Positions 1-64,000 of a DNA stretch of 64,000 bases are shown here, one piece after another. Source of the DNA: an uncultured Staphylococcaceae bacterium (GTDB taxonomy: Bacteria; Bacillota_I; Bacilli_A; RFN20; CAG-826); assembly GCA_964416025.1 (NCBI GenBank), contig CAYQCJ010000001.1, positions 41,586 to 105,585 on the forward strand, in the 5' to 3' direction. The notes under the pieces are model-generated. The model made no database searches and was not told the DNA's origin. It saw only the letters and a program-made list of their open reading frames with translations. Positions within the stretch are counted from its first letter, which is position 1. Each line of letters opens with the position of its first letter. Both the position numbers and the translations under genes were made by a program.

Positions 1-235
1 TGTTGTTTTCGTTAATATAAATAAAGCGTCCGCTTATATCATTAGGAATATTATTATATCTATATCTTGTGATCCTTCTAAGTTTGGCATCTTTATAAAA
101 AGAATAGCCTCCGCAGGTATTAGAAATAAGACTAAAAAAATCTTTATTACCTAAATAATTTATCCAAGGCAATGGGGTTTTTGGTGTTTCAATAACATAT
201 TCTTTGTTTACATCATCAAAATGTCCGAATTTCAT
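1..235 (-). CDS. Cellobiose phosphorylase (GH94), N-terminal part only; the gene continues beyond the window start
   Basis: The reverse-complement translation from the ATG at 235..233 reads [78 protein letters not shown]. This is the characteristic N-terminus of GH94 cellobiose/chitobiose phosphorylases. The frame stays open to position 1. Not in the ORF track because it is partial. Confidence 0.75.
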
Positions 236-458
236 AGTTTTTACCTCAATTATTACGTAATAAATGACTGATTTTGTCAATTTTCATTACTTAAACGATT
301 TCGTATCATCGATTATGATTGTAAAGTTTTTCAAATAAAAAATCAACAAAATACTTCAAAAATAATTTTTTAAAAATTTAAAAAGTAGGAATATGTCGAT
401 ATATTCGTATGTTTCTAGCACAAAAATTAATTTACGAAATTATTTTCGTGAATTTTGT

Positions 459-487
459 TTGACAACTAAATCACCCCAACATATAAT
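459..487 (+). promoter_or_regulatory. Sigma-A type promoter for the LacI-family regulator gene: TTGACA, 17-nt spacer, TATAAT
   Basis: TTGACA at 459-464, an exactly 17-nt spacer, then TATAAT at 482-487. This lies about 55 nt upstream of the ATG at 544. A GGAGG ribosome-binding site is at 530-534. Confidence 0.5.
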
Positions 488-505
488 GAATTACGAAAAC
501 GATTA

Positions 506-519
506 CGAAAGCGCTTACA
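506..519 (+). promoter_or_regulatory. cre-like / LacI-family operator, cGAAAGCGCTTaCA, in the 5' leader of the LacI gene
   Basis: Matches the CcpA cre / generic LacI-family palindrome TGAAAGCGCTTTCA at 12 of 14 positions. It sits between the predicted -10 and the ribosome-binding site. TTACGAAA half-site-like repeats flank it at 432-439, 491-498 and 503-510. The palindrome ACGAAA-TTAT-TTTCGT is at 434-449. Confidence 0.45.
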
Positions 520-543
520 AGAAAACAATGGAGGTTTCAATTT

Positions 544-1557
544 ATGATTAAAGTAAAGGATATTGCTAAGAAATGTAATGTATCTATTGCTACAGTTTCG
601 AAAGCTTTAAGCAATTCAAGCGAATTAAAACCAGAGACTATTGAACGTATTTGTAAAACAGCAAAAGAAATGGGGTATGTCCCAAATGCTAGCGCCCGTA
701 TGTTAAAGAATAAGAAATCTTATACTATTGGCGTTCTATTTGTTGATGCTACAGGTACTGGATTAAAACACGAATTCTTCTCATCAATATTTGATTCCAT
801 TAAATTAGCTGCTGAGAAAAAAGGCTATGATCTAACATTTATTTCTGATTCAAGTTTTGGAGCACAAAAAATGAGCTACCTTGATCATGTTAGGTATAGA
901 AATATAGATGGAGTCGTTATTGCTAGTGCTAATTTCAAAAGTCAAGAAATTATCGATTTAGTTAATAGTGATATTCCAACTGTAACCATTGATTATGTTT
1001 TCAATGATTCGACAGCGGTTTTATCAGATAATGCTGATGGGCTTGGAACTTTAGTTAATTATGCCGCTAATATGGGGCATAAAAATATAGCCTTTATCCA
1101 CGGCGAAGTGACTGAAGTAACTAATAAACGTATCGCTGGTTTTTATAAAGCGATGCAAGATAACAAATTAACAGTTAATGAAAATTGGGTTAAAACTGGT
1201 GATTATCATGATCCAAAAACCAGCGGAAAACTTACAAAAGAATTGTTAGAAGATAGATTTAATATTCCTGATTGCATCATTTATCCAGATGATGTTTCCT
1301 TAATTGGCGGCATGACAGCTATCGAACAGATGGGATATAAAATTCCACAAGATATTAGTGTCATAGGTTACGATGGTGTCAATATTTCTCGAATTTTAAG
1401 ACCAGTAGTTACAACTTATGTCCAAGCAAGCGAAGATATGGGACGTATTGCTTGTGAAAAATTAATTGATCGAATTGAAAAGGAATCGACCTTTATTCCT
1501 GAAGTTATTAAAGTAGAAGGTCACTTACAAGAAGGAAACACTGTAAGTAAAAAATAG
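544..1557 (+). CDS. LacI-family transcriptional regulator
   Basis: N-terminal helix-turn-helix MIKVKDIAKKCNVSIATVSKALSN, followed by a periplasmic-binding-protein-like sugar-binding core. Divergent from the GH94 phosphorylase gene. Confidence 0.9.
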   Translation: MIKVKDIAKKCNVSIATVSKALSNSSELKPETIERICKTAKEMGYVPNASARMLKNKKSYTIGVLFVDATGTGLKHEFFSSIFDSIKLAAEKKGYDLTFISDSSFGAQKMSYLDHVRYRNIDGVVIASANFKSQEIIDLVNSDIPTVTIDYVFNDSTAVLSDNADGLGTLVNYAANMGHKNIAFIHGEVTEVTNKRIAGFYKAMQDNKLTVNENWVKTGDYHDPKTSGKLTKELLEDRFNIPDCIIYPDDVSLIGGMTAIEQMGYKIPQDISVIGYDGVNISRILRPVVTTYVQASEDMGRIACEKLIDRIEKESTFIPEVIKVEGHLQEGNTVSKK

Positions 1558-1619
1558 GTTATAAATGCGTTCAGCATTGTAATAAACATAATAAGAAAAA
1601 CTTAATTCGGAGGGAAATT

Positions 1620-2951
1620 ATGAAAAAAACGTTTAAGTTAGTCGCTGTTGCTGCTGTTTCTTGTTGTATCCTTGGTGCTGTTTCGAGTTGCGGAGAAGCT
1701 GCTCAACACATCGTCAACGTTCGTGTTTGGAATGACGAATTCCAAAAGAGATTTAGAGCTTACTCTACAGATTATGTAAAAACTCTTGATAATGGCGATG
1801 AACTTCTTAAGGATAATGTTATCTTAAGATGGAATGTTACCGCTAATGATGGTGGAGCTTATCAACAAGCTCTTGATGAAGTTTTAGCTAAAAACGCCAG
1901 CGCTTCAGCTGACGACAAAGTAGATTTATTCTTATTCGAAGCTGATGCCGCCAAAAAATACGCTACATCTAACTATACTCTTGATGTTAAAAGCGATCTT
2001 GGAATGACAGATTCTGAGTTTGAAGATCAATATAAATACACTCAAGATGTTGTAACTGATAGTGAAGGAGCTTTACGTGGAACTAGCTGGCAAGCTACTC
2101 CAGGGTTGTTTGCTTTTAGAACCGATATTGCTGATGAAGTTTTAGGAACACACGATCCAGTCGCAATTCAAGCCAAACTTTCTACTTGGGAAGGATTTAA
2201 TACGGTCGCTGCTCAAATGAAAGAAAAAGGTTATTTCATGCTTTCTGGTTACGATGATTCTTATAGAGTTTTCTCTAATAACGTTTCAAGTAAATGGGTT
2301 GGAGATGACGGAAAAGTTAATCTTGATCCATCTATTAAGTCATGGGTTGATCAAACTAAAGATTACACCACAAAAGGTTACAATCATAAGACAGTTTTAT
2401 GGGATAAAACATGGACTGCTGATCAAGGACCAGATAGTAAAGTCTTTGGATTCTTCTATTCAACATGGGGTATTAACTTTACACTTGCTGGAAATGCTAC
2501 AAAAGCAATGTACGGCAAATGGAGAGTTTGTGAAGGTCCAGCTTCATGGTATTGGGGCGGTACATGGTTAGGTGCTGCTAAAGATACTGATGATCAAATG
2601 TTAGTTAAACAAATCATGAGAGATTTAACTACAAATAAAGACCAACTTGTTCAATGTACAAAAGATACTGAAGATTATACAAATACTGTTTCTGGAATGC
2701 ATAGTCTTGCAACTGATAGTTCATTTGGTTCCGAATTCTTAGGTGGACAAAACCACATCGCATTATTCGAAAATAGTGCTAAAGATATCGAATTAAAGTA
2801 CATCAGTGCTTACGATCAAGGATGCAATGAAAAATTCCAAGAATCAATGCATGATTACTTCGCTGGAACAGCAACTTATGATGCTGCAATCTCATCATTC
2901 AAGACCAAGATTCAAACTTATTATCCTGATATTAAAGGATTTAACTTCTAG
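1620..2951 (+). CDS. Sugar ABC transporter substrate-binding lipoprotein
   Basis: Signal peptide plus lipobox (LGAVSSCG). About 440 aa extracellular solute-binding protein. Directly upstream of two MalF/MalG-type permease genes. Confidence 0.7.
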   Translation: MKKTFKLVAVAAVSCCILGAVSSCGEAAQHIVNVRVWNDEFQKRFRAYSTDYVKTLDNGDELLKDNVILRWNVTANDGGAYQQALDEVLAKNASASADDKVDLFLFEADAAKKYATSNYTLDVKSDLGMTDSEFEDQYKYTQDVVTDSEGALRGTSWQATPGLFAFRTDIADEVLGTHDPVAIQAKLSTWEGFNTVAAQMKEKGYFMLSGYDDSYRVFSNNVSSKWVGDDGKVNLDPSIKSWVDQTKDYTTKGYNHKTVLWDKTWTADQGPDSKVFGFFYSTWGINFTLAGNATKAMYGKWRVCEGPASWYWGGTWLGAAKDTDDQMLVKQIMRDLTTNKDQLVQCTKDTEDYTNTVSGMHSLATDSSFGSEFLGGQNHIALFENSAKDIELKYISAYDQGCNEKFQESMHDYFAGTATYDAAISSFKTKIQTYYPDIKGFNF

Positions 2952-2975
2952 TTCTAGACTAAATTAGTTAATTAT

Positions 2976-3002
2976 CTCTGCCCCAAAAATTTTGGGGCAG
3001 AG
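2976..3002 (+). other. Perfect 10-bp hairpin (CTCTGCCCCA / TGGGGCAGAG) between the substrate-binding-protein and permease genes
   Basis: Inverted repeat read directly. It lies 25 nt after the substrate-binding-protein stop and before the permease ribosome-binding site (GAGGAG at 3012-3017). No U-tract follows. This is the typical intra-operon attenuator or stabiliser seen in ABC importer operons. Confidence 0.5.
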
Positions 3003-3021
3003 GTTGATTGTGAGGAGTAAT

Positions 3022-4080
3022 ATGGAAAAAGGAAACGAAGAAATAATTGTTTTATCTCAGAGAAAAAAACATTTTAAAATCAATAATTGGGCATATATAT
3101 TTATTGTTCCTTTTTTCATATCATTCATATTTTTTCAACTCATTCCATTGTGCCAAACCATTTATTATTCATTTACTGAATATTATTATGGTCAAATGAC
3201 TGGAACAGTTGGACCAAACTGGAATAATTTTCAAAACTTCATTTCGATATTAAATCCATCAGCCGTTGGCTATGGAGGTTTTTGGAAATATTTAGGTAAT
3301 ACGCTTATTTTATGGATTTGTGGAGCTCTTCCTCAATTCATAATCGCTTTAGTGTTAGCTGTTTGGTTTACTGATAATAGACTTAAGATTAAAGGAAGTA
3401 GATTCTTTAAAACAGTGATTTACATGCCAAATTTAATGATGGCAAGCGCACTTGGATATTTATTTATGGTTATGGTTTTGCCATCTGGACCTTTATTTGA
3501 TTTGTTCTTAAATCTTGGCCGGATTAATGAAACATTTAGATTTTTAGAAGATGAAGTATGGGTTAGAATCCTTATTGTCTTAATGAATTTCTTAATGTGG
3601 TTTGGTAATACAACATTACAATTAATGTCTGGTATTATGGGAATTAGTGATGATGTTTTTGAATCAGCTAGACTTGATGGAGCTGGTGCTATGAGAACAT
3701 TTAGATCAGTTACTTTCCCATTATTAAAACCAATATTTGTTTATGTCTTTATCACTTCTTTAATTGGTGGAATCCAGCTCTTCGATACAGCTTATTTCTT
3801 AACTTCGAGAGGTGGAGGTCCTAACGGAACAAGTTATACTCTCATGATGTATCTTTACGAAATGATACCTAATAAGAATTATGGTATGGCTGGTGCATTA
3901 AGTGTTATTTTATTTATCATTACTGGTGTTTTGTCGATTATTGTTTTCAGAACAATCACTCCACACAATGATGCAATGAAAGATGAAAAGAAGACAAAAG
4001 CGAAGCGTAAAATCTGGCTTAGATGTAGTAATAATTATGGGGAGACATTAGGTTATGAATCAAAATTTATCGATAAGTAG
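3022..4080 (+). CDS. Carbohydrate ABC transporter permease (MalF/UgpA-like)
   Basis: Multi-transmembrane protein with a binding-protein-dependent transport signature. The likely true start is the ATG at 3022 (MEKGNEE), preceded by GAGGAG. The ORF-track start at 2992 lies inside the hairpin. Confidence 0.85.
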   Translation: MEKGNEEIIVLSQRKKHFKINNWAYIFIVPFFISFIFFQLIPLCQTIYYSFTEYYYGQMTGTVGPNWNNFQNFISILNPSAVGYGGFWKYLGNTLILWICGALPQFIIALVLAVWFTDNRLKIKGSRFFKTVIYMPNLMMASALGYLFMVMVLPSGPLFDLFLNLGRINETFRFLEDEVWVRILIVLMNFLMWFGNTTLQLMSGIMGISDDVFESARLDGAGAMRTFRSVTFPLLKPIFVYVFITSLIGGIQLFDTAYFLTSRGGGPNGTSYTLMMYLYEMIPNKNYGMAGALSVILFIITGVLSIIVFRTITPHNDAMKDEKKTKAKRKIWLRCSNNYGETLGYESKFIDK

Positions 4081-4945
4081 TATTGGATCAAAACATCGTA
4101 GTGCTAAGGTTTCGCTAGGGATTTACAGGGGTTTTGTATATTTCTTTCTCATCGTTTTAGTAATTTTATGTTTATTTCCTATTTATATCATCTTAATTAA
4201 TTGCACTCATACTAATGCTGAGATTCAAGGCGGATTTAATATTTGGTTTGGCACTAATTTAATTACAAATATTACCAATTTATTTAATAATCATAACCTT
4301 CCTGTTATGAGAGCTTTCTTTAATTCTCTATTTGTTTCATTAGCTTGTGCAGTTTTAACCGTTTATTTTAGCGCTTTAACAGCTTATGCAATTCATACTT
4401 ACGAATTTAAAGGCAAAAGAATAGTCAATGCTTTCATTATTGCTATTATGATGATTCCTACACAAATATCAGCAATCGGTTTGTTTATTCTTTGTTTGCA
4501 ATTACACATGACTGAATCGTTCATTCCACTTATTTTACCTTCAATTGCTTCACCTATTACCTATTTCTATATGAAACAATATTGCGATTCGGTGCTTCCT
4601 TACGAAGTTATTGAAGCTAGTAGAGTTGATGGTGCTAGTGAAATCAGAATCTTTCATCAAATTGTTTTACCAATGTTAAAACCAGCAATTGCCTTACAAT
4701 TTATCTTTGCTTATGTTTCAAGTTGGAACAATTACTTCATACCCGCCTTGTTAAACTCTGCAAGTGGAGAACACGCTACTTTACCATTATTAATTAGAGC
4801 TTTGTCTAATTCTTCTCCTGAATCATTTGATATGGGACCTGTTTATTGTTTGATGGCTGTTGCAATATTTCCACTAGTAATTATTTTTATTATCTTTTCA
4901 AAGAGTATAATAAAAGGACTAACAAGTGGAGCTGTCAAAGGTTAA
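4055..4945 (+). CDS. Carbohydrate ABC transporter permease (MalG/UgpE-like)
   Basis: Six-transmembrane permease containing an EAA-like loop (EASRVDGAS). Overlaps the upstream permease by 26 nt. Confidence 0.85.
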   Translation: MNQNLSISSIGSKHRSAKVSLGIYRGFVYFFLIVLVILCLFPIYIILINCTHTNAEIQGGFNIWFGTNLITNITNLFNNHNLPVMRAFFNSLFVSLACAVLTVYFSALTAYAIHTYEFKGKRIVNAFIIAIMMIPTQISAIGLFILCLQLHMTESFIPLILPSIASPITYFYMKQYCDSVLPYEVIEASRVDGASEIRIFHQIVLPMLKPAIALQFIFAYVSSWNNYFIPALLNSASGEHATLPLLIRALSNSSPESFDMGPVYCLMAVAIFPLVIIFIIFSKSIIKGLTSGAVKG

Positions 4946-4962
4946 AATAATGGGTATTTGCA

Positions 4963-7878
4963 ATGGATTTTGAAGATTTAACTACAAGAGAAAGCGTCGT
5001 AAGTGCTTTCTTTTTGTCTAAAGATCTATTTAAAGACGTCTTTATAACTGATGCTTGTTATCTTTCTAATGATAAAAATATTATTGCTTTAGCATATAAA
5101 CAAATAAGACTTCCTTTGCTAAATGAATTATTAAACAATTTCGAAGTAAGGAATTTTTTCCTTTCCTTACCTCCTGCTTCCTATTTATTAGATTATAGAA
5201 ATAAGTATTTAAAGTTAGTCGATAATCACGGAAAAATCACTTTAATATCAAAAGAACTTGATCTTTTACTTAGAAGTTTATTAAAGAATTTTTTAAGTTA
5301 TGGTGGATATTTAAATTCTAAAAATGAATTGTTGTTGGATTTAAAAGGCAAGAAAATTGGACCTCATTATGGGGTTAATTTACTGATTGGAAATCGAATG
5401 AATTTTCAAAATCCCTTGCTAACCACCCCTAAATCAGTAGTTGATGAGTTTGGTGGCGGCTCTTTTAGAGGAGATGCAAATTATCAAGTTTTAGCTACAA
5501 GATGGGATATTTTACCCGAAGAAAATGGCAACCCTTTTAATCGTCAGTTTTACATTGTTGAAAAAGGGAACATCATTTTTTATAGTGGATCAATTAATGA
5601 AAAAATTGTTAAAGCCTCCACAAAACATTGTGAAAATAGAACTGAAATTGTATATAAAACAAAAGATTTAATTGTTAAGAGATTTATTTTCATTTTGCCA
5701 CAAAAGAAAGGTCTTCCAAGTGCGGTTGAAACACAAATTATTGTTATTGAAAACCTTACTAGCAAAGAAAGAGAGTTAGAAGTTGTTTTGACCGGTATGT
5801 TCGGTTTATCAAATCCTGAATGTGCGATGGTTGATATAATTTACCAAACGGTTATAAATCAAACTAAAGTATTGATGAGCGAAAATAATAAGATTATTGC
5901 TATAATGCAAGACTATTATCCAAAATATTTTAGAGATCATCAAAGATTTGCAATTCTTAAAAATGACGAGGGATTTGCTGAAGAATTTACAAATAATTGC
6001 CCCGCTTTTCTTAATGGCGGAACCATAGATAATCCTAAAGGAATTAATAAATTAGATTGTAAAGCAAAGATGCATGGAGCGAATTTTTTTGCTTTGAAAA
6101 AATATATTCATCTTAAACCAAAAGGCAGTGACACATTAATGAATTTTGTTGGTTGCACTCATTCTGAAGACATCGATAACATCCAAACAATATCTGATAA
6201 CGAAATTTATAATTTGCTTAAAAATTATAAAAATGATGAAGAAATTTTCGCTGAATTATCTACTTTAAAGAGAAATATGAATAGATATAATTCATTTATT
6301 AATCTTGATAGTACCGATAGATTATTTTCAAGCTATGTAAACAATACCCTTCCATTCCAAGTTTTATATCAAACTTTTGTTTCTCGTTCTTTTTCTCAAA
6401 CTCAAAAAGGTTATAGAGAGATTGGCTTTAGAGAAATTCAAGATTTATATGCCTCAATGTATTACTTAATTAATTTTAAAGGCAGAAAGTTTGTTATAAA
6501 TCTTTTAAGTAAATGGATTGAAAATGTCTACGAATTTGGCTATGCAAACCATAATTTTTATTATGTTGGCAAAGAGCCGGGAATGTGTAGTGATGATGCC
6601 TTGTGGTTAATTGAAGCTATTTATAGATATATTAGTTACACAAATGACTATTCAATTCTTCATAAGAGCTTTAAAGTTGCTGGAAGTAACAAACGCAGAA
6701 AGCTTAAAGATACGATTAAAGCAGTAATTTTATATAGTGGATCGGTAAGTATTGGGAAACACAAATTACCTTTATTGGATTCGGCTGATTGGAATGATTG
6801 CCTTAAAGTTGATCCAGATTTTTTAATGGGTCCTGAAAAAGAAAAACAATATAAAAAACAAATAAGAAATGATAAATCTGGTAAGGTTGTTCCTTTTGTT
6901 TCTAATTATAGTGAATCAGTAATGAATGCTTTTCTTTTGATTAGAGATATTCAATACATGATTGATGTATTTAGTAAAAATGATAAAGATTACACTGATA
7001 ATTTAAAATTGTTATTAGAAGAAAAAACCAAATCAGTTCAACAATACGCTTATAAGAATGATTACTTTACTAGAGTATTAATTAATAGAAATAATAAGAA
7101 CAATATTTCTTATATAGGCAGTAGAGGAGACGGATTATCGACCGATAAAAATGTTGATGGTTCATATTATTTAAATTCATTTTCGTGGAGTTTATTAAGT
7201 GGTGTTGCAAGTGATAATCAAGTGCTATCAATGCTTAATATTGTTGAAAAAGTCCTGCAAACCCCCGCTGGTTTTAAATTATGTTCGAATTCTGACTTAT
7301 CAATTGCTGGCTCAAAACAATCTGCAACTGACCATTATTTTCCAGGAGATAGAGAGAACGGTGGTGTCTTTAAACATGCTGCAATGATGTGTGTTGTAGG
7401 TATGTTAAAAAGAGCAAAAGCAACTAAAAATAATGTTTTAAAAGATAGGTTATTTACTGATGCTTTCTTTATGATTAATTTAACTTTGCCTTATAAAACA
7501 ATTAACAATCCTTATGTCTTTAAAGGTAACCCTAGATTTTGTACACAATATAATAATTCAGTTACAATGGAAAATATTGGACCAATTTTAAGCGGAACTG
7601 CTACGTGGTTAACATTAGCAATCTATGAAATCATTGGTATTAGTTTAGAATTTAATAAAATCACTATATCGCCATCTCTTCCTAAAGAAATTGATCACCT
7701 TGAAGCTAAAATTAAATTGGAGACTTGTACTTTAAATTTAAGAATCAAAAAACATATTGGTGAGTTCTGTGATTATTCAAAAATGACGATTAAGGTTGAT
7801 GGTAAAGATATAGATACTAATGTTATTGATTGTTTCGAAGATAAAAAAGATCATAGCATTTTAGTTAGTTTTTTATAA
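4963..7878 (+). CDS. GH94-clan glycoside phosphorylase (cellodextrin/beta-glucan phosphorylase-like), 971 aa
   Basis: About 970 aa. A DSADWNDCL motif resembles the GDWND catalytic region of GH94/GH149/GH161 phosphorylases. Co-located with the cellobiose phosphorylase, LacI gene and sugar importer. The family assignment is tentative. Confidence 0.5.
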   Translation: MDFEDLTTRESVVSAFFLSKDLFKDVFITDACYLSNDKNIIALAYKQIRLPLLNELLNNFEVRNFFLSLPPASYLLDYRNKYLKLVDNHGKITLISKELDLLLRSLLKNFLSYGGYLNSKNELLLDLKGKKIGPHYGVNLLIGNRMNFQNPLLTTPKSVVDEFGGGSFRGDANYQVLATRWDILPEENGNPFNRQFYIVEKGNIIFYSGSINEKIVKASTKHCENRTEIVYKTKDLIVKRFIFILPQKKGLPSAVETQIIVIENLTSKERELEVVLTGMFGLSNPECAMVDIIYQTVINQTKVLMSENNKIIAIMQDYYPKYFRDHQRFAILKNDEGFAEEFTNNCPAFLNGGTIDNPKGINKLDCKAKMHGANFFALKKYIHLKPKGSDTLMNFVGCTHSEDIDNIQTISDNEIYNLLKNYKNDEEIFAELSTLKRNMNRYNSFINLDSTDRLFSSYVNNTLPFQVLYQTFVSRSFSQTQKGYREIGFREIQDLYASMYYLINFKGRKFVINLLSKWIENVYEFGYANHNFYYVGKEPGMCSDDALWLIEAIYRYISYTNDYSILHKSFKVAGSNKRRKLKDTIKAVILYSGSVSIGKHKLPLLDSADWNDCLKVDPDFLMGPEKEKQYKKQIRNDKSGKVVPFVSNYSESVMNAFLLIRDIQYMIDVFSKNDKDYTDNLKLLLEEKTKSVQQYAYKNDYFTRVLINRNNKNNISYIGSRGDGLSTDKNVDGSYYLNSFSWSLLSGVASDNQVLSMLNIVEKVLQTPAGFKLCSNSDLSIAGSKQSATDHYFPGDRENGGVFKHAAMMCVVGMLKRAKATKNNVLKDRLFTDAFFMINLTLPYKTINNPYVFKGNPRFCTQYNNSVTMENIGPILSGTATWLTLAIYEIIGISLEFNKITISPSLPKEIDHLEAKIKLETCTLNLRIKKHIGEFCDYSKMTIKVDGKDIDTNVIDCFEDKKDHSILVSFL
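5407..5424 (-). repeat. Copy H: degenerate antisense motif (GGTTAGCAAGGGATTTTG on the bottom strand) inside the GH94-like CDS
   Basis: Shares TTAGCAAGGGAT with copy A. Confidence 0.35.
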
Positions 7879-7919
7879 AATGTATTGAAAATAGCGATAT
7901 TTTAAGCAACATTATAAGT

Positions 7920-8714
7920 ATGAACAAATCAACATTAAGAAAATATTATTTAGCTTTTTGTAATTTATATGGAGCCATCAATTCTGAGAACGCTCTTTTA
8001 ATTATGAAGCAATACAAGGAAACTATTACGAAGGCTGAATTAGAAAAAGATCTCGAAGACAGATGGTTAAAAAATACAACTGGGTATGGTGTTGTTAAAA
8101 CAACACAAAGCGGATATATTATTGCTCTTCCTTTTTATTTTAATGGCCCACAATGTTCTAATTTACATAAATTATTTGCTAATCAAGAAGCAAAAATGCC
8201 TTATCTTCCCGAAAACAAAGAAGAATTTTTAAAATTTTCGGATTACGATTATATCGAACCTGATGTACATACAGATAAAATGAGAAAATTTTTAACGAGC
8301 ATTCTTAAGGATATTGGTGTGGTGGCAACTCAATTGTTTTGTATGTTTTCTAAACCAAATGAACCATTTTGGAAATTTAACGATGCAATGAATGAATTAT
8401 GCCCATATTTATTAAATGATCATTTACTAGAATTTTTAAAATATTATTTAGAATATACGAACAATATTAGAAGAGCTGATAATATTGGTTTTACTCCTCA
8501 TGAAATGTCTACTATGTCTTATGAATTTAACAATATATCTTTTGTAGACATTACATTTAACGAAGATTGTTTCGTTTATGCACGAAATAAGGGCATTAAA
8601 ATTGAACAAATAAAAACAGTTATTGAAAAAACCGATTTAGAAGAAGACACCAAAAAAGCTCTTATACAAAAGTTAGAATTAACTGATAAACGTGAAAAGC
8701 AATTTGTAGTTTAA
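7920..8714 (+). CDS. Hypothetical cytoplasmic protein
   Basis: 264-aa ORF with a normal start context. No recognisable motifs. Confidence 0.45.
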   Translation: MNKSTLRKYYLAFCNLYGAINSENALLIMKQYKETITKAELEKDLEDRWLKNTTGYGVVKTTQSGYIIALPFYFNGPQCSNLHKLFANQEAKMPYLPENKEEFLKFSDYDYIEPDVHTDKMRKFLTSILKDIGVVATQLFCMFSKPNEPFWKFNDAMNELCPYLLNDHLLEFLKYYLEYTNNIRRADNIGFTPHEMSTMSYEFNNISFVDITFNEDCFVYARNKGIKIEQIKTVIEKTDLEEDTKKALIQKLELTDKREKQFVV

Positions 8715-8793
8715 GTTAAGAATCAACGCTTAATTCGAATAAATATATAATTAGAATATCATAAAATGATATTATTTTATCGAGGTAAAAATC

Positions 8794-10436
8794 ATGAAAA
8801 AGAAATCTTGGTTTGTATTGTCGATAACTTTAATGTCGTTAACTTTGGTTGGATGTGGAAATAATAATACCCCAATTGAAGAACATTTATTAGATAAAGA
8901 TCTTGCTATTTTATATACCAATGATGTTCATTGCCAAGTTGGTGATGATGAAAAAATGGGATATTCAGAATTATCCAAATGTAAAAAAGATTTAGAAGCT
9001 GACGGTAACTATGTTGCGGTCGTTGATTCAGGAGACGCTATTCAGGGTGCTCCAATCGGTACGCTTTCTAAAGGATTATATATTGCTGATATTATGGAAG
9101 AAGTTGGATATGATGTCGCTATTCCTGGTAATCATGAATTTGATTATGGAATGGAGAACTTCATAACTTTATCCAAAAACACCTCTTATCCATATATAAG
9201 CTGCAATTTTATGGATTTAAAAACTAATAAAACAGTTTTAGACCCTTATGTTATTAAACAATACGATGATGTAAAAGTAGCTTTTGTAGGAATTTCAACA
9301 CCAAAACTATTACATCTTCGTCTCCAAAATATTTCCAAGATGCTGATGGTAATTTTATATATGGTTTTTCTCAAGATAGTGAAACCGAATTCTATTCAAC
9401 TGTTCAAGATTCAGTAGATGCTGCAATTAATGAAGGTGCAAATTATGTTGTTGCTTTGTCACATTTAGGAATTGGTGGAGATAACGAAAGTTTCTTAAGT
9501 ACTGATTTAATTAAAAACACTAATGGAATCAATGTTGTTTTAGATGGACATTCTCATAGTGTCATTGAGTGTGATAGAGTCAAAAATAAAGATGGTATGA
9601 AGGTTTTATTGTCATCTACTGGAACACAATTTGAGTCTTTTGGTTTACTTTATATAACTAAAGAAGGAAACATTTCGACTGGATTAATTAAAGACTATGC
9701 AACTAAAGACGAAACAGTTTCTACCTATATCGCTTCAATTCAAGCTCAATACGCAGAAAAACTTAAACAAAAGATTGGTCATACCAATTATGACTTAACT
9801 ATATTAGATCCAACTACTAAAGAGAGAATTGTGCGTAAAAAAGAAACTAATTTAGGTGATTTATGTGCTGATGCTTTTAAGAAAGCAACTGGTGCTGATA
9901 TTGCAATTCTTAATAGTGGAGGCATTAGAACTAGTATTCCTAGTGGAGATATTACATATGGTGATGTGATTAGTGTTATGCCATTTAACAATAAAGTATG
10001 TGAAGTATCAGTAAGCGGACAAACAATTCTTGATGCTTTAGAGATGAGTGTGAGATTAACTCCTGGCGAATTTGGTGGATTCTTACAAGTATCTGGAATG
10101 ACTTTTGAATTAGATGCAAGCATTGCTACTCCAGTAACTGTTGATGGTAAAGGAATATTTGTTAGTTTAAGTGGTGAAAGAAGAGTTAAAAATGTAAAAG
10201 TAGGAACTGACACTTTAGATCCGACAAAGAATTATAATTTAGTAAGTACAAGCTATACTTTAAAATCGATGGGTGATGGTTACACAATGTTTAATGATTC
10301 AACCATTATCTTTGATGAAGATGTTTTAGATAACCAAGTTTTAATTGATTATATTCAAAACGATATGGAAGGCGAAGTAAGTGAGATTTATCAAAATCCA
10401 TATGGTCAAAGTAGAATAGTTGATGTAACTAAATAA
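8794..10436 (+). pseudogene. Bifunctional 5'-nucleotidase / UDP-sugar hydrolase lipoprotein, interrupted by a -1 frameshift in an A-run near 9303-9306
   Basis: ORF 8794-9417 carries the lipobox LTLVGCGN and the metallophosphatase motifs DLAILYTNDVHCQ and GNHEFDYG. ORF 9456-10436 is the 5'-nucleotidase C-terminal domain. The alternative frame across 9300-9460 reads ...TPKTITSSSPKYFQDADGNFIYGFSQDSETEFYSTVQDSVDAAINEGANYVVALSHLGIGGDNES. This is the conserved linker, and it is only in frame if CAAAAC were CAAAAAC. Confidence 0.7.
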
Positions 10437-10479
10437 GATCATTTAATTTAACGAATTAGACAATTTTTATAAAAATAAT

Positions 10480-10500
10480 GGGGATTAGCAAGGGATATTG
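10480..10500 (+). repeat. Copy A of the 21-nt motif family (GGGGATTAGCAAGGGATATTG)
   Basis: Located 44 nt downstream of the 5'-nucleotidase stop, at the left edge of the helicase island. Confidence 0.6.
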
Positions 10501-10633
10501 TAAAATTAATGCTAATTATAATTATTATTTATTGCTATTTATTTTAGGAATGCTTTCGACAAGATGTTTAAGAGTTTTTTCTTACAATTATTTAGAGTTA
10601 GAAAGTGATAGAATAAACTAGGTATAAATAAAC

Positions 10634-13600
10634 ATGGACAATTTGATAAGAGCAGAAATAATTGAAGCAATTAATAATAATAATTGGATCGAAATTTTGT
10701 ATAAAAAAGATTCCGAATGCAAAGAAACTTATTTTAATATCGGTATAGAAGGAATTGATATTGATAATAAAAAGCTTAATGTTAGAATTTTTAATCAATA
10801 TAAAAGCCTTGAGGTTGTTGATAATGTTGTTTGTATTTCTTTCGATAAAATCACAAAGGCATCTAGACTTGAAGGAACATATTTTCCTTCTAGTAAGAAA
10901 ATAATTGATATAGCAAATAGTATTAAAACAAATTGGTTAAATGAAGGCTGTTTTAATTTTCAAGTATTAAAATATTTTAGAAAATGTTACAAATACGATA
11001 ATGATCCATTTGTTGACAAAATAATACAATTCGAAGGAATAAATTACGAAAATTTGTTGCAAGACAAAAAGATTAAACTGAGTGAAGAACAGTTCAAAAA
11101 TTTTATTGCAATTATTCAAGAAATTAATGGATATCGAATCAAAAACTGTGACTTTTACTCTTTATGTTTAAGTGATTATTCTATTGTAAACCACGACAAG
11201 GTTTATCCAGTTATATATTATGAAATAACATTAAATTTTTTGGACAAAACTATAAGAATTGATGGAGAGAGATTGGTAAACTCTTCTTTTGGAATTGAAG
11301 GGAAAAAAGTTTCTTTAAATAAATATATAGACGGGATTAATTTAGACTTCTTTTTGAATATTTACGAAAAAAAACGCGACGAGACGATAAAATCGATAGA
11401 AAATAATTTTGATTTAGATGAAAAATCGAACACAAAACCTTTCTTTTATATTCAAAAACGTGGGCCAAATCAATGTGTTTTTGATGCTTTGGACGCTATT
11501 GGTCAAGCTTATTATGATAACGAATTCACTTCACCAATTAAGTCGTTTTTTGGTTTTCATTATGTTTCTAAAGTTAACAACATCAAACCTAAAATTTATG
11601 TTTGTAACAACAAACAATTAAATTCTAATCAAGCTAAAATTTTGTATAGGTCTATTAAAGATGATGTTTTATATATTCAAGGCCCTCCAGGAACCGGAAA
11701 AACAAACACTATTTTTAATATTGTTATTAATTTGTTCTTAAATAATCAAACGTGTTTGATTTGTTCTAACAATAACAAACCAATTTCTGATATTTTTATG
11801 AAGATCAATAAGGTTAAATTCAGCGATTCCGAATTGTGTCTACCAATAATTAGAATTGGAAATGCAAATGTTATGGTACAAGCGGTTGAAAGATTGCAAA
11901 GTATAGTAAATATAATCAATAAAAATAAAGAAATTAAATTTGATATTAAAAAGTTATATAACAATCTTAATTGTATAGAAAAATCTTACGATAATTTAAT
12001 TTACTCAATAAAAAATTATATTGATGAGGAGTTTGTTGATAAAAAAGTTGACCTTCTTGAGAAAAATCTTAATATAATTGATAATTCTAAGATTGAGTCG
12101 AAGATTAATGAAGAGATAAATTCGTTAAAGAAAAACAAAAAGAACATTAAAAATGTAGATGTTGATTCGGAAATTAAAAGCTCCGTTTCTTGTTTTGATA
12201 ACCAAGATTTTTTAGATTATCTTAAATATATATCCTATTCGCATCTAATTAACATATTCAATGAAGAAAATTCCTATTTATTAAAGATTATTAATAATAA
12301 AGATTTGCAAAAAGCAGGGTATGAATTAAGTCAATATTTAAAAAATAGCACAAATTTGAATAATTTTTTAAAAATATTTCCAATGATTTTAGCAACAAAT
12401 TTATCTTGTGGAAATTTGGGGCCCGCAAAACCTGTTTTTTCATGTGTGATAATGGATGAGGCTGGACAATGTAATGAAGTTTCTTCATTGGTTCCTATTG
12501 TAAGAGCAAAAAGACTTATTTTATGTGGTGACACAAAGCAACTTAAACCTGTTTGTGTTCTTGAAGACTCGATAAACAGGAGATTGATGAAAGAATACAA
12601 TGTTGATCAAATATTCAATTATTTAAACAATTCTGTTTTGTCTTTAATGTTATCTCAAGACAATTTTTCTAAAAGTATACTTCTTGAACATCATTATAGA
12701 TGTGCTAAAAAAATAGCTAATTTTGCTAATCAAAGGTTTTATGGAGGCCAACTTATTTTGGACAACAAAGAAGAGGGTGTTTTAAAATATTTGAATGTTC
12801 AAAATATTAATTCAGGGAATTTGGATAGAAATGCAAATATTGATGAAGCTAGATGTATTGTTGAATTTATAAGAGACAACAATTTAAAAGATGTTGGGAT
12901 CATTACTCCGTATGTTTCTCAAGCGAAATTGATTAATTCTGAATTAAAAAAAGAGAAAATTGATGGAATTAAGGCTGGTACAATTCACACTTTACAAGGA
13001 AGTGAGAAAGACACAATTATTTTTTCTACATCAATATCCAAACGAACATATCAAGGTGGTTTAAAATGGATAGACGAAAACTATCAACTCATAAATGTTG
13101 GCGAAACAAGAGCTAAAAAAACATTTGTTTTTGTTGGCGATCGAGAAATTATCAACATTAAGAGTAAACAAGATTCTAAATCAGATTTATATAATTTATC
13201 GGAGTATGTTGCAAGCAATGGAAACACAATTGTTGTTCCTTCAGATAAAATATTGTATTCAAATTTTTCTAATGATTCTCAAAACGAAAAAGAGTTTTTT
13301 GATACGTTATCATATTATTTTGGAGCAAGAAAAAACAAATTTCTTGTTAAAAGAAATGTAAACATTAAAGAAGTAATAACAAACATAAGTGATGAAGACC
13401 TGAATATATGCAAAAATTTTGAATACGATGTTGTTATTTATATAAAAAAATTATTTAAAGTACAACCGATTTTTGTTCTTGAACTTGATGGCCCAGAACA
13501 CGCATTTAATAAAGAAACTATAATGAGAGATAAGATAAAACAAGAAATTTCTAGCAAATATAACATAAAAATTATTCGTTTTTCTAATCGCCAAACATAT

Positions 13601-13678
13601 GATTATAGATTTATATTTAATGCACTGAAATTTCAATTTAAAGGCAAAGGCGATTATTTTGACGATTTTATTTGCTAA
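10634..13678 (+). CDS. SF1 (Upf1/DNA2-like) helicase fused to a C-terminal DUF559/Vsr-like endonuclease domain, 1014 aa
   Basis: Walker A GPPGTGKT (around 11685). DEAGQ (around 12455). GDTKQLKP, ITPYVSQ, GTIHTLQGSEKD and VGETRAKK (motif VI). The C-terminal ~100 aa read YDVVIYI...IFVLELDGPEHAF...RDKIKQE...IKIIRFSN, matching the DUF559 D..E.DG..H....D signature. The N-terminal ~330 aa are uncharacterised. Very AT-rich. Confidence 0.8.
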   Translation: MDNLIRAEIIEAINNNNWIEILYKKDSECKETYFNIGIEGIDIDNKKLNVRIFNQYKSLEVVDNVVCISFDKITKASRLEGTYFPSSKKIIDIANSIKTNWLNEGCFNFQVLKYFRKCYKYDNDPFVDKIIQFEGINYENLLQDKKIKLSEEQFKNFIAIIQEINGYRIKNCDFYSLCLSDYSIVNHDKVYPVIYYEITLNFLDKTIRIDGERLVNSSFGIEGKKVSLNKYIDGINLDFFLNIYEKKRDETIKSIENNFDLDEKSNTKPFFYIQKRGPNQCVFDALDAIGQAYYDNEFTSPIKSFFGFHYVSKVNNIKPKIYVCNNKQLNSNQAKILYRSIKDDVLYIQGPPGTGKTNTIFNIVINLFLNNQTCLICSNNNKPISDIFMKINKVKFSDSELCLPIIRIGNANVMVQAVERLQSIVNIINKNKEIKFDIKKLYNNLNCIEKSYDNLIYSIKNYIDEEFVDKKVDLLEKNLNIIDNSKIESKINEEINSLKKNKKNIKNVDVDSEIKSSVSCFDNQDFLDYLKYISYSHLINIFNEENSYLLKIINNKDLQKAGYELSQYLKNSTNLNNFLKIFPMILATNLSCGNLGPAKPVFSCVIMDEAGQCNEVSSLVPIVRAKRLILCGDTKQLKPVCVLEDSINRRLMKEYNVDQIFNYLNNSVLSLMLSQDNFSKSILLEHHYRCAKKIANFANQRFYGGQLILDNKEEGVLKYLNVQNINSGNLDRNANIDEARCIVEFIRDNNLKDVGIITPYVSQAKLINSELKKEKIDGIKAGTIHTLQGSEKDTIIFSTSISKRTYQGGLKWIDENYQLINVGETRAKKTFVFVGDREIINIKSKQDSKSDLYNLSEYVASNGNTIVVPSDKILYSNFSNDSQNEKEFFDTLSYYFGARKNKFLVKRNVNIKEVITNISDEDLNICKNFEYDVVIYIKKLFKVQPIFVLELDGPEHAFNKETIMRDKIKQEISSKYNIKIIRFSNRQTYDYRFIFNALKFQFKGKGDYFDDFIC

Positions 13679-13745
13679 CAATTTTTACTATCTATAAAGC
13701 ATTTCGATCTAGCTAAATGCCGACTAAATCTGTAAACTGTTTTAT

Positions 13746-16682
13746 ATGAAGAACGACCCAATACTGTTTGATAACCTTATAAATTCTTATGTTGACTCAT
13801 CAAACAAAATCGAATCAGATTTTTTACCCTCTTTTATTTACAACAAAACTGATAGAGATGACATAAAACAAGTAAAAGACACTATTGTGGATAATTTAAG
13901 AAAATGTGACGAGTTCATTTTTTCTGTAGCATTTATAACTGCTGGTGGGTTGGCAATATTAAAAGAATATTTGAGGGAATTAGAAGAAAAAGGAATTAAA
14001 GGTAAGATACTAACAACAAATTATTTACGGTTTACAGATCCTAAGGCTTTACGTGATATTTCGAATTTCAAGAATATTGAATTGAAGATGTTTTATGTTG
14101 ATGAAAACAATACTGTTGGTTTTCATACTAAGGGTTATATTTTTAGATTTGGTGAAAATTATAAGGCCATTATTGGAAGCAGCAATATTACTCAAGACGC
14201 ATTGACAATCAATAACGAGTGGAATAATCAAATAATTTCTACTAAGCATGGGACTATTATTAAAGAGATTTTAAGTGACTTTGATCGCATTCGGAATGAA
14301 GCTATTTCGATTGATAAAATTATCGATAAATATGAAGAAAAATATGTTGTTGAATTTAAGAAAATAAAACTTGATGACAACCCTGTTATTAAAATATTTA
14401 AGCCAAATGCAATGCAAATTGCAGTTATGAATGAGTTGAATGTGTTGATTGATAGGGGCGAGAAAAGAGGTTTGTTAATCTCGGCCACAGGAACAGGAAA
14501 GACATATGCTAGTGCTTTTGCTGTTTCGTCAATTAATAAATTTAAAGTCAAGAAATTGTTGTTTGTTACACATAGAGAAACCATATTATCTCAAGCCATC
14601 AAAACCTATAACAATATATTTGGCGACAAAATTAAAACTGCTTTATTAACAGGGAATAGTAAAGATATTGAAGGGGCAAATTTTATTTTTGCAACAGTTA
14701 ATACGATTCGTGAAAAGAAAATATATGAATCTTTTAAAAAAGATGAGTTTGACTTTATCATTATTGATGAAGTTCATAAAGTTGGAGACAATTTATACCA
14801 AAACATAATTAATTATTTTGAACCAAAGTTTTTAATGGGTATGTCTGCCACACCGGATAGATTAGATCATTATGATTTATATAAATTATTTGATCATAAT
14901 ATTATTTATGAAGTTAGACTTCAAGACGCTCTTGAGGCTAAAATGTTATGTCCTTTCCATTATTATGGTATAAGTGATGTTATCGTTGATGGAGAATCTA
15001 TAGGTGATACGTCAGATGTCACATTATTAACTTGTAAAGAAAGAGTTGATAAGATTATTAAAGAGTCAAACTTTTACGGATATTCAGGCGATAGATTAAA
15101 GTGCCTGGTTTTTGTAAACTCAGTAGATGTTGGACAAAAACTATCGTCATTATTAAATGAAAGAGGCCTTAAAACTAGATTTCTTAATGGAAACGATTCT
15201 CAAGCAATTCGTAATCAATCAATCGATCAACTTGAAGAGGACGACATAAGTAAGCCTCATTTAGATATGCTTTTAGCTGTTGATATTTTTAATGAAGGCG
15301 TCGATATTCCTTCAATTAATCAAGTTATTTTATTACGTCCAACTGAAAGTTCTATTATATTCTTGCAACAAATAGGTAGAGGACTTAGGTTGTATCCTGA
15401 CAAGGAATTTGTTGTGATAATCGACTTTATTGGTAATTATGCCAATAATTACAATAAACCATTATCAATTGGAATTAGTGATAAGAGCAATCTTGTTAAA
15501 ACAATATTTAATCCAATAATTGTTGGTCCATCAACAATGGTTTTTGATCCAATTACCACAAAAAGAATCATCGATTCTATAGAAAAAGTTAATTTATCAC
15601 AATCAAAAAATATTTTAAATCAATATCAGGATGTCAAAAATAGGGTTGGGCGCATACCCACTTTGATTGAGTTTGAGCAAAACGGAAAATTATCTTCTAG
15701 AGTTTTTATGGATTATAAAACCTACAGATCGTATTATGATTTCCTTTCAAAAAAAGAAAACAATTATCAAGGAAATTTATCACAAAAACAAAGTGATGAA
15801 CTGGAATTTATATCTTATTCAATTGGAAATGGATTAAGATTAGCAGAGCCTTTGATGCTTAAATGTTTATTGGATGGTTATAATGAAAGACATTTTTCAA
15901 AACTAATGAAAGATAATTCTTTAACTTATGATAACGATGTTAGAGAGTCAGTTTTGTCCATATTAACCTTTGAATTTTATGATAAAAAAGGATTAAAAGA
16001 TAAACCATATCCAGTTATTGAAATGTGTAATAACGAAATAGTTCTAACTGAAAATTTTAAAATGGATTATCAGAATCCAGATTTTAAAAAGATGATAGAC
16101 ATGATTTTAGAATATTCATTATTTGAAAATAAAGGGGTGTTTGCGGGGTATTTTGATAATAAAATGCCTTTTAAGCGTTACGAAAAATATACGAGAAAAG
16201 ATGTTGCTAGACTAATTAATACAACCAAAAACGATGAGTCAACAATGTATGGATATATGGTTTATGAAAAGCTAAATTGTGTACCAATATTTGTTACATA
16301 TAGTAAGGAATTAGATGAATTATCTACAACTAATTATGAAGATAAATTTATAGATAATTCAAATTTTATTTGGTTTAGTAAAAGCAATAGAACATTAGAT
16401 TCTGTTGATATGAAACAATTCAAAAAAATAAATGATAATGGTGGGAAGTTATTATTGTTTATAAAAAAAGCAAACTTTAAAAATACTTCAAAAAACAAAG
16501 AAGATTCTTCCTTTTATTTCATAGGGAACTGTAAAATCGATTATAGTAAAGGTAGTGCTCCAATTAACACTGTTATGAAAGATGGAAAAACCAAGATTGT
16601 TAAAATGATTTTAAATCTTGATCAACCAGTAAAAGATGATATTTATAGATATTTAACTTTGAATATTAAGACAAACGACTAA
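13746..16682 (+). CDS. PLD-family nuclease domain, SF2 DEVH (ResIII-like) helicase and a ~350-aa C-terminal domain of unknown function, 978 aa
   Basis: N-terminal HKD-like motif FHTKGYIFRF...IIGSSNIT (around 14120). Helicase motif I SATGTGKT (around 14495). Motif II IIIDEVHKV (around 14770). Motif III GMSATP. Motifs V/VI IFNEGVDIP and QQIGRGLR. The long C-terminal extension is consistent with the DUF3427-type tail usually fused to this architecture. Confidence 0.8.
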   Translation: MKNDPILFDNLINSYVDSSNKIESDFLPSFIYNKTDRDDIKQVKDTIVDNLRKCDEFIFSVAFITAGGLAILKEYLRELEEKGIKGKILTTNYLRFTDPKALRDISNFKNIELKMFYVDENNTVGFHTKGYIFRFGENYKAIIGSSNITQDALTINNEWNNQIISTKHGTIIKEILSDFDRIRNEAISIDKIIDKYEEKYVVEFKKIKLDDNPVIKIFKPNAMQIAVMNELNVLIDRGEKRGLLISATGTGKTYASAFAVSSINKFKVKKLLFVTHRETILSQAIKTYNNIFGDKIKTALLTGNSKDIEGANFIFATVNTIREKKIYESFKKDEFDFIIIDEVHKVGDNLYQNIINYFEPKFLMGMSATPDRLDHYDLYKLFDHNIIYEVRLQDALEAKMLCPFHYYGISDVIVDGESIGDTSDVTLLTCKERVDKIIKESNFYGYSGDRLKCLVFVNSVDVGQKLSSLLNERGLKTRFLNGNDSQAIRNQSIDQLEEDDISKPHLDMLLAVDIFNEGVDIPSINQVILLRPTESSIIFLQQIGRGLRLYPDKEFVVIIDFIGNYANNYNKPLSIGISDKSNLVKTIFNPIIVGPSTMVFDPITTKRIIDSIEKVNLSQSKNILNQYQDVKNRVGRIPTLIEFEQNGKLSSRVFMDYKTYRSYYDFLSKKENNYQGNLSQKQSDELEFISYSIGNGLRLAEPLMLKCLLDGYNERHFSKLMKDNSLTYDNDVRESVLSILTFEFYDKKGLKDKPYPVIEMCNNEIVLTENFKMDYQNPDFKKMIDMILEYSLFENKGVFAGYFDNKMPFKRYEKYTRKDVARLINTTKNDESTMYGYMVYEKLNCVPIFVTYSKELDELSTTNYEDKFIDNSNFIWFSKSNRTLDSVDMKQFKKINDNGGKLLLFIKKANFKNTSKNKEDSSFYFIGNCKIDYSKGSAPINTVMKDGKTKIVKMILNLDQPVKDDIYRYLTLNIKTND

Positions 16683-17055
16683 TTAATTTATCGACAACAA
16701 TTATATCAGCAGGAAGAAAATCCACTGTATTTAGCTTGTCTTTTTCTAAAAATTTAGCATTTTCTGCTTCTAATAATTCAATGTGATCGTGTTTAAGAGA
16801 GCAAATAAAGCAATCCATGATTAAATGGAAAGTTGGATATGTATAGTCGACAGTACATAAAAATTCATCGACTTTGATATCAGCATTTAATTCTTCTTTT
16901 ATTTCACGAATCAAAGCTTGTTCGCTTGTTTCGCCAGCTTCTAATTTTCCGCCAGGAAACTCCCATTTATCTTTGAATTCTCCATAACCTCTTTGAGTAC
17001 AAAATATTTTATTGTCTTTTATAATAATGGCAGCAGCTACATGTATTTCTTTCAT
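16666..17055 (-). CDS. NUDIX hydrolase (MutT-like)
   Basis: Nudix box GGKLEAGETSEQALIREIKEELNA. Convergent with the helicase island and overlaps it by 17 nt. Confidence 0.85.
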   Translation of the reverse strand: MKEIHVAAAIIIKDNKIFCTQRGYGEFKDKWEFPGGKLEAGETSEQALIREIKEELNADIKVDEFLCTVDYTYPTFHLIMDCFICSLKHDHIELLEAENAKFLEKDKLNTVDFLPADIIVVDKLISRLS

Positions 17056-17162
17056 ATCTAAAAATCCTTTTTCTGATTATAGCATTTTAAGCTTTATTTA
17101 GCTTTCCAATATATTTTAGTTTTTAAAAAATAATGATGCTTTATAATGAAATTAGGTAAACT

Positions 17163-18176
17163 ATGGAAACTTATCTCGTTATTATAATCGTTATTGCTTC
17201 AGTAATTGTTCTTTATATCCTTTTAGGACGGTTATTTTTTAAATTATATGCAAGAAACAGAAGAGATGGATTGCCTTATTTTAAATATCAAAAATTAGAA
17301 GATTTTCCTGGATTAAATGAAGAAACATTCTCATTTGTTAACAGAGATAACTTAACATTAAGAGGATCGATATATTTTTATGGAAATAAAACTAACATAT
17401 CAAAATATATTCTTTTTATTCATGGTAATACTCAAGGTTACATTCAATTAATCCATCTATTTAATGCTTTTGCTAAGAAAGGATATGGAATTATTGCTTA
17501 TTCTATGGAAGGATGTGGAAGCAGTGATGGCAAAAGAATTAAAAATTTTACTCGTGGATTATATGATTTTATTGATGCTACTAAATATTTATCATCTTTA
17601 ACCTTTTTAAAAGATAAACACATATATTTAATTGGTCATTCTTGGGGTGGTTTCGTTGTTTGTAATAACAATATATCTACATCATTAAAATTTGAAAAGG
17701 TCGTTTCTTTTTCGGCTTTTAATTCAGAATTAAGGCTATTAAACAATATAAGTAAGATTGCTTATATCTTGTATCCTTTATATAAATTAATGTATCGAAT
17801 TAAATACAAAGACATTTATAAAATCAACTCTTTAGATTCGCTTAAAGAAACAAATATTCCTACATTATTAATCCACGGAACCAAAGATAAAGTCGTTAAT
17901 TATAAAAAGAACTTTTTATATATGAAGAATAATTTAAAAGATAAAAATAATGTTTCTTTTTTAAAACTAAATCGAGGACATGTTTCTTTTTTAAATGATA
18001 AAAGCTCTTTATATATGGATAAATGTCAAAAGAAATTATTAATTTATAGTTATTTTATGTTTATTCCATTTTTCAGAAATAAATGCAAAATGTTTGCAGA
18101 AAATATTAACTATAAAGAAGTAAGTGATTTAGATAATATTTTAATAAATAAAACAGATGAGTTTTTAAAACAATAA
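17163..18176 (+). CDS. Membrane-anchored alpha/beta-hydrolase
   Basis: N-terminal transmembrane segment. GHSWGG nucleophile elbow. Confidence 0.6.
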   Translation: METYLVIIIVIASVIVLYILLGRLFFKLYARNRRDGLPYFKYQKLEDFPGLNEETFSFVNRDNLTLRGSIYFYGNKTNISKYILFIHGNTQGYIQLIHLFNAFAKKGYGIIAYSMEGCGSSDGKRIKNFTRGLYDFIDATKYLSSLTFLKDKHIYLIGHSWGGFVVCNNNISTSLKFEKVVSFSAFNSELRLLNNISKIAYILYPLYKLMYRIKYKDIYKINSLDSLKETNIPTLLIHGTKDKVVNYKKNFLYMKNNLKDKNNVSFLKLNRGHVSFLNDKSSLYMDKCQKKLLIYSYFMFIPFFRNKCKMFAENINYKEVSDLDNILINKTDEFLKQ

Positions 18177-18205
18177 CAAAATATTTATCCTAAAAACTTT
18201 GCTTA

Positions 18206-18229
18206 AAATGCTTTTTAAAGTAAGCATTT
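18206..18229. terminator. Possible bidirectional hairpin between convergent genes (AAATGCTT...AAGCATTT)
   Basis: 8-bp inverted repeat in an A/T-rich context between the + gene ending at 18176 and the - gene ending at 18228. Confidence 0.3.
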
Positions 18230-18803
18230 ATTGTTTAGGAGCTCTTCTAGAAGCAAATTTATAAAGAACATGTAATTTTCTTAAGTTATATCTAAGAATA
18301 AGCATTGGAATTAAACTTAAAAAGCAATTAACAATTGCTATTGGAAGATTGATTGCATACCAACTTGAATATGGAGGAATTGCGATGATTGCAAAACCAA
18401 AAATTGCTCCAAATAAATGACCTAACATTCCGTAATTGGCTTCTAAAATATATCTTTTTAAATATTCTGTATTATATGGATCATCAATCTTGTCTTTATG
18501 GAAAGCAGTAAATCCTCCTAATTCAGGGACTTTATCTTTCCATTTCTTAATTTGTAATTTTTCATAGAAACTGGCTTCTTTTTTTGTGGCAGCAAATCCA
18601 GTGTGTTTTTCATCAAACCATTTATTAGGTAGTCTTCTAATAATAAATGCAAAAAGCCCATCAATGGCGATAATTGTTATAACCATAATTGATGGATAAA
18701 TTAATGTAAACCATAAATCTAAATTAAAAAAAGTGTGGAATATCGAACTAAAAATAGTAGTAATAATCGCAGTTCCGATAATTAAAACAAGGTAGAAAAT
18801 CAT
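18228..18803 (-). CDS. Integral membrane protein of unknown function
   Basis: Several hydrophobic segments. The last gene of the overlapping minus-strand operon. Confidence 0.4.
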   Translation of the reverse strand: MIFYLVLIIGTAIITTIFSSIFHTFFNLDLWFTLIYPSIMVITIIAIDGLFAFIIRRLPNKWFDEKHTGFAATKKEASFYEKLQIKKWKDKVPELGGFTAFHKDKIDDPYNTEYLKRYILEANYGMLGHLFGAIFGFAIIAIPPYSSWYAINLPIAIVNCFLSLIPMLILRYNLRKLHVLYKFASRRAPKQ

Positions 18804-19651
18804 TTAATTTCTCCCTTATAAGAATATGTTAATGGTTCTTTATAGACTTCTTCATATTTTTCTTTAACCATTTTATAGTTTTCTTTTCTCATATATTCTT
18901 CGTTTTCTTTAGTAGATAAAGTAGTGTTAGGATAAATTGGTTTCATAATATGGATTGTGTAACCAAAGACATCTAATCCATCATTTCCAACAACACCCGT
19001 ATCTCGTAAGGAAATAAAGATAGGAATAACTGGAACATTTGCTTTAGAAGCAAAGTGAAAAGCCCCGCTTTTATAAGGGCGAGGTTTAGTGTAATTAGTC
19101 CATAAAGCTTGTTCTGGATAAACTAAAATCTTCTCACCTCTAAGCAATAAATTGTTTGTAGCTTTTAAAAAGTCTTTAAAAACATGAAGATCGCTAGGAA
19201 TTGGGAGGGTATTGCAGTGTCTAAAAAAGAATCCGTATAATCCTTTAAAAGAAGTGAAATTACCTTCTCTAATTATTTTATATAAATCATGTTTGTTTAA
19301 TTCATCTTTAATAGCCCAATAAATCGCAAAATTATCGTAAGGGTTAAAGTGGTTAGAAGTAATAATTGCTCCGCCTTTAACTTCTCTAAAGTTTTCAATG
19401 CCAATAACATCATCAATAATAAAAGCTTTTGTTTTTACTAATTTTTTAATGAAGTTAAAGGCGATTTTATTTACGAATTTTGTTTTAATTTTTGAAGATA
19501 ATTTATTGTATTCAAAATCAACTTCACCTTTCTTTAAAGGGATAGTTGGAGGATTAATATCAACATCGACATCAAATAAACCTTTGCTTTCTAAATCGGC
19601 TATTTTTTCATTAATTGATTGCTGCTTCGAGTTCGCCATTTGCTTCTCCAT
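18800..19651 (-). CDS. Lysophospholipid/glycerolipid acyltransferase (PlsC-family fold)
   Basis: HX4D motif ITSNHFNPYD and the PEG-like block VYPEQALW. Overlaps its neighbours by 4 nt and 41 nt. Confidence 0.6.
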   Translation of the reverse strand: MEKQMANSKQQSINEKIADLESKGLFDVDVDINPPTIPLKKGEVDFEYNKLSSKIKTKFVNKIAFNFIKKLVKTKAFIIDDVIGIENFREVKGGAIITSNHFNPYDNFAIYWAIKDELNKHDLYKIIREGNFTSFKGLYGFFFRHCNTLPIPSDLHVFKDFLKATNNLLLRGEKILVYPEQALWTNYTKPRPYKSGAFHFASKANVPVIPIFISLRDTGVVGNDGLDVFGYTIHIMKPIYPNTTLSTKENEEYMRKENYKMVKEKYEEVYKEPLTYSYKGEIK

Positions 19652-20579
19652 ACTCTTTATTAAGTTTGATTGCTTTTAAATTTTCTTCATAAGCAATCTT
19701 AGATAAATTATCATACGATTTCCAATCACGAGCAATACGTTCTGGAGAATAATTTTCTTTAATCTTTAATATTTCTTGATAATAAGATGTAAGTTTAGCG
19801 TATTTCCAGAATAAATCACCATAAAGAATTCCGTCTTCGTGCCATGGTTTCCAAGCTATTTTATAGTGAACAATACAAACTGTCTTATCTTTAAAAGAAG
19901 GGGCCTTTACAGGGGTTTTATTCCATTTTAAAGGTAAATAGTGTACTTGCCCTTTGCATAAAAGATTTAAACAATCTTGATCTTGAGCAAGAGGGAATGT
20001 TCTTACTTTTAGTAAAGAAAGGAATTTATTTAAGATATCAAATTCTCTAAGACCCTTAAGGTTCATAACTAAAACACCAGCATTGAAATAGTTTTCTTGA
20101 GGAACACCTAAAACAGTTTCGGGATATGCTTTTAAGTTAGAATCTAAAGGCATAACTTCTTCAGTGATTCCACCAAGGAGTTTGTTCTTTAAATTTGTTT
20201 CATAAAATTTAGAAATATCGCCTTCAACAATGATATCGCAATCTAAATAGATGGCTTTATCATATTGAGTGAATAATTCAGGAATGAAGAAACGATAATA
20301 GGTGGTGTTAGTGTAATAATCACGTGTATATAAAAGTTTCTTAAATTTATCTAATTCTTTATTAACATCAACGAATTCAATTGAGAAGTCATCTTGCATG
20401 ATATCTTTGATTTGTTTTTGATTTTTAAGTGATAAGTCTGTTTGAAGAACATAGAACTTATATTGGTATTTTATAGATGCGTTCATCATTAAAGAAGTGA
20501 TGCAAACACCGAGCATTGGTGAATAGTTATCATCAACAGCAAAGAAAATTGGAATAATTGGTTTTGATCTTTTGCTCAT
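19611..20579 (-). CDS. Family 8 glycosyltransferase (GT8)
   Basis: FFAVDDNY N-terminal motif and a DXD block (YLDCDIIVEGD), typical of GT8 retaining glycosyltransferases. Confidence 0.7.
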   Translation of the reverse strand: MSKRSKPIIPIFFAVDDNYSPMLGVCITSLMMNASIKYQYKFYVLQTDLSLKNQKQIKDIMQDDFSIEFVDVNKELDKFKKLLYTRDYYTNTTYYRFFIPELFTQYDKAIYLDCDIIVEGDISKFYETNLKNKLLGGITEEVMPLDSNLKAYPETVLGVPQENYFNAGVLVMNLKGLREFDILNKFLSLLKVRTFPLAQDQDCLNLLCKGQVHYLPLKWNKTPVKAPSFKDKTVCIVHYKIAWKPWHEDGILYGDLFWKYAKLTSYYQEILKIKENYSPERIARDWKSYDNLSKIAYEENLKAIKLNKEYGEANGELEAAIN

Positions 20580-20661
20580 AAATTTCCCCTTTTCGAGTAA
20601 CCATAGGTTAGCATTGTTAATATATAGAAGGTATCTAATAGGATAAAATGGAGGTATCTTG

Positions 20662-20726
20662 TTTTTATAGTCAACTCTCGTAATAAGAGAATGTGTCGTT
20701 ATTATCTTGCTTTTCGACTATAAAAA
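20662..20726. promoter_or_regulatory. Distant 11-13-bp inverted repeat (TTTTTATAGTCAA ... TCGACTATAAAAA) just upstream of the XRE regulator gene
   Basis: Reverse-complementary arms about 40 nt apart in the divergent intergenic region. Candidate autoregulatory operator pair. Confidence 0.3.
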
Positions 20727-20741
20727 TCCTATATTATTGAT

Positions 20742-21368
20742 ATGGATGAGTTAAGATTTGTTATTGCAAAAAACCTTGTTTTTCTTAGAAAAACATATGG
20801 TTACACTCAAGCGGAAGTTGCAAAAAAATTAGATTATACCGATAAGAGTGTCTCTAAATGGGAAACGGGTGAATGTGTTCCACCAATTGAAGTACTCAAG
20901 AAATTGGCGGATTTTTACAAGATTACTTTAGATCAATTAGTGTCTGAAGAATCCTTAAAGGTTACAACAGAACCAACTCAAGAAAGAGTTCATCACTCAA
21001 AGTTTGCTATATCATTATTAGCAATAATTACTATTTGGTTAATCGCAACTTGTGGTTTTTCTTTTGGGTATTTAGGAAATATCTACAGCAATTCCTGGTT
21101 AATTTTTATTTACGCTGTTCCTGCTAGCTTCATTTGTGCTCTTGTTTTTAATAGCATCTGGGGAAAAAGAAGGATGAATTACGTAATTGTTTCATTTTTA
21201 ATTTGGACTTTACTTGCTGCTTTTTATCTTACATGTGTTGTTATTTTTGATAAACCTGGTTATTGGCCATTATTCTTTATTGGGATTCCAAGTCAAATCA
21301 TTGTTATTATTTGGTCTGGAATTAAAGGCCAATATCATATTCGAAGAAAGAACAAAAAAGCTAAATAA
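20742..21368 (+). CDS. XRE-family helix-turn-helix regulator with a C-terminal multi-transmembrane domain
   Basis: Helix-turn-helix YTQAEVAKKLDYTDKSVSKWETGE, followed by four hydrophobic helices. Confidence 0.75.
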   Translation: MDELRFVIAKNLVFLRKTYGYTQAEVAKKLDYTDKSVSKWETGECVPPIEVLKKLADFYKITLDQLVSEESLKVTTEPTQERVHHSKFAISLLAIITIWLIATCGFSFGYLGNIYSNSWLIFIYAVPASFICALVFNSIWGKRRMNYVIVSFLIWTLLAAFYLTCVVIFDKPGYWPLFFIGIPSQIIVIIWSGIKGQYHIRRKNKKAK

Positions 21369-21423
21369 ATACTTTTTCTTTTAGCTTTTTTCATAATTAC
21401 GATTCTTTAAAAAGGGGAAAATT

Positions 21424-24400
21424 ATGCTCGAAGTTAAAAATTTAGTTAAAAATTATGCTACTACTGGTAAGAACGCTGTTTATGTAAGAGCTCTTAATGG
21501 AATTTCTTTAAAATTTCCAGATACCGGATTGATTTTTATTTTGGGTAAATCTGGTTCAGGTAAGTCAACATTATTAAATGTTATGGGCGGACTTGACACT
21601 GTCGATAGTGGAGAAATTATTATCAAAGGTAAGTCTAGTGCAAAATTTAAATCCAGTGATTTTGATTCGTATAGGAACACATATTTAGGATTTATTTTTC
21701 AAGAATATAATATTTTAGATGAATTTACAGTTGAGAAGAACATTTCTTTAGCACTTGAATTGCAAGGAAAGAAACACAAAAAAGCTGACATTGACGAGAT
21801 ATTAAAAGAAGTTGATTTAGAGGGTTTAAACGATAGAAAGCCAAATGAATTATCTGGAGGACAAAAGCAGAGAGTTGCTATTGCTCGTGCTCTTGTTAAA
21901 CACCCAGATATTATTTTTGCTGATGAGCCAACAGGAGCTCTTGATTCCGCAACTGGAAAAGTTGTTTTTGATACACTTAAAAAATTGTCTACAAATCATT
22001 TAGTTGTGGTTGTCTCTCATGATCGTGATTTTGCTGAACAATTTGGTGATAGAGTTATTGAACTAAAAGACGGAAAAGTTATTTCTGATATTGAAAAGCA
22101 AGTTGTTGGATCAACTTCAAATAGCGGCTTAAATATAATAGATGATAAGATTATTCAAATTAAAAAAGGTTATAAGTTAACTGAAGCAGATAAGAAAAGG
22201 CTTATTGAAAAAATTGAAGAAAGTGAAGATGAAAAAATCATTGTTATGGATGATCAAATTTCTCCTCAGGTTAAAAAAATATCGAATATTAATTCAACCG
22301 GAAATCATGAAAAGTTTGAAAAGACTGATGAAAGTAAAATTAAGAATAAAGAAGAGAAGTTTAAATTAATAAAATCAAAATTAGGCTTTAAAAATTCTTT
22401 CAAAATTGGTGCATCTGCTTTAAAAGTTAAACCTTTTAGATTATTTTTGACTATGCTTTTAGCCCTGTTGTCTTTTACTGCCTTAGGTTTGGTTGATTGT
22501 ATGTCAAGTTATGATAAGACTGTTGCTACTACAGATTCAATAATTGATTCAAAAATGGATTATCTCTCTCTTTCAAAAACAGTTTGTAGTAGAACTTCAC
22601 ATAATTCAGATTCAGTATACAACTTTTATAGCGATAGTGAGGTAGCTAAATTTAGTGAAGATTATGATTGTGAATTTAACGGCTTAATTAGCGGATATAA
22701 AGCCCAGGTTTATTTTCACGATAATTTCCTATCAACTACTGGAATTGGAAGATATTACAAATTAGGGATTGATCAAACCAACTATTCATTTAGTGATATA
22801 GATGATAATTTTTTGAAAAAAAATAATTTTTCATTGATTTCTGGGGAACTTCCTGATGAGGATTATGAAATTGGAATCACCGATTATCAATTACAAATCT
22901 TTAACAAAACTGGTTATTCAAAAGATAAAACGAATGTTGATGCTATAAAGGCTGGAGAAATTACTAAAGATAATATTATCGGAAAAGAGTTATTTTTTAA
23001 CCCAAATTATGCAAAAATTACTTGTGTTATTGATACTGGATTTGCTAGCAATGCCTCACTTCAATCAGAGTATTTTCCATTAAAAGATGTAGAACAAACT
23101 AATAACCAAAAATATGATTTGTTATATACTAAATTAAGTTCATATATTAGAAATAGTTATATAGATACATATTTTTTGTCCAGTGATTTTTTTGGTAGTT
23201 TTTTAAACACTAAAACAACTCAAACAGTTGGTGGTATCCATGGCCAATGTAGATATTATTTTGAAAGTTCAGGAAAAGATTCTAACATATATAAAATACT
23301 AAATTCTTCATATCCTGGTATGAATATTAAATTTTTAAAAGAAAAAACTTTTGTAACAGTCAATGAAGATATTTGCTTTCCATATTATGAATTTAAATCT
23401 TTTTTACAAAACGAATTCACTACACTACAAAACAAATTCAAGAATGTAACAATACCTGATTCAGATAATAAAGCATGTATCACATATTATGATGAAAAAG
23501 AATCTAAAATATTCTCTTTTAAAGATGTTTATAGTGACAATAATTTATGTTTAAGTGTATTGGGAAATAGGCATAAACAAGAGATTTTGAATAATGGTTT
23601 TAATGTTGAATATATAAATAAATTAATGAATGAGGAAATTTATACAGCTGATGCAGATGGGAATTTTCTAAATGATAAAGATTTTTTAAGTGCTTTTGTG
23701 AAAAATTGCATAACATATAGAAATGATGGAACTGAAGGAAATACATTTATAAATGGAATTGATTTTAATAGATTAATAGATTCTGAAGGACCTCAAATTT
23801 ATATTCTGTTTGAGTATTCAAATAATGATGTAAAATTACCAGATTTGAATATTACTATAATAGCAAATAAAATGTTGGATAATGGTCAATTAGGGCCAGA
23901 TGTGGAATATAAGAGAACAATCGCCGGAATTTGTACATATGGCGATTTAACAAACTCTATATTTTCTATAAACAAAGATGACGATTTAGCATCAATGTTA
24001 ATCACGAATGATTCAAGTTTAGACAGTGTTCCTAAGTATACAAGAATTATTGCGAAAACTCCGACAAGCAGGAATAAAATAGCTAAATTGGCTAAATTGC
24101 ATACTGAAAATATTGATAATATAAATAATTATAATGATAGTGATATTACCAAAACTATAGGGTACTCAATATTGAGTGGAACTGTTTTCGATGCCTTAAA
24201 TACAGTTAATTCAGTATTTAGTATACTTAATAAAATATTTTTCTATTTAGGATTAATTCTAATGTTGTTTACATGCTTATTATTGTTTAATTTTATCGGA
24301 ACATCAATTTCATATAAGCGAAGAGAAATAGGAATTTTAAGAGCAGTCGGAGCTAGAGGAAAAGATGTATTCGGAATATTCATGAGTGAATCATTAATTA

Positions 24401-24630
24401 TTGTTTGGATCGATATAATTGCTTCTTGTATTGCCACTTTTGGAATATGTATTTACTTAAATTATTATTTAAGAAATTTAATGAATATTCCTATAACTGT
24501 TCTCCATGCTGGTTTAAGACAAATTTTAGTTATTGCCGGAATTGGTATCATTACTGCATTTATTTCAACTTTTATTCCTGTTATCAAAACATCAAATAAA
24601 AAACCTATTGATGCAATTCATGATAAATAA
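21424..24630 (+). CDS. Fused ABC ATPase plus FtsX/MacB-type permease with a very large extracytoplasmic domain, 1068 aa
   Basis: Walker [25 protein letters not shown] signature. DEPTGALD. C-terminal FtsX-like transmembrane bundle ([20 protein letters not shown]). About 550 aa between the first transmembrane segment and the last four. Confidence 0.85.
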
Positions 24631-24632
24631 TA

Positions 24633-24652
24633 GGGATTGGCAGGGGATTTTG
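24633..24652 (+). repeat. Copy B of the motif family (GGGATTGGCAGGGGATTTTG)
   Basis: Starts 2 nt after the TAA stop of the ABC transporter gene. Confidence 0.6.
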
Positions 24653-24793
24653 ATTTACTCATTTAAATAATTATTTAATTTTCTCCAATGATTTGATTTG
24701 TGACAATTCAACATTTTTACTTTTTTGTGTTGTTCGGAGTTTTTCGTTTTATGGTTGGAATAATAGCGTAAATTGTAAAAGGAGAAAACAAAA

Positions 24794-25147
24794 ATGGAAA
24801 ATTTAGATAAGATTTACGCTGAGAGTGTCGCAAAGGAATACTCACCAAAAAATGATTCGAAAGTCGTTGCTTTAAGAAAATTGGATAACAAGGCAAAATT
24901 ACCTGCAACAATTTTCACTTATACTTTAGGAATTATAAGTGCTTTAGTATTAGGAGTTGGAATGTGTTTAGCAATGAATGTAATTGGCCCAAACAACACA
25001 ACTTCATTAATTCTTGGTATAATTATTGGAGCAGTTGGAATTGCTGGAATTTGCGTCAATTATCCAATCTACAAAAAGATCTTAAGCAAATTTAAAGCAA
25101 AATATGCTTCTGATATTATTGAATTAGCTAAAGATATTTCTAAGTAA
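24794..25147 (+). CDS. Small two-transmembrane membrane protein, hypothetical
   Basis: 117-aa ORF with two hydrophobic helices. Confidence 0.4.
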   Translation: MENLDKIYAESVAKEYSPKNDSKVVALRKLDNKAKLPATIFTYTLGIISALVLGVGMCLAMNVIGPNNTTSLILGIIIGAVGIAGICVNYPIYKKILSKFKAKYASDIIELAKDISK

Positions 25148-25163
25148 ATTAAGGAGCGAAAGA

Positions 25164-25450
25164 ATGGGCAGAAACGAAAGTAAATACTTTAATACTGCGT
25201 TATTAATGGATGAATCTCTCATTCTTTTGCTTGAGAAAAAAGACTTTGATACATTACTGTTAAAGAAATCTGTGTCAAAGCTTGCATAAACCGCTCGACT
25301 TTTTATCTTCATTACGAAAATACCACTGATTTAATTAAAGAGTGCAACGACTATTTAAATAAAGAATTTAATAATGAATATAAAGATAAAAAGGCTTTAA
25401 ATATTAAAACAGACTCTTTAATATCCTTAATTTTATATAGAAATTTTTAA
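25164..25450 (+). pseudogene. TetR/AcrR-family regulator remnant, frameshifted and C-terminally truncated
   Basis: AAGGAG ribosome-binding site, then ATG at 25164. Frame 0 reads MGRNESKYFNTALLMDESLILLLEKKDFDTLL and stops at 25287. Frame +2 from about 25253 reads ITVKEICVKACINRSTFYLHYENTTDLIKE... to a stop at 25448-50. That is the TetR helix-turn-helix continuing in another frame. A single-nt indel near 25248-25252 explains it. The ligand-binding domain is absent. Confidence 0.5.
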
Positions 25451-25516
25451 TAGCAATTTTTAAAAATTAACCAAAAAAAATGCATTTAACACAAAAATAA
25501 TGCATTTTTTTGTCAT

Positions 25517-25530
25517 TCAAAGCGCTTACA
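25517..25530 (+). promoter_or_regulatory. cre-like / LacI-operator-like site TCAAAGCGCTTACA, about 235 nt upstream of the surface lipoprotein gene
   Basis: 12 of 14 match to TGAAAGCGCTTTCA. It shares the 10-mer AGCGCTTACA with the site at 510-519. GATTACGAA (25558-25566) matches 501-509. Confidence 0.4.
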
Positions 25531-25763
25531 TTTTTAAGTTTACGCATATTTTTACAAGATTACGAACACTTTTACATTTTTGATTTTTGATTAAATATAA
25601 TGATGTCAATCTTATCGCTTACCATGTTTCCGCCTAAAAAATAATAGGAAAAATGGTGGGTAGATTTATTAAGTTGAGGCCGAAATTCTAGTTTCATTAG
25701 TTGTATGTCAATTAAACTTTGAAACCAGAAATAAATGTTTTATATTAGGAGGAACAATTAAAT

Positions 25764-28700
25764 ATGAAACGTACTAAAAAATTTGTTGTCGCTTTAATGG
25801 GATTGACACTTGCTTGTGCTCCTGTTTTAGCAAGCTGTGGAGGAACAGATACACCTGTAACTCCTGATGAGAAGACTGTAAGCAGTATTAGTGTTACTAA
25901 GAAACCAACTAAAACCACTTATAAAGAAGGAGAAAAATTCGATAAGACTGGAATGGTTGTTACCGCTTTATATAGCGATAAAACAAGTGAAGCTGTCACG
26001 GATTACACTATTGATAAAACTGGTGAATTAAAGATGGCTGATACTAAAGTTACTATCACTTATAAAGAAAAGACAGCTACAGTCGCTATTTCTGTTAAAT
26101 CAAATGTTACTGTTGCTAGTATCGTAATTAAAGCTCAACCTACAAAATTAGAGTACGTTGAAGGCGATTTATTCGATCCAGATGGAATGATTATTACTGC
26201 TACAATGACTGATGGAACTACTAAAGATGTTAATAGTGGATACACATATGACAAGACAAAAGGATTAGCCGTTGCTGATACAACTGTCACAATTACTTAT
26301 CAAGAAAAGACTGCTACAGTCGCAATTACTGTAACTAAGAGAACCGATATTACTGTCAACGCTTTAGGTGTTTATAAAATCGAAGCTGAAGATTTAAATA
26401 CTGGAAACGCTACTTTAAGAGAAGATTTTGTTTCTGCCGGAAGAACCTTTATTGAAGAAGGCGCTGATGCAAGTGGCGGAAAGAATTTATGTGGTTATAA
26501 GCCAGGATCATATTTCACAATTAATATTCATTGTGATGAAGATTCTACAGTTTATATAACTTCTAGAATGTCTGATACCAATACAAATTATGTATTAAAG
26601 AGTGGATTAAAGACCGAAATGGATGGCGTTATTGTTGAACCAACAAACGATCCTAAATTTACTTATAACGGTGGAAACGATTATTGGAACTGGGTCGATG
26701 TTATTTATGGAACAGTAAATTTAACTAAAGGTGATCACGTCTTCAAAATTACCTCAGTTGATCAACGTCCAAATCTTGATTTCTTCCAATTTGAAGCCAC
26801 AAAATATAACGGACTTAGCGAAGATAAAGTCTTAACTGGTATTAGAATTGCTACTCAACCAACTAAAGTTGCTTATGAAGTTGGAGATAAATTTGACGCA
26901 ACTGGATTAGTTGTAAAAGCTGTTTATTCTACAAAAGAAGAAGAAGTTATTACTGATTATACTCTTGATAAAGCTGATGTTGAATTAACTGAAGCTGATA
27001 CAAAAATTATCGTTACTTACGAAACATTTACAGCAGAAATCGCTATTACTGTTGGTAAAGTATATCCATTAAAATTAAATGCATTAGGCGACAATGTCTT
27101 CGAAGCTGAAGACTTAACACCAGACGATAAGTGGATTTTAAGAACTGATATGGCTGGTCAAACTACTTATACTGTCACTTCAAGTGAATCAAGTGGTGGA
27201 AAATCTATTGAAAGATACGAAGTTGGAACAGTTATGACTTTACCATTCTATGTATCTGAAGATTCAAAAATTCACTTCACATCGATTGTTAGTAACTATG
27301 ATGAAATTGTTCTTAATGACACAGTTGAATTTAAAATTGATGAGACTTTATTAACATCTAACAATCCAACATTAGGTCATAGACATGGAAGTGATTGGTG
27401 GAATTGGAAAACTGCAGATTTTGGAACAGTTGAATTAGCTAAAGGTGAACATACCTTAACAATCAACATGAAGAGTGCAAGACCAAACCTTGATGCCTTT
27501 AACTTCCACGTTATGAAATTAGGAACTGCTGAAGAACCACATACAGTTAAAGCACTTAATGTTAAAACACAACCTACAAAAACATCTTATACTGAAGGCG
27601 AAACATTCGATGGAACCGGCCTTACATTAGAAGTTGCTTATAACGATTCAATGAACGAAGTTGTCACCGAAGGATTTACTTTCGATAAAACAGGTGCATT
27701 AACTACTGAAGATACAAAAGTTGTTGTTACTTATGGTGAATTAACTGTTGAAGTCGCAATTACTGTTGCTCCATTAATTCAATTAGCATTAGATTCTGTT
27801 GGTAGTCACAAATTTGAAGCTGAATCTTTAGTACCAAATGATGCTTGGATTTGGAGATCCGACATGGGAGAGAAAACAACCTACGTAATTGACAACGCTG
27901 AAGCAAGTGGCGCAAAATCAATCGAAAGATACGCTGTTGGCACAGTTATGACAATGAAGTTTAGTGTTGCTGAAGCTTCGAAACTTCACTTAAGTTCTGT
28001 TATGTCTGATTCTAAGAGTTATTCACTTGAAGGAAATGTTGATTTCAAGATTGATGACACTGCTCTTACTTATGATATCAATCCTACATTAGGATCAAGT
28101 ACTGCTTCAACTTATTATAATTGGAAAACTGCTTGGTTTAATGAAGTTGAACTAGCTGCTGGTACTCATGTTTTAACTATTACAATGACTAAAGAGAGAC
28201 CAAACCTTGATTGTTTCGATTTCCATATGACTAAGATGGGTGAAACAGTTGAAGATCACAATTTATCAAGCATATCGATCGCTTCAGCTCCAACAAAAGT
28301 TGATTACTACGAAGGCGACACTCTGGATTTAACTGGTCTTAAACTTATGGCTTCTTATACTGATACTGCTATTGAAGAAGTTACAACAGGTTACACAGTT
28401 GATAAAACAGCTGCATTAACCGCAGAAGATAAAGTTGTTACAATTACTTATAACGAATTAACTGTTACATTTAATATCAATGTTGTTGCTTCTGCTGATA
28501 TCGAAGTAATTGCTGATGCTGTCGATAAAAAGTTAGAAGGTGAAGAGATGGATACAACACATATGACAAATAATGGAAATAGTAGTTTCGTAGAAACAAG
28601 CAATGTCGACAGTACAATTAAATGTTTAGGAAACGGAACATCTGGTTATGCTAATTTCTATTACAATTTATCAAAAGAAATGAATCTTGATATGACTGCT

Positions 28701-28946
28701 GCTATCGCAAAAGCCGAAGATCTCTTGGTAATAAACCAATTTAAAATGTTTGTTGATGATGTTGAAATTGACTTATTAGATCCAACTATCAAATTAGGTG
28801 GAGCTGAAGGAAATTCTTATTTTAATTTTAAATCTTGTGCTTATACTCAAGTTAAATTAGCTGCTGGTAAGCATAAAGTTCAAATGAAGATTATTGGATG
28901 TAACGTCGATTATCTTGATCTTAACTTCACAAAAGTTACTGCTTAA
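25764..28946 (+). CDS. Cell-surface lipoprotein with four or more tandem modules of Big_3-like Ig domain plus carbohydrate-binding (CBM6/35-like) domain
   Basis: Lipobox LASCGG. About 80-aa repeats of the form I.V...PTK..Y..G..FD..G..V.A.Y.D.T...VT..YT.DKT...DT.V.ITY.E.TA.VAITV. These alternate with about 150-aa modules ending in RPNLD.F.F. Preceded by the AGGAGG ribosome-binding site at 25748. Confidence 0.65.
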   Translation: MKRTKKFVVALMGLTLACAPVLASCGGTDTPVTPDEKTVSSISVTKKPTKTTYKEGEKFDKTGMVVTALYSDKTSEAVTDYTIDKTGELKMADTKVTITYKEKTATVAISVKSNVTVASIVIKAQPTKLEYVEGDLFDPDGMIITATMTDGTTKDVNSGYTYDKTKGLAVADTTVTITYQEKTATVAITVTKRTDITVNALGVYKIEAEDLNTGNATLREDFVSAGRTFIEEGADASGGKNLCGYKPGSYFTINIHCDEDSTVYITSRMSDTNTNYVLKSGLKTEMDGVIVEPTNDPKFTYNGGNDYWNWVDVIYGTVNLTKGDHVFKITSVDQRPNLDFFQFEATKYNGLSEDKVLTGIRIATQPTKVAYEVGDKFDATGLVVKAVYSTKEEEVITDYTLDKADVELTEADTKIIVTYETFTAEIAITVGKVYPLKLNALGDNVFEAEDLTPDDKWILRTDMAGQTTYTVTSSESSGGKSIERYEVGTVMTLPFYVSEDSKIHFTSIVSNYDEIVLNDTVEFKIDETLLTSNNPTLGHRHGSDWWNWKTADFGTVELAKGEHTLTINMKSARPNLDAFNFHVMKLGTAEEPHTVKALNVKTQPTKTSYTEGETFDGTGLTLEVAYNDSMNEVVTEGFTFDKTGALTTEDTKVVVTYGELTVEVAITVAPLIQLALDSVGSHKFEAESLVPNDAWIWRSDMGEKTTYVIDNAEASGAKSIERYAVGTVMTMKFSVAEASKLHLSSVMSDSKSYSLEGNVDFKIDDTALTYDINPTLGSSTASTYYNWKTAWFNEVELAAGTHVLTITMTKERPNLDCFDFHMTKMGETVEDHNLSSISIASAPTKVDYYEGDTLDLTGLKLMASYTDTAIEEVTTGYTVDKTAALTAEDKVVTITYNELTVTFNINVVASADIEVIADAVDKKLEGEEMDTTHMTNNGNSSFVETSNVDSTIKCLGNGTSGYANFYYNLSKEMNLDMTAAIAKAEDLLVINQFKMFVDDVEIDLLDPTIKLGGAEGNSYFNFKSCAYTQVKLAAGKHKVQMKIIGCNVDYLDLNFTKVTA

Positions 28947-28955
28947 GACAAAAAA

Positions 28956-28990
28956 TATCGAGAGAAATTTGTTTCTTAAATTTCTCTCGA
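28956..28990 (+). terminator. Perfect 14-bp stem hairpin (ATCGAGAGAAATTT / AAATTTCTCTCGAT) between two lipoprotein genes; weak U-tract
   Basis: Read directly. 9 nt after the stop at 28946. Confidence 0.45.
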
Positions 28991-29011
28991 TTCATAGGAA
29001 AGGAAAAATAT

Positions 29012-29743
29012 ATGAAGAAGATAAAATTATTAACATTAACAGCCTCATTATTGAGTGTATTAATGTTAACTTCCTGTAATGCAAAGACGCCAATCATTGA
29101 TGATGGCGGTGATAATACTACAGAAGGTGATTTTGAATATGAAGATCCAACAACTGGAATTGTTCCAGATGATGGAAGTGGTGATGGCGATGGCGCCGGA
29201 GATGGCGATGGTGATGGACCAACCGACAATTTTGGAGATTTAGATATTGAAGTTATTGCTACTGTTAATGCCAACGGAACATTCGTTGCTGAAGCAGAAG
29301 ATTGCGATACAAGTGGATGTACTTTACAAGCGGGTTGCGGAGGATTCTTTGAAACTCCAAGCGCTCCTGCTAGTGCGAGTGGTGGAATGTGTATTGCATG
29401 TATTGCTGCACCTTCAATTCTTGCTTTCTCTTTTACTCTTGAAGATAAATGCAATGTTGAATTCCAAACTGTCAGTGCTAAATACGAAGATTCATGGAAT
29501 TTAGATGAAAATGTCGCCTATTATGTTGATAGAAATAAAGACGAATCATTTACTCATACTTTAACGTCTGGTGGATTTAAAGAATTCGGTCATACCGATA
29601 CAATTCAATGGTATAACTGGAAAACAGTAAGTTTAGGAAGTTTAGATTTAGCTAAGGGAACCCACACAATGTATATCAAAGTGAACAATGCTTTCCCAAA
29701 TACAGATTGCTTCAATTTAGTTGCAACTAATTATGGATTATAG
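29012..29743 (+). CDS. Lipoprotein with an acidic Gly/Asp-rich linker and one CBM-like domain (paralogous to modules of the upstream protein)
   Basis: Lipobox LTSCNA. DGSGDGDGAGDGDGDG low-complexity stretch. The C-terminus (WYNWKTVSLGSLDLAKGTHTMYIKVNNAFPNTDCFNLV) resembles the ends of the upstream CBM modules. Confidence 0.6.
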   Translation: MKKIKLLTLTASLLSVLMLTSCNAKTPIIDDGGDNTTEGDFEYEDPTTGIVPDDGSGDGDGAGDGDGDGPTDNFGDLDIEVIATVNANGTFVAEAEDCDTSGCTLQAGCGGFFETPSAPASASGGMCIACIAAPSILAFSFTLEDKCNVEFQTVSAKYEDSWNLDENVAYYVDRNKDESFTHTLTSGGFKEFGHTDTIQWYNWKTVSLGSLDLAKGTHTMYIKVNNAFPNTDCFNLVATNYGL

Positions 29744-29755
29744 GAAGAAAATAAA

Positions 29756-32704
29756 ATGAAAAGAACTAGTGCAGTTATCAATTTATCTGCTATTGTCATG
29801 GTCGCTTCATTATTAGTTGTTGCTAATACTGTCGCTTATGCCAATGGTGGTATCATTGATACTTATTTATCAAAATCATCCGTTATTATGGATGATCAAA
29901 CAGAAGAAGCTTTAACTCAAGGAAAAGCTTTAGCTAAAGAAATTCAAGCTAATGGTTCCGTTTTACTTAAAAACGAGAACAATTGTTTACCTTTAGCTAA
30001 TAACAAAGTCAACCTCTTTGGTTGGGGAAGTTCTGATAATGGATTTCTTTATCAAGGTGGCGGATCAAGCGAAGGTGGATTCTCGGATGATAAAATATCT
30101 TTATATCAAGCTTTTAGAGATAACGGAATTGAAATTAATGAAGATTTAGCTACTGCTTATAACAAATTAAGTTATAGAAGAGAAGGATCTCCAGATCAAA
30201 ACCAACACTCAACTTATTACCGTACATATGATCCAGATACATCATTCTATAGTGATGAATTAATGAATCAAGCCGAAGCTTTCTCGGATACAGCAGTTAT
30301 TGTTTTATCAAGAAGAGCCACTGAAGGTGACGATTTACCTAAAGTTCAATATGATGAAAACGGAACTGTTGATACCTCAAGAAATTATCTTGCTCTTTCA
30401 AAAAGAGAAACTATCATGGTTCGTGAAGTTACTAAAAGATTCGATAATGTCGTTGTTTTAGTTAACTCTAGTGCACCAATGGAATTAGGATTTGTCGATT
30501 ACGCCAAGATTGATGCTTGTATGTATATCGGTTACCCAGGATTCTATGGTACTGAATCAGTCGTTAAAATTTTAAGAGGCGATACTCAACCTTCTGGTCA
30601 CTTATCAGATACTGTTGCTTACGATCTTAAAACTGCCCCATCCTACGTTAATTCTGGCCCAAATGCTACTCATACATATGATGGAAAAGGCGGAAGATAT
30701 ACTGATTATGCCGAAGATATTTATGTCGGTTATAAGTGGTATGAAACTGCTGATACTGAAGGTTATTTTGATGATGCTCAATTAAATATTTATGGAAAAT
30801 CAAGAAGAGGATATGACGCTATCGTTCAATATCCATTCGGATATGGATTGACTTATACTTCATTTGATTGGACTGTCGAATCAATTAAAACTAAAGATGG
30901 TACTGTAATTAGTGATAATTATGAATTAAAAGAAGATGATGAAATTATCTATACAGTCGCTGTTGAAAATACCGGAACTGTCGAAGGAAGAGACTCTGTT
31001 CAATTATATTACAGTGCTCCTTATACAAAGGGTGGAATTGAAAAATCATCAATTAATCTTGCTGATTTCCAAAAAACAAGTGTCCTTCAACCAGGAAAGA
31101 GCGAAGTTTTAACTCTTACATGTAAAGTTTCAAGTATGGCTAGTTACGACACTTATGATCGCAACAACAATGGCTTTATGGGATACGAAGTTGAAGCTGG
31201 GAATTATGGTTTATCTTTAAGAACTGATGCTCATAATGCAAAACCAAATGCGAGCTTAATGAATAATTATTTAGAAAATAATTTCAAAGTTGCTGGTGAA
31301 GGATATCGTTATGAAAATGATGATACCACCGGAAATAAAGTTGAAAACCAATTCACAAATTATACAAATTCAACAAGTGGCGCAAGTTCTACTTGTAACG
31401 AAAAACAAGTCAATTATGCATTATCAATCGATGGTAAGGACGAAAACGCTAATTACAATCAAGATATTACATACTTAACAAGATCTGATTTCAAAACTAC
31501 ATTCCCTGTATCAACTGATACTCGTAGAATGAGTAACGAAATGTACTCAAATGTCTTCACTGTTCATGATCCATTCGTAAACGAAGAAGATGTTATGCCT
31601 ACTACTGGATCAAGTGCAACAAGTTTAACTTTAGATGATGTCAAAGGATTACCATATGATGATCCAAAATGGCAACAATTACTTGAACAATTAAGCGTTG
31701 AAGAATTAGCTAACTTAAGTGCTGGTGGCGGATTCGGAACAATCGCAATTAGTTCAATTAAAAAACCTGCTTGTAAGGATTCTGATGGTGGAACTGGATT
31801 TACTAGTGGTATTGCTACTGGTGAAGGCGGACACGCTATTAAATATCCTGCAACCAACATTCTTGCTTCTACATTTGATCATAAACAAGACTTTAAATGG
31901 GGAAATGCTATTGGATCTGAAGGTCAAGCCTTAGGTATCCAAGGATGGTATGCTCCAGGATGTAATGTTCATAGATCTCCATTAGGTGGAAGAAACTTCG
32001 AATATTTCTCTGAAGATGGATATATGTGCGGAACTATGGTCGCCTATGCTGTTAAAGGTTGTACTGAAAACGGTGTTTATGCTTATATGAAACACTTTGC
32101 TGGAAACGATACTGATGAAGGTCGTAACGGACAATTTAAGTGGATGACTGAACAATCACTTAGAGAAATCTGGGCAAAACCAGGCGAAATCGCCACTAAA
32201 GTTGGTGGAGCTAACGCTATGATGGTTTCTGTCGATAGAATTGGTGCCACTCGTGCTACTGGTTCATCAGCCTTACTTACTTCTTTATTAAGAGATGAAT
32301 GGGGATTTAGAGGATCAACAGTTACCGATTACTATCAAGGTGGTAATGTTAACGATTTAGACGAAGGAATTAGAGCCGGAAACGATCTTGCTTTAATGCC
32401 AGGCGGAACTCATACCTTATTTGATGAAGATAGAACTGGATGGACTGCAACTGGAGTTAAAGCACTTCAAAATGCTGCTCATAACATTCTCTTCACTTAT
32501 ATTGATACTGTTCATAGAACTGAAGTTGGAACTGGAATTGATCTTGGTTCACAAACTGGAACAAGACAAAACACTTCAAGCGGAACATGGTGGAGACCAA
32601 CCCTTATAGGATTAGATGTTGGTGTTGCTGTTGGTTTAGCTGCTTGGGGAACTGTTACTGTAATATTTACTTGGTTTAAAAAGAAGAAAGTTGGAGGAAA
32701 CTAA
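29756..32704 (+). CDS. Extracellular, C-terminally membrane-anchored GH3 beta-glucosidase/beta-xylosidase-like enzyme
   Basis: Signal peptide. GH3 nucleophile block GFRGSTVTDY and KHFAGND. C-terminal transmembrane helix plus KKKK stop-transfer. Confidence 0.8.
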   Translation: MKRTSAVINLSAIVMVASLLVVANTVAYANGGIIDTYLSKSSVIMDDQTEEALTQGKALAKEIQANGSVLLKNENNCLPLANNKVNLFGWGSSDNGFLYQGGGSSEGGFSDDKISLYQAFRDNGIEINEDLATAYNKLSYRREGSPDQNQHSTYYRTYDPDTSFYSDELMNQAEAFSDTAVIVLSRRATEGDDLPKVQYDENGTVDTSRNYLALSKRETIMVREVTKRFDNVVVLVNSSAPMELGFVDYAKIDACMYIGYPGFYGTESVVKILRGDTQPSGHLSDTVAYDLKTAPSYVNSGPNATHTYDGKGGRYTDYAEDIYVGYKWYETADTEGYFDDAQLNIYGKSRRGYDAIVQYPFGYGLTYTSFDWTVESIKTKDGTVISDNYELKEDDEIIYTVAVENTGTVEGRDSVQLYYSAPYTKGGIEKSSINLADFQKTSVLQPGKSEVLTLTCKVSSMASYDTYDRNNNGFMGYEVEAGNYGLSLRTDAHNAKPNASLMNNYLENNFKVAGEGYRYENDDTTGNKVENQFTNYTNSTSGASSTCNEKQVNYALSIDGKDENANYNQDITYLTRSDFKTTFPVSTDTRRMSNEMYSNVFTVHDPFVNEEDVMPTTGSSATSLTLDDVKGLPYDDPKWQQLLEQLSVEELANLSAGGGFGTIAISSIKKPACKDSDGGTGFTSGIATGEGGHAIKYPATNILASTFDHKQDFKWGNAIGSEGQALGIQGWYAPGCNVHRSPLGGRNFEYFSEDGYMCGTMVAYAVKGCTENGVYAYMKHFAGNDTDEGRNGQFKWMTEQSLREIWAKPGEIATKVGGANAMMVSVDRIGATRATGSSALLTSLLRDEWGFRGSTVTDYYQGGNVNDLDEGIRAGNDLALMPGGTHTLFDEDRTGWTATGVKALQNAAHNILFTYIDTVHRTEVGTGIDLGSQTGTRQNTSSGTWWRPTLIGLDVGVAVGLAAWGTVTVIFTWFKKKKVGGN

Positions 32705-33242
32705 AATGAAATTAACCGAAAAAATGAAGTTATTTATCTTTGAAGCTTGTGCTGCTTTCTGTGGTATCTTAACTATTGTATTTACTTTTATTCCTGCATA
32801 TTTTGAAGCCGATAAAGCCGACTTATCTTTATTCGAAATGGCCGTTGGAAGCGGAGATCGTCTCCCTTTCAACACCATCTTATTCTTAGGATTTATTCTC
32901 TTAGTAATCGGTGTATTATGTGCGATTTGCTTAGCCGTATTTCAAATTATCAAAGTTAAATTCCTTAATGATAAAATTATTACCATTATGGCAATTGTTG
33001 CTGGACTTTGTATCTTGGCTGGTGGAATTATTATGACTTGTGGATTGTTTATCTCTGGTCTTGATAAAGCAAATTCTTCATTAGGATTTACTCAAGGTAA
33101 CTGGGGTATTAAAGTTGGAATGATTATTACTCCAATATTTGCCTTAATCTCGTTTGCTCTCTGCTATCCTTCTGCTTTAATTATTTTGCATCACAAAGAT
33201 GAAGAAGATAAAGCTGCTAAAGCAGTCGTTGAGAACAAATAA
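32691..33242 (+). CDS. Four-transmembrane membrane protein, hypothetical
   Basis: Hydrophobic helices. Overlaps the GH3 stop. Confidence 0.4.
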   Translation: MEETKMKLTEKMKLFIFEACAAFCGILTIVFTFIPAYFEADKADLSLFEMAVGSGDRLPFNTILFLGFILLVIGVLCAICLAVFQIIKVKFLNDKIITIMAIVAGLCILAGGIIMTCGLFISGLDKANSSLGFTQGNWGIKVGMIITPIFALISFALCYPSALIILHHKDEEDKAAKAVVENK

Positions 33243-33326
33243 ATCTTAGTTAGTGTCTAGTAGTAATTACGAAAAAATAATATAATGGTTTGCGGAAGAC
33301 GTTTTCCGTAGACCATTTTATAATCT

Positions 33327-34034
33327 ATGATCAACATTGCAATTATTGAAGATGAAATTAACGAGCAGAATCTTTTAAAGGGATTTTTTGATCAGTTAGC
33401 AACAAGCTTGAATGAAAAAATCTGTTTAAAAGTTTTTAATAATGGAAAAGAGTTTCTATTTAATTTTGAATTTGGAATTTTTGATCTTGTTTTGATGGAT
33501 ATCGAACTAAATAGCGATAAAAATGGAATTGAGGTCTCACAAAAATTAAGAGAAATTGATAATGAAGTTGTCTTGGTTTTTATGACTAATTTATCACAAT
33601 ATGCAATTGAAGGATACAAAGTTAAAGCGACAGATTACATCGTTAAACCAATCTCTTATTATGATTTTTCAATTAGAATGACAGCAATTTTTGCTAACAT
33701 AAATAATAAAAAAGTTAAAAAAGTTTTGATTCAATCAGATGGTGTTAAGGTAGTTTTATTGGTTAGAGATATTTGTTATATCGAAGTTTTAAATCACTCA
33801 TTAATTTATCACACAACTAATGGCGATTATATATGTCGTGGATCGCTCAGTTCTACCGAAAAAGAAATGAGAAATTATAATTTTTCATTGTGTAATTCTT
33901 GTTTCTTAGTAAATTTAGCGTTTGTTGAAAGTGTTGAAGGATATAGCGCCATCATTCATGGTGAAAAATTACTAATTTCTCATCCAAAAAGAAAGAATTT
34001 CTTGAAAGATTTAAGTGGGTATTTAGGACAATGA
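33327..34034 (+). CDS. LytTR-family response regulator (AgrA/LytR-like)
   Basis: N-terminal receiver (IAIIEDE...DLVLMDIEL) and a C-terminal LytTR DNA-binding domain. Confidence 0.85.
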   Translation: MINIAIIEDEINEQNLLKGFFDQLATSLNEKICLKVFNNGKEFLFNFEFGIFDLVLMDIELNSDKNGIEVSQKLREIDNEVVLVFMTNLSQYAIEGYKVKATDYIVKPISYYDFSIRMTAIFANINNKKVKKVLIQSDGVKVVLLVRDICYIEVLNHSLIYHTTNGDYICRGSLSSTEKEMRNYNFSLCNSCFLVNLAFVESVEGYSAIIHGEKLLISHPKRKNFLKDLSGYLGQ

Positions 34035-35395
34035 TGGAATATTTATATCCAATAAGCGGTTTATTTTTCTACCGATTAATATTTATGTTTTGGCTCCTTT
34101 TTGGTGAAGGGCTTTTTGTTTTCCGTTTTAAAAAGAAAAAACATTTTGTTGTTAGAACGTTATTAGCAATTTTAGCTTGTTTCTTATTTGCTTTAGCTTT
34201 CCCAATTCCTACATCAAATGCTTTCTATTTAATGATTATGTTCCTTTTGATGTTTGTTTTTACTTATTTTGCCAGTATGTTCTTATTTGAAGTTGAGTGG
34301 AAAATGCTTTTGTTTTCGATGATTAGTGGATATACTATCGAACAAATTGCTTATGAAACATATTTTGCATTTAATAATTTCTTAAATTTAAATCAATATC
34401 AAAATGGCGGAATGTATTCTAAAGACACTATTAATTTATTTAGTGGACCACTCGATCAATTCATCTATTTTGCTTGTTATATTGTTGTTTATTGGGTGAT
34501 GTTTGTTTTATTTGCTAATCGTATTAAAGGTAGCCAAGAGTTTGATTCTAATTCTTCAAAATCAAATTTAAAATTTTTGGTTATTGGAATATTCTTCTTA
34601 TCGAGTGATATTGTAATTAGTAGTGCCGTATCTTTTTACGCTACAATTCATTATGAAAATATTTATATGGGAATTATCTCGATTGTTATCGCACTTTGTT
34701 GTTTGATTGGTCTCTTCTTCTTGTTTGAAATGTTCTATGGAAATAACCTGAAACATGATATGGAAATTGTAAAAGAAATCCGTAAAGAAGAGAAAAATCA
34801 GTATCAAATATCAAAAGAAACAATCGATTTAATCAATATTAAGTGTCACGATTTTAGACACCAAATAAGAAAGCTTGGTAAAGAACAAAATATTCAAGAA
34901 TCAGCCATTGAAAATGTTAATAAATTAATTAATATTTATGATTCATCTATTAAAACATCAAATGACACTTTAAATGTTATTCTTACAGAAAAGTCATTAA
35001 TTTGTGCTAAAAACGGTATTAAATTTTCCTGTATTGCTGATGGAATGATTTTAAACTTTATGACTGAAGAAGATATTTATTCTTTGTTTGGAAATATTAT
35101 TGATAACGCTATTGAAGCGGTTAATCATCTTTCAGACGATAAAAAAATAATTACTTTAAGAATTAAATCAATCGGTAATATGATTTCGATATCAGAGAAG
35201 AATTCCTATGATAACGATATTCATTTAATCAATGGTTTGCCTCGTTCCAATAAGAACGATACTCTTCATCATGGTTTTGGATTAAAATCTATTAAATTAA
35301 TTTGTGAAAAGTATCACGGAACAATGCAAATAAATTACGATAACAATATCTTTAATATTACGTTGTTATTTATTCCTTCAAATCTTGATAAATAA
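34031..35395 (+). CDS. AgrC/ComD-like membrane histidine kinase (HATPase_c_5 type)
   Basis: Six or seven N-terminal transmembrane helices. H-box KCHDFRHQIRKL. GHKL ATPase with LFGNIIDNAIEA. Overlaps the response regulator gene by 4 nt. Confidence 0.75.
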   Translation: MMEYLYPISGLFFYRLIFMFWLLFGEGLFVFRFKKKKHFVVRTLLAILACFLFALAFPIPTSNAFYLMIMFLLMFVFTYFASMFLFEVEWKMLLFSMISGYTIEQIAYETYFAFNNFLNLNQYQNGGMYSKDTINLFSGPLDQFIYFACYIVVYWVMFVLFANRIKGSQEFDSNSSKSNLKFLVIGIFFLSSDIVISSAVSFYATIHYENIYMGIISIVIALCCLIGLFFLFEMFYGNNLKHDMEIVKEIRKEEKNQYQISKETIDLINIKCHDFRHQIRKLGKEQNIQESAIENVNKLINIYDSSIKTSNDTLNVILTEKSLICAKNGIKFSCIADGMILNFMTEEDIYSLFGNIIDNAIEAVNHLSDDKKIITLRIKSIGNMISISEKNSYDNDIHLINGLPRSNKNDTLHHGFGLKSIKLICEKYHGTMQINYDNNIFNITLLFIPSNLDK

Positions 35396-35404
35396 TAAAA
35401 AGAA

Positions 35405-35427
35405 GGGGGATTGGCAAGGGATTTTTG
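35405..35427 (+). repeat. Copy C of the motif family (GGGGGATTGGCAAGGGATTTTTG)
   Basis: 10 nt after the histidine-kinase stop. Confidence 0.6.
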
Positions 35428-35490
35428 CTATAAATTAATTAGATGCCAAATACTTATTTAATTTGTTATAAGATATATAGAGGTTAAATT

Positions 35491-36060
35491 ATGACAACAC
35501 TAGATCAAAAATACGCATTAATTAGAGAATTGGCTTTAAAACAAAGTTCTAAAGATCCAATTTATATTGCTAAATTACTTATGCATGAACCATATGTAAG
35601 TATTCATGGCCCAGAACATCACTTTCTTGATGGTGCTGCCTTTTTAGTTGCTTTTAAAAATGCTGGTGGAAAAGTAAATATTGAAAAAGCACTTGATGAA
35701 TTAGCTTCAAGAAGCAGAACGATGCCAGGAGCAATGTGCGGATATTGGGGAGTATGTGGATCAACAGCTTCGCTTGGTGCTTGTTTTTCTATAATTAACA
35801 AAACTGGTCCATTAAGTGATGATCAATTTTATAAAGATAATATGGAATATACCTCATCAGTTATAAATATAATGAGTAAAATTGGTGGACCAAGATGTTG
35901 CAAAAGAAACGCCTTTATTTCAATTTCTGAAGGCATTAAATTTGCCCAAGCAAAATATGGTGTAACCATGGAATTTCCAGTTAGTGTTGGGTGTGAATTT
36001 TCTCATTTAAATGAGCAATGTATTAAAGAACGTTGCCCATTTTATAAAAATAAACATTAA
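35491..36060 (+). CDS. Cys-rich hypothetical protein, 189 aa
   Basis: Eleven Cys, including the CGYWGVCGS and CCKRN clusters. No family recognised. Confidence 0.4.
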   Translation: MTTLDQKYALIRELALKQSSKDPIYIAKLLMHEPYVSIHGPEHHFLDGAAFLVAFKNAGGKVNIEKALDELASRSRTMPGAMCGYWGVCGSTASLGACFSIINKTGPLSDDQFYKDNMEYTSSVINIMSKIGGPRCCKRNAFISISEGIKFAQAKYGVTMEFPVSVGCEFSHLNEQCIKERCPFYKNKH

Positions 36061-36650
36061 ATAGTTTCTAATAAGTTTTTAATTGATTCTATAAAGTATT
36101 CTGAAGAAGCTTCAGAAGTGGCTTTAAAATTAGTTTTCACTGACCATTTACATAGGTTAATGAGATTTCCGGAGATAAATAATAAAGATAAATCTTCTGG
36201 AGTATTTGAATTAAAGTGAAGATTTTCTTGGCACCAAGAAGTAAATATTTCTTCAAGTTTATTATAAAAATAATAGGACATATCGCTCTTTAATAATCCA
36301 TAAACAGAAGATGAAGAATCTTTTAAGTGATAAAGAATATGACTTACCATGTTGCTAATATTTAATTTAGCATGACTAAAGTCATGTGTTTTTTCTTTTT
36401 GTGTTGGTGCTTCAGTAATGTGTTCGAAAAAGTCATTACACATTGATTCTAATAATTCTTCTTTAGTATCAAAATGAAGATAAAATGTACTTCTACCGAT
36501 ATTCGCTTCATCAATAATGTTTTGAATCGTGATATCGTTATAATTTTTTCTAATTAACAAATCGTTAAAAGCGTTATAGATTGCGTTTCTTGTTTTAATT
36601 TGTCTTCTATCCATGTTAACTCCTGAATATTTATCTAATTTTTGTTTCAT
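36057..36650 (-). CDS. TetR/AcrR-family transcriptional regulator
   Basis: Helix-turn-helix IQNIIDEANIGRSTFYLHF. Divergent from a DMT transporter. Confidence 0.85.
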   Translation of the reverse strand: MKQKLDKYSGVNMDRRQIKTRNAIYNAFNDLLIRKNYNDITIQNIIDEANIGRSTFYLHFDTKEELLESMCNDFFEHITEAPTQKEKTHDFSHAKLNISNMVSHILYHLKDSSSSVYGLLKSDMSYYFYNKLEEIFTSWCQENLHFNSNTPEDLSLLFISGNLINLCKWSVKTNFKATSEASSEYFIESIKNLLETI

Positions 36651-36768
36651 AATGAATAAAAATCGAACTAGTGTATTCGTTTATTTATTTAATGAACACT
36701 ATAATTGATAATGAACAAAATGTTCATTATTATTTTAATCTTTAAAATAAGTAATAGAAAGGAAAAAC

Positions 36769-37677
36769 ATGAAAAGTAGTTTCGCAATCGTCTGTGCAAT
36801 ATTAGCTGCTGCTTTTTATGCATTAAGTATTCCTTTATCAAAACTATTGTTGATTGAAATTCCTTCAACTTTATTAGCTGGAATCTTGTACCTTGGCGCA
36901 GGACTAGGAATGTTAATATTTTATGGTGGGAAAAAGATATTTATACATCATGAAAAAGAAGAAAACCTCGGTAAAGGTGACCTTAAATATGTAATTGGTA
37001 TGATTTTGCTCGACATTGCAGCTCCAATATTTTTGTTGCTTGCTTTAACGAAATCGAGTGCTGGAAGTGTCTCTTTATTAAATAATTTTGAGATTGTAGC
37101 AACCTCCATAATTGCTCTTGTAATTTTTAAAGAAGCAATAAGCAAAAAATTATGGATTGGAATATCGCTAATCACAATTGCTAGTATTGTTTTATCCCTT
37201 GATTTTAGCGAGGGTTTTTCTTTTTCCTGGTATTCGTTGTTTGCAGTGCTCGCTTGTGTGTGTTGGGGATTTGAAAATAATTGCACGAGATCAATCTCAA
37301 AGAAAAACCCATTTCAAATTGTCATTTTAAAAGGCATTTTTTCAGGACTTGGATCGTTAATAATTGGTTTAATAATTGGCGAAAGATGTACTAATTGGAT
37401 TTATATATGTTATGGATTATTATTAGGTTTTGTTTCGTACGGGTTAAGCGTCTTTTTATATGTTATTGCTCAAAGATATTTAGGAGCGGCCAAAACTAGT
37501 TCTTTTTATGCTATCGAGCCATTTATTGGATGCATTTTGTCTTTTATAATACTAAAAGAAAATCCATATTATACGTTTTATATTGCTTTAGGAATTATGG
37601 CTATTGGATTAATATTTGTCATTCTTGATCGAACAAACGAAAATATTAACCCGAAAAACAGCGTAAAACTCGAATAA
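36769..37677 (+). CDS. DMT-superfamily (EamA-like) transporter
   Basis: Ten transmembrane helices. Duplicated EamA-like halves. Confidence 0.75.
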   Translation: MKSSFAIVCAILAAAFYALSIPLSKLLLIEIPSTLLAGILYLGAGLGMLIFYGGKKIFIHHEKEENLGKGDLKYVIGMILLDIAAPIFLLLALTKSSAGSVSLLNNFEIVATSIIALVIFKEAISKKLWIGISLITIASIVLSLDFSEGFSFSWYSLFAVLACVCWGFENNCTRSISKKNPFQIVILKGIFSGLGSLIIGLIIGERCTNWIYICYGLLLGFVSYGLSVFLYVIAQRYLGAAKTSSFYAIEPFIGCILSFIILKENPYYTFYIALGIMAIGLIFVILDRTNENINPKNSVKLE

Positions 37678-37787
37678 ATTCAGATAATCGTAGATTTTAA
37701 TCGTCTCTATTTTCTTTACCAAAGGAACATTTTGTTTTTCTTGTGTTAATATATATTTGTTCGAAATATCGAACCAAGGAGAATGAG

Positions 37788-38126
37788 ATGGAAAATAAAT
37801 TAATAGATATCGAGAAACAATTTGAGAAATGCGCTCCAATCTTTATTGCTTTAGGAAACGAAACAAGAGTTCATATTATTGCTTCAATTATTAAAAAAGC
37901 AGAAAAAGAAAATAAGTGCAGTGGCATGAGAGTTGGTGAGATTTGTGCTTGTACTAATTTATCTCGTCCAGCAGTATCCCATCATTTAAAAGAATTAAAA
38001 GATGCAGGAATTATTGATATGAGAGAAGAAGGCACCAAAAACTATTATTTTTTCAATTTTTCATCATCATTAGAAGAAGTTCGTACATTATTAGACAAAG
38101 TTTTATGTTTAGAAAAACACAAATAA
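37788..38126 (+). CDS. ArsR/SmtB-family metalloregulator-like helix-turn-helix protein
   Basis: LSRPAVSHHLKELKDAGII helix-turn-helix. AAGGAG ribosome-binding site at 37776-37781, then ATG at 37788. The ORF-track GTG start at 37743 is unlikely. Confidence 0.8.
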   Translation: MENKLIDIEKQFEKCAPIFIALGNETRVHIIASIIKKAEKENKCSGMRVGEICACTNLSRPAVSHHLKELKDAGIIDMREEGTKNYYFFNFSSSLEEVRTLLDKVLCLEKHK

Positions 38127-38136
38127 GGAGAAAATT

Positions 38137-38799
38137 ATGGAAAATTTAGAATTATTAAAGAATCGTCACTCAGTAAGACAATTTACTGAAGAAAAAGTAA
38201 AAGATGAAGATAAAATTACACTTAAGGAATTAGTTCAAAAATTAAATAAAGAACACAAATTAAATATGCAAATATTCTTTGATGAACCATCAGCTTTTTC
38301 AACATCTATGGCTCATTATGGAAGATTTGAGAATTGTAATAACTACATTGCTTTGGTTGGTCAAAAAAACGATGGAGAAGCACTTGGATTTTATGGAGAA
38401 GAAATTCTTCTTAAAATTTATGAATTGGGTATGGCTGGATGTTGGGTCGCTTTAACTTATGGAAAAGGAAAAGTAAAAATTGCAAAAGAAAAAGGCGAAG
38501 TTCTTCATTTAGTAATTGGTTTTGGATATGGGAAAAACAAAGGAAATCCTCATAAATTAAAAACTCCTGATCAAATAATTAAAAAAGGAAGTGTAGTTCC
38601 AGAGTATGCTAAAGTCGGTATTGAAGCTTGCTTATTAGCGCCAACCGCAATGAATCAACAAAAATTCGAGATTTCGTTTATTAATAATGAACCTATTATC
38701 AATATTAAAGGATTTGGTTTTAATACTAATATTGATTTAGGAATTTTAAAATATCATTTTGAATTAGTTACTGGTCACAAAACCAATAGAAATTATTAA
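38137..38799 (+). CDS. Nitroreductase-family protein
   Basis: N-terminal LLKNRHSVRQF motif. Confidence 0.75.
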   Translation: MENLELLKNRHSVRQFTEEKVKDEDKITLKELVQKLNKEHKLNMQIFFDEPSAFSTSMAHYGRFENCNNYIALVGQKNDGEALGFYGEEILLKIYELGMAGCWVALTYGKGKVKIAKEKGEVLHLVIGFGYGKNKGNPHKLKTPDQIIKKGSVVPEYAKVGIEACLLAPTAMNQQKFEISFINNEPIINIKGFGFNTNIDLGILKYHFELVTGHKTNRNY

Positions 38800-39600
38800 A
38801 TGATAGTTTTACCAATAAAAACCGGATATACACTTGTATCTTCGGCTGTTCCAAACAGAAATACTCATCATTTTGGTTTGGCTTATACTGGATTGCTTCA
38901 ATCAAAGAAGAAAAGGATTAAAGTTCCAGTAAAGTGTTTTTATATTCATGTTAAGGGGCATTCATTTTTAATTGATGCCGGATGGAGTAAAGAGTGTGTT
39001 TCTAATCCAAAAAAACATTTAGGATTTGGGCTTTATTTTGCTAGTGAGCCAGTTATCAAAAGCGGCGAAGCTTGTGTTGATCAATTAAAAGCAAAAGGAA
39101 TAAAGATAAGTGATATTGATGGCATTTATATGACTCATTTAGATTGTGATCATGTGTCTGGATGTCATGATTTTAAGGATAAAAATATTTATGCTTCAGA
39201 AGACGAAATTAAATATGCAAAACACAAAAAGATTCGTTATGGAAAATTAGTTAATGGATTGAAAATTAAGCCATTATTATTCAAAATCCCTTGCCAATCC
39301 CCATTTAATTCTTGTTACGATGTTTTGAATGATGGTTCAGTTATTGCTTATTTAACTCCGACTCATTCTAAGGGCAGCTTAATTTATAGAGTTAATGAAG
39401 GCGATAAATTTGTGCTTATTGTTGGTGATAATGGCTATAACGAAGACTCATGGAAAAATGATTTTTTACCTGGGCCAATTTATAATAAAAAGAACACTTT
39501 AAAGGCATTAAATTGGATTAATGAACAATCGAAGGATAAGAATTGTTTAGGTGTCTTTTGCGCTCATGACTTAAGAGAAGCTAAAGAAATATCTATATAA
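38800..39600 (+). CDS. MBL-fold metallo-hydrolase
   Basis: HxHxDH-type block THLDCDHVSGCHDF. Carries an antisense copy of the motif family at 39283-39303. Confidence 0.7.
   Translation: MIVLPIKTGYTLVSSAVPNRNTHHFGLAYTGLLQSKKKRIKVPVKCFYIHVKGHSFLIDAGWSKECVSNPKKHLGFGLYFASEPVIKSGEACVDQLKAKGIKISDIDGIYMTHLDCDHVSGCHDFKDKNIYASEDEIKYAKHKKIRYGKLVNGLKIKPLLFKIPCQSPFNSCYDVLNDGSVIAYLTPTHSKGSLIYRVNEGDKFVLIVGDNGYNEDSWKNDFLPGPIYNKKNTLKALNWINEQSKDKNCLGVFCAHDLREAKEISI
39283..39303 (-). repeat. Copy G of the motif family, minus orientation, inside the MBL hydrolase CDS (reads GGGGATTGGCAAGGGATTTTG on the bottom strand)
   Basis: Exact 21-mer. Encodes FKIPCQSPF on the top strand. Confidence 0.6.
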
Positions 39601-39661
39601 TTTTATAAAGAAAAACTGAAAAATAATTTAAATTAGAGCATAATAATTTCATTAAAAGTAT

Positions 39662-40747
39662 ATGAACAAAATTAAGACATCCCTAAAAAACTTCTTTTTA
39701 AGAATTAAATTAGAAATAGTTTATGACGATGGTCGACAAAAAATAATGTTTGTTGGCCTTAATGTAATTCTATGTATAGTAGCTTTTACTATGTCGATAG
39801 TTAACATTTTTACTAAAGAATATACTTTAATGTGGGCAACTTTAATCTTTGCTGTTTTATGTTTAATTAATGTAACCCTTATAAAAACTAAAATTAATAA
39901 AAGAATTCTTTATGTTGCTTTTGTTCTTGAAGCTATGGCTTTGATTTGTTTCTTCTTTATAAGTGGCATTCCTAATGGTTTTAGTGCATTGTGGGCGTGT
40001 TTAATTCCTTCTTTTGCTTTATTATTCTTTGGAGTCAAAAAAGGAAGTTTATTCAGTCTTGCTGAACTTTTAATAATTATCTTTTTATTCTGGATTCCAT
40101 TTGGCCAAAGTTTACTTCAATTTAGCTATACATCGACATTCTTGCTTAGATTCCCATTTTTGTATATCACAATTTATCTTATTTCGTTGCTTGTTGAATT
40201 AATTAGATCACAAACTCAGAAAGAAATGATAAGAGCTCAAGAGAAATATCACTTTTTATATCGTCACGATGCTTTAACTGGGTTATACAATAGATATGGA
40301 TTTAATGAATTGGTTGATAGTGCTTTTAAAGATAAAAATACCAAAAAATTATCGATGATATTGATTGATATCGATAATTTCAAAGTTGTTAATGATAAAT
40401 ATGGACATTTAGCAGGTGATGAAGTTTTAAAGCAAATCGCTCATATTCCTCAAGAATTATTTTGTGAACATTGTAATTTTTGTAGATGGGGTGGAGAAGA
40501 GTTTTTAATCTTAATGAAGTGTGATGATAACGCAAATGAAATGGCTGAAAAAATACGTTCATATGTCGAAAAAAATCCAATCAAATATCAGGATAAAAAT
40601 ATCAAAATTACTATTAGTTTGGGTGTTGTAATAATCGATGATGTTAGTAAATATACGGGTGCACAAGCGGCTAACGTGATCGATAGATGTTTATACAAAT
40701 CTAAAGAAAATGGAAAGAACATGGTAACTAGCGAAGTTTTAAAGTAA
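39662..40747 (+). CDS. Membrane diguanylate cyclase (GGDEF)
   Basis: Five or six N-terminal transmembrane helices. LTGLYNRYGF and RWGGEEF active-site motifs. Confidence 0.85.
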   Translation: MNKIKTSLKNFFLRIKLEIVYDDGRQKIMFVGLNVILCIVAFTMSIVNIFTKEYTLMWATLIFAVLCLINVTLIKTKINKRILYVAFVLEAMALICFFFISGIPNGFSALWACLIPSFALLFFGVKKGSLFSLAELLIIIFLFWIPFGQSLLQFSYTSTFLLRFPFLYITIYLISLLVELIRSQTQKEMIRAQEKYHFLYRHDALTGLYNRYGFNELVDSAFKDKNTKKLSMILIDIDNFKVVNDKYGHLAGDEVLKQIAHIPQELFCEHCNFCRWGGEEFLILMKCDDNANEMAEKIRSYVEKNPIKYQDKNIKITISLGVVIIDDVSKYTGAQAANVIDRCLYKSKENGKNMVTSEVLK

Positions 40748-40841
40748 ATTTTTAACAAAAATGTCACAAATTTTACAAAAAATGCACTAAAAAATTTTTT
40801 TATCTTTAAAATCGTAAAAATCAATTGGTATGTTATAATAA

Positions 40842-41927
40842 TTGAAACAAAATATGAATTTAATTGAACAAATTGTGGCATATAACTTTGGTATTTGGGT
40901 ATTACTTATCTGTCTATTTTTTATCATTATAGGTAATAAATTCCAAGATAAGTACATCAACATTATTTTTTATATATTTTTAATTTCTTTAGTTTGCTTA
41001 GATATAGCAGATATTGCCGATTTTTGTTTAAAAGTTGGAGATGTTTTTACGCCTTGGCGTTACGTTTCTACAATTTTTGGATATTTACTAAAAACATTAT
41101 CAATTCTTTTGTTTATTATCTTTATTTTAAGAAGAGAAAAACAAAAAAAGTATACATGGTTAATCTTTATTCCTTTTATAGTAGAAGTAATTTTGATTGG
41201 AATAACTCCATTCACTCATTGGGTGTTTTCTTTTAGCGATACAAATAATTTTATTAGAGGTCCAATTGGATTTTTGTCTCATGTTATTAGTGGTATTTAT
41301 ATTGCGTTATTAATAGTTTTAACCTTTATATTTTCATCAAAGTTTGATAAATACGAGGTTTATTCTGTATGTCTTGTGTGTTCGATGTCAATTGTTGCTC
41401 TTGTCTTAGAATCAATTGATGAATATAAGTTTTTATTAACAACTGCATTAACAATATCTTGTTTGGTTTATTTCCTTTATTTTTATATGCGTCAATCTCG
41501 AGTGGATATTCTTACATCGTTATTTAATCGTCAATGTTTCTTCTCTGATTTAAATAAAATTAAAAAAGACAAAGCTGCATTAATATCTATTGATCTAAAT
41601 GGTTTAAAAGGGATTAATGATGGTTTCGGTCATGAAAAAGGCGATGAAGCTTTACTAACATTAGCTAATTGTTTGTATAGAGTGTCTGGTAGAGGTTTTA
41701 GAGCTTATAGAACTGGTGGAGATGAGTTCATGGTTCTTGGGATAAATAAAGGCGCTCAAGAAGCAGAAAAGTTTATAAAAGATGCTAAGAATGAATTGTC
41801 TAAAACTGACTATATGGCGGCGTTTGGTTATGCAGTTTATAATCGTGGAATGTCCTTTGATGAATGCTTAAAAATCAGTGATGCCGCAATGTATAAAGAT
41901 AAAAAAACATACAAAAACAAACTCTAA
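40842..41927 (+). CDS. Membrane diguanylate cyclase (GGDEF), second paralog
   Basis: N-terminal transmembrane sensor region. LTSLFNRQCF and RTGGDEF. Confidence 0.85.
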   Translation: MKQNMNLIEQIVAYNFGIWVLLICLFFIIIGNKFQDKYINIIFYIFLISLVCLDIADIADFCLKVGDVFTPWRYVSTIFGYLLKTLSILLFIIFILRREKQKKYTWLIFIPFIVEVILIGITPFTHWVFSFSDTNNFIRGPIGFLSHVISGIYIALLIVLTFIFSSKFDKYEVYSVCLVCSMSIVALVLESIDEYKFLLTTALTISCLVYFLYFYMRQSRVDILTSLFNRQCFFSDLNKIKKDKAALISIDLNGLKGINDGFGHEKGDEALLTLANCLYRVSGRGFRAYRTGGDEFMVLGINKGAQEAEKFIKDAKNELSKTDYMAAFGYAVYNRGMSFDECLKISDAAMYKDKKTYKNKL

Positions 41928-41933
41928 AAATTT

Positions 41934-41966
41934 AATAACGCCTGCCAATCGGCGTTATTTTTTTAT
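41934..41966 (+). terminator. Rho-independent terminator (AATAACGCC-tgccaatc-GGCGTTATT plus T7)
   Basis: 9-bp perfect stem, 8-nt loop, TTTTTTT run. Confidence 0.7.
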
Positions 41967-41982
41967 TTATTAGTATTTTTGA

Positions 41983-42009
41983 TTTACAATTTATTTACAA
42001 TTCTTTACG
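41983..42009 (+). promoter_or_regulatory. PhoP-type Pho box: three direct repeats TTTACA / TTTACA / TTTACG at 10-11-bp spacing upstream of pstS
   Basis: Hexamers at 41983, 41994 and 42004, matching the Bacillus-type TT(A/T/C)ACA direct-repeat architecture. The cognate OmpR-family response regulator and histidine kinase are encoded downstream. Confidence 0.5.
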
Positions 42010-42072
42010 TTTCTAAGATAGTTTCAATTTTCACATATCCATAAAATAATGGCAGTGAAAAAGGAAAGAAAA

Positions 42073-43023
42073 ATGAATTTAAAAAGAATTGGAAAATTAG
42101 TGATTGGATGTGGTGCTGTTGCTGTATTGGCTTCTTGTAATAGTAAAACTGGAGATACATTTGATACCTCAAAAAATATCAGTTTATATTCTAGAGAGTC
42201 TGGAAGCGGAACAAGAGAGTGTTTCTTTGAAGGAATCGGTTATTCTGATGTTAAAAAAGAAGATAAATGGGTTAGCGGAGTTACTGTTTCAAGTCAATTA
42301 AGCAATGCTAATATTATGTCGGCAGTCGGTGAAGATGTTTATGGTTTAGGTTATTGCGCTTTAGATTCTTTAGCAAGTGTTACAACTATTAAAGGATTAA
42401 GTTTTGAAGGCATAACAGCCAGTAAAACGACGGTTTTAGATGGAACATATAAATTATCAAGAAACTTTAATTATGTAATTAGAGGTGATTATGAAGCAAG
42501 TAGCGATAAGAAATTAGCTACTGAAGCTTTCGTTAAGTTTATGTCTAGTAAGGAAGGATTAACTGCAATTAGTTCAGCTGGTGGAATTGTTTCTCTTGAT
42601 GGAGCTAAAGCTTGGAGCGAATTAGATGATGGTTATGATGCTTTAAAGACTAAAACTATTGAATTATTAACATGTGGATCGACCTCAGTTCAAAAGGTCT
42701 TAGATAAGTTAATTAGTGCATTTAAGGGCACATATACAGGGGTTTCTGTTGTTACAAGTCAAACTGGATCAGGCGATGCAGTCAAAGGAGTTACCACTTT
42801 AACCTTAAATAATACAAGTTATGATATTGGTTTCTTATCAAGAGAAATTAATGACAGTGAAAAAGCAAATTTAGTTGAGGCAAATAGAGATGGAGCAATG
42901 TGCAAAGACGCAGTTGTTCCAGTAATAAATGCAAACAACAAAACAATTGATGGAACAACTGCTGCTCAATTAAAAGCAATTTATAAAGGTGAAAAGAAGG
43001 TTTGGTCTGAATTAGTTGCATAA
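42073..43023 (+). CDS. pstS: Phosphate ABC transporter substrate-binding lipoprotein
   Basis: Lipobox LASCNS. The SGSGT motif is in the phosphate-binding region. Start taken at the ATG at 42073 (MNLKR) rather than 42049. Confidence 0.8.
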   Translation: MNLKRIGKLVIGCGAVAVLASCNSKTGDTFDTSKNISLYSRESGSGTRECFFEGIGYSDVKKEDKWVSGVTVSSQLSNANIMSAVGEDVYGLGYCALDSLASVTTIKGLSFEGITASKTTVLDGTYKLSRNFNYVIRGDYEASSDKKLATEAFVKFMSSKEGLTAISSAGGIVSLDGAKAWSELDDGYDALKTKTIELLTCGSTSVQKVLDKLISAFKGTYTGVSVVTSQTGSGDAVKGVTTLTLNNTSYDIGFLSREINDSEKANLVEANRDGAMCKDAVVPVINANNKTIDGTTAAQLKAIYKGEKKVWSELVA

Positions 43024-44162
43024 TGAACAAATCATCGACAATTGAAATAAATAAAAAATTTAAGAATAAAGATATACGAGATTCTGTCGTTAAGTATGTC
43101 TTTTTTCTCATTTCGTTATTATGTTCAGGATTGATAATTTTTATTATTATTTATATTGCTTATAAAGGAATAGCGCCATTTTCCACGGATTACTTACAAA
43201 GTGATGGAAGTGTAACTAGTGAAAATATCTATTCTTTTTTTATTGGAACTAGATGGTCATATGATGGGAACGGAACGATGATTTTCTTATTATTAACAAC
43301 AATTTTTACAGCACTTTTGTCTTTAGTAATAAGTATTCCAGTTTCGATATTAACAGCATTATTTATAATTCGTATGGCTCCTAAAGGCATAAAAACAGTT
43401 CTAAGAAGTATAGTTGAATTATTATCAGCGATTCCTTCAGTAATATTTGGATTGTTTGGATTAGCGGTAATAAATCCAATGATCAAGAATTTTGCAACCT
43501 TGATTGGGATTCAAACATATGGTGGTAAAAGTATTTTAGGAGCAATTATTATTTTAGCAATCATGTGTATTCCAACAATTACATTAACGAGTTGTGATGC
43601 CATTGCTTCTGTTGATAAAAATATGATTAATGCCTCCCTTGCTTTAGGTGCTAGCAAAACTCAGACAAACATGAAAATAGTTCTTAAAAGTGCTCAATCA
43701 GGCATATTTGCTGGAATTATTCTCGGAATTGGTAGAGCTTTAGGCGAAGCAACTGCCGTTCAAATGGTAATCGGAAATAATTCCAATGGTTTAGGATTTT
43801 ATAATGTTTTTAATATTGGCAATACTTTAACAAGTGCAATGTTAAGTGGAATTGGTGAAGCTGTAAATGGAACGCTAGGATATGACACCCGTTTCTCGTT
43901 AGGTGTTGTTTTAATTATTTTAATTTTGGTTAGTACATCTCTATTAAATATTACAAAAAAGAAGATGGATCCATTAAAAAAGAAAGAAAAACATTCATTA
44001 AATATTGGGTCCTCTTTACTTGTTTTAACGTTAAAAGATAAGGTGCAAAATGTAAAAGAATTTTGTTATCAAAAACATTTTAATTTGAATGTTTTTCTTT
44101 CTTTCGTTTTTTGCTCAATTTCAATTTTAATGGTGGTTTTGCTAGGGATATTTATATTTTAA
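43023..44162 (+). CDS. pstC: Phosphate ABC transporter permease
   Basis: Multi-transmembrane permease. Gene order pstS-C-A-B. Confidence 0.8.
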   Translation: MNKSSTIEINKKFKNKDIRDSVVKYVFFLISLLCSGLIIFIIIYIAYKGIAPFSTDYLQSDGSVTSENIYSFFIGTRWSYDGNGTMIFLLLTTIFTALLSLVISIPVSILTALFIIRMAPKGIKTVLRSIVELLSAIPSVIFGLFGLAVINPMIKNFATLIGIQTYGGKSILGAIIILAIMCIPTITLTSCDAIASVDKNMINASLALGASKTQTNMKIVLKSAQSGIFAGIILGIGRALGEATAVQMVIGNNSNGLGFYNVFNIGNTLTSAMLSGIGEAVNGTLGYDTRFSLGVVLIILILVSTSLLNITKKKMDPLKKKEKHSLNIGSSLLVLTLKDKVQNVKEFCYQKHFNLNVFLSFVFCSISILMVVLLGIFIF

Positions 44163-44170
44163 GGTAAATT

Positions 44171-45436
44171 ATGAGTGAAAATAAATTAGTTATAAGTCAA
44201 CGTGAAAAGAATAAATTACGTAAAAGAAAATTGTCCGATTTATTAGCAAACGGAACGACAATTTTGTTTTCAACTTTTTGTGTCGCTATCCTTGTATGGA
44301 TATTAGTGTATGTGTTTTCAAATGGTTATAAATATTTAACATGGGAATATCTTACTAGTGATTATTCACAAGATTCATTAGTAATTAAAACTCCTGATGA
44401 TTTTGATATTGATAACTACCAAACATTTGATGAAGCAAGCTCAGAAGAAGGAACATATTTTTCTTCGAAATGGGGAGTTTCATTAAAAAACGGAGTAGAT
44501 AACGATAAAAATACCGTCGTTTACTTTGCTAATATTCAAAATGGTTCTCCAATTAAAGATTTAATAAATGCCGGAAACACTCAAGTAGCTGATATTAATC
44601 AAAATTATTATATAAGTTATATTAATTTTGAATCTAAAGACGGATTGTCTAGTACCATAATTAATGGTGCAGATGGTGCTCAAGAAATGGCAAAAGCCTT
44701 TGATAAATATGATGTTATTTTTACGAGCGTTATCGTCTCACTTGGTGGAGGAATTAGAGGTTCTTTATTGAACACTTTATTATTAATAATAGTTACGATT
44801 ATCATCGCTTTACCTATTGGAATTGGAGCAGCAATATATTTAGCATGTTATGCAAAAGAAGGGCGATTGACAAGGGTTTTTAGAACTTTAATCGATATTA
44901 CAAGTGGAATTCCGTCGATAATTTTTGGTCTAGCAGGCGCCATTATTTTTATTCCTTTTACCAATGTAATTATGGGAACAAACGGAGGAAATATATTAAG
45001 CGGAGCTTTAACAATGTCGATAATGTTACTACCAACAATTGTTAAAAATACTGAAGAATCTATTAAGGTTATACCAAAGCCATTAAAGGATGCATCTTTA
45101 GCATTAGGAGCTAGCTACTCCCAAACAATGTTTAAAGTAATTCTACCTAATGCATTACCTAGAATTTTAACTTCAGTTCTTTTATCGATAGGAAGAATAA
45201 TTGGTGAATCAGCCGCTTTAGTATTCGCTTTAGGAACAACTATCGGAGACACGGCATCATTTACAAAAGGTTATGCGACTTTAGCTGTTCATATTTGGTT
45301 GATTTTAGGTGGAGAAACACCAGCATACGGAAGTGCTTGTGCAATATCGATTATTATTATTTTGACGGTCTTAATCTTATCAATTTTAGTTAAGTTGATA
45401 TCTTTAAGATTAAATAAGTTTAAAGGGAGAAATTAA
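44171..45436 (+). CDS. pstA: Phosphate ABC transporter permease with a large extracytoplasmic loop
   Basis: Permease signature EASLALGAS. Confidence 0.8.
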   Translation: MSENKLVISQREKNKLRKRKLSDLLANGTTILFSTFCVAILVWILVYVFSNGYKYLTWEYLTSDYSQDSLVIKTPDDFDIDNYQTFDEASSEEGTYFSSKWGVSLKNGVDNDKNTVVYFANIQNGSPIKDLINAGNTQVADINQNYYISYINFESKDGLSSTIINGADGAQEMAKAFDKYDVIFTSVIVSLGGGIRGSLLNTLLLIIVTIIIALPIGIGAAIYLACYAKEGRLTRVFRTLIDITSGIPSIIFGLAGAIIFIPFTNVIMGTNGGNILSGALTMSIMLLPTIVKNTEESIKVIPKPLKDASLALGASYSQTMFKVILPNALPRILTSVLLSIGRIIGESAALVFALGTTIGDTASFTKGYATLAVHIWLILGGETPAYGSACAISIIIILTVLILSILVKLISLRLNKFKGRN

Positions 45437-46192
45437 ATGGAAACTGTTTTTAAAGTGAAGAAATTAAATTTATTTTACGATCATGGGAAAAAACATTCAT
45501 TAAAAGACATTAATGTTAGTATTTATAAAAATAAAGTTACGGCATTTATTGGACCAAGTGGATGTGGAAAATCGACTTTATTAAGATGCTTTAATAGAAT
45601 GAACGATTTAATTGATGGGTGCGAGATAAATGGAAATATTAATTATTATGGACTTGATATTAATGGAGTTAATTCAATCTATTTAAGGACTAAAGTTGGA
45701 ATGGTATTTCAACAACCAAATCCGTTTCCGATGAGTATTCGAAGCAATTTATGTTATGGACCTAAATGCCAAGGAATGAAGAATAAAAAAGAATTAGATA
45801 ATTTGGTGAAAACTTCATTAATTGATAGTGCTTTATACGAGGAAGTAAAAGATAGACTGGATTCAAGCGGATTAGCTTTGTCTGGTGGACAACAACAAAG
45901 ATTATGTATTGCTCGATGTTTAGCAATGAATCCAGATGTAATATTGATGGATGAACCAACTAGTGCTTTAGATCCAATTGCTACTGCTAAGATTGAAGAA
46001 TTAATTAAAAAATTAAAAGAAAAATACACAATTATTATTGTTACTCACAATATGCAACAAGCTGCGCGTATTAGTGATTACACTGCCTTCTTTATGCTTG
46101 GAGAACTCGTTGAATTTAATAAAACCGAAGAATTCTTCTCGCATCCAAAAGATAAAAGAAGTGAAGATTATATAACAGGGAGGTTTGGATGA
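45437..46192 (+). CDS. pstB: Phosphate ABC transporter ATP-binding protein
   Basis: [33 protein letters not shown]. Confidence 0.9.
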
Positions 46193-46818
46193 TGGATTTA
46201 AAGAATTTAATGGAAACACAAATTAAAATGTTTTCTATTGTCACTCAACACTTAAATAGTGCTTTTGAATTGTTCGATAATTATAAGGAAAAATGCAAAC
46301 CAATTGATGATGATAAAGTCGATCATTTACAACAAGTTCTTGAATCAGATTGTCTCAATATTATATTAAAAGAGAGGCCCTTTGCAGGGGATTTACGATT
46401 AGTGACTGGTATTTTTAAGTTATGCGAAGATGCAGAAAGGCTTGGAGATCATGCTGAAGATATTGCCTGGTGTGCTAATAATTTAAAGAATGAAAACAAT
46501 CATAATATTTTAGAATTAGATACCATGATTGAGGTGGCTTTAAACATGGTTGAAGACTCCTTTAAGTCGGTTATGACTCTTGATGAAAAATTAGGAAAAG
46601 ATGTTATAAAGCGTGATGATATTGTTGATGATTTATATTTGAAAGTCTTAGATTTATTACCTAAACTAAAGATTGAATATGGTTATAGTGAGAACTTTAT
46701 AATTTACACAACTTTAGTTACCAAGTATGTTGAGCGTATCGCCGATCATGCAAGTAACATTGCAGAATGGGCAGTCTATATAAAAACTGGTTATTATAAA
46801 AAGGCAGTTATTATATAA
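46189..46818 (+). CDS. phoU: Phosphate transport system regulator PhoU
   Basis: Two PhoU repeats (the DHAEDIA and ADHASNIAE helices). Confidence 0.85.
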
Positions 46819-46826
46819 TTATAAGT

Positions 46827-47504
46827 ATGGAAAACGAATATTTAATCTATTCACTTGAAGACGACAAAGATATTTCTAAATTAATTGGGATTTCTTTAAA
46901 AAAGCAAGGGTTTGATGTAGTTTGTTTTATTGAACCAATGTCTTTTTTAAAGGCTTTTGATCAAAAAAGACCTAATTGTGTACTTTTAGATTTAATGCTT
47001 CCTCAAATGGATGGTAAAGAAGTTTTAAAACATATTAGAAACAATAGTGATAATGACGATGTTGATATTATTATTTTAAGTGCTAAAAATTCAATTTTAG
47101 ATAAGGTTGAAGGTCTTGATTTAGGAGCGGATGATTATATTTCTAAACCTTTTGATTTATTAGAGTTGGGAAGTAGAATAAACGCTCGAAAAAGAAAACA
47201 TAAAGAAAAAGACTTTATCGAATGTGGAAACATAAAAATAAATGTTAAACGTAAAGAATGCTATCTTAAAGATGAAGAAATAAAACTATCTACAACTGAA
47301 TTTAAAATTCTTGTTTGTTTAGTTAAAAACAAAAATCAAAATGTTTCTAGGGAAGATTTATATAAGATTATTTGGAATAATTCGGCTGAAGTTGAAAGCA
47401 GAGTAGTTGATGTTCATATGAAATCAATTAGAAAGAAACTTCACGATGATAACGGAGAAATAATCGAAACATTATATGGTTTTGGTTATAAAATTAAAGA
47501 TTAA
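46827..47504 (+). CDS. OmpR-family response regulator (PhoP/PhoB-like)
   Basis: Receiver plus winged-helix domain (LYGFGYKI). Confidence 0.85.
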   Translation: MENEYLIYSLEDDKDISKLIGISLKKQGFDVVCFIEPMSFLKAFDQKRPNCVLLDLMLPQMDGKEVLKHIRNNSDNDDVDIIILSAKNSILDKVEGLDLGADDYISKPFDLLELGSRINARKRKHKEKDFIECGNIKINVKRKECYLKDEEIKLSTTEFKILVCLVKNKNQNVSREDLYKIIWNNSAEVESRVVDVHMKSIRKKLHDDNGEIIETLYGFGYKIKD

Positions 47505-47506
47505 TT

Positions 47507-49177
47507 ATGAAGAAAAGAATAATAATTGTTAATAGTGTTATTGTTTCGTTAGCTCTTATTTTTACTTTTATTATTTGTGTTTTGGCCGCCAATAATTCTA
47601 TATTTTCACAAGCTCAAAGTAATGTTGTTTTTGTAACTGAAACTTGTGCGAATTCTTATGATGAATTTAAAAGCAGTAATATTATTATAAAAGATGATAG
47701 TTATCGTGAAACCATTATAGATAAAGACGGAAATGTTCTTGAAGATTCTAAAGAAAGTGATGTTAGTAAAATGGCTAATCACTTATCAAGAGAAGAGGTT
47801 CAAGCCGCTCTTGCTGGCGAACCTAAAATAATCATGAGAGATTCTGAAACTATCGGTCAAACCTACTTATATTATGCAATAAAGGTCAATACTAGCACCT
47901 CATATGTCTTTATTAGAGTTGCTTTAACAGTGTCCGCAATTAAGGCTTTTACTTACGCTTCAATGCCTTTAATTATAGTTGTTTTAATTCTAGCTATTCT
48001 ATTTGTTGTCTTAGCTTCATTTTTAATGACTAAAAACACTCTTAAACCAATTACAGTTATAAGAGATCAACTTAACGATATCGTTTTAGGAAGACCAACA
48101 AATGCGGCCTTAACAACGAAAGATAAAGATGTCGTTTTAATAATGGATGATATTAATGTTATTGAAAACAAACTTCAAAATAGTATTCAATCGATGACGA
48201 CCCAAAAAGAAAAGTTAGAGTATATAATTAATAATATCAGCGATGGAATTGTAGTTTTAGATTCGCATTTCGTAATTAGTTCTATAAATAAATCTGCTTA
48301 CAAAATATTTGATATTAGTAATTTAGTAGGCAAAAATTTGAGTTATTTAACTTTAGATGAAAAACTCATTAAAAAAATTCAAGATGCGACTAAGGAAAAT
48401 AACAAACAATTTGAATATTCAATTGGTTCAACATTTTATTATGTGAATGTTTCTAGAATTGATGACTTATTCCTTTTAGTATTTACTGATATTAATAATG
48501 AAAAACGCAATCAAGAAATGAGAGAAGAATTCTTTAGAAGTGCCAGTCATGAATTAAAGACTCCATTAACCTCGATTATTGGATATGATCAATTAATTGC
48601 GTCATGTACTGATGACCAAGACATTAAGGATTATTCTTCAGAAATCGAGAAAAATTCAAGAAGAATGTTAACCTTAATTTTAGATATGATGTCGATTTCT
48701 GAACTTGATAGTCGTAAAGAAATTAAGAAAGAAGTTGTCGATTTAAATGAGACTGCCAAAGAAGCTATTAGTTCATTAAAACAACTAATTGAAGGGGGAT
48801 TAGCAAGTGTTTTTGTAAACGGCGATGCTAAAATTAATGGTATAAAAGATGATTTCTCTAGATTGTTTAAGAACCTAATTGAGAACTCAATAAAATATAA
48901 TGATAAAGCCAAAAAAGAAATTATTGTCGATATTTCTGAAGACAAATCTTTTGTTACAATTTCGATAAAAGACAACGGAATAGGAATTAAGAAAGAAGAT
49001 CAAAACAGAATTTTTGAAAGATTTTTTACAGTTGATAAATCAAGAAGTAAAGAGCTTGGTGGAACAGGTTTAGGTTTAGCAATTGTTAAACATATTGTTG
49101 AATATTATCAAGGAACCATTGAAGTAAATTCAAAAATTGGAGTTGGTACCGAAATGATATTTAAACTAAAAAAATAA
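47507..49177 (+). CDS. Sensor histidine kinase (PhoR-like)
   Basis: Two transmembrane segments. HisKA H-box FRSASHELKTPL. HATPase_c (GGTGLGLAIVK). Confidence 0.85.
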   Translation: MKKRIIIVNSVIVSLALIFTFIICVLAANNSIFSQAQSNVVFVTETCANSYDEFKSSNIIIKDDSYRETIIDKDGNVLEDSKESDVSKMANHLSREEVQAALAGEPKIIMRDSETIGQTYLYYAIKVNTSTSYVFIRVALTVSAIKAFTYASMPLIIVVLILAILFVVLASFLMTKNTLKPITVIRDQLNDIVLGRPTNAALTTKDKDVVLIMDDINVIENKLQNSIQSMTTQKEKLEYIINNISDGIVVLDSHFVISSINKSAYKIFDISNLVGKNLSYLTLDEKLIKKIQDATKENNKQFEYSIGSTFYYVNVSRIDDLFLLVFTDINNEKRNQEMREEFFRSASHELKTPLTSIIGYDQLIASCTDDQDIKDYSSEIEKNSRRMLTLILDMMSISELDSRKEIKKEVVDLNETAKEAISSLKQLIEGGLASVFVNGDAKINGIKDDFSRLFKNLIENSIKYNDKAKKEIIVDISEDKSFVTISIKDNGIGIKKEDQNRIFERFFTVDKSRSKELGGTGLGLAIVKHIVEYYQGTIEVNSKIGVGTEMIFKLKK

Positions 49178-49202
49178 TTTTTATATTTTGCAATTTTTAA
49201 AT

Positions 49203-49256
49203 CGGGATTGGCAAGATAATTTTAAAAACCCTTGCCAATCCCCTTTCTTTTTTCTC
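49203..49256. terminator. Terminator hairpin built from the motif family: GGGATTGGCAAG-loop-CCTTGCCAATCCC plus T-run (copy D; bottom strand reads GGGGATTGGCAAGGGTTTTTA)
   Basis: 12-13-bp perfect stem, 14-nt A/T loop, then CTTTCTTTTTTCTCG. Confidence 0.65.
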
Positions 49257-49378
49257 GTTACAGTCGAAATTTGCTCTAAATAACACTACAAATTTTCTTT
49301 TAAAAATTTTTACAATCTAAAATGTAAATTATCTTTTTTGCTATGAATTGGACTTTTTTATCTCTATAATCACAATAT

Positions 49379-51103
49379 ATGAAATCTAAACACAGAATAA
49401 AAGCGATAAACTTTATTTATTTATTTGTGACAATTTTTGCATTTGTTTCTATGGTTTTATCTTTTGTTTTTTATATCAATTCAATGAACCAAATGAATCG
49501 AAATGAAGAAAATATCGTTAAAAAAGAGAGTGATAGTTTTGCAGCAACATTCAATAATACCCTTGATAAATTTACTGATATTTCTGCTCGAATAAATAAC
49601 GATACCGAGTGCAAACTTTTAAAAACTTATTATTATGATATTTTGAACGACAACCCTGGGAAAGTTAATGCTTTAAATAAAGTGTCTGAATTATTAGAAA
49701 ACTATACCGAAACTTCTGAATTAGCTGCATTGGTAGGATTAAGAATTAAACCAACCGAAGAATATTCTTGTAGCAATCTACACTCAAGTAGTGATGATTT
49801 TAGTAGTATTGCCGAGATTGACGACATTCTAAATAATCTCTCTTTATCTTCGTTAGATAATGGATTGCTAATAAAAAACGAGTCTATATATTCAGTTTTT
49901 GCTGATGGCGTCGATGAAAAATTAAAAATTGTGGTTAAATTGAATAAATATAGTTTTTCGACTATTTTTAATACAATCGGAAACAATAATAACGACAATT
50001 CTGTTATTAAATTTACTCAAAATGGGGACGCTGTTTATGTTACGTCTAATTTTGAATTAAGTGATAATCAAATTAATTCGTTTGATACGTTAAACAATTT
50101 AGAAATCTCTAGAGATGGGAATATTATCAAATATTCAGTTCAAGTAAAAGATGGTTTATATTATGTAAAATATGTTGATAGTTCACCTTTTACTAGTTAC
50201 GGAGCTATCCCTTTAAATTTAATTATTTTATCTTGTATTTTAATCATTGTTTTCTTAGTAGGTTTTACATTTTTTGTAACTGTTTTTATGAATAAACCAA
50301 TCAATGAAATTAAAAAAGGCTATTCGATGATTAGTAGAGGAAATTTTGATTATCAAATTACTAATCACACAAGTACTGATTTTCAAGCATTATATGATGG
50401 ATTTAATCAAATGTCTTTGTCATTGCAAAATTATATTGATGATAATTATCTTCAACAAATTAGAATACAAGATTCCGAATATAAGATTCTACAATCACAA
50501 ATTAATCCACACTTTCTTTATAATTGTTTTGCAAATATCTCTGCTTTATGCAAATTAGGCGACAGTAAAAAGGCAGAAACTTTAACAAATAATCTTTCGT
50601 TATATTTTAAATATATTATGAAAAATAATGAAATGTATGTACCTTTGACCGATGAATTTGATCATATGATGAAATATATTGAGATTCAAAAAATTAGGTT
50701 TGAAGGTCGCGTTGATTATGACATTAGCGAATGCAAAAAAGCATATGAAAAGTACAACGTTCCAAAAATTATTTTTCAACCAATTGTTGAGAATTCATTC
50801 AAATATGTATATTCTAAAAAAGCAAAAGGTTCTATACTTCGAATAAAAATAATTGAAGAAAAAGAATGTTTGGCGATAGTTTTTGAGGATAATGGCGATA
50901 TTTTAAAACAAGAGGACGTAAATAAATTAAATGCAGACATGCGTGAGTTGACTATTGAAACAAGTGGCATAATTAATGTTGCTAAAAGAATTGAAAGTTA
51001 CTCTAATTCAAGAAGTCATGTCATTTGTGACTTAAGTCCAGATTTGGGCGGTTTGAGAGTCACATTTAGTTTGGATTACGAGACACTAAAAAATGAAAAT
51101 TAA
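49379..51103 (+). CDS. YesM/LytS-type sensor histidine kinase (His_kinase PF06580 type)
   Basis: Two transmembrane segments with a large extracellular domain, HAMP, QINPHFLYNCF H-box, C-terminal ATPase. Confidence 0.8.
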   Translation: MKSKHRIKAINFIYLFVTIFAFVSMVLSFVFYINSMNQMNRNEENIVKKESDSFAATFNNTLDKFTDISARINNDTECKLLKTYYYDILNDNPGKVNALNKVSELLENYTETSELAALVGLRIKPTEEYSCSNLHSSSDDFSSIAEIDDILNNLSLSSLDNGLLIKNESIYSVFADGVDEKLKIVVKLNKYSFSTIFNTIGNNNNDNSVIKFTQNGDAVYVTSNFELSDNQINSFDTLNNLEISRDGNIIKYSVQVKDGLYYVKYVDSSPFTSYGAIPLNLIILSCILIIVFLVGFTFFVTVFMNKPINEIKKGYSMISRGNFDYQITNHTSTDFQALYDGFNQMSLSLQNYIDDNYLQQIRIQDSEYKILQSQINPHFLYNCFANISALCKLGDSKKAETLTNNLSLYFKYIMKNNEMYVPLTDEFDHMMKYIEIQKIRFEGRVDYDISECKKAYEKYNVPKIIFQPIVENSFKYVYSKKAKGSILRIKIIEEKECLAIVFEDNGDILKQEDVNKLNADMRELTIETSGIINVAKRIESYSNSRSHVICDLSPDLGGLRVTFSLDYETLKNEN

Positions 51104-52295
51104 TGCAGTAATTGTTGATGATGAAAAAATCATTGCGGATGGATTTTTATTAACATTTAAGGAAAATTTCCCTAATGTTAATTTTAATTGCTTTTATACT
51201 TCTGAGGATGTTATGGAGTTTGCTAAATCCAATAGAATAGATTTATTGATTACTGATATTGATATGCCTATTAAAAACGGTATTTCTTTAGCAAAAGATG
51301 CTAAAACTTTGTTTCCACAAATGAGAACCCTTTTTCTTACGGGTATGGACACTTTTGATTATGTGTATAATGCAAGTAAAGTTAAGGATGCTCAATATGT
51401 TTTAAAAATTGAAAACGAAGCAACTATTGTACATATGGTTGGAGATTTAATTGCTGATATATTGAGTTATAACAACTTATTTAAAGATATTGGCGATATC
51501 CAAGAAGATTATAATCATCTTAAAAAAGAAAAAGTTTCTAATAATTTATTACACATCTTTAAGTTCGGAACACCTCTTGAAGAAAATACAGTAATAGGCG
51601 ATAAAATATTTTTAATTGGAAGATTTGTTAATGGTTTAGAAAAACCTACATTAGAATCGATCATTAATTTATGTAAGAACCATTTAAAAATCGATAATGG
51701 CGAAATTTTTCCAATTGATAATATTGAATTAGTAATGTTTGTTTCCCCAAAATATTTTAAGTTAGAGACTTTAACTAACATTCAACAAATTATTTTAAAA
51801 GAGCATAACGCCTCTTTAAGTTTTATCTACACTAAAGAAGAATATGGAGTTGATGAAGTTTTAGGAGTATTCAATAAATGCAATGATATTTTTTCAATGT
51901 CCAACATTAAAAACTTGTTTGTTTTCGCTTATGAAGATTTTCTTGACGATAACGCTGACAAGTCAGTTAAGATCATTAATAATATTAGAGATTACATCTG
52001 GGCTCATATGAATGAAGACATTTCCTTGAAGAAAATTAGTGAAGTGTTGTTTTATAATGAGTCCTATTTATCGAGATTATTTAAGAAATTGACCGGTTCT
52101 AATTTTAAAGATTTCGTTACAAGTCTAAGATTAGAAAAAAGTAAATATTTATTAAAAAATACCGATATGATGATAAAAGACATATGTAAAAATGTCGGTT
52201 TTGACTCTACAAGCCACTTTCAATTTTTCTTTAAAAAGAATCTTGGAACAACTCCTTTAGATTATCGAAGAGATTATGTAGAAGACAAAAAATAG
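51093..52295 (+). CDS. YesN-type response regulator (receiver plus AraC helix-turn-helix)
   Basis: Receiver N-terminus. Two AraC-type helix-turn-helix motifs at the C-terminus. Confidence 0.85.
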   Translation: MKINAVIVDDEKIIADGFLLTFKENFPNVNFNCFYTSEDVMEFAKSNRIDLLITDIDMPIKNGISLAKDAKTLFPQMRTLFLTGMDTFDYVYNASKVKDAQYVLKIENEATIVHMVGDLIADILSYNNLFKDIGDIQEDYNHLKKEKVSNNLLHIFKFGTPLEENTVIGDKIFLIGRFVNGLEKPTLESIINLCKNHLKIDNGEIFPIDNIELVMFVSPKYFKLETLTNIQQIILKEHNASLSFIYTKEEYGVDEVLGVFNKCNDIFSMSNIKNLFVFAYEDFLDDNADKSVKIINNIRDYIWAHMNEDISLKKISEVLFYNESYLSRLFKKLTGSNFKDFVTSLRLEKSKYLLKNTDMMIKDICKNVGFDSTSHFQFFFKKNLGTTPLDYRRDYVEDKK

Positions 52296-52405
52296 TCAAT
52301 TTTAAAGACAGGTAAAGAAAACACAATTTTGTAAAATTTTAAAAATTGTTAATGAAAGACCCCTTTTATATGATTAAAGTAGAAAAAACCTACAGGGAGT
52401 CAAAA

Positions 52406-54061
52406 ATGAAAAAATTTAGAACATTAACAATGTGTGCTTTGATGATTTGTTTCGCAACAACTGGTCTTGTTTCGTGCGGATCAACTTCAAACATAGATGA
52501 TGGAAGTGATGATTATAAGGATCCAACATACAATCCTTTCGGAAAATATGATGAACCAGTTCGTGTAAATGGAGTCATGGAATATTTAGCTCATAATGAT
52601 AGTAGAGTTCCAACAAACATTACACCAGACAACCAAGTATTCATTAAAAAAATTAAAGAAGAAATGAATATTGAGTGGAAATATATGTGGAAAGCTCCAT
52701 CTACTCAATACGAAAATAAATTAACATCAACAATGCTTTCAAAGAATTATCCAGATATTTTGAAAGTAAATGTTTCGCAATATGAAGAATTTTTAAAAAG
52801 AGGACTTTTAAAAGACTTAACTGAAACTTATAAATATGCAGCTCCTAAAACTTTGGAATATTTAAATCGTGATCCAGAAGTTATTGATTCCCTTAAAACT
52901 AGTGATGGAAAAATTTATGCTATTCCACAATACGATGATGTAAATCGTGAAATGCCAGTTATGTATTATAGACGTGATTGGTTAAAAGCTAATAATTTAG
53001 AAATTCCAACTACTCCTGCTCAATTAAAGAACGTTCTTTCTGTTTTTAAAGCAAAACAAAATGCTACTGCTGGTTTAGCTCTTTCAAAATCCTTTTATGG
53101 TTCGTATTTTACACTTGATAGATATCTTCAAATGTTTGGCGCTAAACCATATTCTTGGGTTAAAGATGGTAGTGATGGTTTAGTTGCTAGCGAAACAACT
53201 AACGAAGCAAAAGCTGCTTTAACATACCTCAATGATTTATATAAGAATCAATTAATTTCAAAAGATTTTGCCGCTACCGATGCTGCTACTGTTGAAGCTA
53301 ATATTAAAACTAGCAAAACAGGTATTATTTTTGGACCTTGGTGGCAATATGAATATCCATTAGCTGATTTATTAAATGATCAAGATTGGGCTGTTGCACA
53401 AATTCCTTTAGAAGAAGGAGCAACAATTGTTCTTCCAAAACAACAAATTTCATCTTATTACGTTTGTTTAAAAGGCTTTAAAAATCCTGAAGTTTTAATG
53501 AAATTAATTAATGCTTATATTGCTTATGATGGAAAAGATGGTTGTGCTGCTGAAGATGGATATGTTTGGAGTTGGTGCCCAACTCAATTCTATGATCCAT
53601 ATGAAGTTGATACACAATATAATGAATTCCAAAAACAAATTAAAATTGACCCAACTGCTTCTGGAGAAGCACCTGCTGATTGGTCTAACCATTTAAAGAA
53701 TTTATGGAGTGTTTATGATGACTTTAAAGTTTGGAAAGCAGATCACGGAGCCGTAAAATATCAAGCTAACTGGTTTGCGAATATTGTCGGAAGATTAGAA
53801 ACTGATGGGGCTTGGGCGAAGATTTTAGAAACTCGTGCTACTGGAAAGATTAAATTTAATGAATATACAACACTTCCAACTTCTGCTCAAAAAGATTATG
53901 GAAGCCAAATGGCAACACATAGTGAAGAATATTATGTAAAAGCAATTATGGGTGAGAAAAATCTTACTTCGGATTGGACTACATACATTTCTGAGTGGAA
54001 TAAATTAGGTGGCGCAAAAGTTACTGAAGAAGTTAATGCTTGGTATAAAAAACAAGATTAG
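52406..54061 (+). CDS. Sugar ABC transporter substrate-binding lipoprotein (LplA/YesO-like)
   Basis: GGGAG ribosome-binding site, then MKKFRTLTM. Lipobox LVSCGS. Start chosen at 52406 within ORF 52346. Confidence 0.8.
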   Translation: MKKFRTLTMCALMICFATTGLVSCGSTSNIDDGSDDYKDPTYNPFGKYDEPVRVNGVMEYLAHNDSRVPTNITPDNQVFIKKIKEEMNIEWKYMWKAPSTQYENKLTSTMLSKNYPDILKVNVSQYEEFLKRGLLKDLTETYKYAAPKTLEYLNRDPEVIDSLKTSDGKIYAIPQYDDVNREMPVMYYRRDWLKANNLEIPTTPAQLKNVLSVFKAKQNATAGLALSKSFYGSYFTLDRYLQMFGAKPYSWVKDGSDGLVASETTNEAKAALTYLNDLYKNQLISKDFAATDAATVEANIKTSKTGIIFGPWWQYEYPLADLLNDQDWAVAQIPLEEGATIVLPKQQISSYYVCLKGFKNPEVLMKLINAYIAYDGKDGCAAEDGYVWSWCPTQFYDPYEVDTQYNEFQKQIKIDPTASGEAPADWSNHLKNLWSVYDDFKVWKADHGAVKYQANWFANIVGRLETDGAWAKILETRATGKIKFNEYTTLPTSAQKDYGSQMATHSEEYYVKAIMGEKNLTSDWTTYISEWNKLGGAKVTEEVNAWYKKQD

Positions 54062-54076
54062 TTGATTGGTAATTTT

Positions 54077-55027
54077 ATGGAAAATACGAATATATTAACA
54101 AAACCTAAAAAGCAAAAAAAGTTATCTAGTTTACATAAACTAAATGGACAATTGATTTGGTGGTTAATGCTTTTACCAGGATTAGCACTCACCTTATTAT
54201 TCAAATATGGTTCAATGTTTGGTGTAATCATCGCCTTCCAAGATTTTGGATTAGGTGCGACCGGCTTTTTTGGAAACGATTGGGTCGGATTAGATAATTT
54301 CTATTATGTTTTTTCACTAAAAGCATTTGGTCAATCAATAGTAAATACGCTGCTGATTGCAAGTTGCAAGATGGTTCTAGGAATAATAGTTCCTTTAACT
54401 CTTGCTTTATTAATAAATGAAGTTGGAAAAAAGCGGTTTGCAAAAGTAGTGCAAACGACATACTTCTTGCCGTTTTTCCTCTCATGGATTATTCTGGGCG
54501 GAATCATTTCACAAATGTTCTCGTATAACGGTATCATCAACACGCTGGTGTCGATGTTCGGGCATGAGAAAATTCTCTTCTTATTAGACAATGATTGGTT
54601 TAGAGCGATCATTATTATCTCTGATGTCTGGAAAGGCATGGGATATAACATGGTTATTTTCTTAGCTGCAATTGCTGGAGTTGATCCAAGTTTATATGAA
54701 GCAGCTGAAATAGATGGTGCAAATAGACTTCAAAGAGTTTGGCACGTTACTTTACCAGGTATTTCCCCTGTTGTCTTCCTTCTATCAACTTTAGCTTTAT
54801 CTGGAATTTTAAATGCAAATTTCGATCAAGTTTATATTTTGTATAACCCAATGGTTTATGAAGGCGGAGATATTATTGATACATTCATTTATCGTTTAGG
54901 TTTTACTGGAGATGCTCGTATGGATGTCTCAAGTGCCGTTGGTTTGATGAAATCCCTTGTTTCTTGTGTTCTTGTCGGTGGAACTTATTATTTCGCTTAT
55001 AAGAAATTTGGATACAGGATATTTTAG
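54077..55027 (+). CDS. Sugar ABC permease (LplB-like)
   Basis: Six transmembrane helices. The ATG at 54077 is preferred over the TTG at 54062. Confidence 0.8.
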   Translation: MENTNILTKPKKQKKLSSLHKLNGQLIWWLMLLPGLALTLLFKYGSMFGVIIAFQDFGLGATGFFGNDWVGLDNFYYVFSLKAFGQSIVNTLLIASCKMVLGIIVPLTLALLINEVGKKRFAKVVQTTYFLPFFLSWIILGGIISQMFSYNGIINTLVSMFGHEKILFLLDNDWFRAIIIISDVWKGMGYNMVIFLAAIAGVDPSLYEAAEIDGANRLQRVWHVTLPGISPVVFLLSTLALSGILNANFDQVYILYNPMVYEGGDIIDTFIYRLGFTGDARMDVSSAVGLMKSLVSCVLVGGTYYFAYKKFGYRIF

Positions 55028-55039
55028 GAGGATAAGAAA

Positions 55040-55945
55040 ATGGCAATTAAAACTACAAAGTCACGTAAGGCTTTTGTTACATTCAATTATTTCTTTCTTA
55101 CTCTTCTTGCATTATTATGTATTTTCCCATTCGTTCACTTATTAGCTTTATCATTTTCAAGTGATGAATTTACTTCTGCCGGTCTTGTTTCTTTATGGCC
55201 AAAAGGTTTTACAATCGATGCTTATTCAATTTTGATTTCTAAACCAGAATTCTTTAGATCTTTTGGGATTAGTGTTTTAAGAACTGTTATTGGCACTGTA
55301 TTTGGTTTAATAATCATTATTTTAACTGCTTATCCTTTATCTAAATCGAACAAGGTTTTAAGAGGTCGTACAGCTATTGTTTGGATTTTTGCTTTCACAA
55401 TGTTTTTTGGTGGAGGTTTAGCCGCACAATATGTTTTATATCAATCATTAGGTTTAATCGATAATTTCTTAGTTTTTATTCTTCCTGGAGCATGTGATGT
55501 TTGGTTTGTTCTTATGTTAATGAATTTCTTCAGGGGAATTCCAAAAGAAATTGAAGAAGCCGCTATATTAGATGGATGCAATCAATTCCAAATCTTATTT
55601 AGAATATTCGTTCCAATCTCTCTTCCTTCAATTGTAACTATAGTTTTATTTACAGCTACTGGTCATTGGAATTCTTGGTTTGATGGTGTTTTATTCATGA
55701 ACGATCCTTCAAAGTACCCATTACAATCTTATTTATATGTTATGTTAGAGTCTTCTGATCCTGCCAAATTAGCTGGTTCATCTGGAACTCTTACTCCCGA
55801 GCAAATTGAAGCTTTAAAGAATATTGGTGGCAAGAATATTCAAGCTGCTCAAATATTCTTAGGTATGCTTCCAATTACATTGGTTTATCCATTTGTTCAA
55901 AGATTCTTTATTAAAGGAATTACTATTGGAAGTGTTAAGGGTTAA
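55040..55945 (+). CDS. Sugar ABC permease (LplC-like)
   Basis: EAA loop EAAILDGC. Confidence 0.85.
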   Translation: MAIKTTKSRKAFVTFNYFFLTLLALLCIFPFVHLLALSFSSDEFTSAGLVSLWPKGFTIDAYSILISKPEFFRSFGISVLRTVIGTVFGLIIIILTAYPLSKSNKVLRGRTAIVWIFAFTMFFGGGLAAQYVLYQSLGLIDNFLVFILPGACDVWFVLMLMNFFRGIPKEIEEAAILDGCNQFQILFRIFVPISLPSIVTIVLFTATGHWNSWFDGVLFMNDPSKYPLQSYLYVMLESSDPAKLAGSSGTLTPEQIEALKNIGGKNIQAAQIFLGMLPITLVYPFVQRFFIKGITIGSVKG

Positions 55946-55948
55946 ACA

Positions 55949-57649
55949 ATGAAAAAAATTAATAAATTATTCGTTTTAGGAATTGCAATGTTGTTGACTG
56001 GATGTAATACAACCGGTCAAACAACTCCAAATTATGATGAAACAAATGTTTTAGTTATTTTTGATGGAGATGAAGGTGATGGATATAACGATCTTTATCG
56101 TAGAGCCATTGAAGACAACGCTAAAAATGACTTAAATGTTAAAGTTTCAACTTACAATTTAGGTTATGCTCCAGAGATGTTTAACGAGGATTTGCAGGGG
56201 AAATTGAATGAAAAGACCTATGATGCAACTATTATTTTTGGTGAAAAGGCTACTGTTGAATTAGAGCCTACTATCAAGATGTATCAAGGCTATAAATTTA
56301 TTACTATAGATGCCAATCAACAAGCTCTTCATAACAATGAAACTAGCGTTGACTTTGATCCAGAAGATTATGGCTATGTTGCTGGACAAATTAGTGCTCA
56401 AACATCGAATAACAAAAAAATATCATATTTTTCTACTTATCAAAGTTCATATGAAAATAGAAAATTGTATGGTTTTATTCAAGGGGCTAAGAATAAGGAT
56501 TCTGGCATAAGAATTTTAGAGAATTATGTTGAAGAAAACTCATGTCCGATTAAAATCAAAGATTATGCAAAAGAAGCAATAAGTACATATAAAGTAGATA
56601 CGATGTATGGCTCTTTAAATGAAGTCAATTCAGCTTCTTTAAATGAAAATAAGGGGTCTTCGCAAGTGATTTTGGATTTTGATTCAAAATTTGAAGACAA
56701 CAAAACTGACACTTATTTAACAAAAGATTATTCTAAAATCATCAACACTGTTTTTACTAACATTGCTAAAAAAGAATTCAATTTTAATAGCCGTTATGAA
56801 TATGGTATTGATGGTGAATATATTAAAGTAAATAAAAAAAGTGAATATGGAGTAATAAAAGATTTAACCGATTATAGTAAATCAGAGTTTGAATCATTAA
56901 AAGAAGAAGTTTTAATCGATAAGTCATCTTCTTATACTCCAAAATATACTTCAACTGCTGCATATCATGAAGCGATGCCAAATTGTTCCGATACAATGGA
57001 TTGGAAATACAACCCAAGAACTGGAGCAGATGGCGGTGCTAAACCAGCGAGTTGGAAATGTTTAGGTATATGGTCAACCATTTACCCTCAAGACGGTAAA
57101 CCTTTATCAAAAAATACCGGTATTGAATTCAAAAATATGAAGACTTACGGATATTCAACAAGAAAAGGCTGGGTATTGATCGAACATGCTAATCCTGTAG
57201 GTGCATTTTATGAGAAAGATTTTGTTAATGATTATCATAAAGACATTGATGGGAATGCATTTAATTATAAAGATGAAAAGAGAACTAAGATTTTATTAAA
57301 CAATAAAACTAAAGGTTTTAATTACCATCCTTTTGGTCAACAAAATGACCTTGAGGCTATTGATTTGGTAGACATTGAATATGTTATATCAACCATGGAT
57401 ATTAGATTAATCGTTTGGGATAACGAGCAATCTATCGATATTGACGATGCAAAATATGTGGCTAACATTGGTGGAGATTGGTGGTCATATAAAGGTGCGA
57501 CTTGGCAGCCAGATTGGTCAACAAATAGGGATGTATGTGTTGGTCAATTTAGAATAATTACCAAGGAATGGAAAACACTATATATGAGTAGTGTTCCGGT
57601 CGATAAATACGATAGTATCGTTGGAGATCTCAGTTTTCTTAACGAATAA
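55949..57649 (+). CDS. Lipoprotein of unknown function (possibly a binding-protein-like fold)
   Basis: Lipobox LLTGCNT. 566 aa. Confidence 0.45.
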   Translation: MKKINKLFVLGIAMLLTGCNTTGQTTPNYDETNVLVIFDGDEGDGYNDLYRRAIEDNAKNDLNVKVSTYNLGYAPEMFNEDLQGKLNEKTYDATIIFGEKATVELEPTIKMYQGYKFITIDANQQALHNNETSVDFDPEDYGYVAGQISAQTSNNKKISYFSTYQSSYENRKLYGFIQGAKNKDSGIRILENYVEENSCPIKIKDYAKEAISTYKVDTMYGSLNEVNSASLNENKGSSQVILDFDSKFEDNKTDTYLTKDYSKIINTVFTNIAKKEFNFNSRYEYGIDGEYIKVNKKSEYGVIKDLTDYSKSEFESLKEEVLIDKSSSYTPKYTSTAAYHEAMPNCSDTMDWKYNPRTGADGGAKPASWKCLGIWSTIYPQDGKPLSKNTGIEFKNMKTYGYSTRKGWVLIEHANPVGAFYEKDFVNDYHKDIDGNAFNYKDEKRTKILLNNKTKGFNYHPFGQQNDLEAIDLVDIEYVISTMDIRLIVWDNEQSIDIDDAKYVANIGGDWWSYKGATWQPDWSTNRDVCVGQFRIITKEWKTLYMSSVPVDKYDSIVGDLSFLNE

Positions 57650-57673
57650 TCATTATTAATAAAAGGAGAAAAT

Positions 57674-60259
57674 ATGAAAAAGAGTCTTAAATTTGCCGCT
57701 GTCTTATTAAGTAGTACGGTTCTACTTGGAAGTTGTAGTAAACCAGTTGTTGAAGTTCCACCAGTTGTTGAAGATGATGTTAAAGTAGTTGGTGTAACAG
57801 TAAGTGAGTCTGAAAATGTTGATTGTGATTATACAAAGCAACTAGAAGCAACTATCTTACCTGCAAACGCAACAAACAAAACAGTCACTTGGACATCAAG
57901 TAATCCAAAAATAGCTACTGTTGATGCCAATGGTCTTGTTTATGGTGCTAAAAATGGAACTGTAAAGATTATAGCTACAACCGAAGATGGTGGTTATAAA
58001 GCTGAATGTGAAGTTACTGTTTCTGGTTATCACAAATCAAAAACGGTATGGGAAAATTTTGGTAAAATCGAAAATAATACTGCCTACAACACAGAAGAAG
58101 GCAATAAAGATTTTGAAATTGTTACTGATAACGAAGATTATACCGAAGTTAAATTTAATCGTTCGACTACAAGAGAATGGGCTAGTTTTAAATGCTGGTA
58201 CAATCAAATAGCTGCTACAAGCCTCGATATCGATGTTGAACTTGTCCAAGGAAACTTACCAGGTTTCTTAGTTGAAATGGCTGGAGAATTAAATTTCAAG
58301 CAATTTTGGAGAGTTCCATTAACAGTTGGAACAAGAACAAAAGTTTCTTATAACTTAACAGATTACAACATTAAAAGTGGTAAAGAAGGTGATGGTAGTT
58401 GGGGATTCATGTTCTTTGAATTTGATAATCCAAACGATGGAAGCGACACAAACGGAAATGCAAATTCTGATGTTGTTTTAAGATTTCATAAAGTTCAATT
58501 AAAGACTGATACTGCCAAGAAACCAGATGTAGTAACTGGTCTTAAATATGACGACAAGTCTAAAAAATTAGTGTTTAACAAAGATACTGGCGCTTCTTCT
58601 TATAGTGTCGACGTTGTTAAAGTTGATGGATCAACAGAAACTCCATTAACATTAGAATCTCAAATTACAAGATTTAGAGCTATTGAAAATATTCCAGGAA
58701 TGAAATTAAGTTTTATTCCAAAAACTGAAGAAAATTTCGCAACTGTTCCAGGAAATTATAAGGCAAGAATTAAAGCTACAAACTCAGTTGGCGATGCTGA
58801 ATATTGCGATTATATTAATTTCACAATTGCTGAACCAGAAATAGTTTCAAGTTTTGAATCAGAAAACTTTGCTAATAATGGTGCTATGTACGCTAACCAA
58901 TATAACGTAAACAAGACTTATGCTGTAAGCAATGTTGCTAACGGAAAGAAGATTTCTTTTACTGGAGTAACAACTGAAGAAGTTGATAGTCCATCATGGG
59001 ATTCAATCTTACTTGATTTCGATAAAACTGAGAAATTCTCTAAATTTTATATGGATTTCGAAGTAATTAAATCAGCAAATCCAATTAAAAACATTGGAAT
59101 TCAATTTAATGATTGGGCTGAATCTGACCCTGAAAATAGCGATGGAAACCAAAAATTCTTTAAAGATATTACTGGAGAAACTGGCGATATTCATGTTGAA
59201 TTTGATGTAACTGCTGATTTATCACTTGGTTTAGGAAATGTTGGATTAATGTTTGATCGAACAAACAATTTAGGCGATGTTGAAATTGTTGTTAAAAAGA
59301 TCGGTCTCAAGAAAACTGTAGAAGGATATGAATCAGAAAACTTTGCTAATAATGGTGCTATGTACGCTAACCAATATAACGTAAACAAGACTTATGCTGT
59401 AAGCAATGTTGCTAACGGAAAGAAGATTTCTTTTACTGGAGTAACAACTGAAGAAGTTGATAGTCCATCATGGGATTCAATCTTACTTGATTTCGATAAA
59501 ACTGAGAAATTCTCTAAATTTTATATGGACTTTGAAGTAATTAAATCCGCAAATCCAATTAAAAACATTGGAATTCAATTTAATGATTGGGCTGAATCTG
59601 AACCTGAAAATAGCGACGGAAACCAAAAATTCTTTAAAGATATTACTGGAGAAACTGGTGATATTCATGTTGAATTTGATGTAACTGCCGATTTATCGCT
59701 TGGTTTAGGAAATGGTGGATTAATGTTTGATCGAACAAATAATTTAGGTGATGTTGAAATTGTTGTTAAAAAGATTGGTCTTAAGAAAGCATCAAAACCT
59801 GCATCAGGTTATACAGCAACTGGTTTTGCTAACGATGGTGCAATTGTTCCAAATGAATATAATGGTAATAAAACATATGCTGCCGCTTTAACTGAAACTG
59901 GATATAAATTAACATTTACTTCGAGTGTTACAAGTGATGCATCATGGGATTCGTTCTTATTAAATTTTGATAAGAACGGTAGTTTTACAAAATTCTCTAT
60001 TGAATTTGAAGTTATTAAAACCACAGCTCATCTAACAGATTTAGGTATACAATTCAATGATTATGGTGATGGCGATGCAGAAAATGATGGAAAACAACAA
60101 CATTGGTTTAATGTTGCATCCAAGGATGGCAAAATAACTGAAACATTTGATATTACAACTGATCTCAGCAAAGGATTAGGAACTGTCGGATTAATGTTTG
60201 ATAGGATTTCTGGAACTGGCGATGTTGAAATAATGGTTTATTCTGTTTCGTTAAGTTAA
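57674..60259 (+). CDS. Surface lipoprotein: a Big_2 Ig-like domain followed by three copies of a ~158-aa domain
   Basis: Lipobox LGSCSK. Big_2 segment VVGVTVSE...TWTSSNPKIATVDANGLV...ATTEDGG. Copies 2 and 3 are about 98% identical at the DNA level. Confidence 0.6.
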   Translation: MKKSLKFAAVLLSSTVLLGSCSKPVVEVPPVVEDDVKVVGVTVSESENVDCDYTKQLEATILPANATNKTVTWTSSNPKIATVDANGLVYGAKNGTVKIIATTEDGGYKAECEVTVSGYHKSKTVWENFGKIENNTAYNTEEGNKDFEIVTDNEDYTEVKFNRSTTREWASFKCWYNQIAATSLDIDVELVQGNLPGFLVEMAGELNFKQFWRVPLTVGTRTKVSYNLTDYNIKSGKEGDGSWGFMFFEFDNPNDGSDTNGNANSDVVLRFHKVQLKTDTAKKPDVVTGLKYDDKSKKLVFNKDTGASSYSVDVVKVDGSTETPLTLESQITRFRAIENIPGMKLSFIPKTEENFATVPGNYKARIKATNSVGDAEYCDYINFTIAEPEIVSSFESENFANNGAMYANQYNVNKTYAVSNVANGKKISFTGVTTEEVDSPSWDSILLDFDKTEKFSKFYMDFEVIKSANPIKNIGIQFNDWAESDPENSDGNQKFFKDITGETGDIHVEFDVTADLSLGLGNVGLMFDRTNNLGDVEIVVKKIGLKKTVEGYESENFANNGAMYANQYNVNKTYAVSNVANGKKISFTGVTTEEVDSPSWDSILLDFDKTEKFSKFYMDFEVIKSANPIKNIGIQFNDWAESEPENSDGNQKFFKDITGETGDIHVEFDVTADLSLGLGNGGLMFDRTNNLGDVEIVVKKIGLKKASKPASGYTATGFANDGAIVPNEYNGNKTYAAALTETGYKLTFTSSVTSDASWDSFLLNFDKNGSFTKFSIEFEVIKTTAHLTDLGIQFNDYGDGDAENDGKQQHWFNVASKDGKITETFDITTDLSKGLGTVGLMFDRISGTGDVEIMVYSVSLS
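58856..59803 (+). repeat. Tandem direct repeat, 2 x 474 bp at about 98% identity, inside the lipoprotein CDS, plus a diverged third copy at 59804-60250
   Basis: GAATCAGAAAACTTTGCTAATAATGG... begins at 58856 and again at 59330. Only a handful of mismatches (for example GACCCT vs GAACCT, GTTGGA vs GGTGGA). Confidence 0.85.
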
Positions 60260-60264
60260 TTAAG

Positions 60265-60292
60265 TTAGTAAGGGCCAACTGGCCCTTACTAA
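60265..60292 (+). terminator. Terminator-like hairpin TTAGTAAGGGCCA-ac-TGGCCCTTACTAA
   Basis: 13-bp perfect GC-cored stem, 5 nt after the stop. A/T-rich but not pure T tail. Confidence 0.55.
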
Positions 60293-60381
60293 TATAGAAA
60301 ATTAATAAGAAATATTTTTGTAATTTGATAAGATTGTTCTTATTAATTTTCTTCTTTAAAAACCTTCTAGGAGTACTCTAA

Positions 60382-62385
60382 ATGAAAAAAGAACTGACAT
60401 TGGCCGAGAAAATTGAAAGTTTGAGTGGTGTTGATGGATGGAAAACTGCTAATTTTGAAGGCGCCTTAAAATCAGTTTTTATGTCGGACGGTCCTAACGG
60501 AGTGCGACAAGTTTATCAAGAAATAAATACTGTTCAATCAGCATACAAAAACAATGCATATCCTACTTTATCTGCTTTAGCAAACACACGGAATAAAGAA
60601 ATGGTATATGAAATTGGCAATTGTATTGCCGAAGATTGCATCAAACAAAACATTAATATTATTTTGGGTCCTGGTGTAAATATTAAAAGAAATCCACTGT
60701 GTGGAAGAAATTTTGAATATTTTAGTGAAGATCCTTATTTAGCTGGTATATTGGCCTCAGCATATATTAATGGTGTTCAAAGCCGCGGAGTTGGGGCTTG
60801 TTTGAAACATTTTTGTGCAAACAATTCTGAATATGATAGATTTTATCAATCTAGTGAAATTGACGAAAGAACGCTTCATGAAATTTATTTAAGGCCTTTC
60901 GAAATTGCAATTAAAAATTCTAAACCTCGGACTATGATGTGCTCATATAATCCTGTAAATGGCGTATATACTAGCGAATCTAACGAATTAATAAATAACG
61001 AATTAAGATGTAGACTAGGTTTTGATGGTTACATGATTAGCGATTGGGGAGCTGTACGTGATAGAGCAAAATCATTAAAAGCTGGAATTGATTTAGCAAT
61101 GCCTTTCGATTCTAAGTTCGCTGATCAATTAAAGACAGGTCTTGATGATGGTTTTATAAAAGAAAAAGATATTGATCTATCTATTAATAGATTAATTACT
61201 TTAAATCAAAAAATAGAAATAAATAAAGACAAATACAAAATAACTCTCTCAGAAGAAGATAAAAATAAAATTGCTATTAAAGCAAGCGAAGAATCAATAA
61301 TTTTATTAAAAAATGCCGATAATTTATTACCATTAAAAAATAAGGAAGATAGCATCGCTGTTATTGGTTATTTTGCCGAACATCCTACAATTTGTGGAGA
61401 AGGAAGTGCAAAAGTTGTTCCTATTAGAGAAGACCTTTCATTAATAGATAAACTAACAAAAGAAGAGGGATTTACAAGGGTTTTTTACGAAAGTGCGTAT
61501 ATTATTAGATATAATTTAATACAGCCTTGTGGTTATAAAAACGCAATAAAATTGGCTGACGAATGCAATAATGTTATTTTGTGTGTTGGCAATAACGATC
61601 TTATTGAAAAAGAGGAAACAGATAGAGAAACAATAAATTTAAAACCTCAAATCGTAGATTTAATTAATAAAGTATCAAAAGTTAATTCGAATACTATTTT
61701 AGTTATTTATGCTGGCTCGGTTGTAAATTTAAATGAAATTAAAGATAAAGTAAAAACCATTGTTTTTGCAGGTTACAATGGTCAAGGCGTTAATGATGCT
61801 CTAGCTAAAATTATTTCTGGCAAAGTAAATCCATCCGGAAAAACAAGTGAAACATTTATAGCTGATGAGAACAATTCTTATTTTAAAAGTAATGTTGGCG
61901 ATTCATTTGTTGAAAATTATAGAGAAAAAGGCTTGGTTGGTTATAGGTATTACGAGAAAAAGAACATTGATGTTGTTTATCCGTTTGGCTTCGGCCTTTC
62001 TTATTCAGAGTTTGAATATTCTAATTTAAGGGTTAAGAAAATAAGCGAATTAAATTATGAAATCTCTTACGATATTAAAAATATTTCAAATATAGATGGA
62101 AAAGAAATATCACAAATCTATGTTGGAAATGAATTTTTAATGGTTGAAATGCCTAAGAAACAACTTGTTAATTTCTCTAAAGATTTAATTAAAGCTGGAG
62201 AAACCAAAACAATTTCGTTAAATATTGATGAAGATGCTTTTAGATATTATTCTCTTGAGACTCATAATTGGTATGTCGAGAACGGAACATATAAATTATA
62301 CGTTTGCTCATCATCAAAAGATGTACGTTTAGAAGATAAAATTGTTATTAAAAGAGATTATTGTTCTCAATATTCAAATAAGTAA
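60382..62385 (+). CDS. Cytoplasmic GH3 beta-glucosidase (BglX-like)
   Basis: FSEDPYL. KHFCANNSE. GFDGYMISDWGAV nucleophile block. No signal peptide. Confidence 0.85.
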   Translation: MKKELTLAEKIESLSGVDGWKTANFEGALKSVFMSDGPNGVRQVYQEINTVQSAYKNNAYPTLSALANTRNKEMVYEIGNCIAEDCIKQNINIILGPGVNIKRNPLCGRNFEYFSEDPYLAGILASAYINGVQSRGVGACLKHFCANNSEYDRFYQSSEIDERTLHEIYLRPFEIAIKNSKPRTMMCSYNPVNGVYTSESNELINNELRCRLGFDGYMISDWGAVRDRAKSLKAGIDLAMPFDSKFADQLKTGLDDGFIKEKDIDLSINRLITLNQKIEINKDKYKITLSEEDKNKIAIKASEESIILLKNADNLLPLKNKEDSIAVIGYFAEHPTICGEGSAKVVPIREDLSLIDKLTKEEGFTRVFYESAYIIRYNLIQPCGYKNAIKLADECNNVILCVGNNDLIEKEETDRETINLKPQIVDLINKVSKVNSNTILVIYAGSVVNLNEIKDKVKTIVFAGYNGQGVNDALAKIISGKVNPSGKTSETFIADENNSYFKSNVGDSFVENYREKGLVGYRYYEKKNIDVVYPFGFGLSYSEFEYSNLRVKKISELNYEISYDIKNISNIDGKEISQIYVGNEFLMVEMPKKQLVNFSKDLIKAGETKTISLNIDEDAFRYYSLETHNWYVENGTYKLYVCSSSKDVRLEDKIVIKRDYCSQYSNK

Positions 62386-62394
62386 GGATTATTT

Positions 62395-63906
62395 ATGATA
62401 TATAAAATTGATTTAATTAAAAATGAAGGGTTCTATGGGGGAGCCATCAATGACGGAATTTCTATGCCATATAAAGATGGCAATTTTTCACGAGATTTAA
62501 GAGAGTGGCACGGAGGAAACCAAGCTTCTTCAATTCTGGTTTCTAATAAAGGTAGATATGTCTATTCAAATTACCCATTCAATATAAAATTAGAAAATAA
62601 TTGTATTATTATTGAATCGGAACATGAAGTTGTAATCTCAAAAAACGGAAGCAATTTAAAGTCAGGATATGAGGGATTGGCAAGGGATTTTTATAAAAAT
62701 GATCATAAAACTCCTAATTTATTGATGTTTGAAAAACCACAATATAACACCTGGATTGAGATGGAATGGGATTGCACAGAAACTAAAGTTTTGAAATATG
62801 CTCATGAAATAATTAGTAATGGATATCCAACGGGTGTATTAATGATTGATGATTGCTGGTGCAAAGATTATGGCGTATGGGATTTTGATGTTGAAAAATT
62901 CCCAAATGCTAAGAGAATGGTTGATGAATTGCATAAATTAGGATTTAAAGTAATGCTTTGGATTTGTCCTTTTGTTTCTCCAGATAGCAAAGAATTTCGT
63001 GAATTAGAATCTAAAGGCTTATTGGTTAAAAAAGATGATCAAAGTGCTATATCTCATTGGTGGAATGGGTATTCGGGCGTTCTAGATTTGTCAAAACCTG
63101 AAGCAAGAGATTATTTTAACAATATTGCTGATAATTTAATGAATAAATATGGTGTTGATGGATTCAAAATGGATGCTGGTGATCCTGAATATTATCACGA
63201 AGGCTTTAAATTTGCTGATGGCAAAGAAAAATCATTTCAAGCTCAATATTGGGCTGAAATGGGTGAAAGATATGAATTTAATGAATTAAGAGTAGCTTTT
63301 AATAATAATTTAAAATGTGTTGCTCATAGATTGAGAGATAAAAATCATTCTCGGGATAATGAAGGATTAAATATGTTAATTCCAAATGCTTTAGCGATGG
63401 GAATTTGTGGTTATCCATATTTATGCCCAGATATGATAGGCGGCGGAATGGTTCCTGATTTTCATAGAGAAGGTTTTAAGTTTGATGAAGAACTTTTTGT
63501 TCGTTATGCTCAAGTGGCAGCTCTATTCCCAATGATGCAATTTTCAAGATCTCCTTGGAAAGTTTTGTCAGTCAAAAATCAAGATTATTGCCTAAATGCT
63601 GTTAATCTACATTTGAAATATAGTGATTTAATTAAATCGTTGGCAATAAATGCATCTAAAACGGGAGAACCTATTTTAAGATATTTATCATACAATTATT
63701 CAGATGTTGAATATCTTGATGTGAACGACCAATTCTTATTGGGCGATGATATAATGGTTGCCCCACAATTGAAAAAAGGAAATAATAGAAAAGTTGTCGT
63801 TCCTAATGGTGTTTGGGTTGATGAACAAGGAAAAAAATATGAAAAGGGAATTTATGAAATTGAAGTTCCATTATCACGTTTGCCTATTTTTAAAAGGATT
63901 GGATAA
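62395..63906 (+). CDS. GH31-like (clan GH-D) alpha-glycosidase, 503 aa
   Basis: LMIDDCWCKDYGVWDFD and VDGFKMDAGD blocks resemble the GH31/GH27/GH36 catalytic TIM barrel. Contains motif copy E at 62673-62693. Confidence 0.55.
   Translation: MIYKIDLIKNEGFYGGAINDGISMPYKDGNFSRDLREWHGGNQASSILVSNKGRYVYSNYPFNIKLENNCIIIESEHEVVISKNGSNLKSGYEGLARDFYKNDHKTPNLLMFEKPQYNTWIEMEWDCTETKVLKYAHEIISNGYPTGVLMIDDCWCKDYGVWDFDVEKFPNAKRMVDELHKLGFKVMLWICPFVSPDSKEFRELESKGLLVKKDDQSAISHWWNGYSGVLDLSKPEARDYFNNIADNLMNKYGVDGFKMDAGDPEYYHEGFKFADGKEKSFQAQYWAEMGERYEFNELRVAFNNNLKCVAHRLRDKNHSRDNEGLNMLIPNALAMGICGYPYLCPDMIGGGMVPDFHREGFKFDEELFVRYAQVAALFPMMQFSRSPWKVLSVKNQDYCLNAVNLHLKYSDLIKSLAINASKTGEPILRYLSYNYSDVEYLDVNDQFLLGDDIMVAPQLKKGNNRKVVVPNGVWVDEQGKKYEKGIYEIEVPLSRLPIFKRIG
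62673..62693 (+). repeat. Copy E of the motif family inside the GH31-like CDS (GGGATTGGCAAGGGATTTTTA)
   Basis: Identical over 20 nt to copy C. Encodes EGLARDFY. Confidence 0.6.
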
Positions 63907-64000
63907 ATGATTTATAAAGTTATTGATTTATATAATTACTTTAATATCAAAAAGAATGGGGATTTGCAGGGGTTTTTGCATATTTACGCTCTTGAAAATC
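63907..64000 (+). CDS. Start of a further gene (MIYKVIDLYNYF...), possibly a GH31 paralog; runs off the window
   Basis: The ATG overlaps the upstream TAA (TAAATGA). Its N-terminus resembles the MIYKIDL start of the preceding gene. Contains motif copy F at 63958-63978. Confidence 0.3.
   Translation, partial: MIYKVIDLYNYFNIKKNGDLQGFLHIYALEN
63958..63978 (+). repeat. Copy F of the motif family (GGGGATTTGCAGGGGTTTTTG)
   Basis: Variant with T in place of G at motif position 8 and no A before the T-run (GGGGTTTTT). 52 nt after the GH31 stop. Confidence 0.5.

Follow-up and report, generated by a model that had tools for sequence, protein, structure and literature searches.

The question raised by this locus is what purpose is served by a G-rich word of ~20-36 bases that an uncultured lineage of low-GC Bacilli carries at intervals of a few kilobases. 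The stretch of DNA analysed (hereafter the window) comprises 64,000 nt from an uncultured Staphylococcaceae bacterium (GCA_964416025.1, contig CAYQCJ010000001.1, positions 41,586-105,585 of the forward strand). An earlier note had described the word as a genuine repeat, and the counts agree. Exact matches to GGGATTDGCARGGGWTWTT occur seven times in the window (10481+, 24633+, 35407+, 62673+, 63959+, 49242- and 39301-), where none is expected, and the positions that the note gave for copies A-G fall within 1-2 nt of these matches. The 22-mer with up to three mismatches has four matches in the window against 0.00 expected, and the 13-mer GGATTGGCAAGGG with up to two mismatches has 12 against 0.38, a count reached by none of 100 shuffles. 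Copies were scored with a weight matrix, window matches being listed from a score of 20 upwards. The matrix found eight strong and about ten weaker copies; 18 matches score above 20, compared with a top score of 14 in the shuffles.

The extended consensus, AAAA-T/G-AA-T/G-R-GGGATT-D-GCA-R-GGGAT-W-TTG-A(5-7), consists of an A-tract, two 11-nt direct half-repeats (GGGGATTdGCA and rGGGATwTTGA) and a second A-tract. The direct repeat of half-sites had been recognized previously, but with a 6-nt spacer; GGGATT-N6-GGGATT has no exact match in the window, and the actual spacer is 5 nt, which gives a period of 11. The intergenic copies have in common a consensus of ~36 nt that reaches past the core. 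Its information content is ~41 bits over 36 positions, a somewhat circular figure because the set was selected with the matrix. The unit is not palindromic and lacks terminal inverted repeats and target-site duplications, no Rfam family is matched even at E <= 1, and the repeats of the window include no full-length parent element. The average spacing of strong copies, in coding and noncoding DNA alike, is about 8 kb; extrapolated from the window, this density would amount to hundreds of copies per genome. GC skew is strong and positive throughout the + strand of the window, which carries six of the eight strong copies.

Distances were counted from the stop codon to the 19-nt core, intervening bases only. 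Copy A (10481-10499, +, matrix score 42.3), with core GGGATTAGCAAGGGATATT and 5' flank AAAAATAATG, is intergenic and lies 44 nt 3' of the stop of a 5'-nucleotidase gene (9456-10436). Copy B (24633-24651, +, 40.8) is also intergenic, 2 nt past the TAA stop of a fused ABC/FtsX transporter gene (21424-24630). Copy C (35407-35425, +, 45.4), part of a perfect 22-mer at 35406-35427, is intergenic as well and follows the stop of a GHKL (AgrC-like) kinase gene (34031-35395) by 11 nt; the orthologous spacers of the metagenome-assembled genome (MAG) UBA4855 and the sister species L150 hold an oppositely oriented copy. Copy A shows no significant hairpin (z -1.2), copy B does not fold (z +0.2), and the spacers with A, B and C contain no hairpin terminator. 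At site D (49204-49242, 41.3) the note was right that copies are present, but the perfect one is on the - strand (49224-49242) and forms an inverted pair with an imperfect + arm (49204-49222). These arms begin 26 nt (+) and 46 nt (-) after the PhoR stop. The pair folds into a strong 12-bp hairpin with a T-run behind it (-20.6 kcal/mol, z -5.3) and is by this fold an intrinsic terminator; the sister species L178 retains the - arm alone. The neighbouring genes, including PhoR and GH31, are as named in the note. A further terminator hairpin on the - strand (41934-41952; AATAACGCC-TGCCAATC-GGCGTTATT then T7; matrix 23.7, z -3.1) may be a re-used copy, since the motif can be recognized in its loop and in the flanking bases. 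In L178 one of its stem pairs is changed on both sides and still pairs as a U-G wobble, and the orthologous spacer of UBA4855 and L150 has a true copy.

Other copies lie within genes. Copy G (39283-39301, -, 45.8) is antisense in a metallo-beta-lactamase-fold gene (38800-39600), and its core is 100% identical in an 83%-identical species (L125/L178), where the flanks are 79% identical. Copy E (62673-62691, +, 40.5), in sense within the GH31 gene, encodes E-G-L-A-R-D-F in a variable protein segment using the rare codons TTG and AGG; it is kept in the sister species L120 with a core identity of 0.95 against 0.73 for the flanks. Copy F (63959-63977, +, 46.1) had been placed inside the next open reading frame, which the L120 orthologue confirms: it is in sense in an esterase gene starting at 63907, encodes G-D-L-Q-G-F-L with the rare codons GGG (twice), CAG and TTG, and is kept in L120 and missing from L122. 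The earlier list of copies was incomplete. It lacked a strong copy inside a GH3 gene (61467-61485, +, 37.9; peptide E-G-F-T-R-V-F), partly kept in L120, an intermediate copy (4953-4971, +, 31.1) that bridges the stop of 4055-4945 and the ATG of 4963-7878, and about eight more at 20-28. Weak copies include one in pstA (44863-44881, +, 27.2; K-E-G-R-L-T-R-V-F), which in L178 has an R-to-G change that brings it nearer to the motif (34.0), one inside phoR (48796-48814, +) and those at 5970+, 16136+, 56187+ and 56655+, the last five scoring within 21-28. Of two less certain entries in the list, H is indeed a degenerate copy (5408-5426, -, 23.7), whereas I (46377) scores below 20.

Gene context was classified for 46 strong non-redundant copies, and orientation for 44 of these. 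Intergenic DNA holds 63% of the 46 and genes ~37%, in sense and antisense; the proposed preference for sites 3' of stop codons covers only some of the copies. Among the intergenic copies, 19 of 29 lie 2-50 nt past the stop of a co-oriented gene, some copies abut TAA stop codons, and co-orientation is favoured by ~2:1. By scripted count 31 of the 44 are co-oriented with the local gene, in keeping with the note. Copies lie between stop codon and terminator, and in UBA4855 they adjoin or sit in terminator hairpins, many of them beside a separate complete one. At one gene end that carries the motif in L120, the orthologous site of a sister species devoid of the motif is occupied by a classical hairpin. 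The G-blocks of the word resemble Shine-Dalgarno sequences and are used as one in L041 and L072.

The intragenic copies fit their proteins without a gap, copy E against 19 GH31 homologues and a GuaA copy against PDB homologues, which indicates that they arose by substitution and not by insertion. Rare codons are used in the copies (GGG 6%, CAG 5%, AGG 7%, TTG 13%). Synonymous-codon shuffles left ~0 matches, three such copies scoring at least 35; copy F was set aside from this result because its 31-codon fragment could not be shuffled. When codon order was shuffled, no match scored above 20, compared with 11 observed. Few reading frames are preferred: eight of 12 sense copies read G-[FL]-A-[GR]-D-[FI] and four D-L-Q-G-[FI], while three of five antisense copies read x-[PL]-A-N-[PS]. 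The rare codons and the codon shuffles place the constraint on the copies at the DNA level.

A search of 596 Gb of genomes with the GGGATTDGCARGGGWTWTT-type pattern returned ~100 singletons, chance level by our own estimate, as were 13 singletons in viral contigs. Multiple matches were found in UBA4855 (at least 16, in 14 blocks on eight contigs), which is only ~81% identical to the window, and in the MAG RUI474 (three); a 46% GC Bacilli MAG is among the carriers. Three sister species carry it (L120, L125/L178 and L150), and a fourth, 69% identical (L122/L123), has no copy in 26.8 kb despite equal GC content and gene order. The enrichment is thus not local to the window, as the note had expected, since it extends to eight contigs of a related MAG and to sister species from other samples. 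The word, ~36 bp long, is a DNA 'signature word' specific to this lineage and spread over the whole genome. Between species its core is more conserved than the flanks (0.95-1.00 versus 0.73-0.79, antisense copy G included). All five copies compared between UBA4855 and L150 (86% identity) are positionally orthologous, so that no insertion polymorphism was seen among them. Two orthologous spacers show flipped copy orientation between species, which, with the single D arm of L178, fits pairs decaying differently by lineage. Comparison of 99.5%-identical strains shows an 8.7-fold higher density of substitutions in motif columns (10/400 versus 177/60,397), and individual copies therefore decay quickly.

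Several explanations could account for such a word. The pattern could be a side effect of base composition, codon usage or chance, and some weak matches would agree with this, since they coincide with natural peptide motifs (PstA KEGRLTRV, GuaA AGLxRDIWQ) or with a Shine-Dalgarno sequence followed by a start codon. For the strong copies this reading is refuted by the shuffles, which gave no exact match and none above 20 in codon order, and by the copy-free sister species of the same composition; overall it has almost no probability. The word could instead be the site of a sequence-specific DNA-binding protein that has a role wherever it binds, the copies being kept by ordinary selection. Such a protein would sit as a tandem dimer across both 11-bp half-repeats and would serve as a transcription roadblock at gene ends or as a nucleoid or supercoiling organizer. 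The hexamer-N5-hexamer repeat between phased A-tracts favours this, as do the post-stop positions, the hairpin-free spacers of A-C, the scarcity of terminator-like hairpins in positions 1-20000 of the window (two versus 5.9 in shuffles), the classical hairpin of the motif-free sister and the conservation of copies above their flanks. OmpR/PhoB-family boxes (PhoP, WalR) similarly have two direct hexamers with an 11-bp period (GGGATT-N5-GGGATT); however, they lie upstream of promoters, a genome has a few tens of them, and the bases between their hexamers are not conserved, whereas the spacer of the word is conserved and its sites, by extrapolation hundreds per genome, are past or inside genes. 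A protein site of this kind is the main rival of the reading that we favour, but we regard it as unlikely, as over a third of strong copies are intragenic, in both orientations, and are conserved at a cost in rare codons and amino acids, a roadblock within genes would be harmful, many UBA4855 copies adjoin a complete terminator, orientation flips at orthologous spacers and turnover between strains is rapid. A selfish short repeat of REP/RAYT or MITE type, propagated through an enzyme of its own or through ectopic gene conversion, with in-gene copies as conversion products at already similar sites, is quite unlikely. It would explain the consensus beyond the core, both orientations in the same spacer, inverted pair D, strain-level change and the abutted TAA stops, a possible insertion target. 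Against it stand the non-palindromic unit without terminal repeats or target-site duplications, the absence of a parent element, the unchanged length of genes with copies, the orthologous positions in UBA4855 and L150 and a unit too short for homology-driven conversion. REP/BIME of Enterobacteria and BOX/RUP/SPRITE of pneumococcus are likewise short, abundant intergenic repeats past stops, in both orientations and often beside or acting as terminators, but they are palindromic or modular structured, strictly extragenic and spread by insertion. The word is a direct repeat whose single copies are unfolded (z -1.2 to +0.2), and the REP/BOX-type role suggested in the note is not supported; for the intragenic copies, a REP/MITE-type insertion element is ruled out by their origin through substitution without length change, and such an element could account only for the intergenic ones.

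Two further readings are improbable. An RNA element in mRNA 3' UTRs and coding regions, bound by a protein (at two GGA/Shine-Dalgarno-like sites 11 nt apart) or targeted by a C-rich small RNA, would affect 3'-end stability, processing or ribosome capture. The sense bias, the copies between stop codon and terminator and the Shine-Dalgarno-like G-blocks agree with it. The 3'-end RNA role offered in the note is disfavoured by the perfect interspecies conservation of antisense intragenic copies, the antisense perfect arm of pair D, the lack of structure and of an Rfam match and the conservation of at least 20 nt, beyond typical protein-RNA sites. The other, with a similarly slim chance, puts the word in the Chi or KOPS/SRS class, as a polar signal for chromosome maintenance carried by the G-rich leading strand. 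Chi is a recombination hotspot, and KOPS (GGGNAGGG) and SRS (GAGAAGGG) direct FtsK/SpoIIIE translocases. Like these octamers the word is G-rich and occurs in genes and spacers, for the most part on the strand that is leading or sense. Its sequence includes GAAGGGGG and GCAGGGG, reminiscent of SRS and KOPS, and its density is comparable to that of Chi in E. coli. However, known members have 5-8 nt against 19-36 nt for the word, and neither the stop-codon enrichment nor the inverted pairs are expected of them. Orientation agrees with GC skew in only ~72% of strong copies and follows the local gene at least as well (~87%, both by hand tally; 70% by script), and several strong copies (window 39283, L075 4112 and L038 6250) oppose both.

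Among the roles listed in the note, a DNA-uptake-like signal fits all of the features found best, and we tentatively favour, at less than even confidence, a DNA-level transfer-bias signal. Its nearest counterparts are the uptake signals of Pasteurellaceae (USS) and Neisseriaceae (DUS), also short, clade-wide and genome-wide words with variants between relatives, coding copies gained by substitution, frame and orientation bias, strong enrichment past genes and inverted pairs as intrinsic terminators; Hin-USS similarly has a G/C-rich core between helically phased A/T tracts. USS and DUS occur about once per 1-1.2 kb. Cyanobacterial HIP1 (GCGATCGC) is another hyper-abundant word of coding and noncoding DNA, retained at orthologous sites more than neutrality would predict, from an unresolved cause, but it is an 8-bp palindrome tied to methylation, whereas the present word is a direct repeat, asymmetric and 20-36 bp long. 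Terminators contain about half of all uptake signals, which also show frame bias (bioRxiv 10.1101/2025.10.24.684340); the signals are orientation-biased inside genes (PMC2346458) and come in species-specific dialects (PMC3630211).

As a transfer-bias signal, the word would work as double-stranded DNA rather than RNA, recognized by a sequence-specific protein of the DNA-transfer machinery, most plausibly the competence DNA-uptake apparatus. Fragments bearing it would be preferentially transferred and recombined, and the word would accumulate and persist by point substitution where sequence is tolerant, in the variable parts of proteins, restricted to a handful of permissive frames, and above all in spacers past stop codons. 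Intergenic copies could later be re-used, inverted pairs as intrinsic terminators and G-blocks as ribosome-binding sites. Against this reading, the core consists of tandem half-repeats over 19-22 nt, where USS and DUS have a single core of 9-12 nt, the information content is far above that of USS or DUS, the density of strong copies is ~5-8 times lower and individual copies decay fast among strains. Gene co-orientation is also stronger and is not predicted by simple uptake, although the constraints of coding, together with the strong skew in GC, may explain it. The host of the word belongs to a Gram-positive phylum without described uptake specificity; to our knowledge, model Gram-positive competence is sequence-independent. 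Published surveys place uptake signals only in Pasteurellaceae and Neisseriaceae, and none in Bacillota (PMC13020248). If the favoured reading is true, Bacillota would have an uptake-type signal, a class so far named only from two Gram-negative families.

The G-rich repeated word proved to be a real feature of the window. A degenerate 19-mer, GGGATTDGCARGGGWTWTT, has seven exact matches (10481+, 24633+, 35407+, 62673+, 63959+, 49242− and 39301−) against approximately zero expected, and these recover all of the copies labelled A (after the 5'-nucleotidase gene), B (after the ABC/FtsX transporter gene), C (after the AgrC-like kinase gene), E (inside the GH31 gene), F (inside the esterase gene), D (after phoR) and G (antisense inside a metallo-β-lactamase-fold gene), respectively. 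The 22-mer given in the earlier note has four matches in the window at up to three mismatches (0.00 expected), and the central 13-mer has 12 at up to two mismatches (0.38 expected, with no shuffle as high). A weight matrix trained on the exact copies from the window and one related genome returned 18 copies in the window, of which eight were strong (score above 35), one was intermediate and about nine were weak, compared with a maximum score of 14 in shuffled sequence. Two further copies that had been listed, H and I, scored only as weak, while two copies had been missed, a strong one within GH3 (61467) and one lying across a stop/start junction (4953). The identities previously assigned to the neighbouring genes were reproduced, as was the placement of copy F in the gene following GH31, an esterase starting at 63907. 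The proposed half-site spacing of six nucleotides was incorrect, giving zero matches; the actual arrangement is GGGATT-N5-GGGATT with a period of 11 nt. The flanks of the copies are unrelated to each other, which excludes a single locally duplicated segment, as had been anticipated.

The consensus was derived from 47 strong copies pooled over all low-GC loci, with a few near-identical strain duplicates remaining after filtering, and reads AAAA-(T/G)-AA-(T/G)-(G/A)-GGGATT-(T/G/A)-GCA-(A/G)-GGGAT-(T/A)-TTG-AAAAAAA. It holds about 41 bits of information over 36 positions, a value that is inflated since the set was chosen by the same matrix. Structurally, two 11-nt units (GGGGATTTGCA/GGGGATTTTGA) repeat directly in tandem between A-tracts, and the word is not palindromic. 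The single copies A, B and C fold no better than shuffled sequences (z of −1.2, +0.2 and −0.5). Pair D, the only clear inverted pair in the window, forms a 12-bp stem (−20.6 kcal/mol, z of −5.3) followed by a T-run and is a textbook intrinsic terminator. The features of such terminators, a G+C-rich hairpin and a U-run, are present at pair D and at a motif-like hairpin at 41934 and are absent at single copies A, B and C. A search of Rfam 15 gave no match in the window at gathering thresholds and none over any copy even at E ≤ 1, and the window contains no tRNA genes; tRNA, tmRNA and known RNA families were accordingly rejected as identities for the word.

Other repeats were seen in the window. 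A 300-nt direct repeat (58855–59154 and 59329–59628, 98% identical) lies within the ORF at 57674–60259 (861 amino acids), with a third, more diverged match of 30 nt at 60173, and looks like a recently duplicated protein module. The ORF at 25764–28946 (1060 amino acids) contains diverged repeat modules with a spacing of 714–954 nt and 65–76% identity, and probably encodes a repetitive surface protein; there are no motif copies between 24651 and 35407. The preceding 616 nt (25148–25763), nominally intergenic, seems to encode the N-terminal portion of a TetR-like regulator, broken by a stop codon or frameshift, and is a probable pseudogene as judged from its sequence.

The pattern was sought in a genome scan covering one genome per species (596 Gb), which returned at least 102 stretches, nearly all of them singletons among the matches listed; about 100 chance matches are expected in 596 Gb by our own estimate. 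The MAG 'Bacillales bacterium UBA4855', which is about 81% identical to the window over syntenic parts, has at least 16 matches in at least 14 blocks on at least eight contigs. At least three stretches were found in the MAG RUI474 (Bacilli, 44–49% GC) and at least one in a sheep-rumen Bacilli MAG; the word is therefore also present in a Bacilli genome of much higher GC content. One RUI474 copy (locus L041, 4226–4244, 49% GC) fills the whole spacer from the TAG stop of a sufB-like gene to the ATG of mnmG, with its second G-block 5 nt upstream of the mnmG start, in the position of a ribosome-binding site. Exact contigs of the window organism were found in three JGI metagenomes and one SRA run, and a stricter 20-mer scan of metagenomes identified low-GC carriers in two samples (Ga0172377/8) and one human-gut contig. 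MAGs related to the window organism include sheep-rumen and human-gut records. Fetching orthologous loci yielded three more sister species: L120 (76% identical to the window, with four copies in 9.8 kb), L125/L178 (83% identical) and L150 (82–86% identical, with five copies in 11.9 kb). A further relative, L122/L123 (Logan SRR27710308/9), shares the gene order and the GC content of 29% at 69% nucleotide identity, and nothing in its 26.8 kb reaches a motif score above 20. It is a natural negative control that is useful toward finding a trans-acting factor. Viral contigs contained 13 singletons only, which is consistent with chance and speaks against a phage origin. The word is thus genome-wide and clade-specific rather than local.

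Most of the 46 strong non-redundant copies are intergenic (29, or 63%) and the other 17 (37%) lie in genes, the intergenic share of the DNA being roughly a tenth according to the ORF map. Nineteen intergenic copies directly follow the end of a co-oriented gene, often at a distance of 2–20 nt, and the A-rich 5' flank frequently itself provides the TAA stop. Eight others are arranged differently, some inverted behind the end of a gene and some placed in a divergent spacer. Overall, 31 of 44 copies run with the sense strand of the gene. The relationship to terminators is varied. Many copies in UBA4855 immediately adjoin, on the 5' or 3' side, a separate hairpin terminator, and in some the terminator itself is made by pairing of the second half-repeat and a AAAATCCC located downstream. 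The operon-end spacers holding single copies A, B and C (10437–10633, 24631–24793 and 35396–35490) contain no other significant hairpin, and canonical terminator-like hairpins are scarce at 1–20000 (two, both on the − strand, versus 5.9 in shuffles). In the motif-free L122/L123 a classical hairpin terminator is found at the gene end where L120 has a motif copy.

A terminator hairpin after the GGDEF gene (41928–41975) consists of AATAACGCC-TGCCAATC-GGCGTTATT with a T7 tail. The loop reads as the motif centre (GATTGGCA) in reverse complement, the flanks match those of the motif, and the hairpin scores 23.7 with the matrix (− strand). One pair of the stem is altered on both sides in L178 and is still paired as a U-G wobble, and the loop there varies only at the variable position of the motif. 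The orthologous spacers in UBA4855 and L150 contain a true copy in the opposite orientation. The hairpin may be a motif copy that has been remodelled.

Judged from alignments of the encoded proteins, the copies in genes arose by substitution, without change of length and at a cost. The GH31 protein aligns without gaps to 19 homologues at copy E, in a segment that varies across the family (AYLGLVNDFF or the like in the homologues versus GYEGLARDFY here). The GuaA copy of UBA4855 likewise falls in a gap-free alignment to solved GMP synthases and sits between conserved blocks. These copies use rare codons (GGG, 6% of Gly; CAG, 5% of Gln; AGG, 7% of Arg; TTG, 13% of Leu). When synonymous codons were shuffled within genes essentially every copy was lost except for F, which lies in a 31-codon ORF fragment and is not shufflable, and shuffling of codon order gave no match above 20 versus 11 observed. 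Chance and codon usage are excluded by these shuffles together with the mismatch and shuffle counts and the motif-free sister species. The 12 sense copies are distributed among the reading frames as 8, 4 and 0, with eight encoding G-[FL]-A-[GR]-D-[FI] in one frame, four encoding D-L-Q-G-[FI] in another and none in the third; three of the five antisense copies encode x-[PL]-A-N-[PS]. In pstA (44863–44881) the window encodes K-E-G-R-L-T-R-V-F and the 83% identical L178 (7356) K-E-G-G-L-T-R-V-F. With G in place of R the motif score is 34 instead of 27, nearer to the consensus, and the change may illustrate how the word comes to be written into a protein that is conserved.

Between species that are 76–86% identical, the motif cores are better conserved than their 100-nt flanks. 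The core identity is 0.95 for copies E and F (flanks 0.73–0.74), 1.00 for the antisense copy G (flanks 0.79) and 0.76–0.90 for the intergenic copies (flanks 0.42–0.76). The conservation of antisense copies, together with the antisense orientation of the perfect arm in pair D, argues for a constraint on DNA rather than on mRNA. All five copies compared are positionally orthologous between UBA4855 and L150. At two orthologous spacers, one following the AgrC-like kinase gene and the other a GGDEF gene, orientation in the window is opposite to that in UBA4855/L150, and the inverted pair that follows phoR in the window is represented in L178 by the antisense arm alone. Most simply, intergenic copies would tend to occur as inverted pairs, with each arm gained or lost on its own.

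Between strains that are 99.5% identical (L028 versus L176, L101 versus L127 and L072 versus L175), substitutions are 8.7 times denser in motif columns (10/400 versus 177/60,397; Fisher p = 5e-7). Polarization with an outgroup showed three strain substitutions in the motif to be departures from the consensus. Individual copies would therefore decay fast while the family persists, although the events are few (about six). The fast change between strains is compatible with neutral decay of a G-rich, unconstrained intergenic spacer in an AT-rich genome. Substitutions between strains are often closely paired, at distances of up to 35 nt; the paired and dense changes could stem from short-patch recombination, from a mutational hotspot or from MAG consensus noise.

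The known sequences that most resemble the word in behaviour are the uptake signals of the Pasteurellaceae (USS) and Neisseriaceae (DUS). Like these, the word is hyper-represented genome-wide in one clade (in the window and UBA4855), has coding copies acquired via substitution with a bias of frame and orientation, and is enriched in or near terminators, with inverted pairs serving as terminator stems. Approximately half of the uptake signals surveyed in 177 genomes lie in predicted terminators, with a clear frame bias (bioRxiv 10.1101/2025.10.24.684340), and uptake signals show an orientation bias within genes (PMC2346458). The word is, however, unrelated in sequence to the USS (AAGTGCGGT) and DUS (GCCGTCTGAA) cores, and its host belongs to the Bacilli rather than to either of those families. 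Given these differences of sequence and host, it is an analogue and not a member of the USS/DUS families.

We tentatively suggest that the word may be a DNA-transfer-bias signal, most plausibly for competence uptake. This proposal comes from the pattern as a whole: a clade-specific, genome-wide word that occupies tolerant coding segments in preferred frames, follows genes, forms terminator pairs and combines a G-rich core with phased A/T tracts. The word would be read as double-stranded DNA by a component of the DNA-transfer machinery, most plausibly that of competence uptake, and would be maintained through biased transfer and recombination, with copies secondarily re-used as terminator arms and ribosome-binding sites. 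Known uptake signals, which occur in hundreds to thousands of copies, are required for competent cells to take up DNA or be transformed efficiently; in Neisseria their cognate receptor is ComP. Weighing against the proposal, the word is longer and rarer than USS and DUS, 31 of 44 copies follow the sense strand, and published surveys name uptake signals only in the Pasteurellaceae and Neisseriaceae, both Gram-negative (PMC13020248). A more doubtful claim is that the word is the first signal of its kind, for sequence-specific DNA uptake or some other transfer bias, from a Gram-positive phylum, and that this uncultured low-GC Bacilli clade uses its 36 bipartite base pairs to favour the clade's own DNA in natural transformation; if true, a sequence-reading DNA receptor of a new kind would be implied in the Gram-positive competence apparatus.

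Several of the same observations could be explained differently. The tandem half-sites and their placement behind stop codons would suit the site of a DNA-binding protein that functions at gene ends, either as a roadblock terminator or as an organizer of the nucleoid or of supercoiling. So would the hairpin-free spacers of A, B and C, and the classical hairpin that the motif-free species has at an orthologous gene end. Such a site would not account for the conservation of in-gene copies or for the many copies adjoining separate, complete terminators, and we regard it as unlikely. A selfish repeat spread by conversion or by a dedicated enzyme seems less likely again: the long consensus common to intergenic copies and the flips of orientation speak for it, whereas no evidence of insertion was found among the sites compared. 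The strand bias, and little else, favours either an RNA element or a polar word of the Chi/KOPS type, and we consider both improbable. The former is disfavoured by the conserved antisense copies and matches no known RNA family. The latter class (Chi, KOPS and SRS) comprises words of 5–8 nt with at least about 75–90% co-orientation with replication, compared with 19–36 nt here, and about 72% of the copies agree with the GC skew in a hand tally, no better than with gene direction.

Other identities were rejected. The REP/BOX kind of repeat suggested in the earlier note does not fit, the unit being neither palindromic nor confined to spacers. REP/BIME elements mobilized by RAYT are strictly extragenic, whereas 17 of 46 strong copies are in genes; the unit is also a direct repeat rather than an imperfect palindrome, and the singles A, B and C fold no better than shuffles. 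MITE-like insertion is excluded for in-gene copies by the gap-free GH31 and GuaA alignments and is unsupported for intergenic copies, all five being orthologous between UBA4855 and L150 in a comparison of few spacers; no terminal inverted repeats or target-site duplications were seen at the copies. Solitary IS-element ends were rejected because none of the longer repeats in the window is flanked by the word, and any resemblance to IS6 ends is weak. No CRISPR arrays occur in the window, so that solitary CRISPR repeats were also discarded. A sigma-54 promoter (TGGCAC-N5-TTGC) would need GG and GC to stand 2 nt closer together, and GG or TTGC is missing in most copies. Sigma-70 and sigma-H promoters were discarded because neither a −10 element nor the distance to downstream starts is consistent among the copies. 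A micro-ORF, MGI(C/G)(R/K)GF-stop, fails because the ATG position varies (ATG, ATA, AGT or AAG), and an extension by stop-codon read-through fails because the frame relative to the upstream gene varies.

Within the literature library searched, the sequence of the word gave an unrelated primer as its sole match. By analogy, the word appears to be a further hyper-represented word of the USS/DUS type, new both in its phylum and in its bipartite architecture. If it does serve DNA uptake or biased transfer, the textbook confinement of sequence-selective uptake to two Gram-negative families would be overturned, a new type of DNA receptor would be indicated, and this uncultured group of Bacilli would gain a handle for genetic manipulation. 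Should it prove to be a site for protein binding at gene ends, it would represent an unusual factor-based marking of the ends of transcription units in a bacterium. Either way, it provides a practical marker with which to bin and track the lineage in metagenomes, and a clear natural case of a DNA-level force rewriting proteins and imposing rare codons.

Follow-up and report, generated by a model that had tools for sequence, protein, structure and literature searches.

A dispersed 19-nt motif in genes and spacers of an uncultured Bacillota lineage appears to be constrained as nucleotides and built in place by substitutions

The window, by which we mean the whole 64-kb stretch of DNA analysed here, very probably holds a lineage-specific dispersed motif, with exact copies that are under constraint at the nucleotide level whatever their strand or frame, and with intragenic copies that arose in place, through point substitutions where the protein tolerates change and not through insertion. 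As for the cause, we tentatively suggest that the copies may be built and kept by a process on double-stranded DNA that favours motif-bearing fragments or alleles. The two-layer explanation as a whole, in which the dispersed constrained motif is combined with an uptake-like process, is in our judgement a serious possibility that falls short of being probable.

The shared exact string is 19 nt long, GGGATTGGCAAGGGATTTT. It is common to a copy in a GH31 gene (copy E), a copy in an MBL-fold hydrolase gene (copy G) and an intergenic copy at 35407, and the bases flanking it differ. A previous reading of the letters (hereafter the sequence-only reading) had described an unchanged 21-mer; the shared string is real for E and G, but its length is 19 nt. 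A copy was defined as a match to this 19-mer with three mismatches or fewer. The window contains three exact copies and 13 copies in total by this definition, where the expected number is close to zero (0.03 in dinucleotide shuffles and 0.0 in order-1 Markov simulations for the latter). The 12-mers of the motif are the most over-represented ones in the window, by more than 1000-fold, and its 10-mers are likewise top-ranked. The motif is a G-rich word with a spacing of about one per 5 kb. Loci of relatives, about 60 kb in all, have copies at a similar density, which would extrapolate to hundreds of copies per genome, these copy numbers being based on about 120 kb of sequence (the window and the relatives' loci), not on a genome. 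The contig of the window was followed for a further 7.4 kb on its left side.

The core of the motif contains an internal direct repeat of 11 nt (GGGATTgGcAA/GGGATTtTgAA), with A- and T-tracts on the flanks. The consensus can be extended to AAAArAAkG-core-GAA, about 30 nt, and an extended unit of 30-45 nt is common to the copies. A sub-variant, GGGATTTGCAGGGG, is recurrent. Single copies show no self-complementarity, are not palindromic, and carry neither terminal inverted repeats nor target duplications.

Seven of the 13 copies are intragenic. They lie in seven unrelated genes and, as had been claimed, on both strands and in several frames, namely in four strand/frame combinations. The host ORFs of these seven copies carry Pfam domains or, for the esterase ORF, an orthologue. 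Copy E, the focal copy (62673..62691, + strand), is an exact 19-mer in the GH31 gene at 62395-63906, where GAG GGA TTG GCA AGG GAT TTT encodes EGLARDF. Copy G (39283..39301, - strand), also exact, is antisense in the MBL-fold hydrolase gene at 38800-39600, which reads AAA ATC CCT TGC CAA TCC CCA (KIPCQSP) at this site. Copy F (63959..63977, + strand) has the variant GGGATTTGCAGGGGTTTTT and occupies codons 18-24 of the ORF starting at 63907, a BD-FAE-type esterase by orthology with locus L073; it encodes GDLQGFL in a frame that differs from that of E. The sequence-only reading had placed these three copies correctly. It had also placed copy H (5408..5426, - strand; QNPLLTT) in the GH94 gene, where the copy is indeed found, antisense, but as a 16/19 match and not as an unchanged string. 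A partial copy proposed in phoU (copy I) has six mismatches. Since the window contains 16 matches with exactly six mismatches, against about 12 expected, copy I is at chance level and cannot be counted. Three further intragenic copies had been missed, all on the + strand, in the frame of E and with three mismatches (16/19): 44863..44881 in a pstC-like permease gene (GRLTRVF), 48796..48814 in a PhoR-like histidine kinase gene (GGLASVF) and 61467..61485 in a GH3 gene (EGFTRVF).

Of the sense intragenic copies, four are in the same frame, and their peptides are alike (G-L/F-A/T-R/S-D/V-F). This similarity speaks for a reading in which codon usage or a recurring GLARDF-like peptide produced the string by coincidence, with no meaning at the nucleotide level. 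We give this reading practically no credence. The same string occurs in intergenic and antisense copies, the ancestral peptides differ, and the copies use rare codons (AGG, 7% of Arg; TCC, 4% of Ser; GGG, 6% of Gly; CAG, 5% of Gln). With the near-zero expected counts given above and the conserved synonymous sites described below, the coincidence or peptide reading is already refuted by over-representation, rare codons and synonymous conservation. Since the motif is found on both strands and in four strand/frame combinations in seven genes, the full set can be explained neither by a peptide nor by a single RNA strand. A mini-ORF (ATG GGG ATT GGC AAG GGA TTT TGA) was also considered and rejected, because the ATG is present in only about one third of the copies.

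Alignment of orthologues, as the sequence-only reading had proposed, was decisive, first of all in a sister species (species R; loci L022, L082 and L073), which shows about 80% nucleotide identity to the window organism. Copies E and G are kept exactly in species R (at L073:2683 and L022/L082:2357, respectively), all 14 synonymous sites included. Copy G in species R lies inside a 23-nt identical run of a gene with 80% identity. Equal conservation in 19-nt windows drawn at random from these genes has a probability of P = 0.034 for E and P = 0.006 for G. For the five intragenic copies with an orthologue in species R, 25/28 codons at conserved amino acids are identical between the two species, against a background of 65% (P = 0.0035). 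Added up over the motif windows, divergence is 9, where 18.2 would be expected (P = 0.014). Copy F differs at one position (L073:3968). The intergenic copy at 35407 matches at 18/19 positions in species R, and it is the lone conserved island in an otherwise divergent spacer. The claim that selection acts on the nucleotide string and not on the peptide is upheld by the conserved synonymous sites and the rare codons. What was found is neither a peptide conserved without its nucleotide motif nor a count in the window equal to the random expectation.

The 3-mismatch copies, in contrast, drift at the background rate between the window organism and species R. The site of 44863 matches at 17/19 in species R, and CGA versus GGA there accounts for one of a small number of amino-acid changes in a protein with 94% identity; the site of 61467 reads GGGATTGGCAAaGGtAaaT. 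In another relative, E1 (GCA_020633815.1), copy H has the same 19 nt (L087:10446). The site of the 4953 copy matches at 18/19 in E1 (L087:9991). Within the 19-mer, motif positions 3 and 7 are the two at which the window and E1 differ, and of the 52 nt ahead of this copy 51 are identical. Two copies differ between the window and E1 despite long identical flanks. From these differences and the drift of the 3-mismatch copies, constraint is clear for exact copies only.

The origin of the intragenic copies was analysed on the basis of an outgroup (L075/L076; two overlapping loci of 15.3 kb and 11.5 kb, 29% GC), the GH31 protein of which shows 68% amino-acid identity. No copy with four mismatches or fewer was found in either locus. 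At E, F, 61467 and L073:5350, the motif is absent from L075 and the alignment contains no indels. By direct count, 10 of 21 nt are substituted at E, and 13 of 24 nt at F. The L075 sequence is AAA GAA GGA CAA AAA GGA TTT CTT at site F and is unrelated to the motif at the site of 61467. At site G, 18 more distant MBL homologues show F-x-D-D-x-x-A-P-F, with no motif peptide and no indel. Since the motif is absent without indels from both the outgroup and the distant homologues, it was very probably built in place by substitutions. The intragenic copies are located in variable protein regions. The copies also altered otherwise conserved residues, and in the MBL protein the motif swaps a nearly invariant Ala for Ser. 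The orthologue pattern, the variable protein regions and the rare codons together rule out peptide selection, chance and insertion of a mini-transposon. A different motif 'dialect' in the outgroup was looked for and rejected, since L075 has no GC-containing 11-mer repeated three times or more.

These alignments bear directly on the idea that the copies are remnants of a tiny mobile element (of REP/REPIN, MITE or cyanobacterial SDR type), inserting after genes and sometimes in frame. One inverted doublet does form a REPIN-like hairpin, singlets by gene ends resemble decayed REPINs, and the extended unit is common to the copies. However, no length difference was found at 5/5 comparable intragenic sites (four against L075, and G against distant homologues), and the unit is not palindromic and lacks the terminal features of such elements. 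Furthermore, all-against-all BLAST with +/-150-nt flanks detected no similarity past about 45 nt, on which ground a larger mobile element surrounding the copies was rejected too, and no transposase or RAYT-like gene is present in the window or the loci examined. For the intragenic copies this explanation is largely refuted, and we regard it as very improbable overall.

The other six copies are intergenic and fall within 5.3% of the window (3.4 kb), where the density of copies is about 15-fold higher than elsewhere. They are located 2-44 nt past a stop codon and at least 65 nt ahead of the next start, with the exception of the copy at 4953. The exact copy at 35407..35425 (+ strand) is 11 nt past the stop of the gene at 34031-35395 and 65 nt ahead of a DUF5714 gene. 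A 17/19 copy at 10481..10499 (+ strand) is 44 nt past the stop of the gene at 9456-10436, and an 18/19 copy at 24633..24651 (+ strand) is 2 nt past the stop of an ABC/FtsX gene (21424-24630). The 16/19 copy at 4953..4971 (+ strand) is 7 nt past the stop of the gene at 4055-4945 and overlaps the GH94 gene, the start codon of which (4963) is inside the copy. The remaining two copies form an inverted pair at 49204..49242 (49204-49222 on the + strand and 49224-49242 on the - strand) after the kinase gene. The pair gives a 12-bp hairpin with a 15-nt loop (-22.4 kcal/mol, z = -5.9) and then a T-run, the hairpin being followed by CTTTCTTTTTT. This is an intrinsic-terminator-like structure and the sole such instance; a GC-rich hairpin with a U-tract was found only at this pair, not at single copies. 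In species R, the antisense arm only is present at this site. A near-match at 41939 is part of an ordinary hairpin terminator and was not counted.

The concentration of copies behind stop codons points to a one-orientation signal at gene 3' ends. Such a signal might be a 3' UTR RNA element (a protein or RNase site, or an aid to stability or termination) or a roadblock-type hairpin-less DNA terminator, with intragenic copies as by-products or internal attenuators. Single intergenic copies are sense in 9 cases and antisense in 2-3. By our own count, the motif occurs in four of about eight larger co-directional gene gaps, likely operon boundaries. Canonical terminators are few in the window, one pair of copies is itself a hairpin terminator, and the core contains two GGGAU repeats, which are Shine-Dalgarno-like or resemble CsrA-like GGA motifs. 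The copy at L077:3502, which follows a minus-strand operon, is also on the minus strand. This copy is, however, preceded by a canonical hairpin and T-run and would therefore be mostly untranscribed. MFE folding of the 13 copies with their flanks gave no common fold, and an Rfam search of the motif returned nothing at the gathering or E<=1 thresholds. Single copies pair with downstream sequence no more stably than shuffled sequence does. The idea that they are hairpins in decay, the right arm having been eroded by C-to-T changes (10481, 24633, 35407), was rejected on RNAduplex energies against shuffles (P 0.15-0.99, combined about 0.1 by Fisher's method). Antisense copy G is exact and keeps all its synonymous sites, which would not be expected of a sense-RNA signal, and a terminator within the GH31, pstC or kinase gene would make little sense. 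We consider a 3'-end signal unlikely. The sequence-only reading had also stated that antisense intragenic copies are complementary to the 3'-UTR copies; this holds at the level of the sequence.

The orientation of the copies was also considered. Across independent sites, 17 copies are sense and 5 antisense (P about 0.02), a bias that is confounded with the near-uniform gene direction and a GC skew of +0.15. The G-rich strand of the motif is the + strand of the window, which has this skew and carries nearly all genes. This arrangement would suit a polar Chi/KOPS-type site, or a site at which an abundant sequence-specific DNA-binding protein (in chromosome organisation, or a tandem winged-helix regulator) reads the 11-nt repeat. 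The period of the repeat is about one helical turn, A- and T-tracts flank it, the motif occurs on both strands, and its constraint acts at the DNA level. The 77% orientation skew and the spacing also resemble Chi of E. coli, the density of which is about one per 5 kb. On the other hand, Chi and KOPS are 5-8 nt long, and we know of no polar site of 19 nt. Operators, for their part, are degenerate sequences ahead of the genes that they regulate, not past stop codons or in GH31 and MBL genes; each arbitrary intragenic position would cost about 10 directed substitutions, and no candidate cognate protein adjoins the copies. A DNA-binding or polar site is, in our view, improbable. A transcription-factor operator was rejected for the same reason of position, the copies being past stop codons or in genes and not fixed upstream of regulated genes. 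Promoter readings also failed: a -10 element does not occur consistently 16-18 nt past TTGGCA, the sigma-54 TGGCA-to-TTGC spacing is wrong, and scans showed no enrichment. The analogy with restriction target islands drawn in the sequence-only reading found no support.

The motif is present, with variants, in the window organism, species R, E1 and UBA4855, and is clade-restricted. Among 185,579 species-representative genomes, none was multi-copy for the exact 19-mer. Three matches in viral contigs are isolated chance hits, the contigs having about 50% GC, and a phage origin was rejected. Recombination breakpoints were rejected as well, since the breaks of synteny between the window and E1, at window positions 8447 and 10633, do not match copies. 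A limited literature search retrieved no such motif family, and the exact string is in no paper searched.

Sequence-biased uptake with homologous replacement, as in the uptake signal sequences of Pasteurellaceae (USS) and those of Neisseriaceae (DUS), is the only well-documented process of the kind proposed at the outset, and our preferred explanation is based on this. In such an uptake-signal-like process, partial chance matches, such as an ancestral GGx TTx Gxx xxx GAT TTT in GH31, would be improved stepwise. Copies would gather where constraint is weakest, namely in variable protein loops and in the short interval that separates a stop codon from the following promoter, and inverted pairs may have been recruited as terminator hairpins. 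That the G-rich orientation prevails on the sense/leading strand could result from coding capacity and the strong G>C skew. That antisense copy G is as strictly conserved as sense copy E counts in favour of this process. Against it speak the absence of any competence gene or pilin from the window and the relatives' loci examined, the drift of the 3-mismatch copies, and the differences from USS/DUS in orientation, length and codon choice given below. It is possible, though on the doubtful side, that the motif serves an uncultured, naturally transformable lineage of the Erysipelotrichaceae-like group as an uptake signal for self-recognition, or is else a new hairpin-less, protein-read gene-end mark.

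To our knowledge, sequence-specific DNA uptake is known only in two proteobacterial families, and no uptake signal sequence has been described for the low-GC Bacillota (Erysipelotrichaceae-like) group of the host. Short words dispersed by substitution over both genes and spacers are likewise known to us mainly from two proteobacterial families, where they reveal sequence-biased uptake. The uncultured Bacillota lineage shows the same footprint, with building in place, synonymous conservation of exact copies, a cost in rare codons and amino acids, and clade restriction. Should the motif be an uptake signal, this would be the first case of sequence-specific uptake outside Proteobacteria that we know of, with an unusually long tandem-repeat signal of 19-30 nt. 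Uptake specificity would then have evolved independently in Gram-positive relatives, and the motif would provide a sequence handle for gene flow in metagenomes. If it is instead a protein-read end-of-gene or chromosome-organising site, it would be a new cis-element with a consensus ready for pull-down. The motif is also usable as a precise binning and lineage marker.

Comparison with known systems shows likenesses and differences. REP/REPIN elements (BIME, RAYT) resemble the motif in being short, abundant, mostly downstream of genes and clade-conserved, with hairpin doublets and common singlets. REPs are, however, individually palindromic, strictly extragenic and spread by a transposase, whereas the motif unit is not palindromic and about half of its copies (7/13) are inside genes, with no indel at the intragenic sites compared. 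For MITE- or SDR-like elements, unit-length indels relative to orthologues would be seen, and none was found at E, F, 61467, L073:5350 or G. The cyanobacterial HIP1 is an 8-nt palindrome, lineage-specific, inside genes and conserved beyond codon expectation, and cyanobacterial SDRs are units of about 21-27 nt within genes that appear as insertions. The motif is similarly a lineage-specific short word inside genes but is a 19-nt non-palindrome that arises without indels. Chi (RecBCD/AddAB) and KOPS/SRS (FtsK/SpoIIIE) are likewise G-rich, mostly on the gene-sense strand, and in coding and non-coding DNA. Their 5-8 nt, in contrast to the 19-30 nt of the motif, arise easily by chance, their orientation follows the direction in which the DNA is replicated, and they are not concentrated past stop codons and form no terminator pairs.

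The closest comparison for our preferred explanation is with USS and DUS. Competent cells preferentially take up DNA that bears such sequences, by way of a receptor (ComP or a minor pilin), and a genome holds hundreds to thousands of copies. USS and DUS are short asymmetric motifs with AT-rich flanks, hugely over-represented on both strands; within genes they favour certain frames and residues of poor conservation, they are denser just downstream of genes, their inverted pairs are terminator hairpins, and they are common to related species with variants and arise by substitution (PMC2817400, PMC2346458, bioRxiv 10.1101/2025.10.24.684340). No general genome-wide orientation bias has been published for USS/DUS, although bias within genes exists, and USS reading frames correlate with preferred codons. 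The motif differs in its marked one-orientation excess, in its use of rare and not preferred codons, in its core of 19 nt (19-30 nt extended) against known cores of 9-12 nt, and in its host, a Bacillota of the Erysipelotrichaceae-like group. The sequences are unrelated. The motif resembles USS/DUS in using both strands and lying within as well as outside coding DNA, in its bias of frame and its preference for residues of poor conservation, in arising by substitution, and, in a single instance, in forming a terminator from an inverted pair.

The sequence-only reading described a 21-mer shared unchanged between unrelated genes. A shared exact string does exist, but it is the 19-mer GGGATTGGCAAGGGATTTT, because the flanking bases differ between copies. 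It is intact in copy E (62673, plus strand) within the GH31 gene (recognised by its Pfam GH31 domains; 62395-63906), in copy G (39283-39301, minus strand) within the gene for the MBL-fold hydrolase, and in a plus-strand copy in an intergenic spacer (35407-35425). Copy F (63959, plus strand) occupies codons 18-24 of the ORF after the GH31 gene, in a frame different from that of E. Plus-strand copies matching at 16 of 19 positions lie in the pstC-like (44863), PhoR-like kinase (48796) and GH3 (61467) genes, all in the frame of copy E. The intragenic copies are thus embedded in seven unrelated genes, with four strand/frame combinations in use, in agreement with the earlier claim of both orientations and several frames. 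Copy H in the GH94 gene, which had been taken as unchanged, matches at only 16 of 19 positions, and the phoU match, with six mismatches, is in a class about as frequent as chance predicts (16 hits, with about 12 expected) and is not counted in the family.

Sites with at most three mismatches number 13 in the window (G+C 30%, nearly all genes on the plus strand), against 0.03 in dinucleotide shuffles and 0.0 expected in order-1 Markov simulations. The most over-represented 10- and 12-mers of the window are words of the motif, the 12-mers by more than 1000-fold. Intergenic DNA makes up 5.3% of the window and contains six of the 13 copies, which lie 2-44 nt 3' of a stop codon. They are at least 65 nt upstream of the next start, except for the copy at 4953-4971, which overlaps the GH94 start (GCA ATG GAT TTT) and so places its G-rich 5' half where the ribosome-binding site would be. 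The motif family is real, and its evolutionary footprint is clear.

Proteins of the uncultured bacterium that carries the window (W) are also present on JGI and Logan metagenome contigs, and on an NCBI contig of 162,545 bp. In the genome E1 (GCA_020633815.1, labelled 'MAG: Erysipelotrichaceae bacterium') the GH94 orthologue is 89% identical to that of W. A sister species, R (loci L022/L083, L073 and L082), shows about 80% nucleotide identity and 77-96% amino acid identity per gene, and an outgroup (L075/L076; G+C 29%) shows 68% amino acid identity in GH31. A scan of 185,579 species, with a single genome per species, gave only scattered single matches to the exact 19-mer; UBA4855, a 27%-GC MAG, has one exact match and an 8-kb locus with two family members. 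A metagenome scan returned four low-GC contigs from one sample, belonging to or resembling R. These scans therefore indicate that the motif is limited to a narrow lineage. W and E1 were also compared at 10634-16682 (L087:19227-22916 in E1), where two adjoining large helicase genes (AAA_11/AAA_12, and PLD nuclease with ResIII and DUF3427) look like a defence island. These genes are only about 75% identical, whereas the adjacent GH94 operon is 89% identical, and W and E1 have wholly different genes in the stretch that separates operon from helicases.

The orthologue alignment that had been proposed was carried out between W and R, and R was found to keep the nucleotides of copies E and G beyond background. 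The MBL gene differs at 20% of nucleotides, and an identical 23-nt run spans copy G; in GH31, R retains GAG GGA TTG GCA AGG GAT TTT of copy E exactly. Conservation as high in random 19-nt windows of the same genes had P = 0.006 for G and P = 0.034 for E, and the summed test over five intragenic copies gave P = 0.014. At unchanged amino acids, 25 of 28 codons are identical within the copies, compared with 65% elsewhere (P = 0.0035), and the copies use codons rare in the genome (AGG, 7% of Arg; TTG, 13% of Leu; TCC, 4% of Ser; GGG, 6% of Gly; CAG, 5% of Gln). In an otherwise scrambled spacer, the only island of conservation (18/19) is the intergenic copy at 35407. Nine window copies fall where R sequence is available, and eight of these have a counterpart in R at the orthologous site. 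This comparison supports constraint at the nucleotide level, with selection on the string rather than on the peptide, as the earlier reader had suggested.

Strict conservation is confined to the exact copies. Between W and R, divergence is at background level for the 16/19 copies of the pstC, kinase and GH3 genes. At copy 4953 (16/19 in the window, 18/19 in E1 at L087:9991-10009) and at L077:3502, W and E1 differ at motif positions despite 50-77 nt of identical flank, with the other genome closer to the consensus each time. The copies therefore undergo turnover.

Two overlapping outgroup loci (15.3 kb and 11.5 kb) contain no copy with four or fewer mismatches, and the outgroup alignment has no indel at four intragenic sites. 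The outgroup reads TTA GGC TTA GTT GAT GAT TTT at site E and AAA GAA GGA CAA AAA GGA TTT CTT at site F; its sequence is unrelated at the sites in the GH3 and RDD genes. By direct counting, site E (21 nt) has 10 substitutions and site F (24 nt) has 13. From these counts and the alignments free of indels, we therefore concluded that the copies were built in place. In alignments of 20 homologues each, site E lies in a variable protein stretch where ancestral G-L-V-x-D-F became G-L-A-R-D-F, and at site G F-x-D-D-x-x-A-P-F became F-K-I-P-C-Q-S-P-F, including loss of a nearly invariant Ala. Construction in place thus cost the proteins something. Peptide selection and chance, as origins of the copies, are ruled out by such construction at a cost. 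In-place substitution also rules out that the intragenic copies come from a mobile mini-element, and a REPIN- or MITE-like origin, contradicted for these same copies, is highly improbable.

Sense copies, relative to the local gene, number 17 and antisense copies 5 (P ~0.02) over the independent sites of W, R, E1 and UBA4855, and one minus-strand copy lies 3' of a minus-strand operon, downstream of the operon's own hairpin terminator. An orientation-dependent end-of-gene signal, acting on RNA or DNA, is a somewhat unlikely explanation of the motif. The GC skew of the plus strand in the window is +0.15, so that the excess of the G-rich orientation is inseparable there from composition or replication. 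It is also somewhat unlikely that the motif is bound by an abundant DNA-binding protein or serves as a polar site of the Chi or KOPS kind.

Aligned with one another, 21 non-orthologous copies drawn from the window and from relatives gave an extended consensus of about 30 nt, AAAArAAkG-GGGATTGGCAAGGGATTTT-GAA, with the strongest positions at G1, G3, C9, G12-14 and the T-run; GGGATTTGCAGGGG is a recurrent sub-variant. Within the core is a direct repeat of 11 nt (GGGATTgGcAA/GGGATTtTgAA), and no similarity among copies extends past about 45 nt. For single copies, no conserved fold was found, pairing with downstream sequence was no better than in shuffled controls, and an Rfam search gave no match. 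The inverted pair at 49204-49242 resembles an intrinsic terminator, since it forms a 12-bp hairpin followed by a T-run. In this region (49178-49378), 3' of the PhoR-like kinase gene, R (L082:12254-12464) has the antisense arm and T-run only; a terminator stem has therefore been gained or lost through creation or erosion of one copy.

Several other hairpins were observed. Inside an unusually long 616-nt gap, a TetR-type HTH frame (25165-25450) is broken by a frameshift, MGRNESKYFNTALLMDESLILLLEKKDFDT... resuming as ...TVKEICVKACINRSTFYLHYENTTDLIKE in another frame, and is probably a pseudogene; a hairpin terminator (AAAAAAAATGCATT...AATGCATTTTTTT) follows it at about 25470-25510. A 14-bp perfect inverted repeat with T-runs at 28957-28991 (ATCGAGAGAAATTT...AAATTTCTCTCGAT), between the genes 25764-28946 and 29012-29743, looks like a bidirectional terminator. 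The canonical bidirectional terminator at 41934-41959, 3' of the GGDEF gene, includes in its stem and loop CTGCCAATCG, which matches the reverse-complemented motif core at 10 of 12 positions; this likeness may be a coincidence or a remodelled copy. At 60268-60292, directly 3' of the Big_2 surface-protein gene, is a GC-rich perfect hairpin with no T-run, AGTAAGGGCCAACTGGCCCTTACT. Located 3' of the polysaccharide-deacetylase gene in the outgroup is a canonical GC hairpin terminator (AAAAAGTAGCTACCGTTGTAGCTACTTTTT; L076:10747-10835), whereas in R the corresponding place has no hairpin and one exact copy of the motif (L073:8753-8963); the gene context 3' of this gene differs between the two.

The motif string was in no searched paper, and a limited literature search gave no family of this kind outside two proteobacterial families; as far as checked, the family is undescribed. 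We know of no uptake-signal system described in Bacillota. The traits to be accounted for are a motif read on either strand, stability of its exact copies, creation of copies through directional substitution at arbitrary tolerant positions, their highest density in the only free DNA 3' of genes, reuse of pairs as terminators, and restriction of the family to its clade. These traits match published features of uptake signal sequences, which favour poorly conserved residues and particular frames (PMC2817400) and show an orientation excess within genes (PMC2346458). On the basis of this match we put first, tentatively, a transmission bias like that of uptake signals. The motif differs from known uptake cores in its greater length, and its orientation is skewed. 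It is best classed, unproven, as a new putative variant among genomic words of the uptake-signal type.
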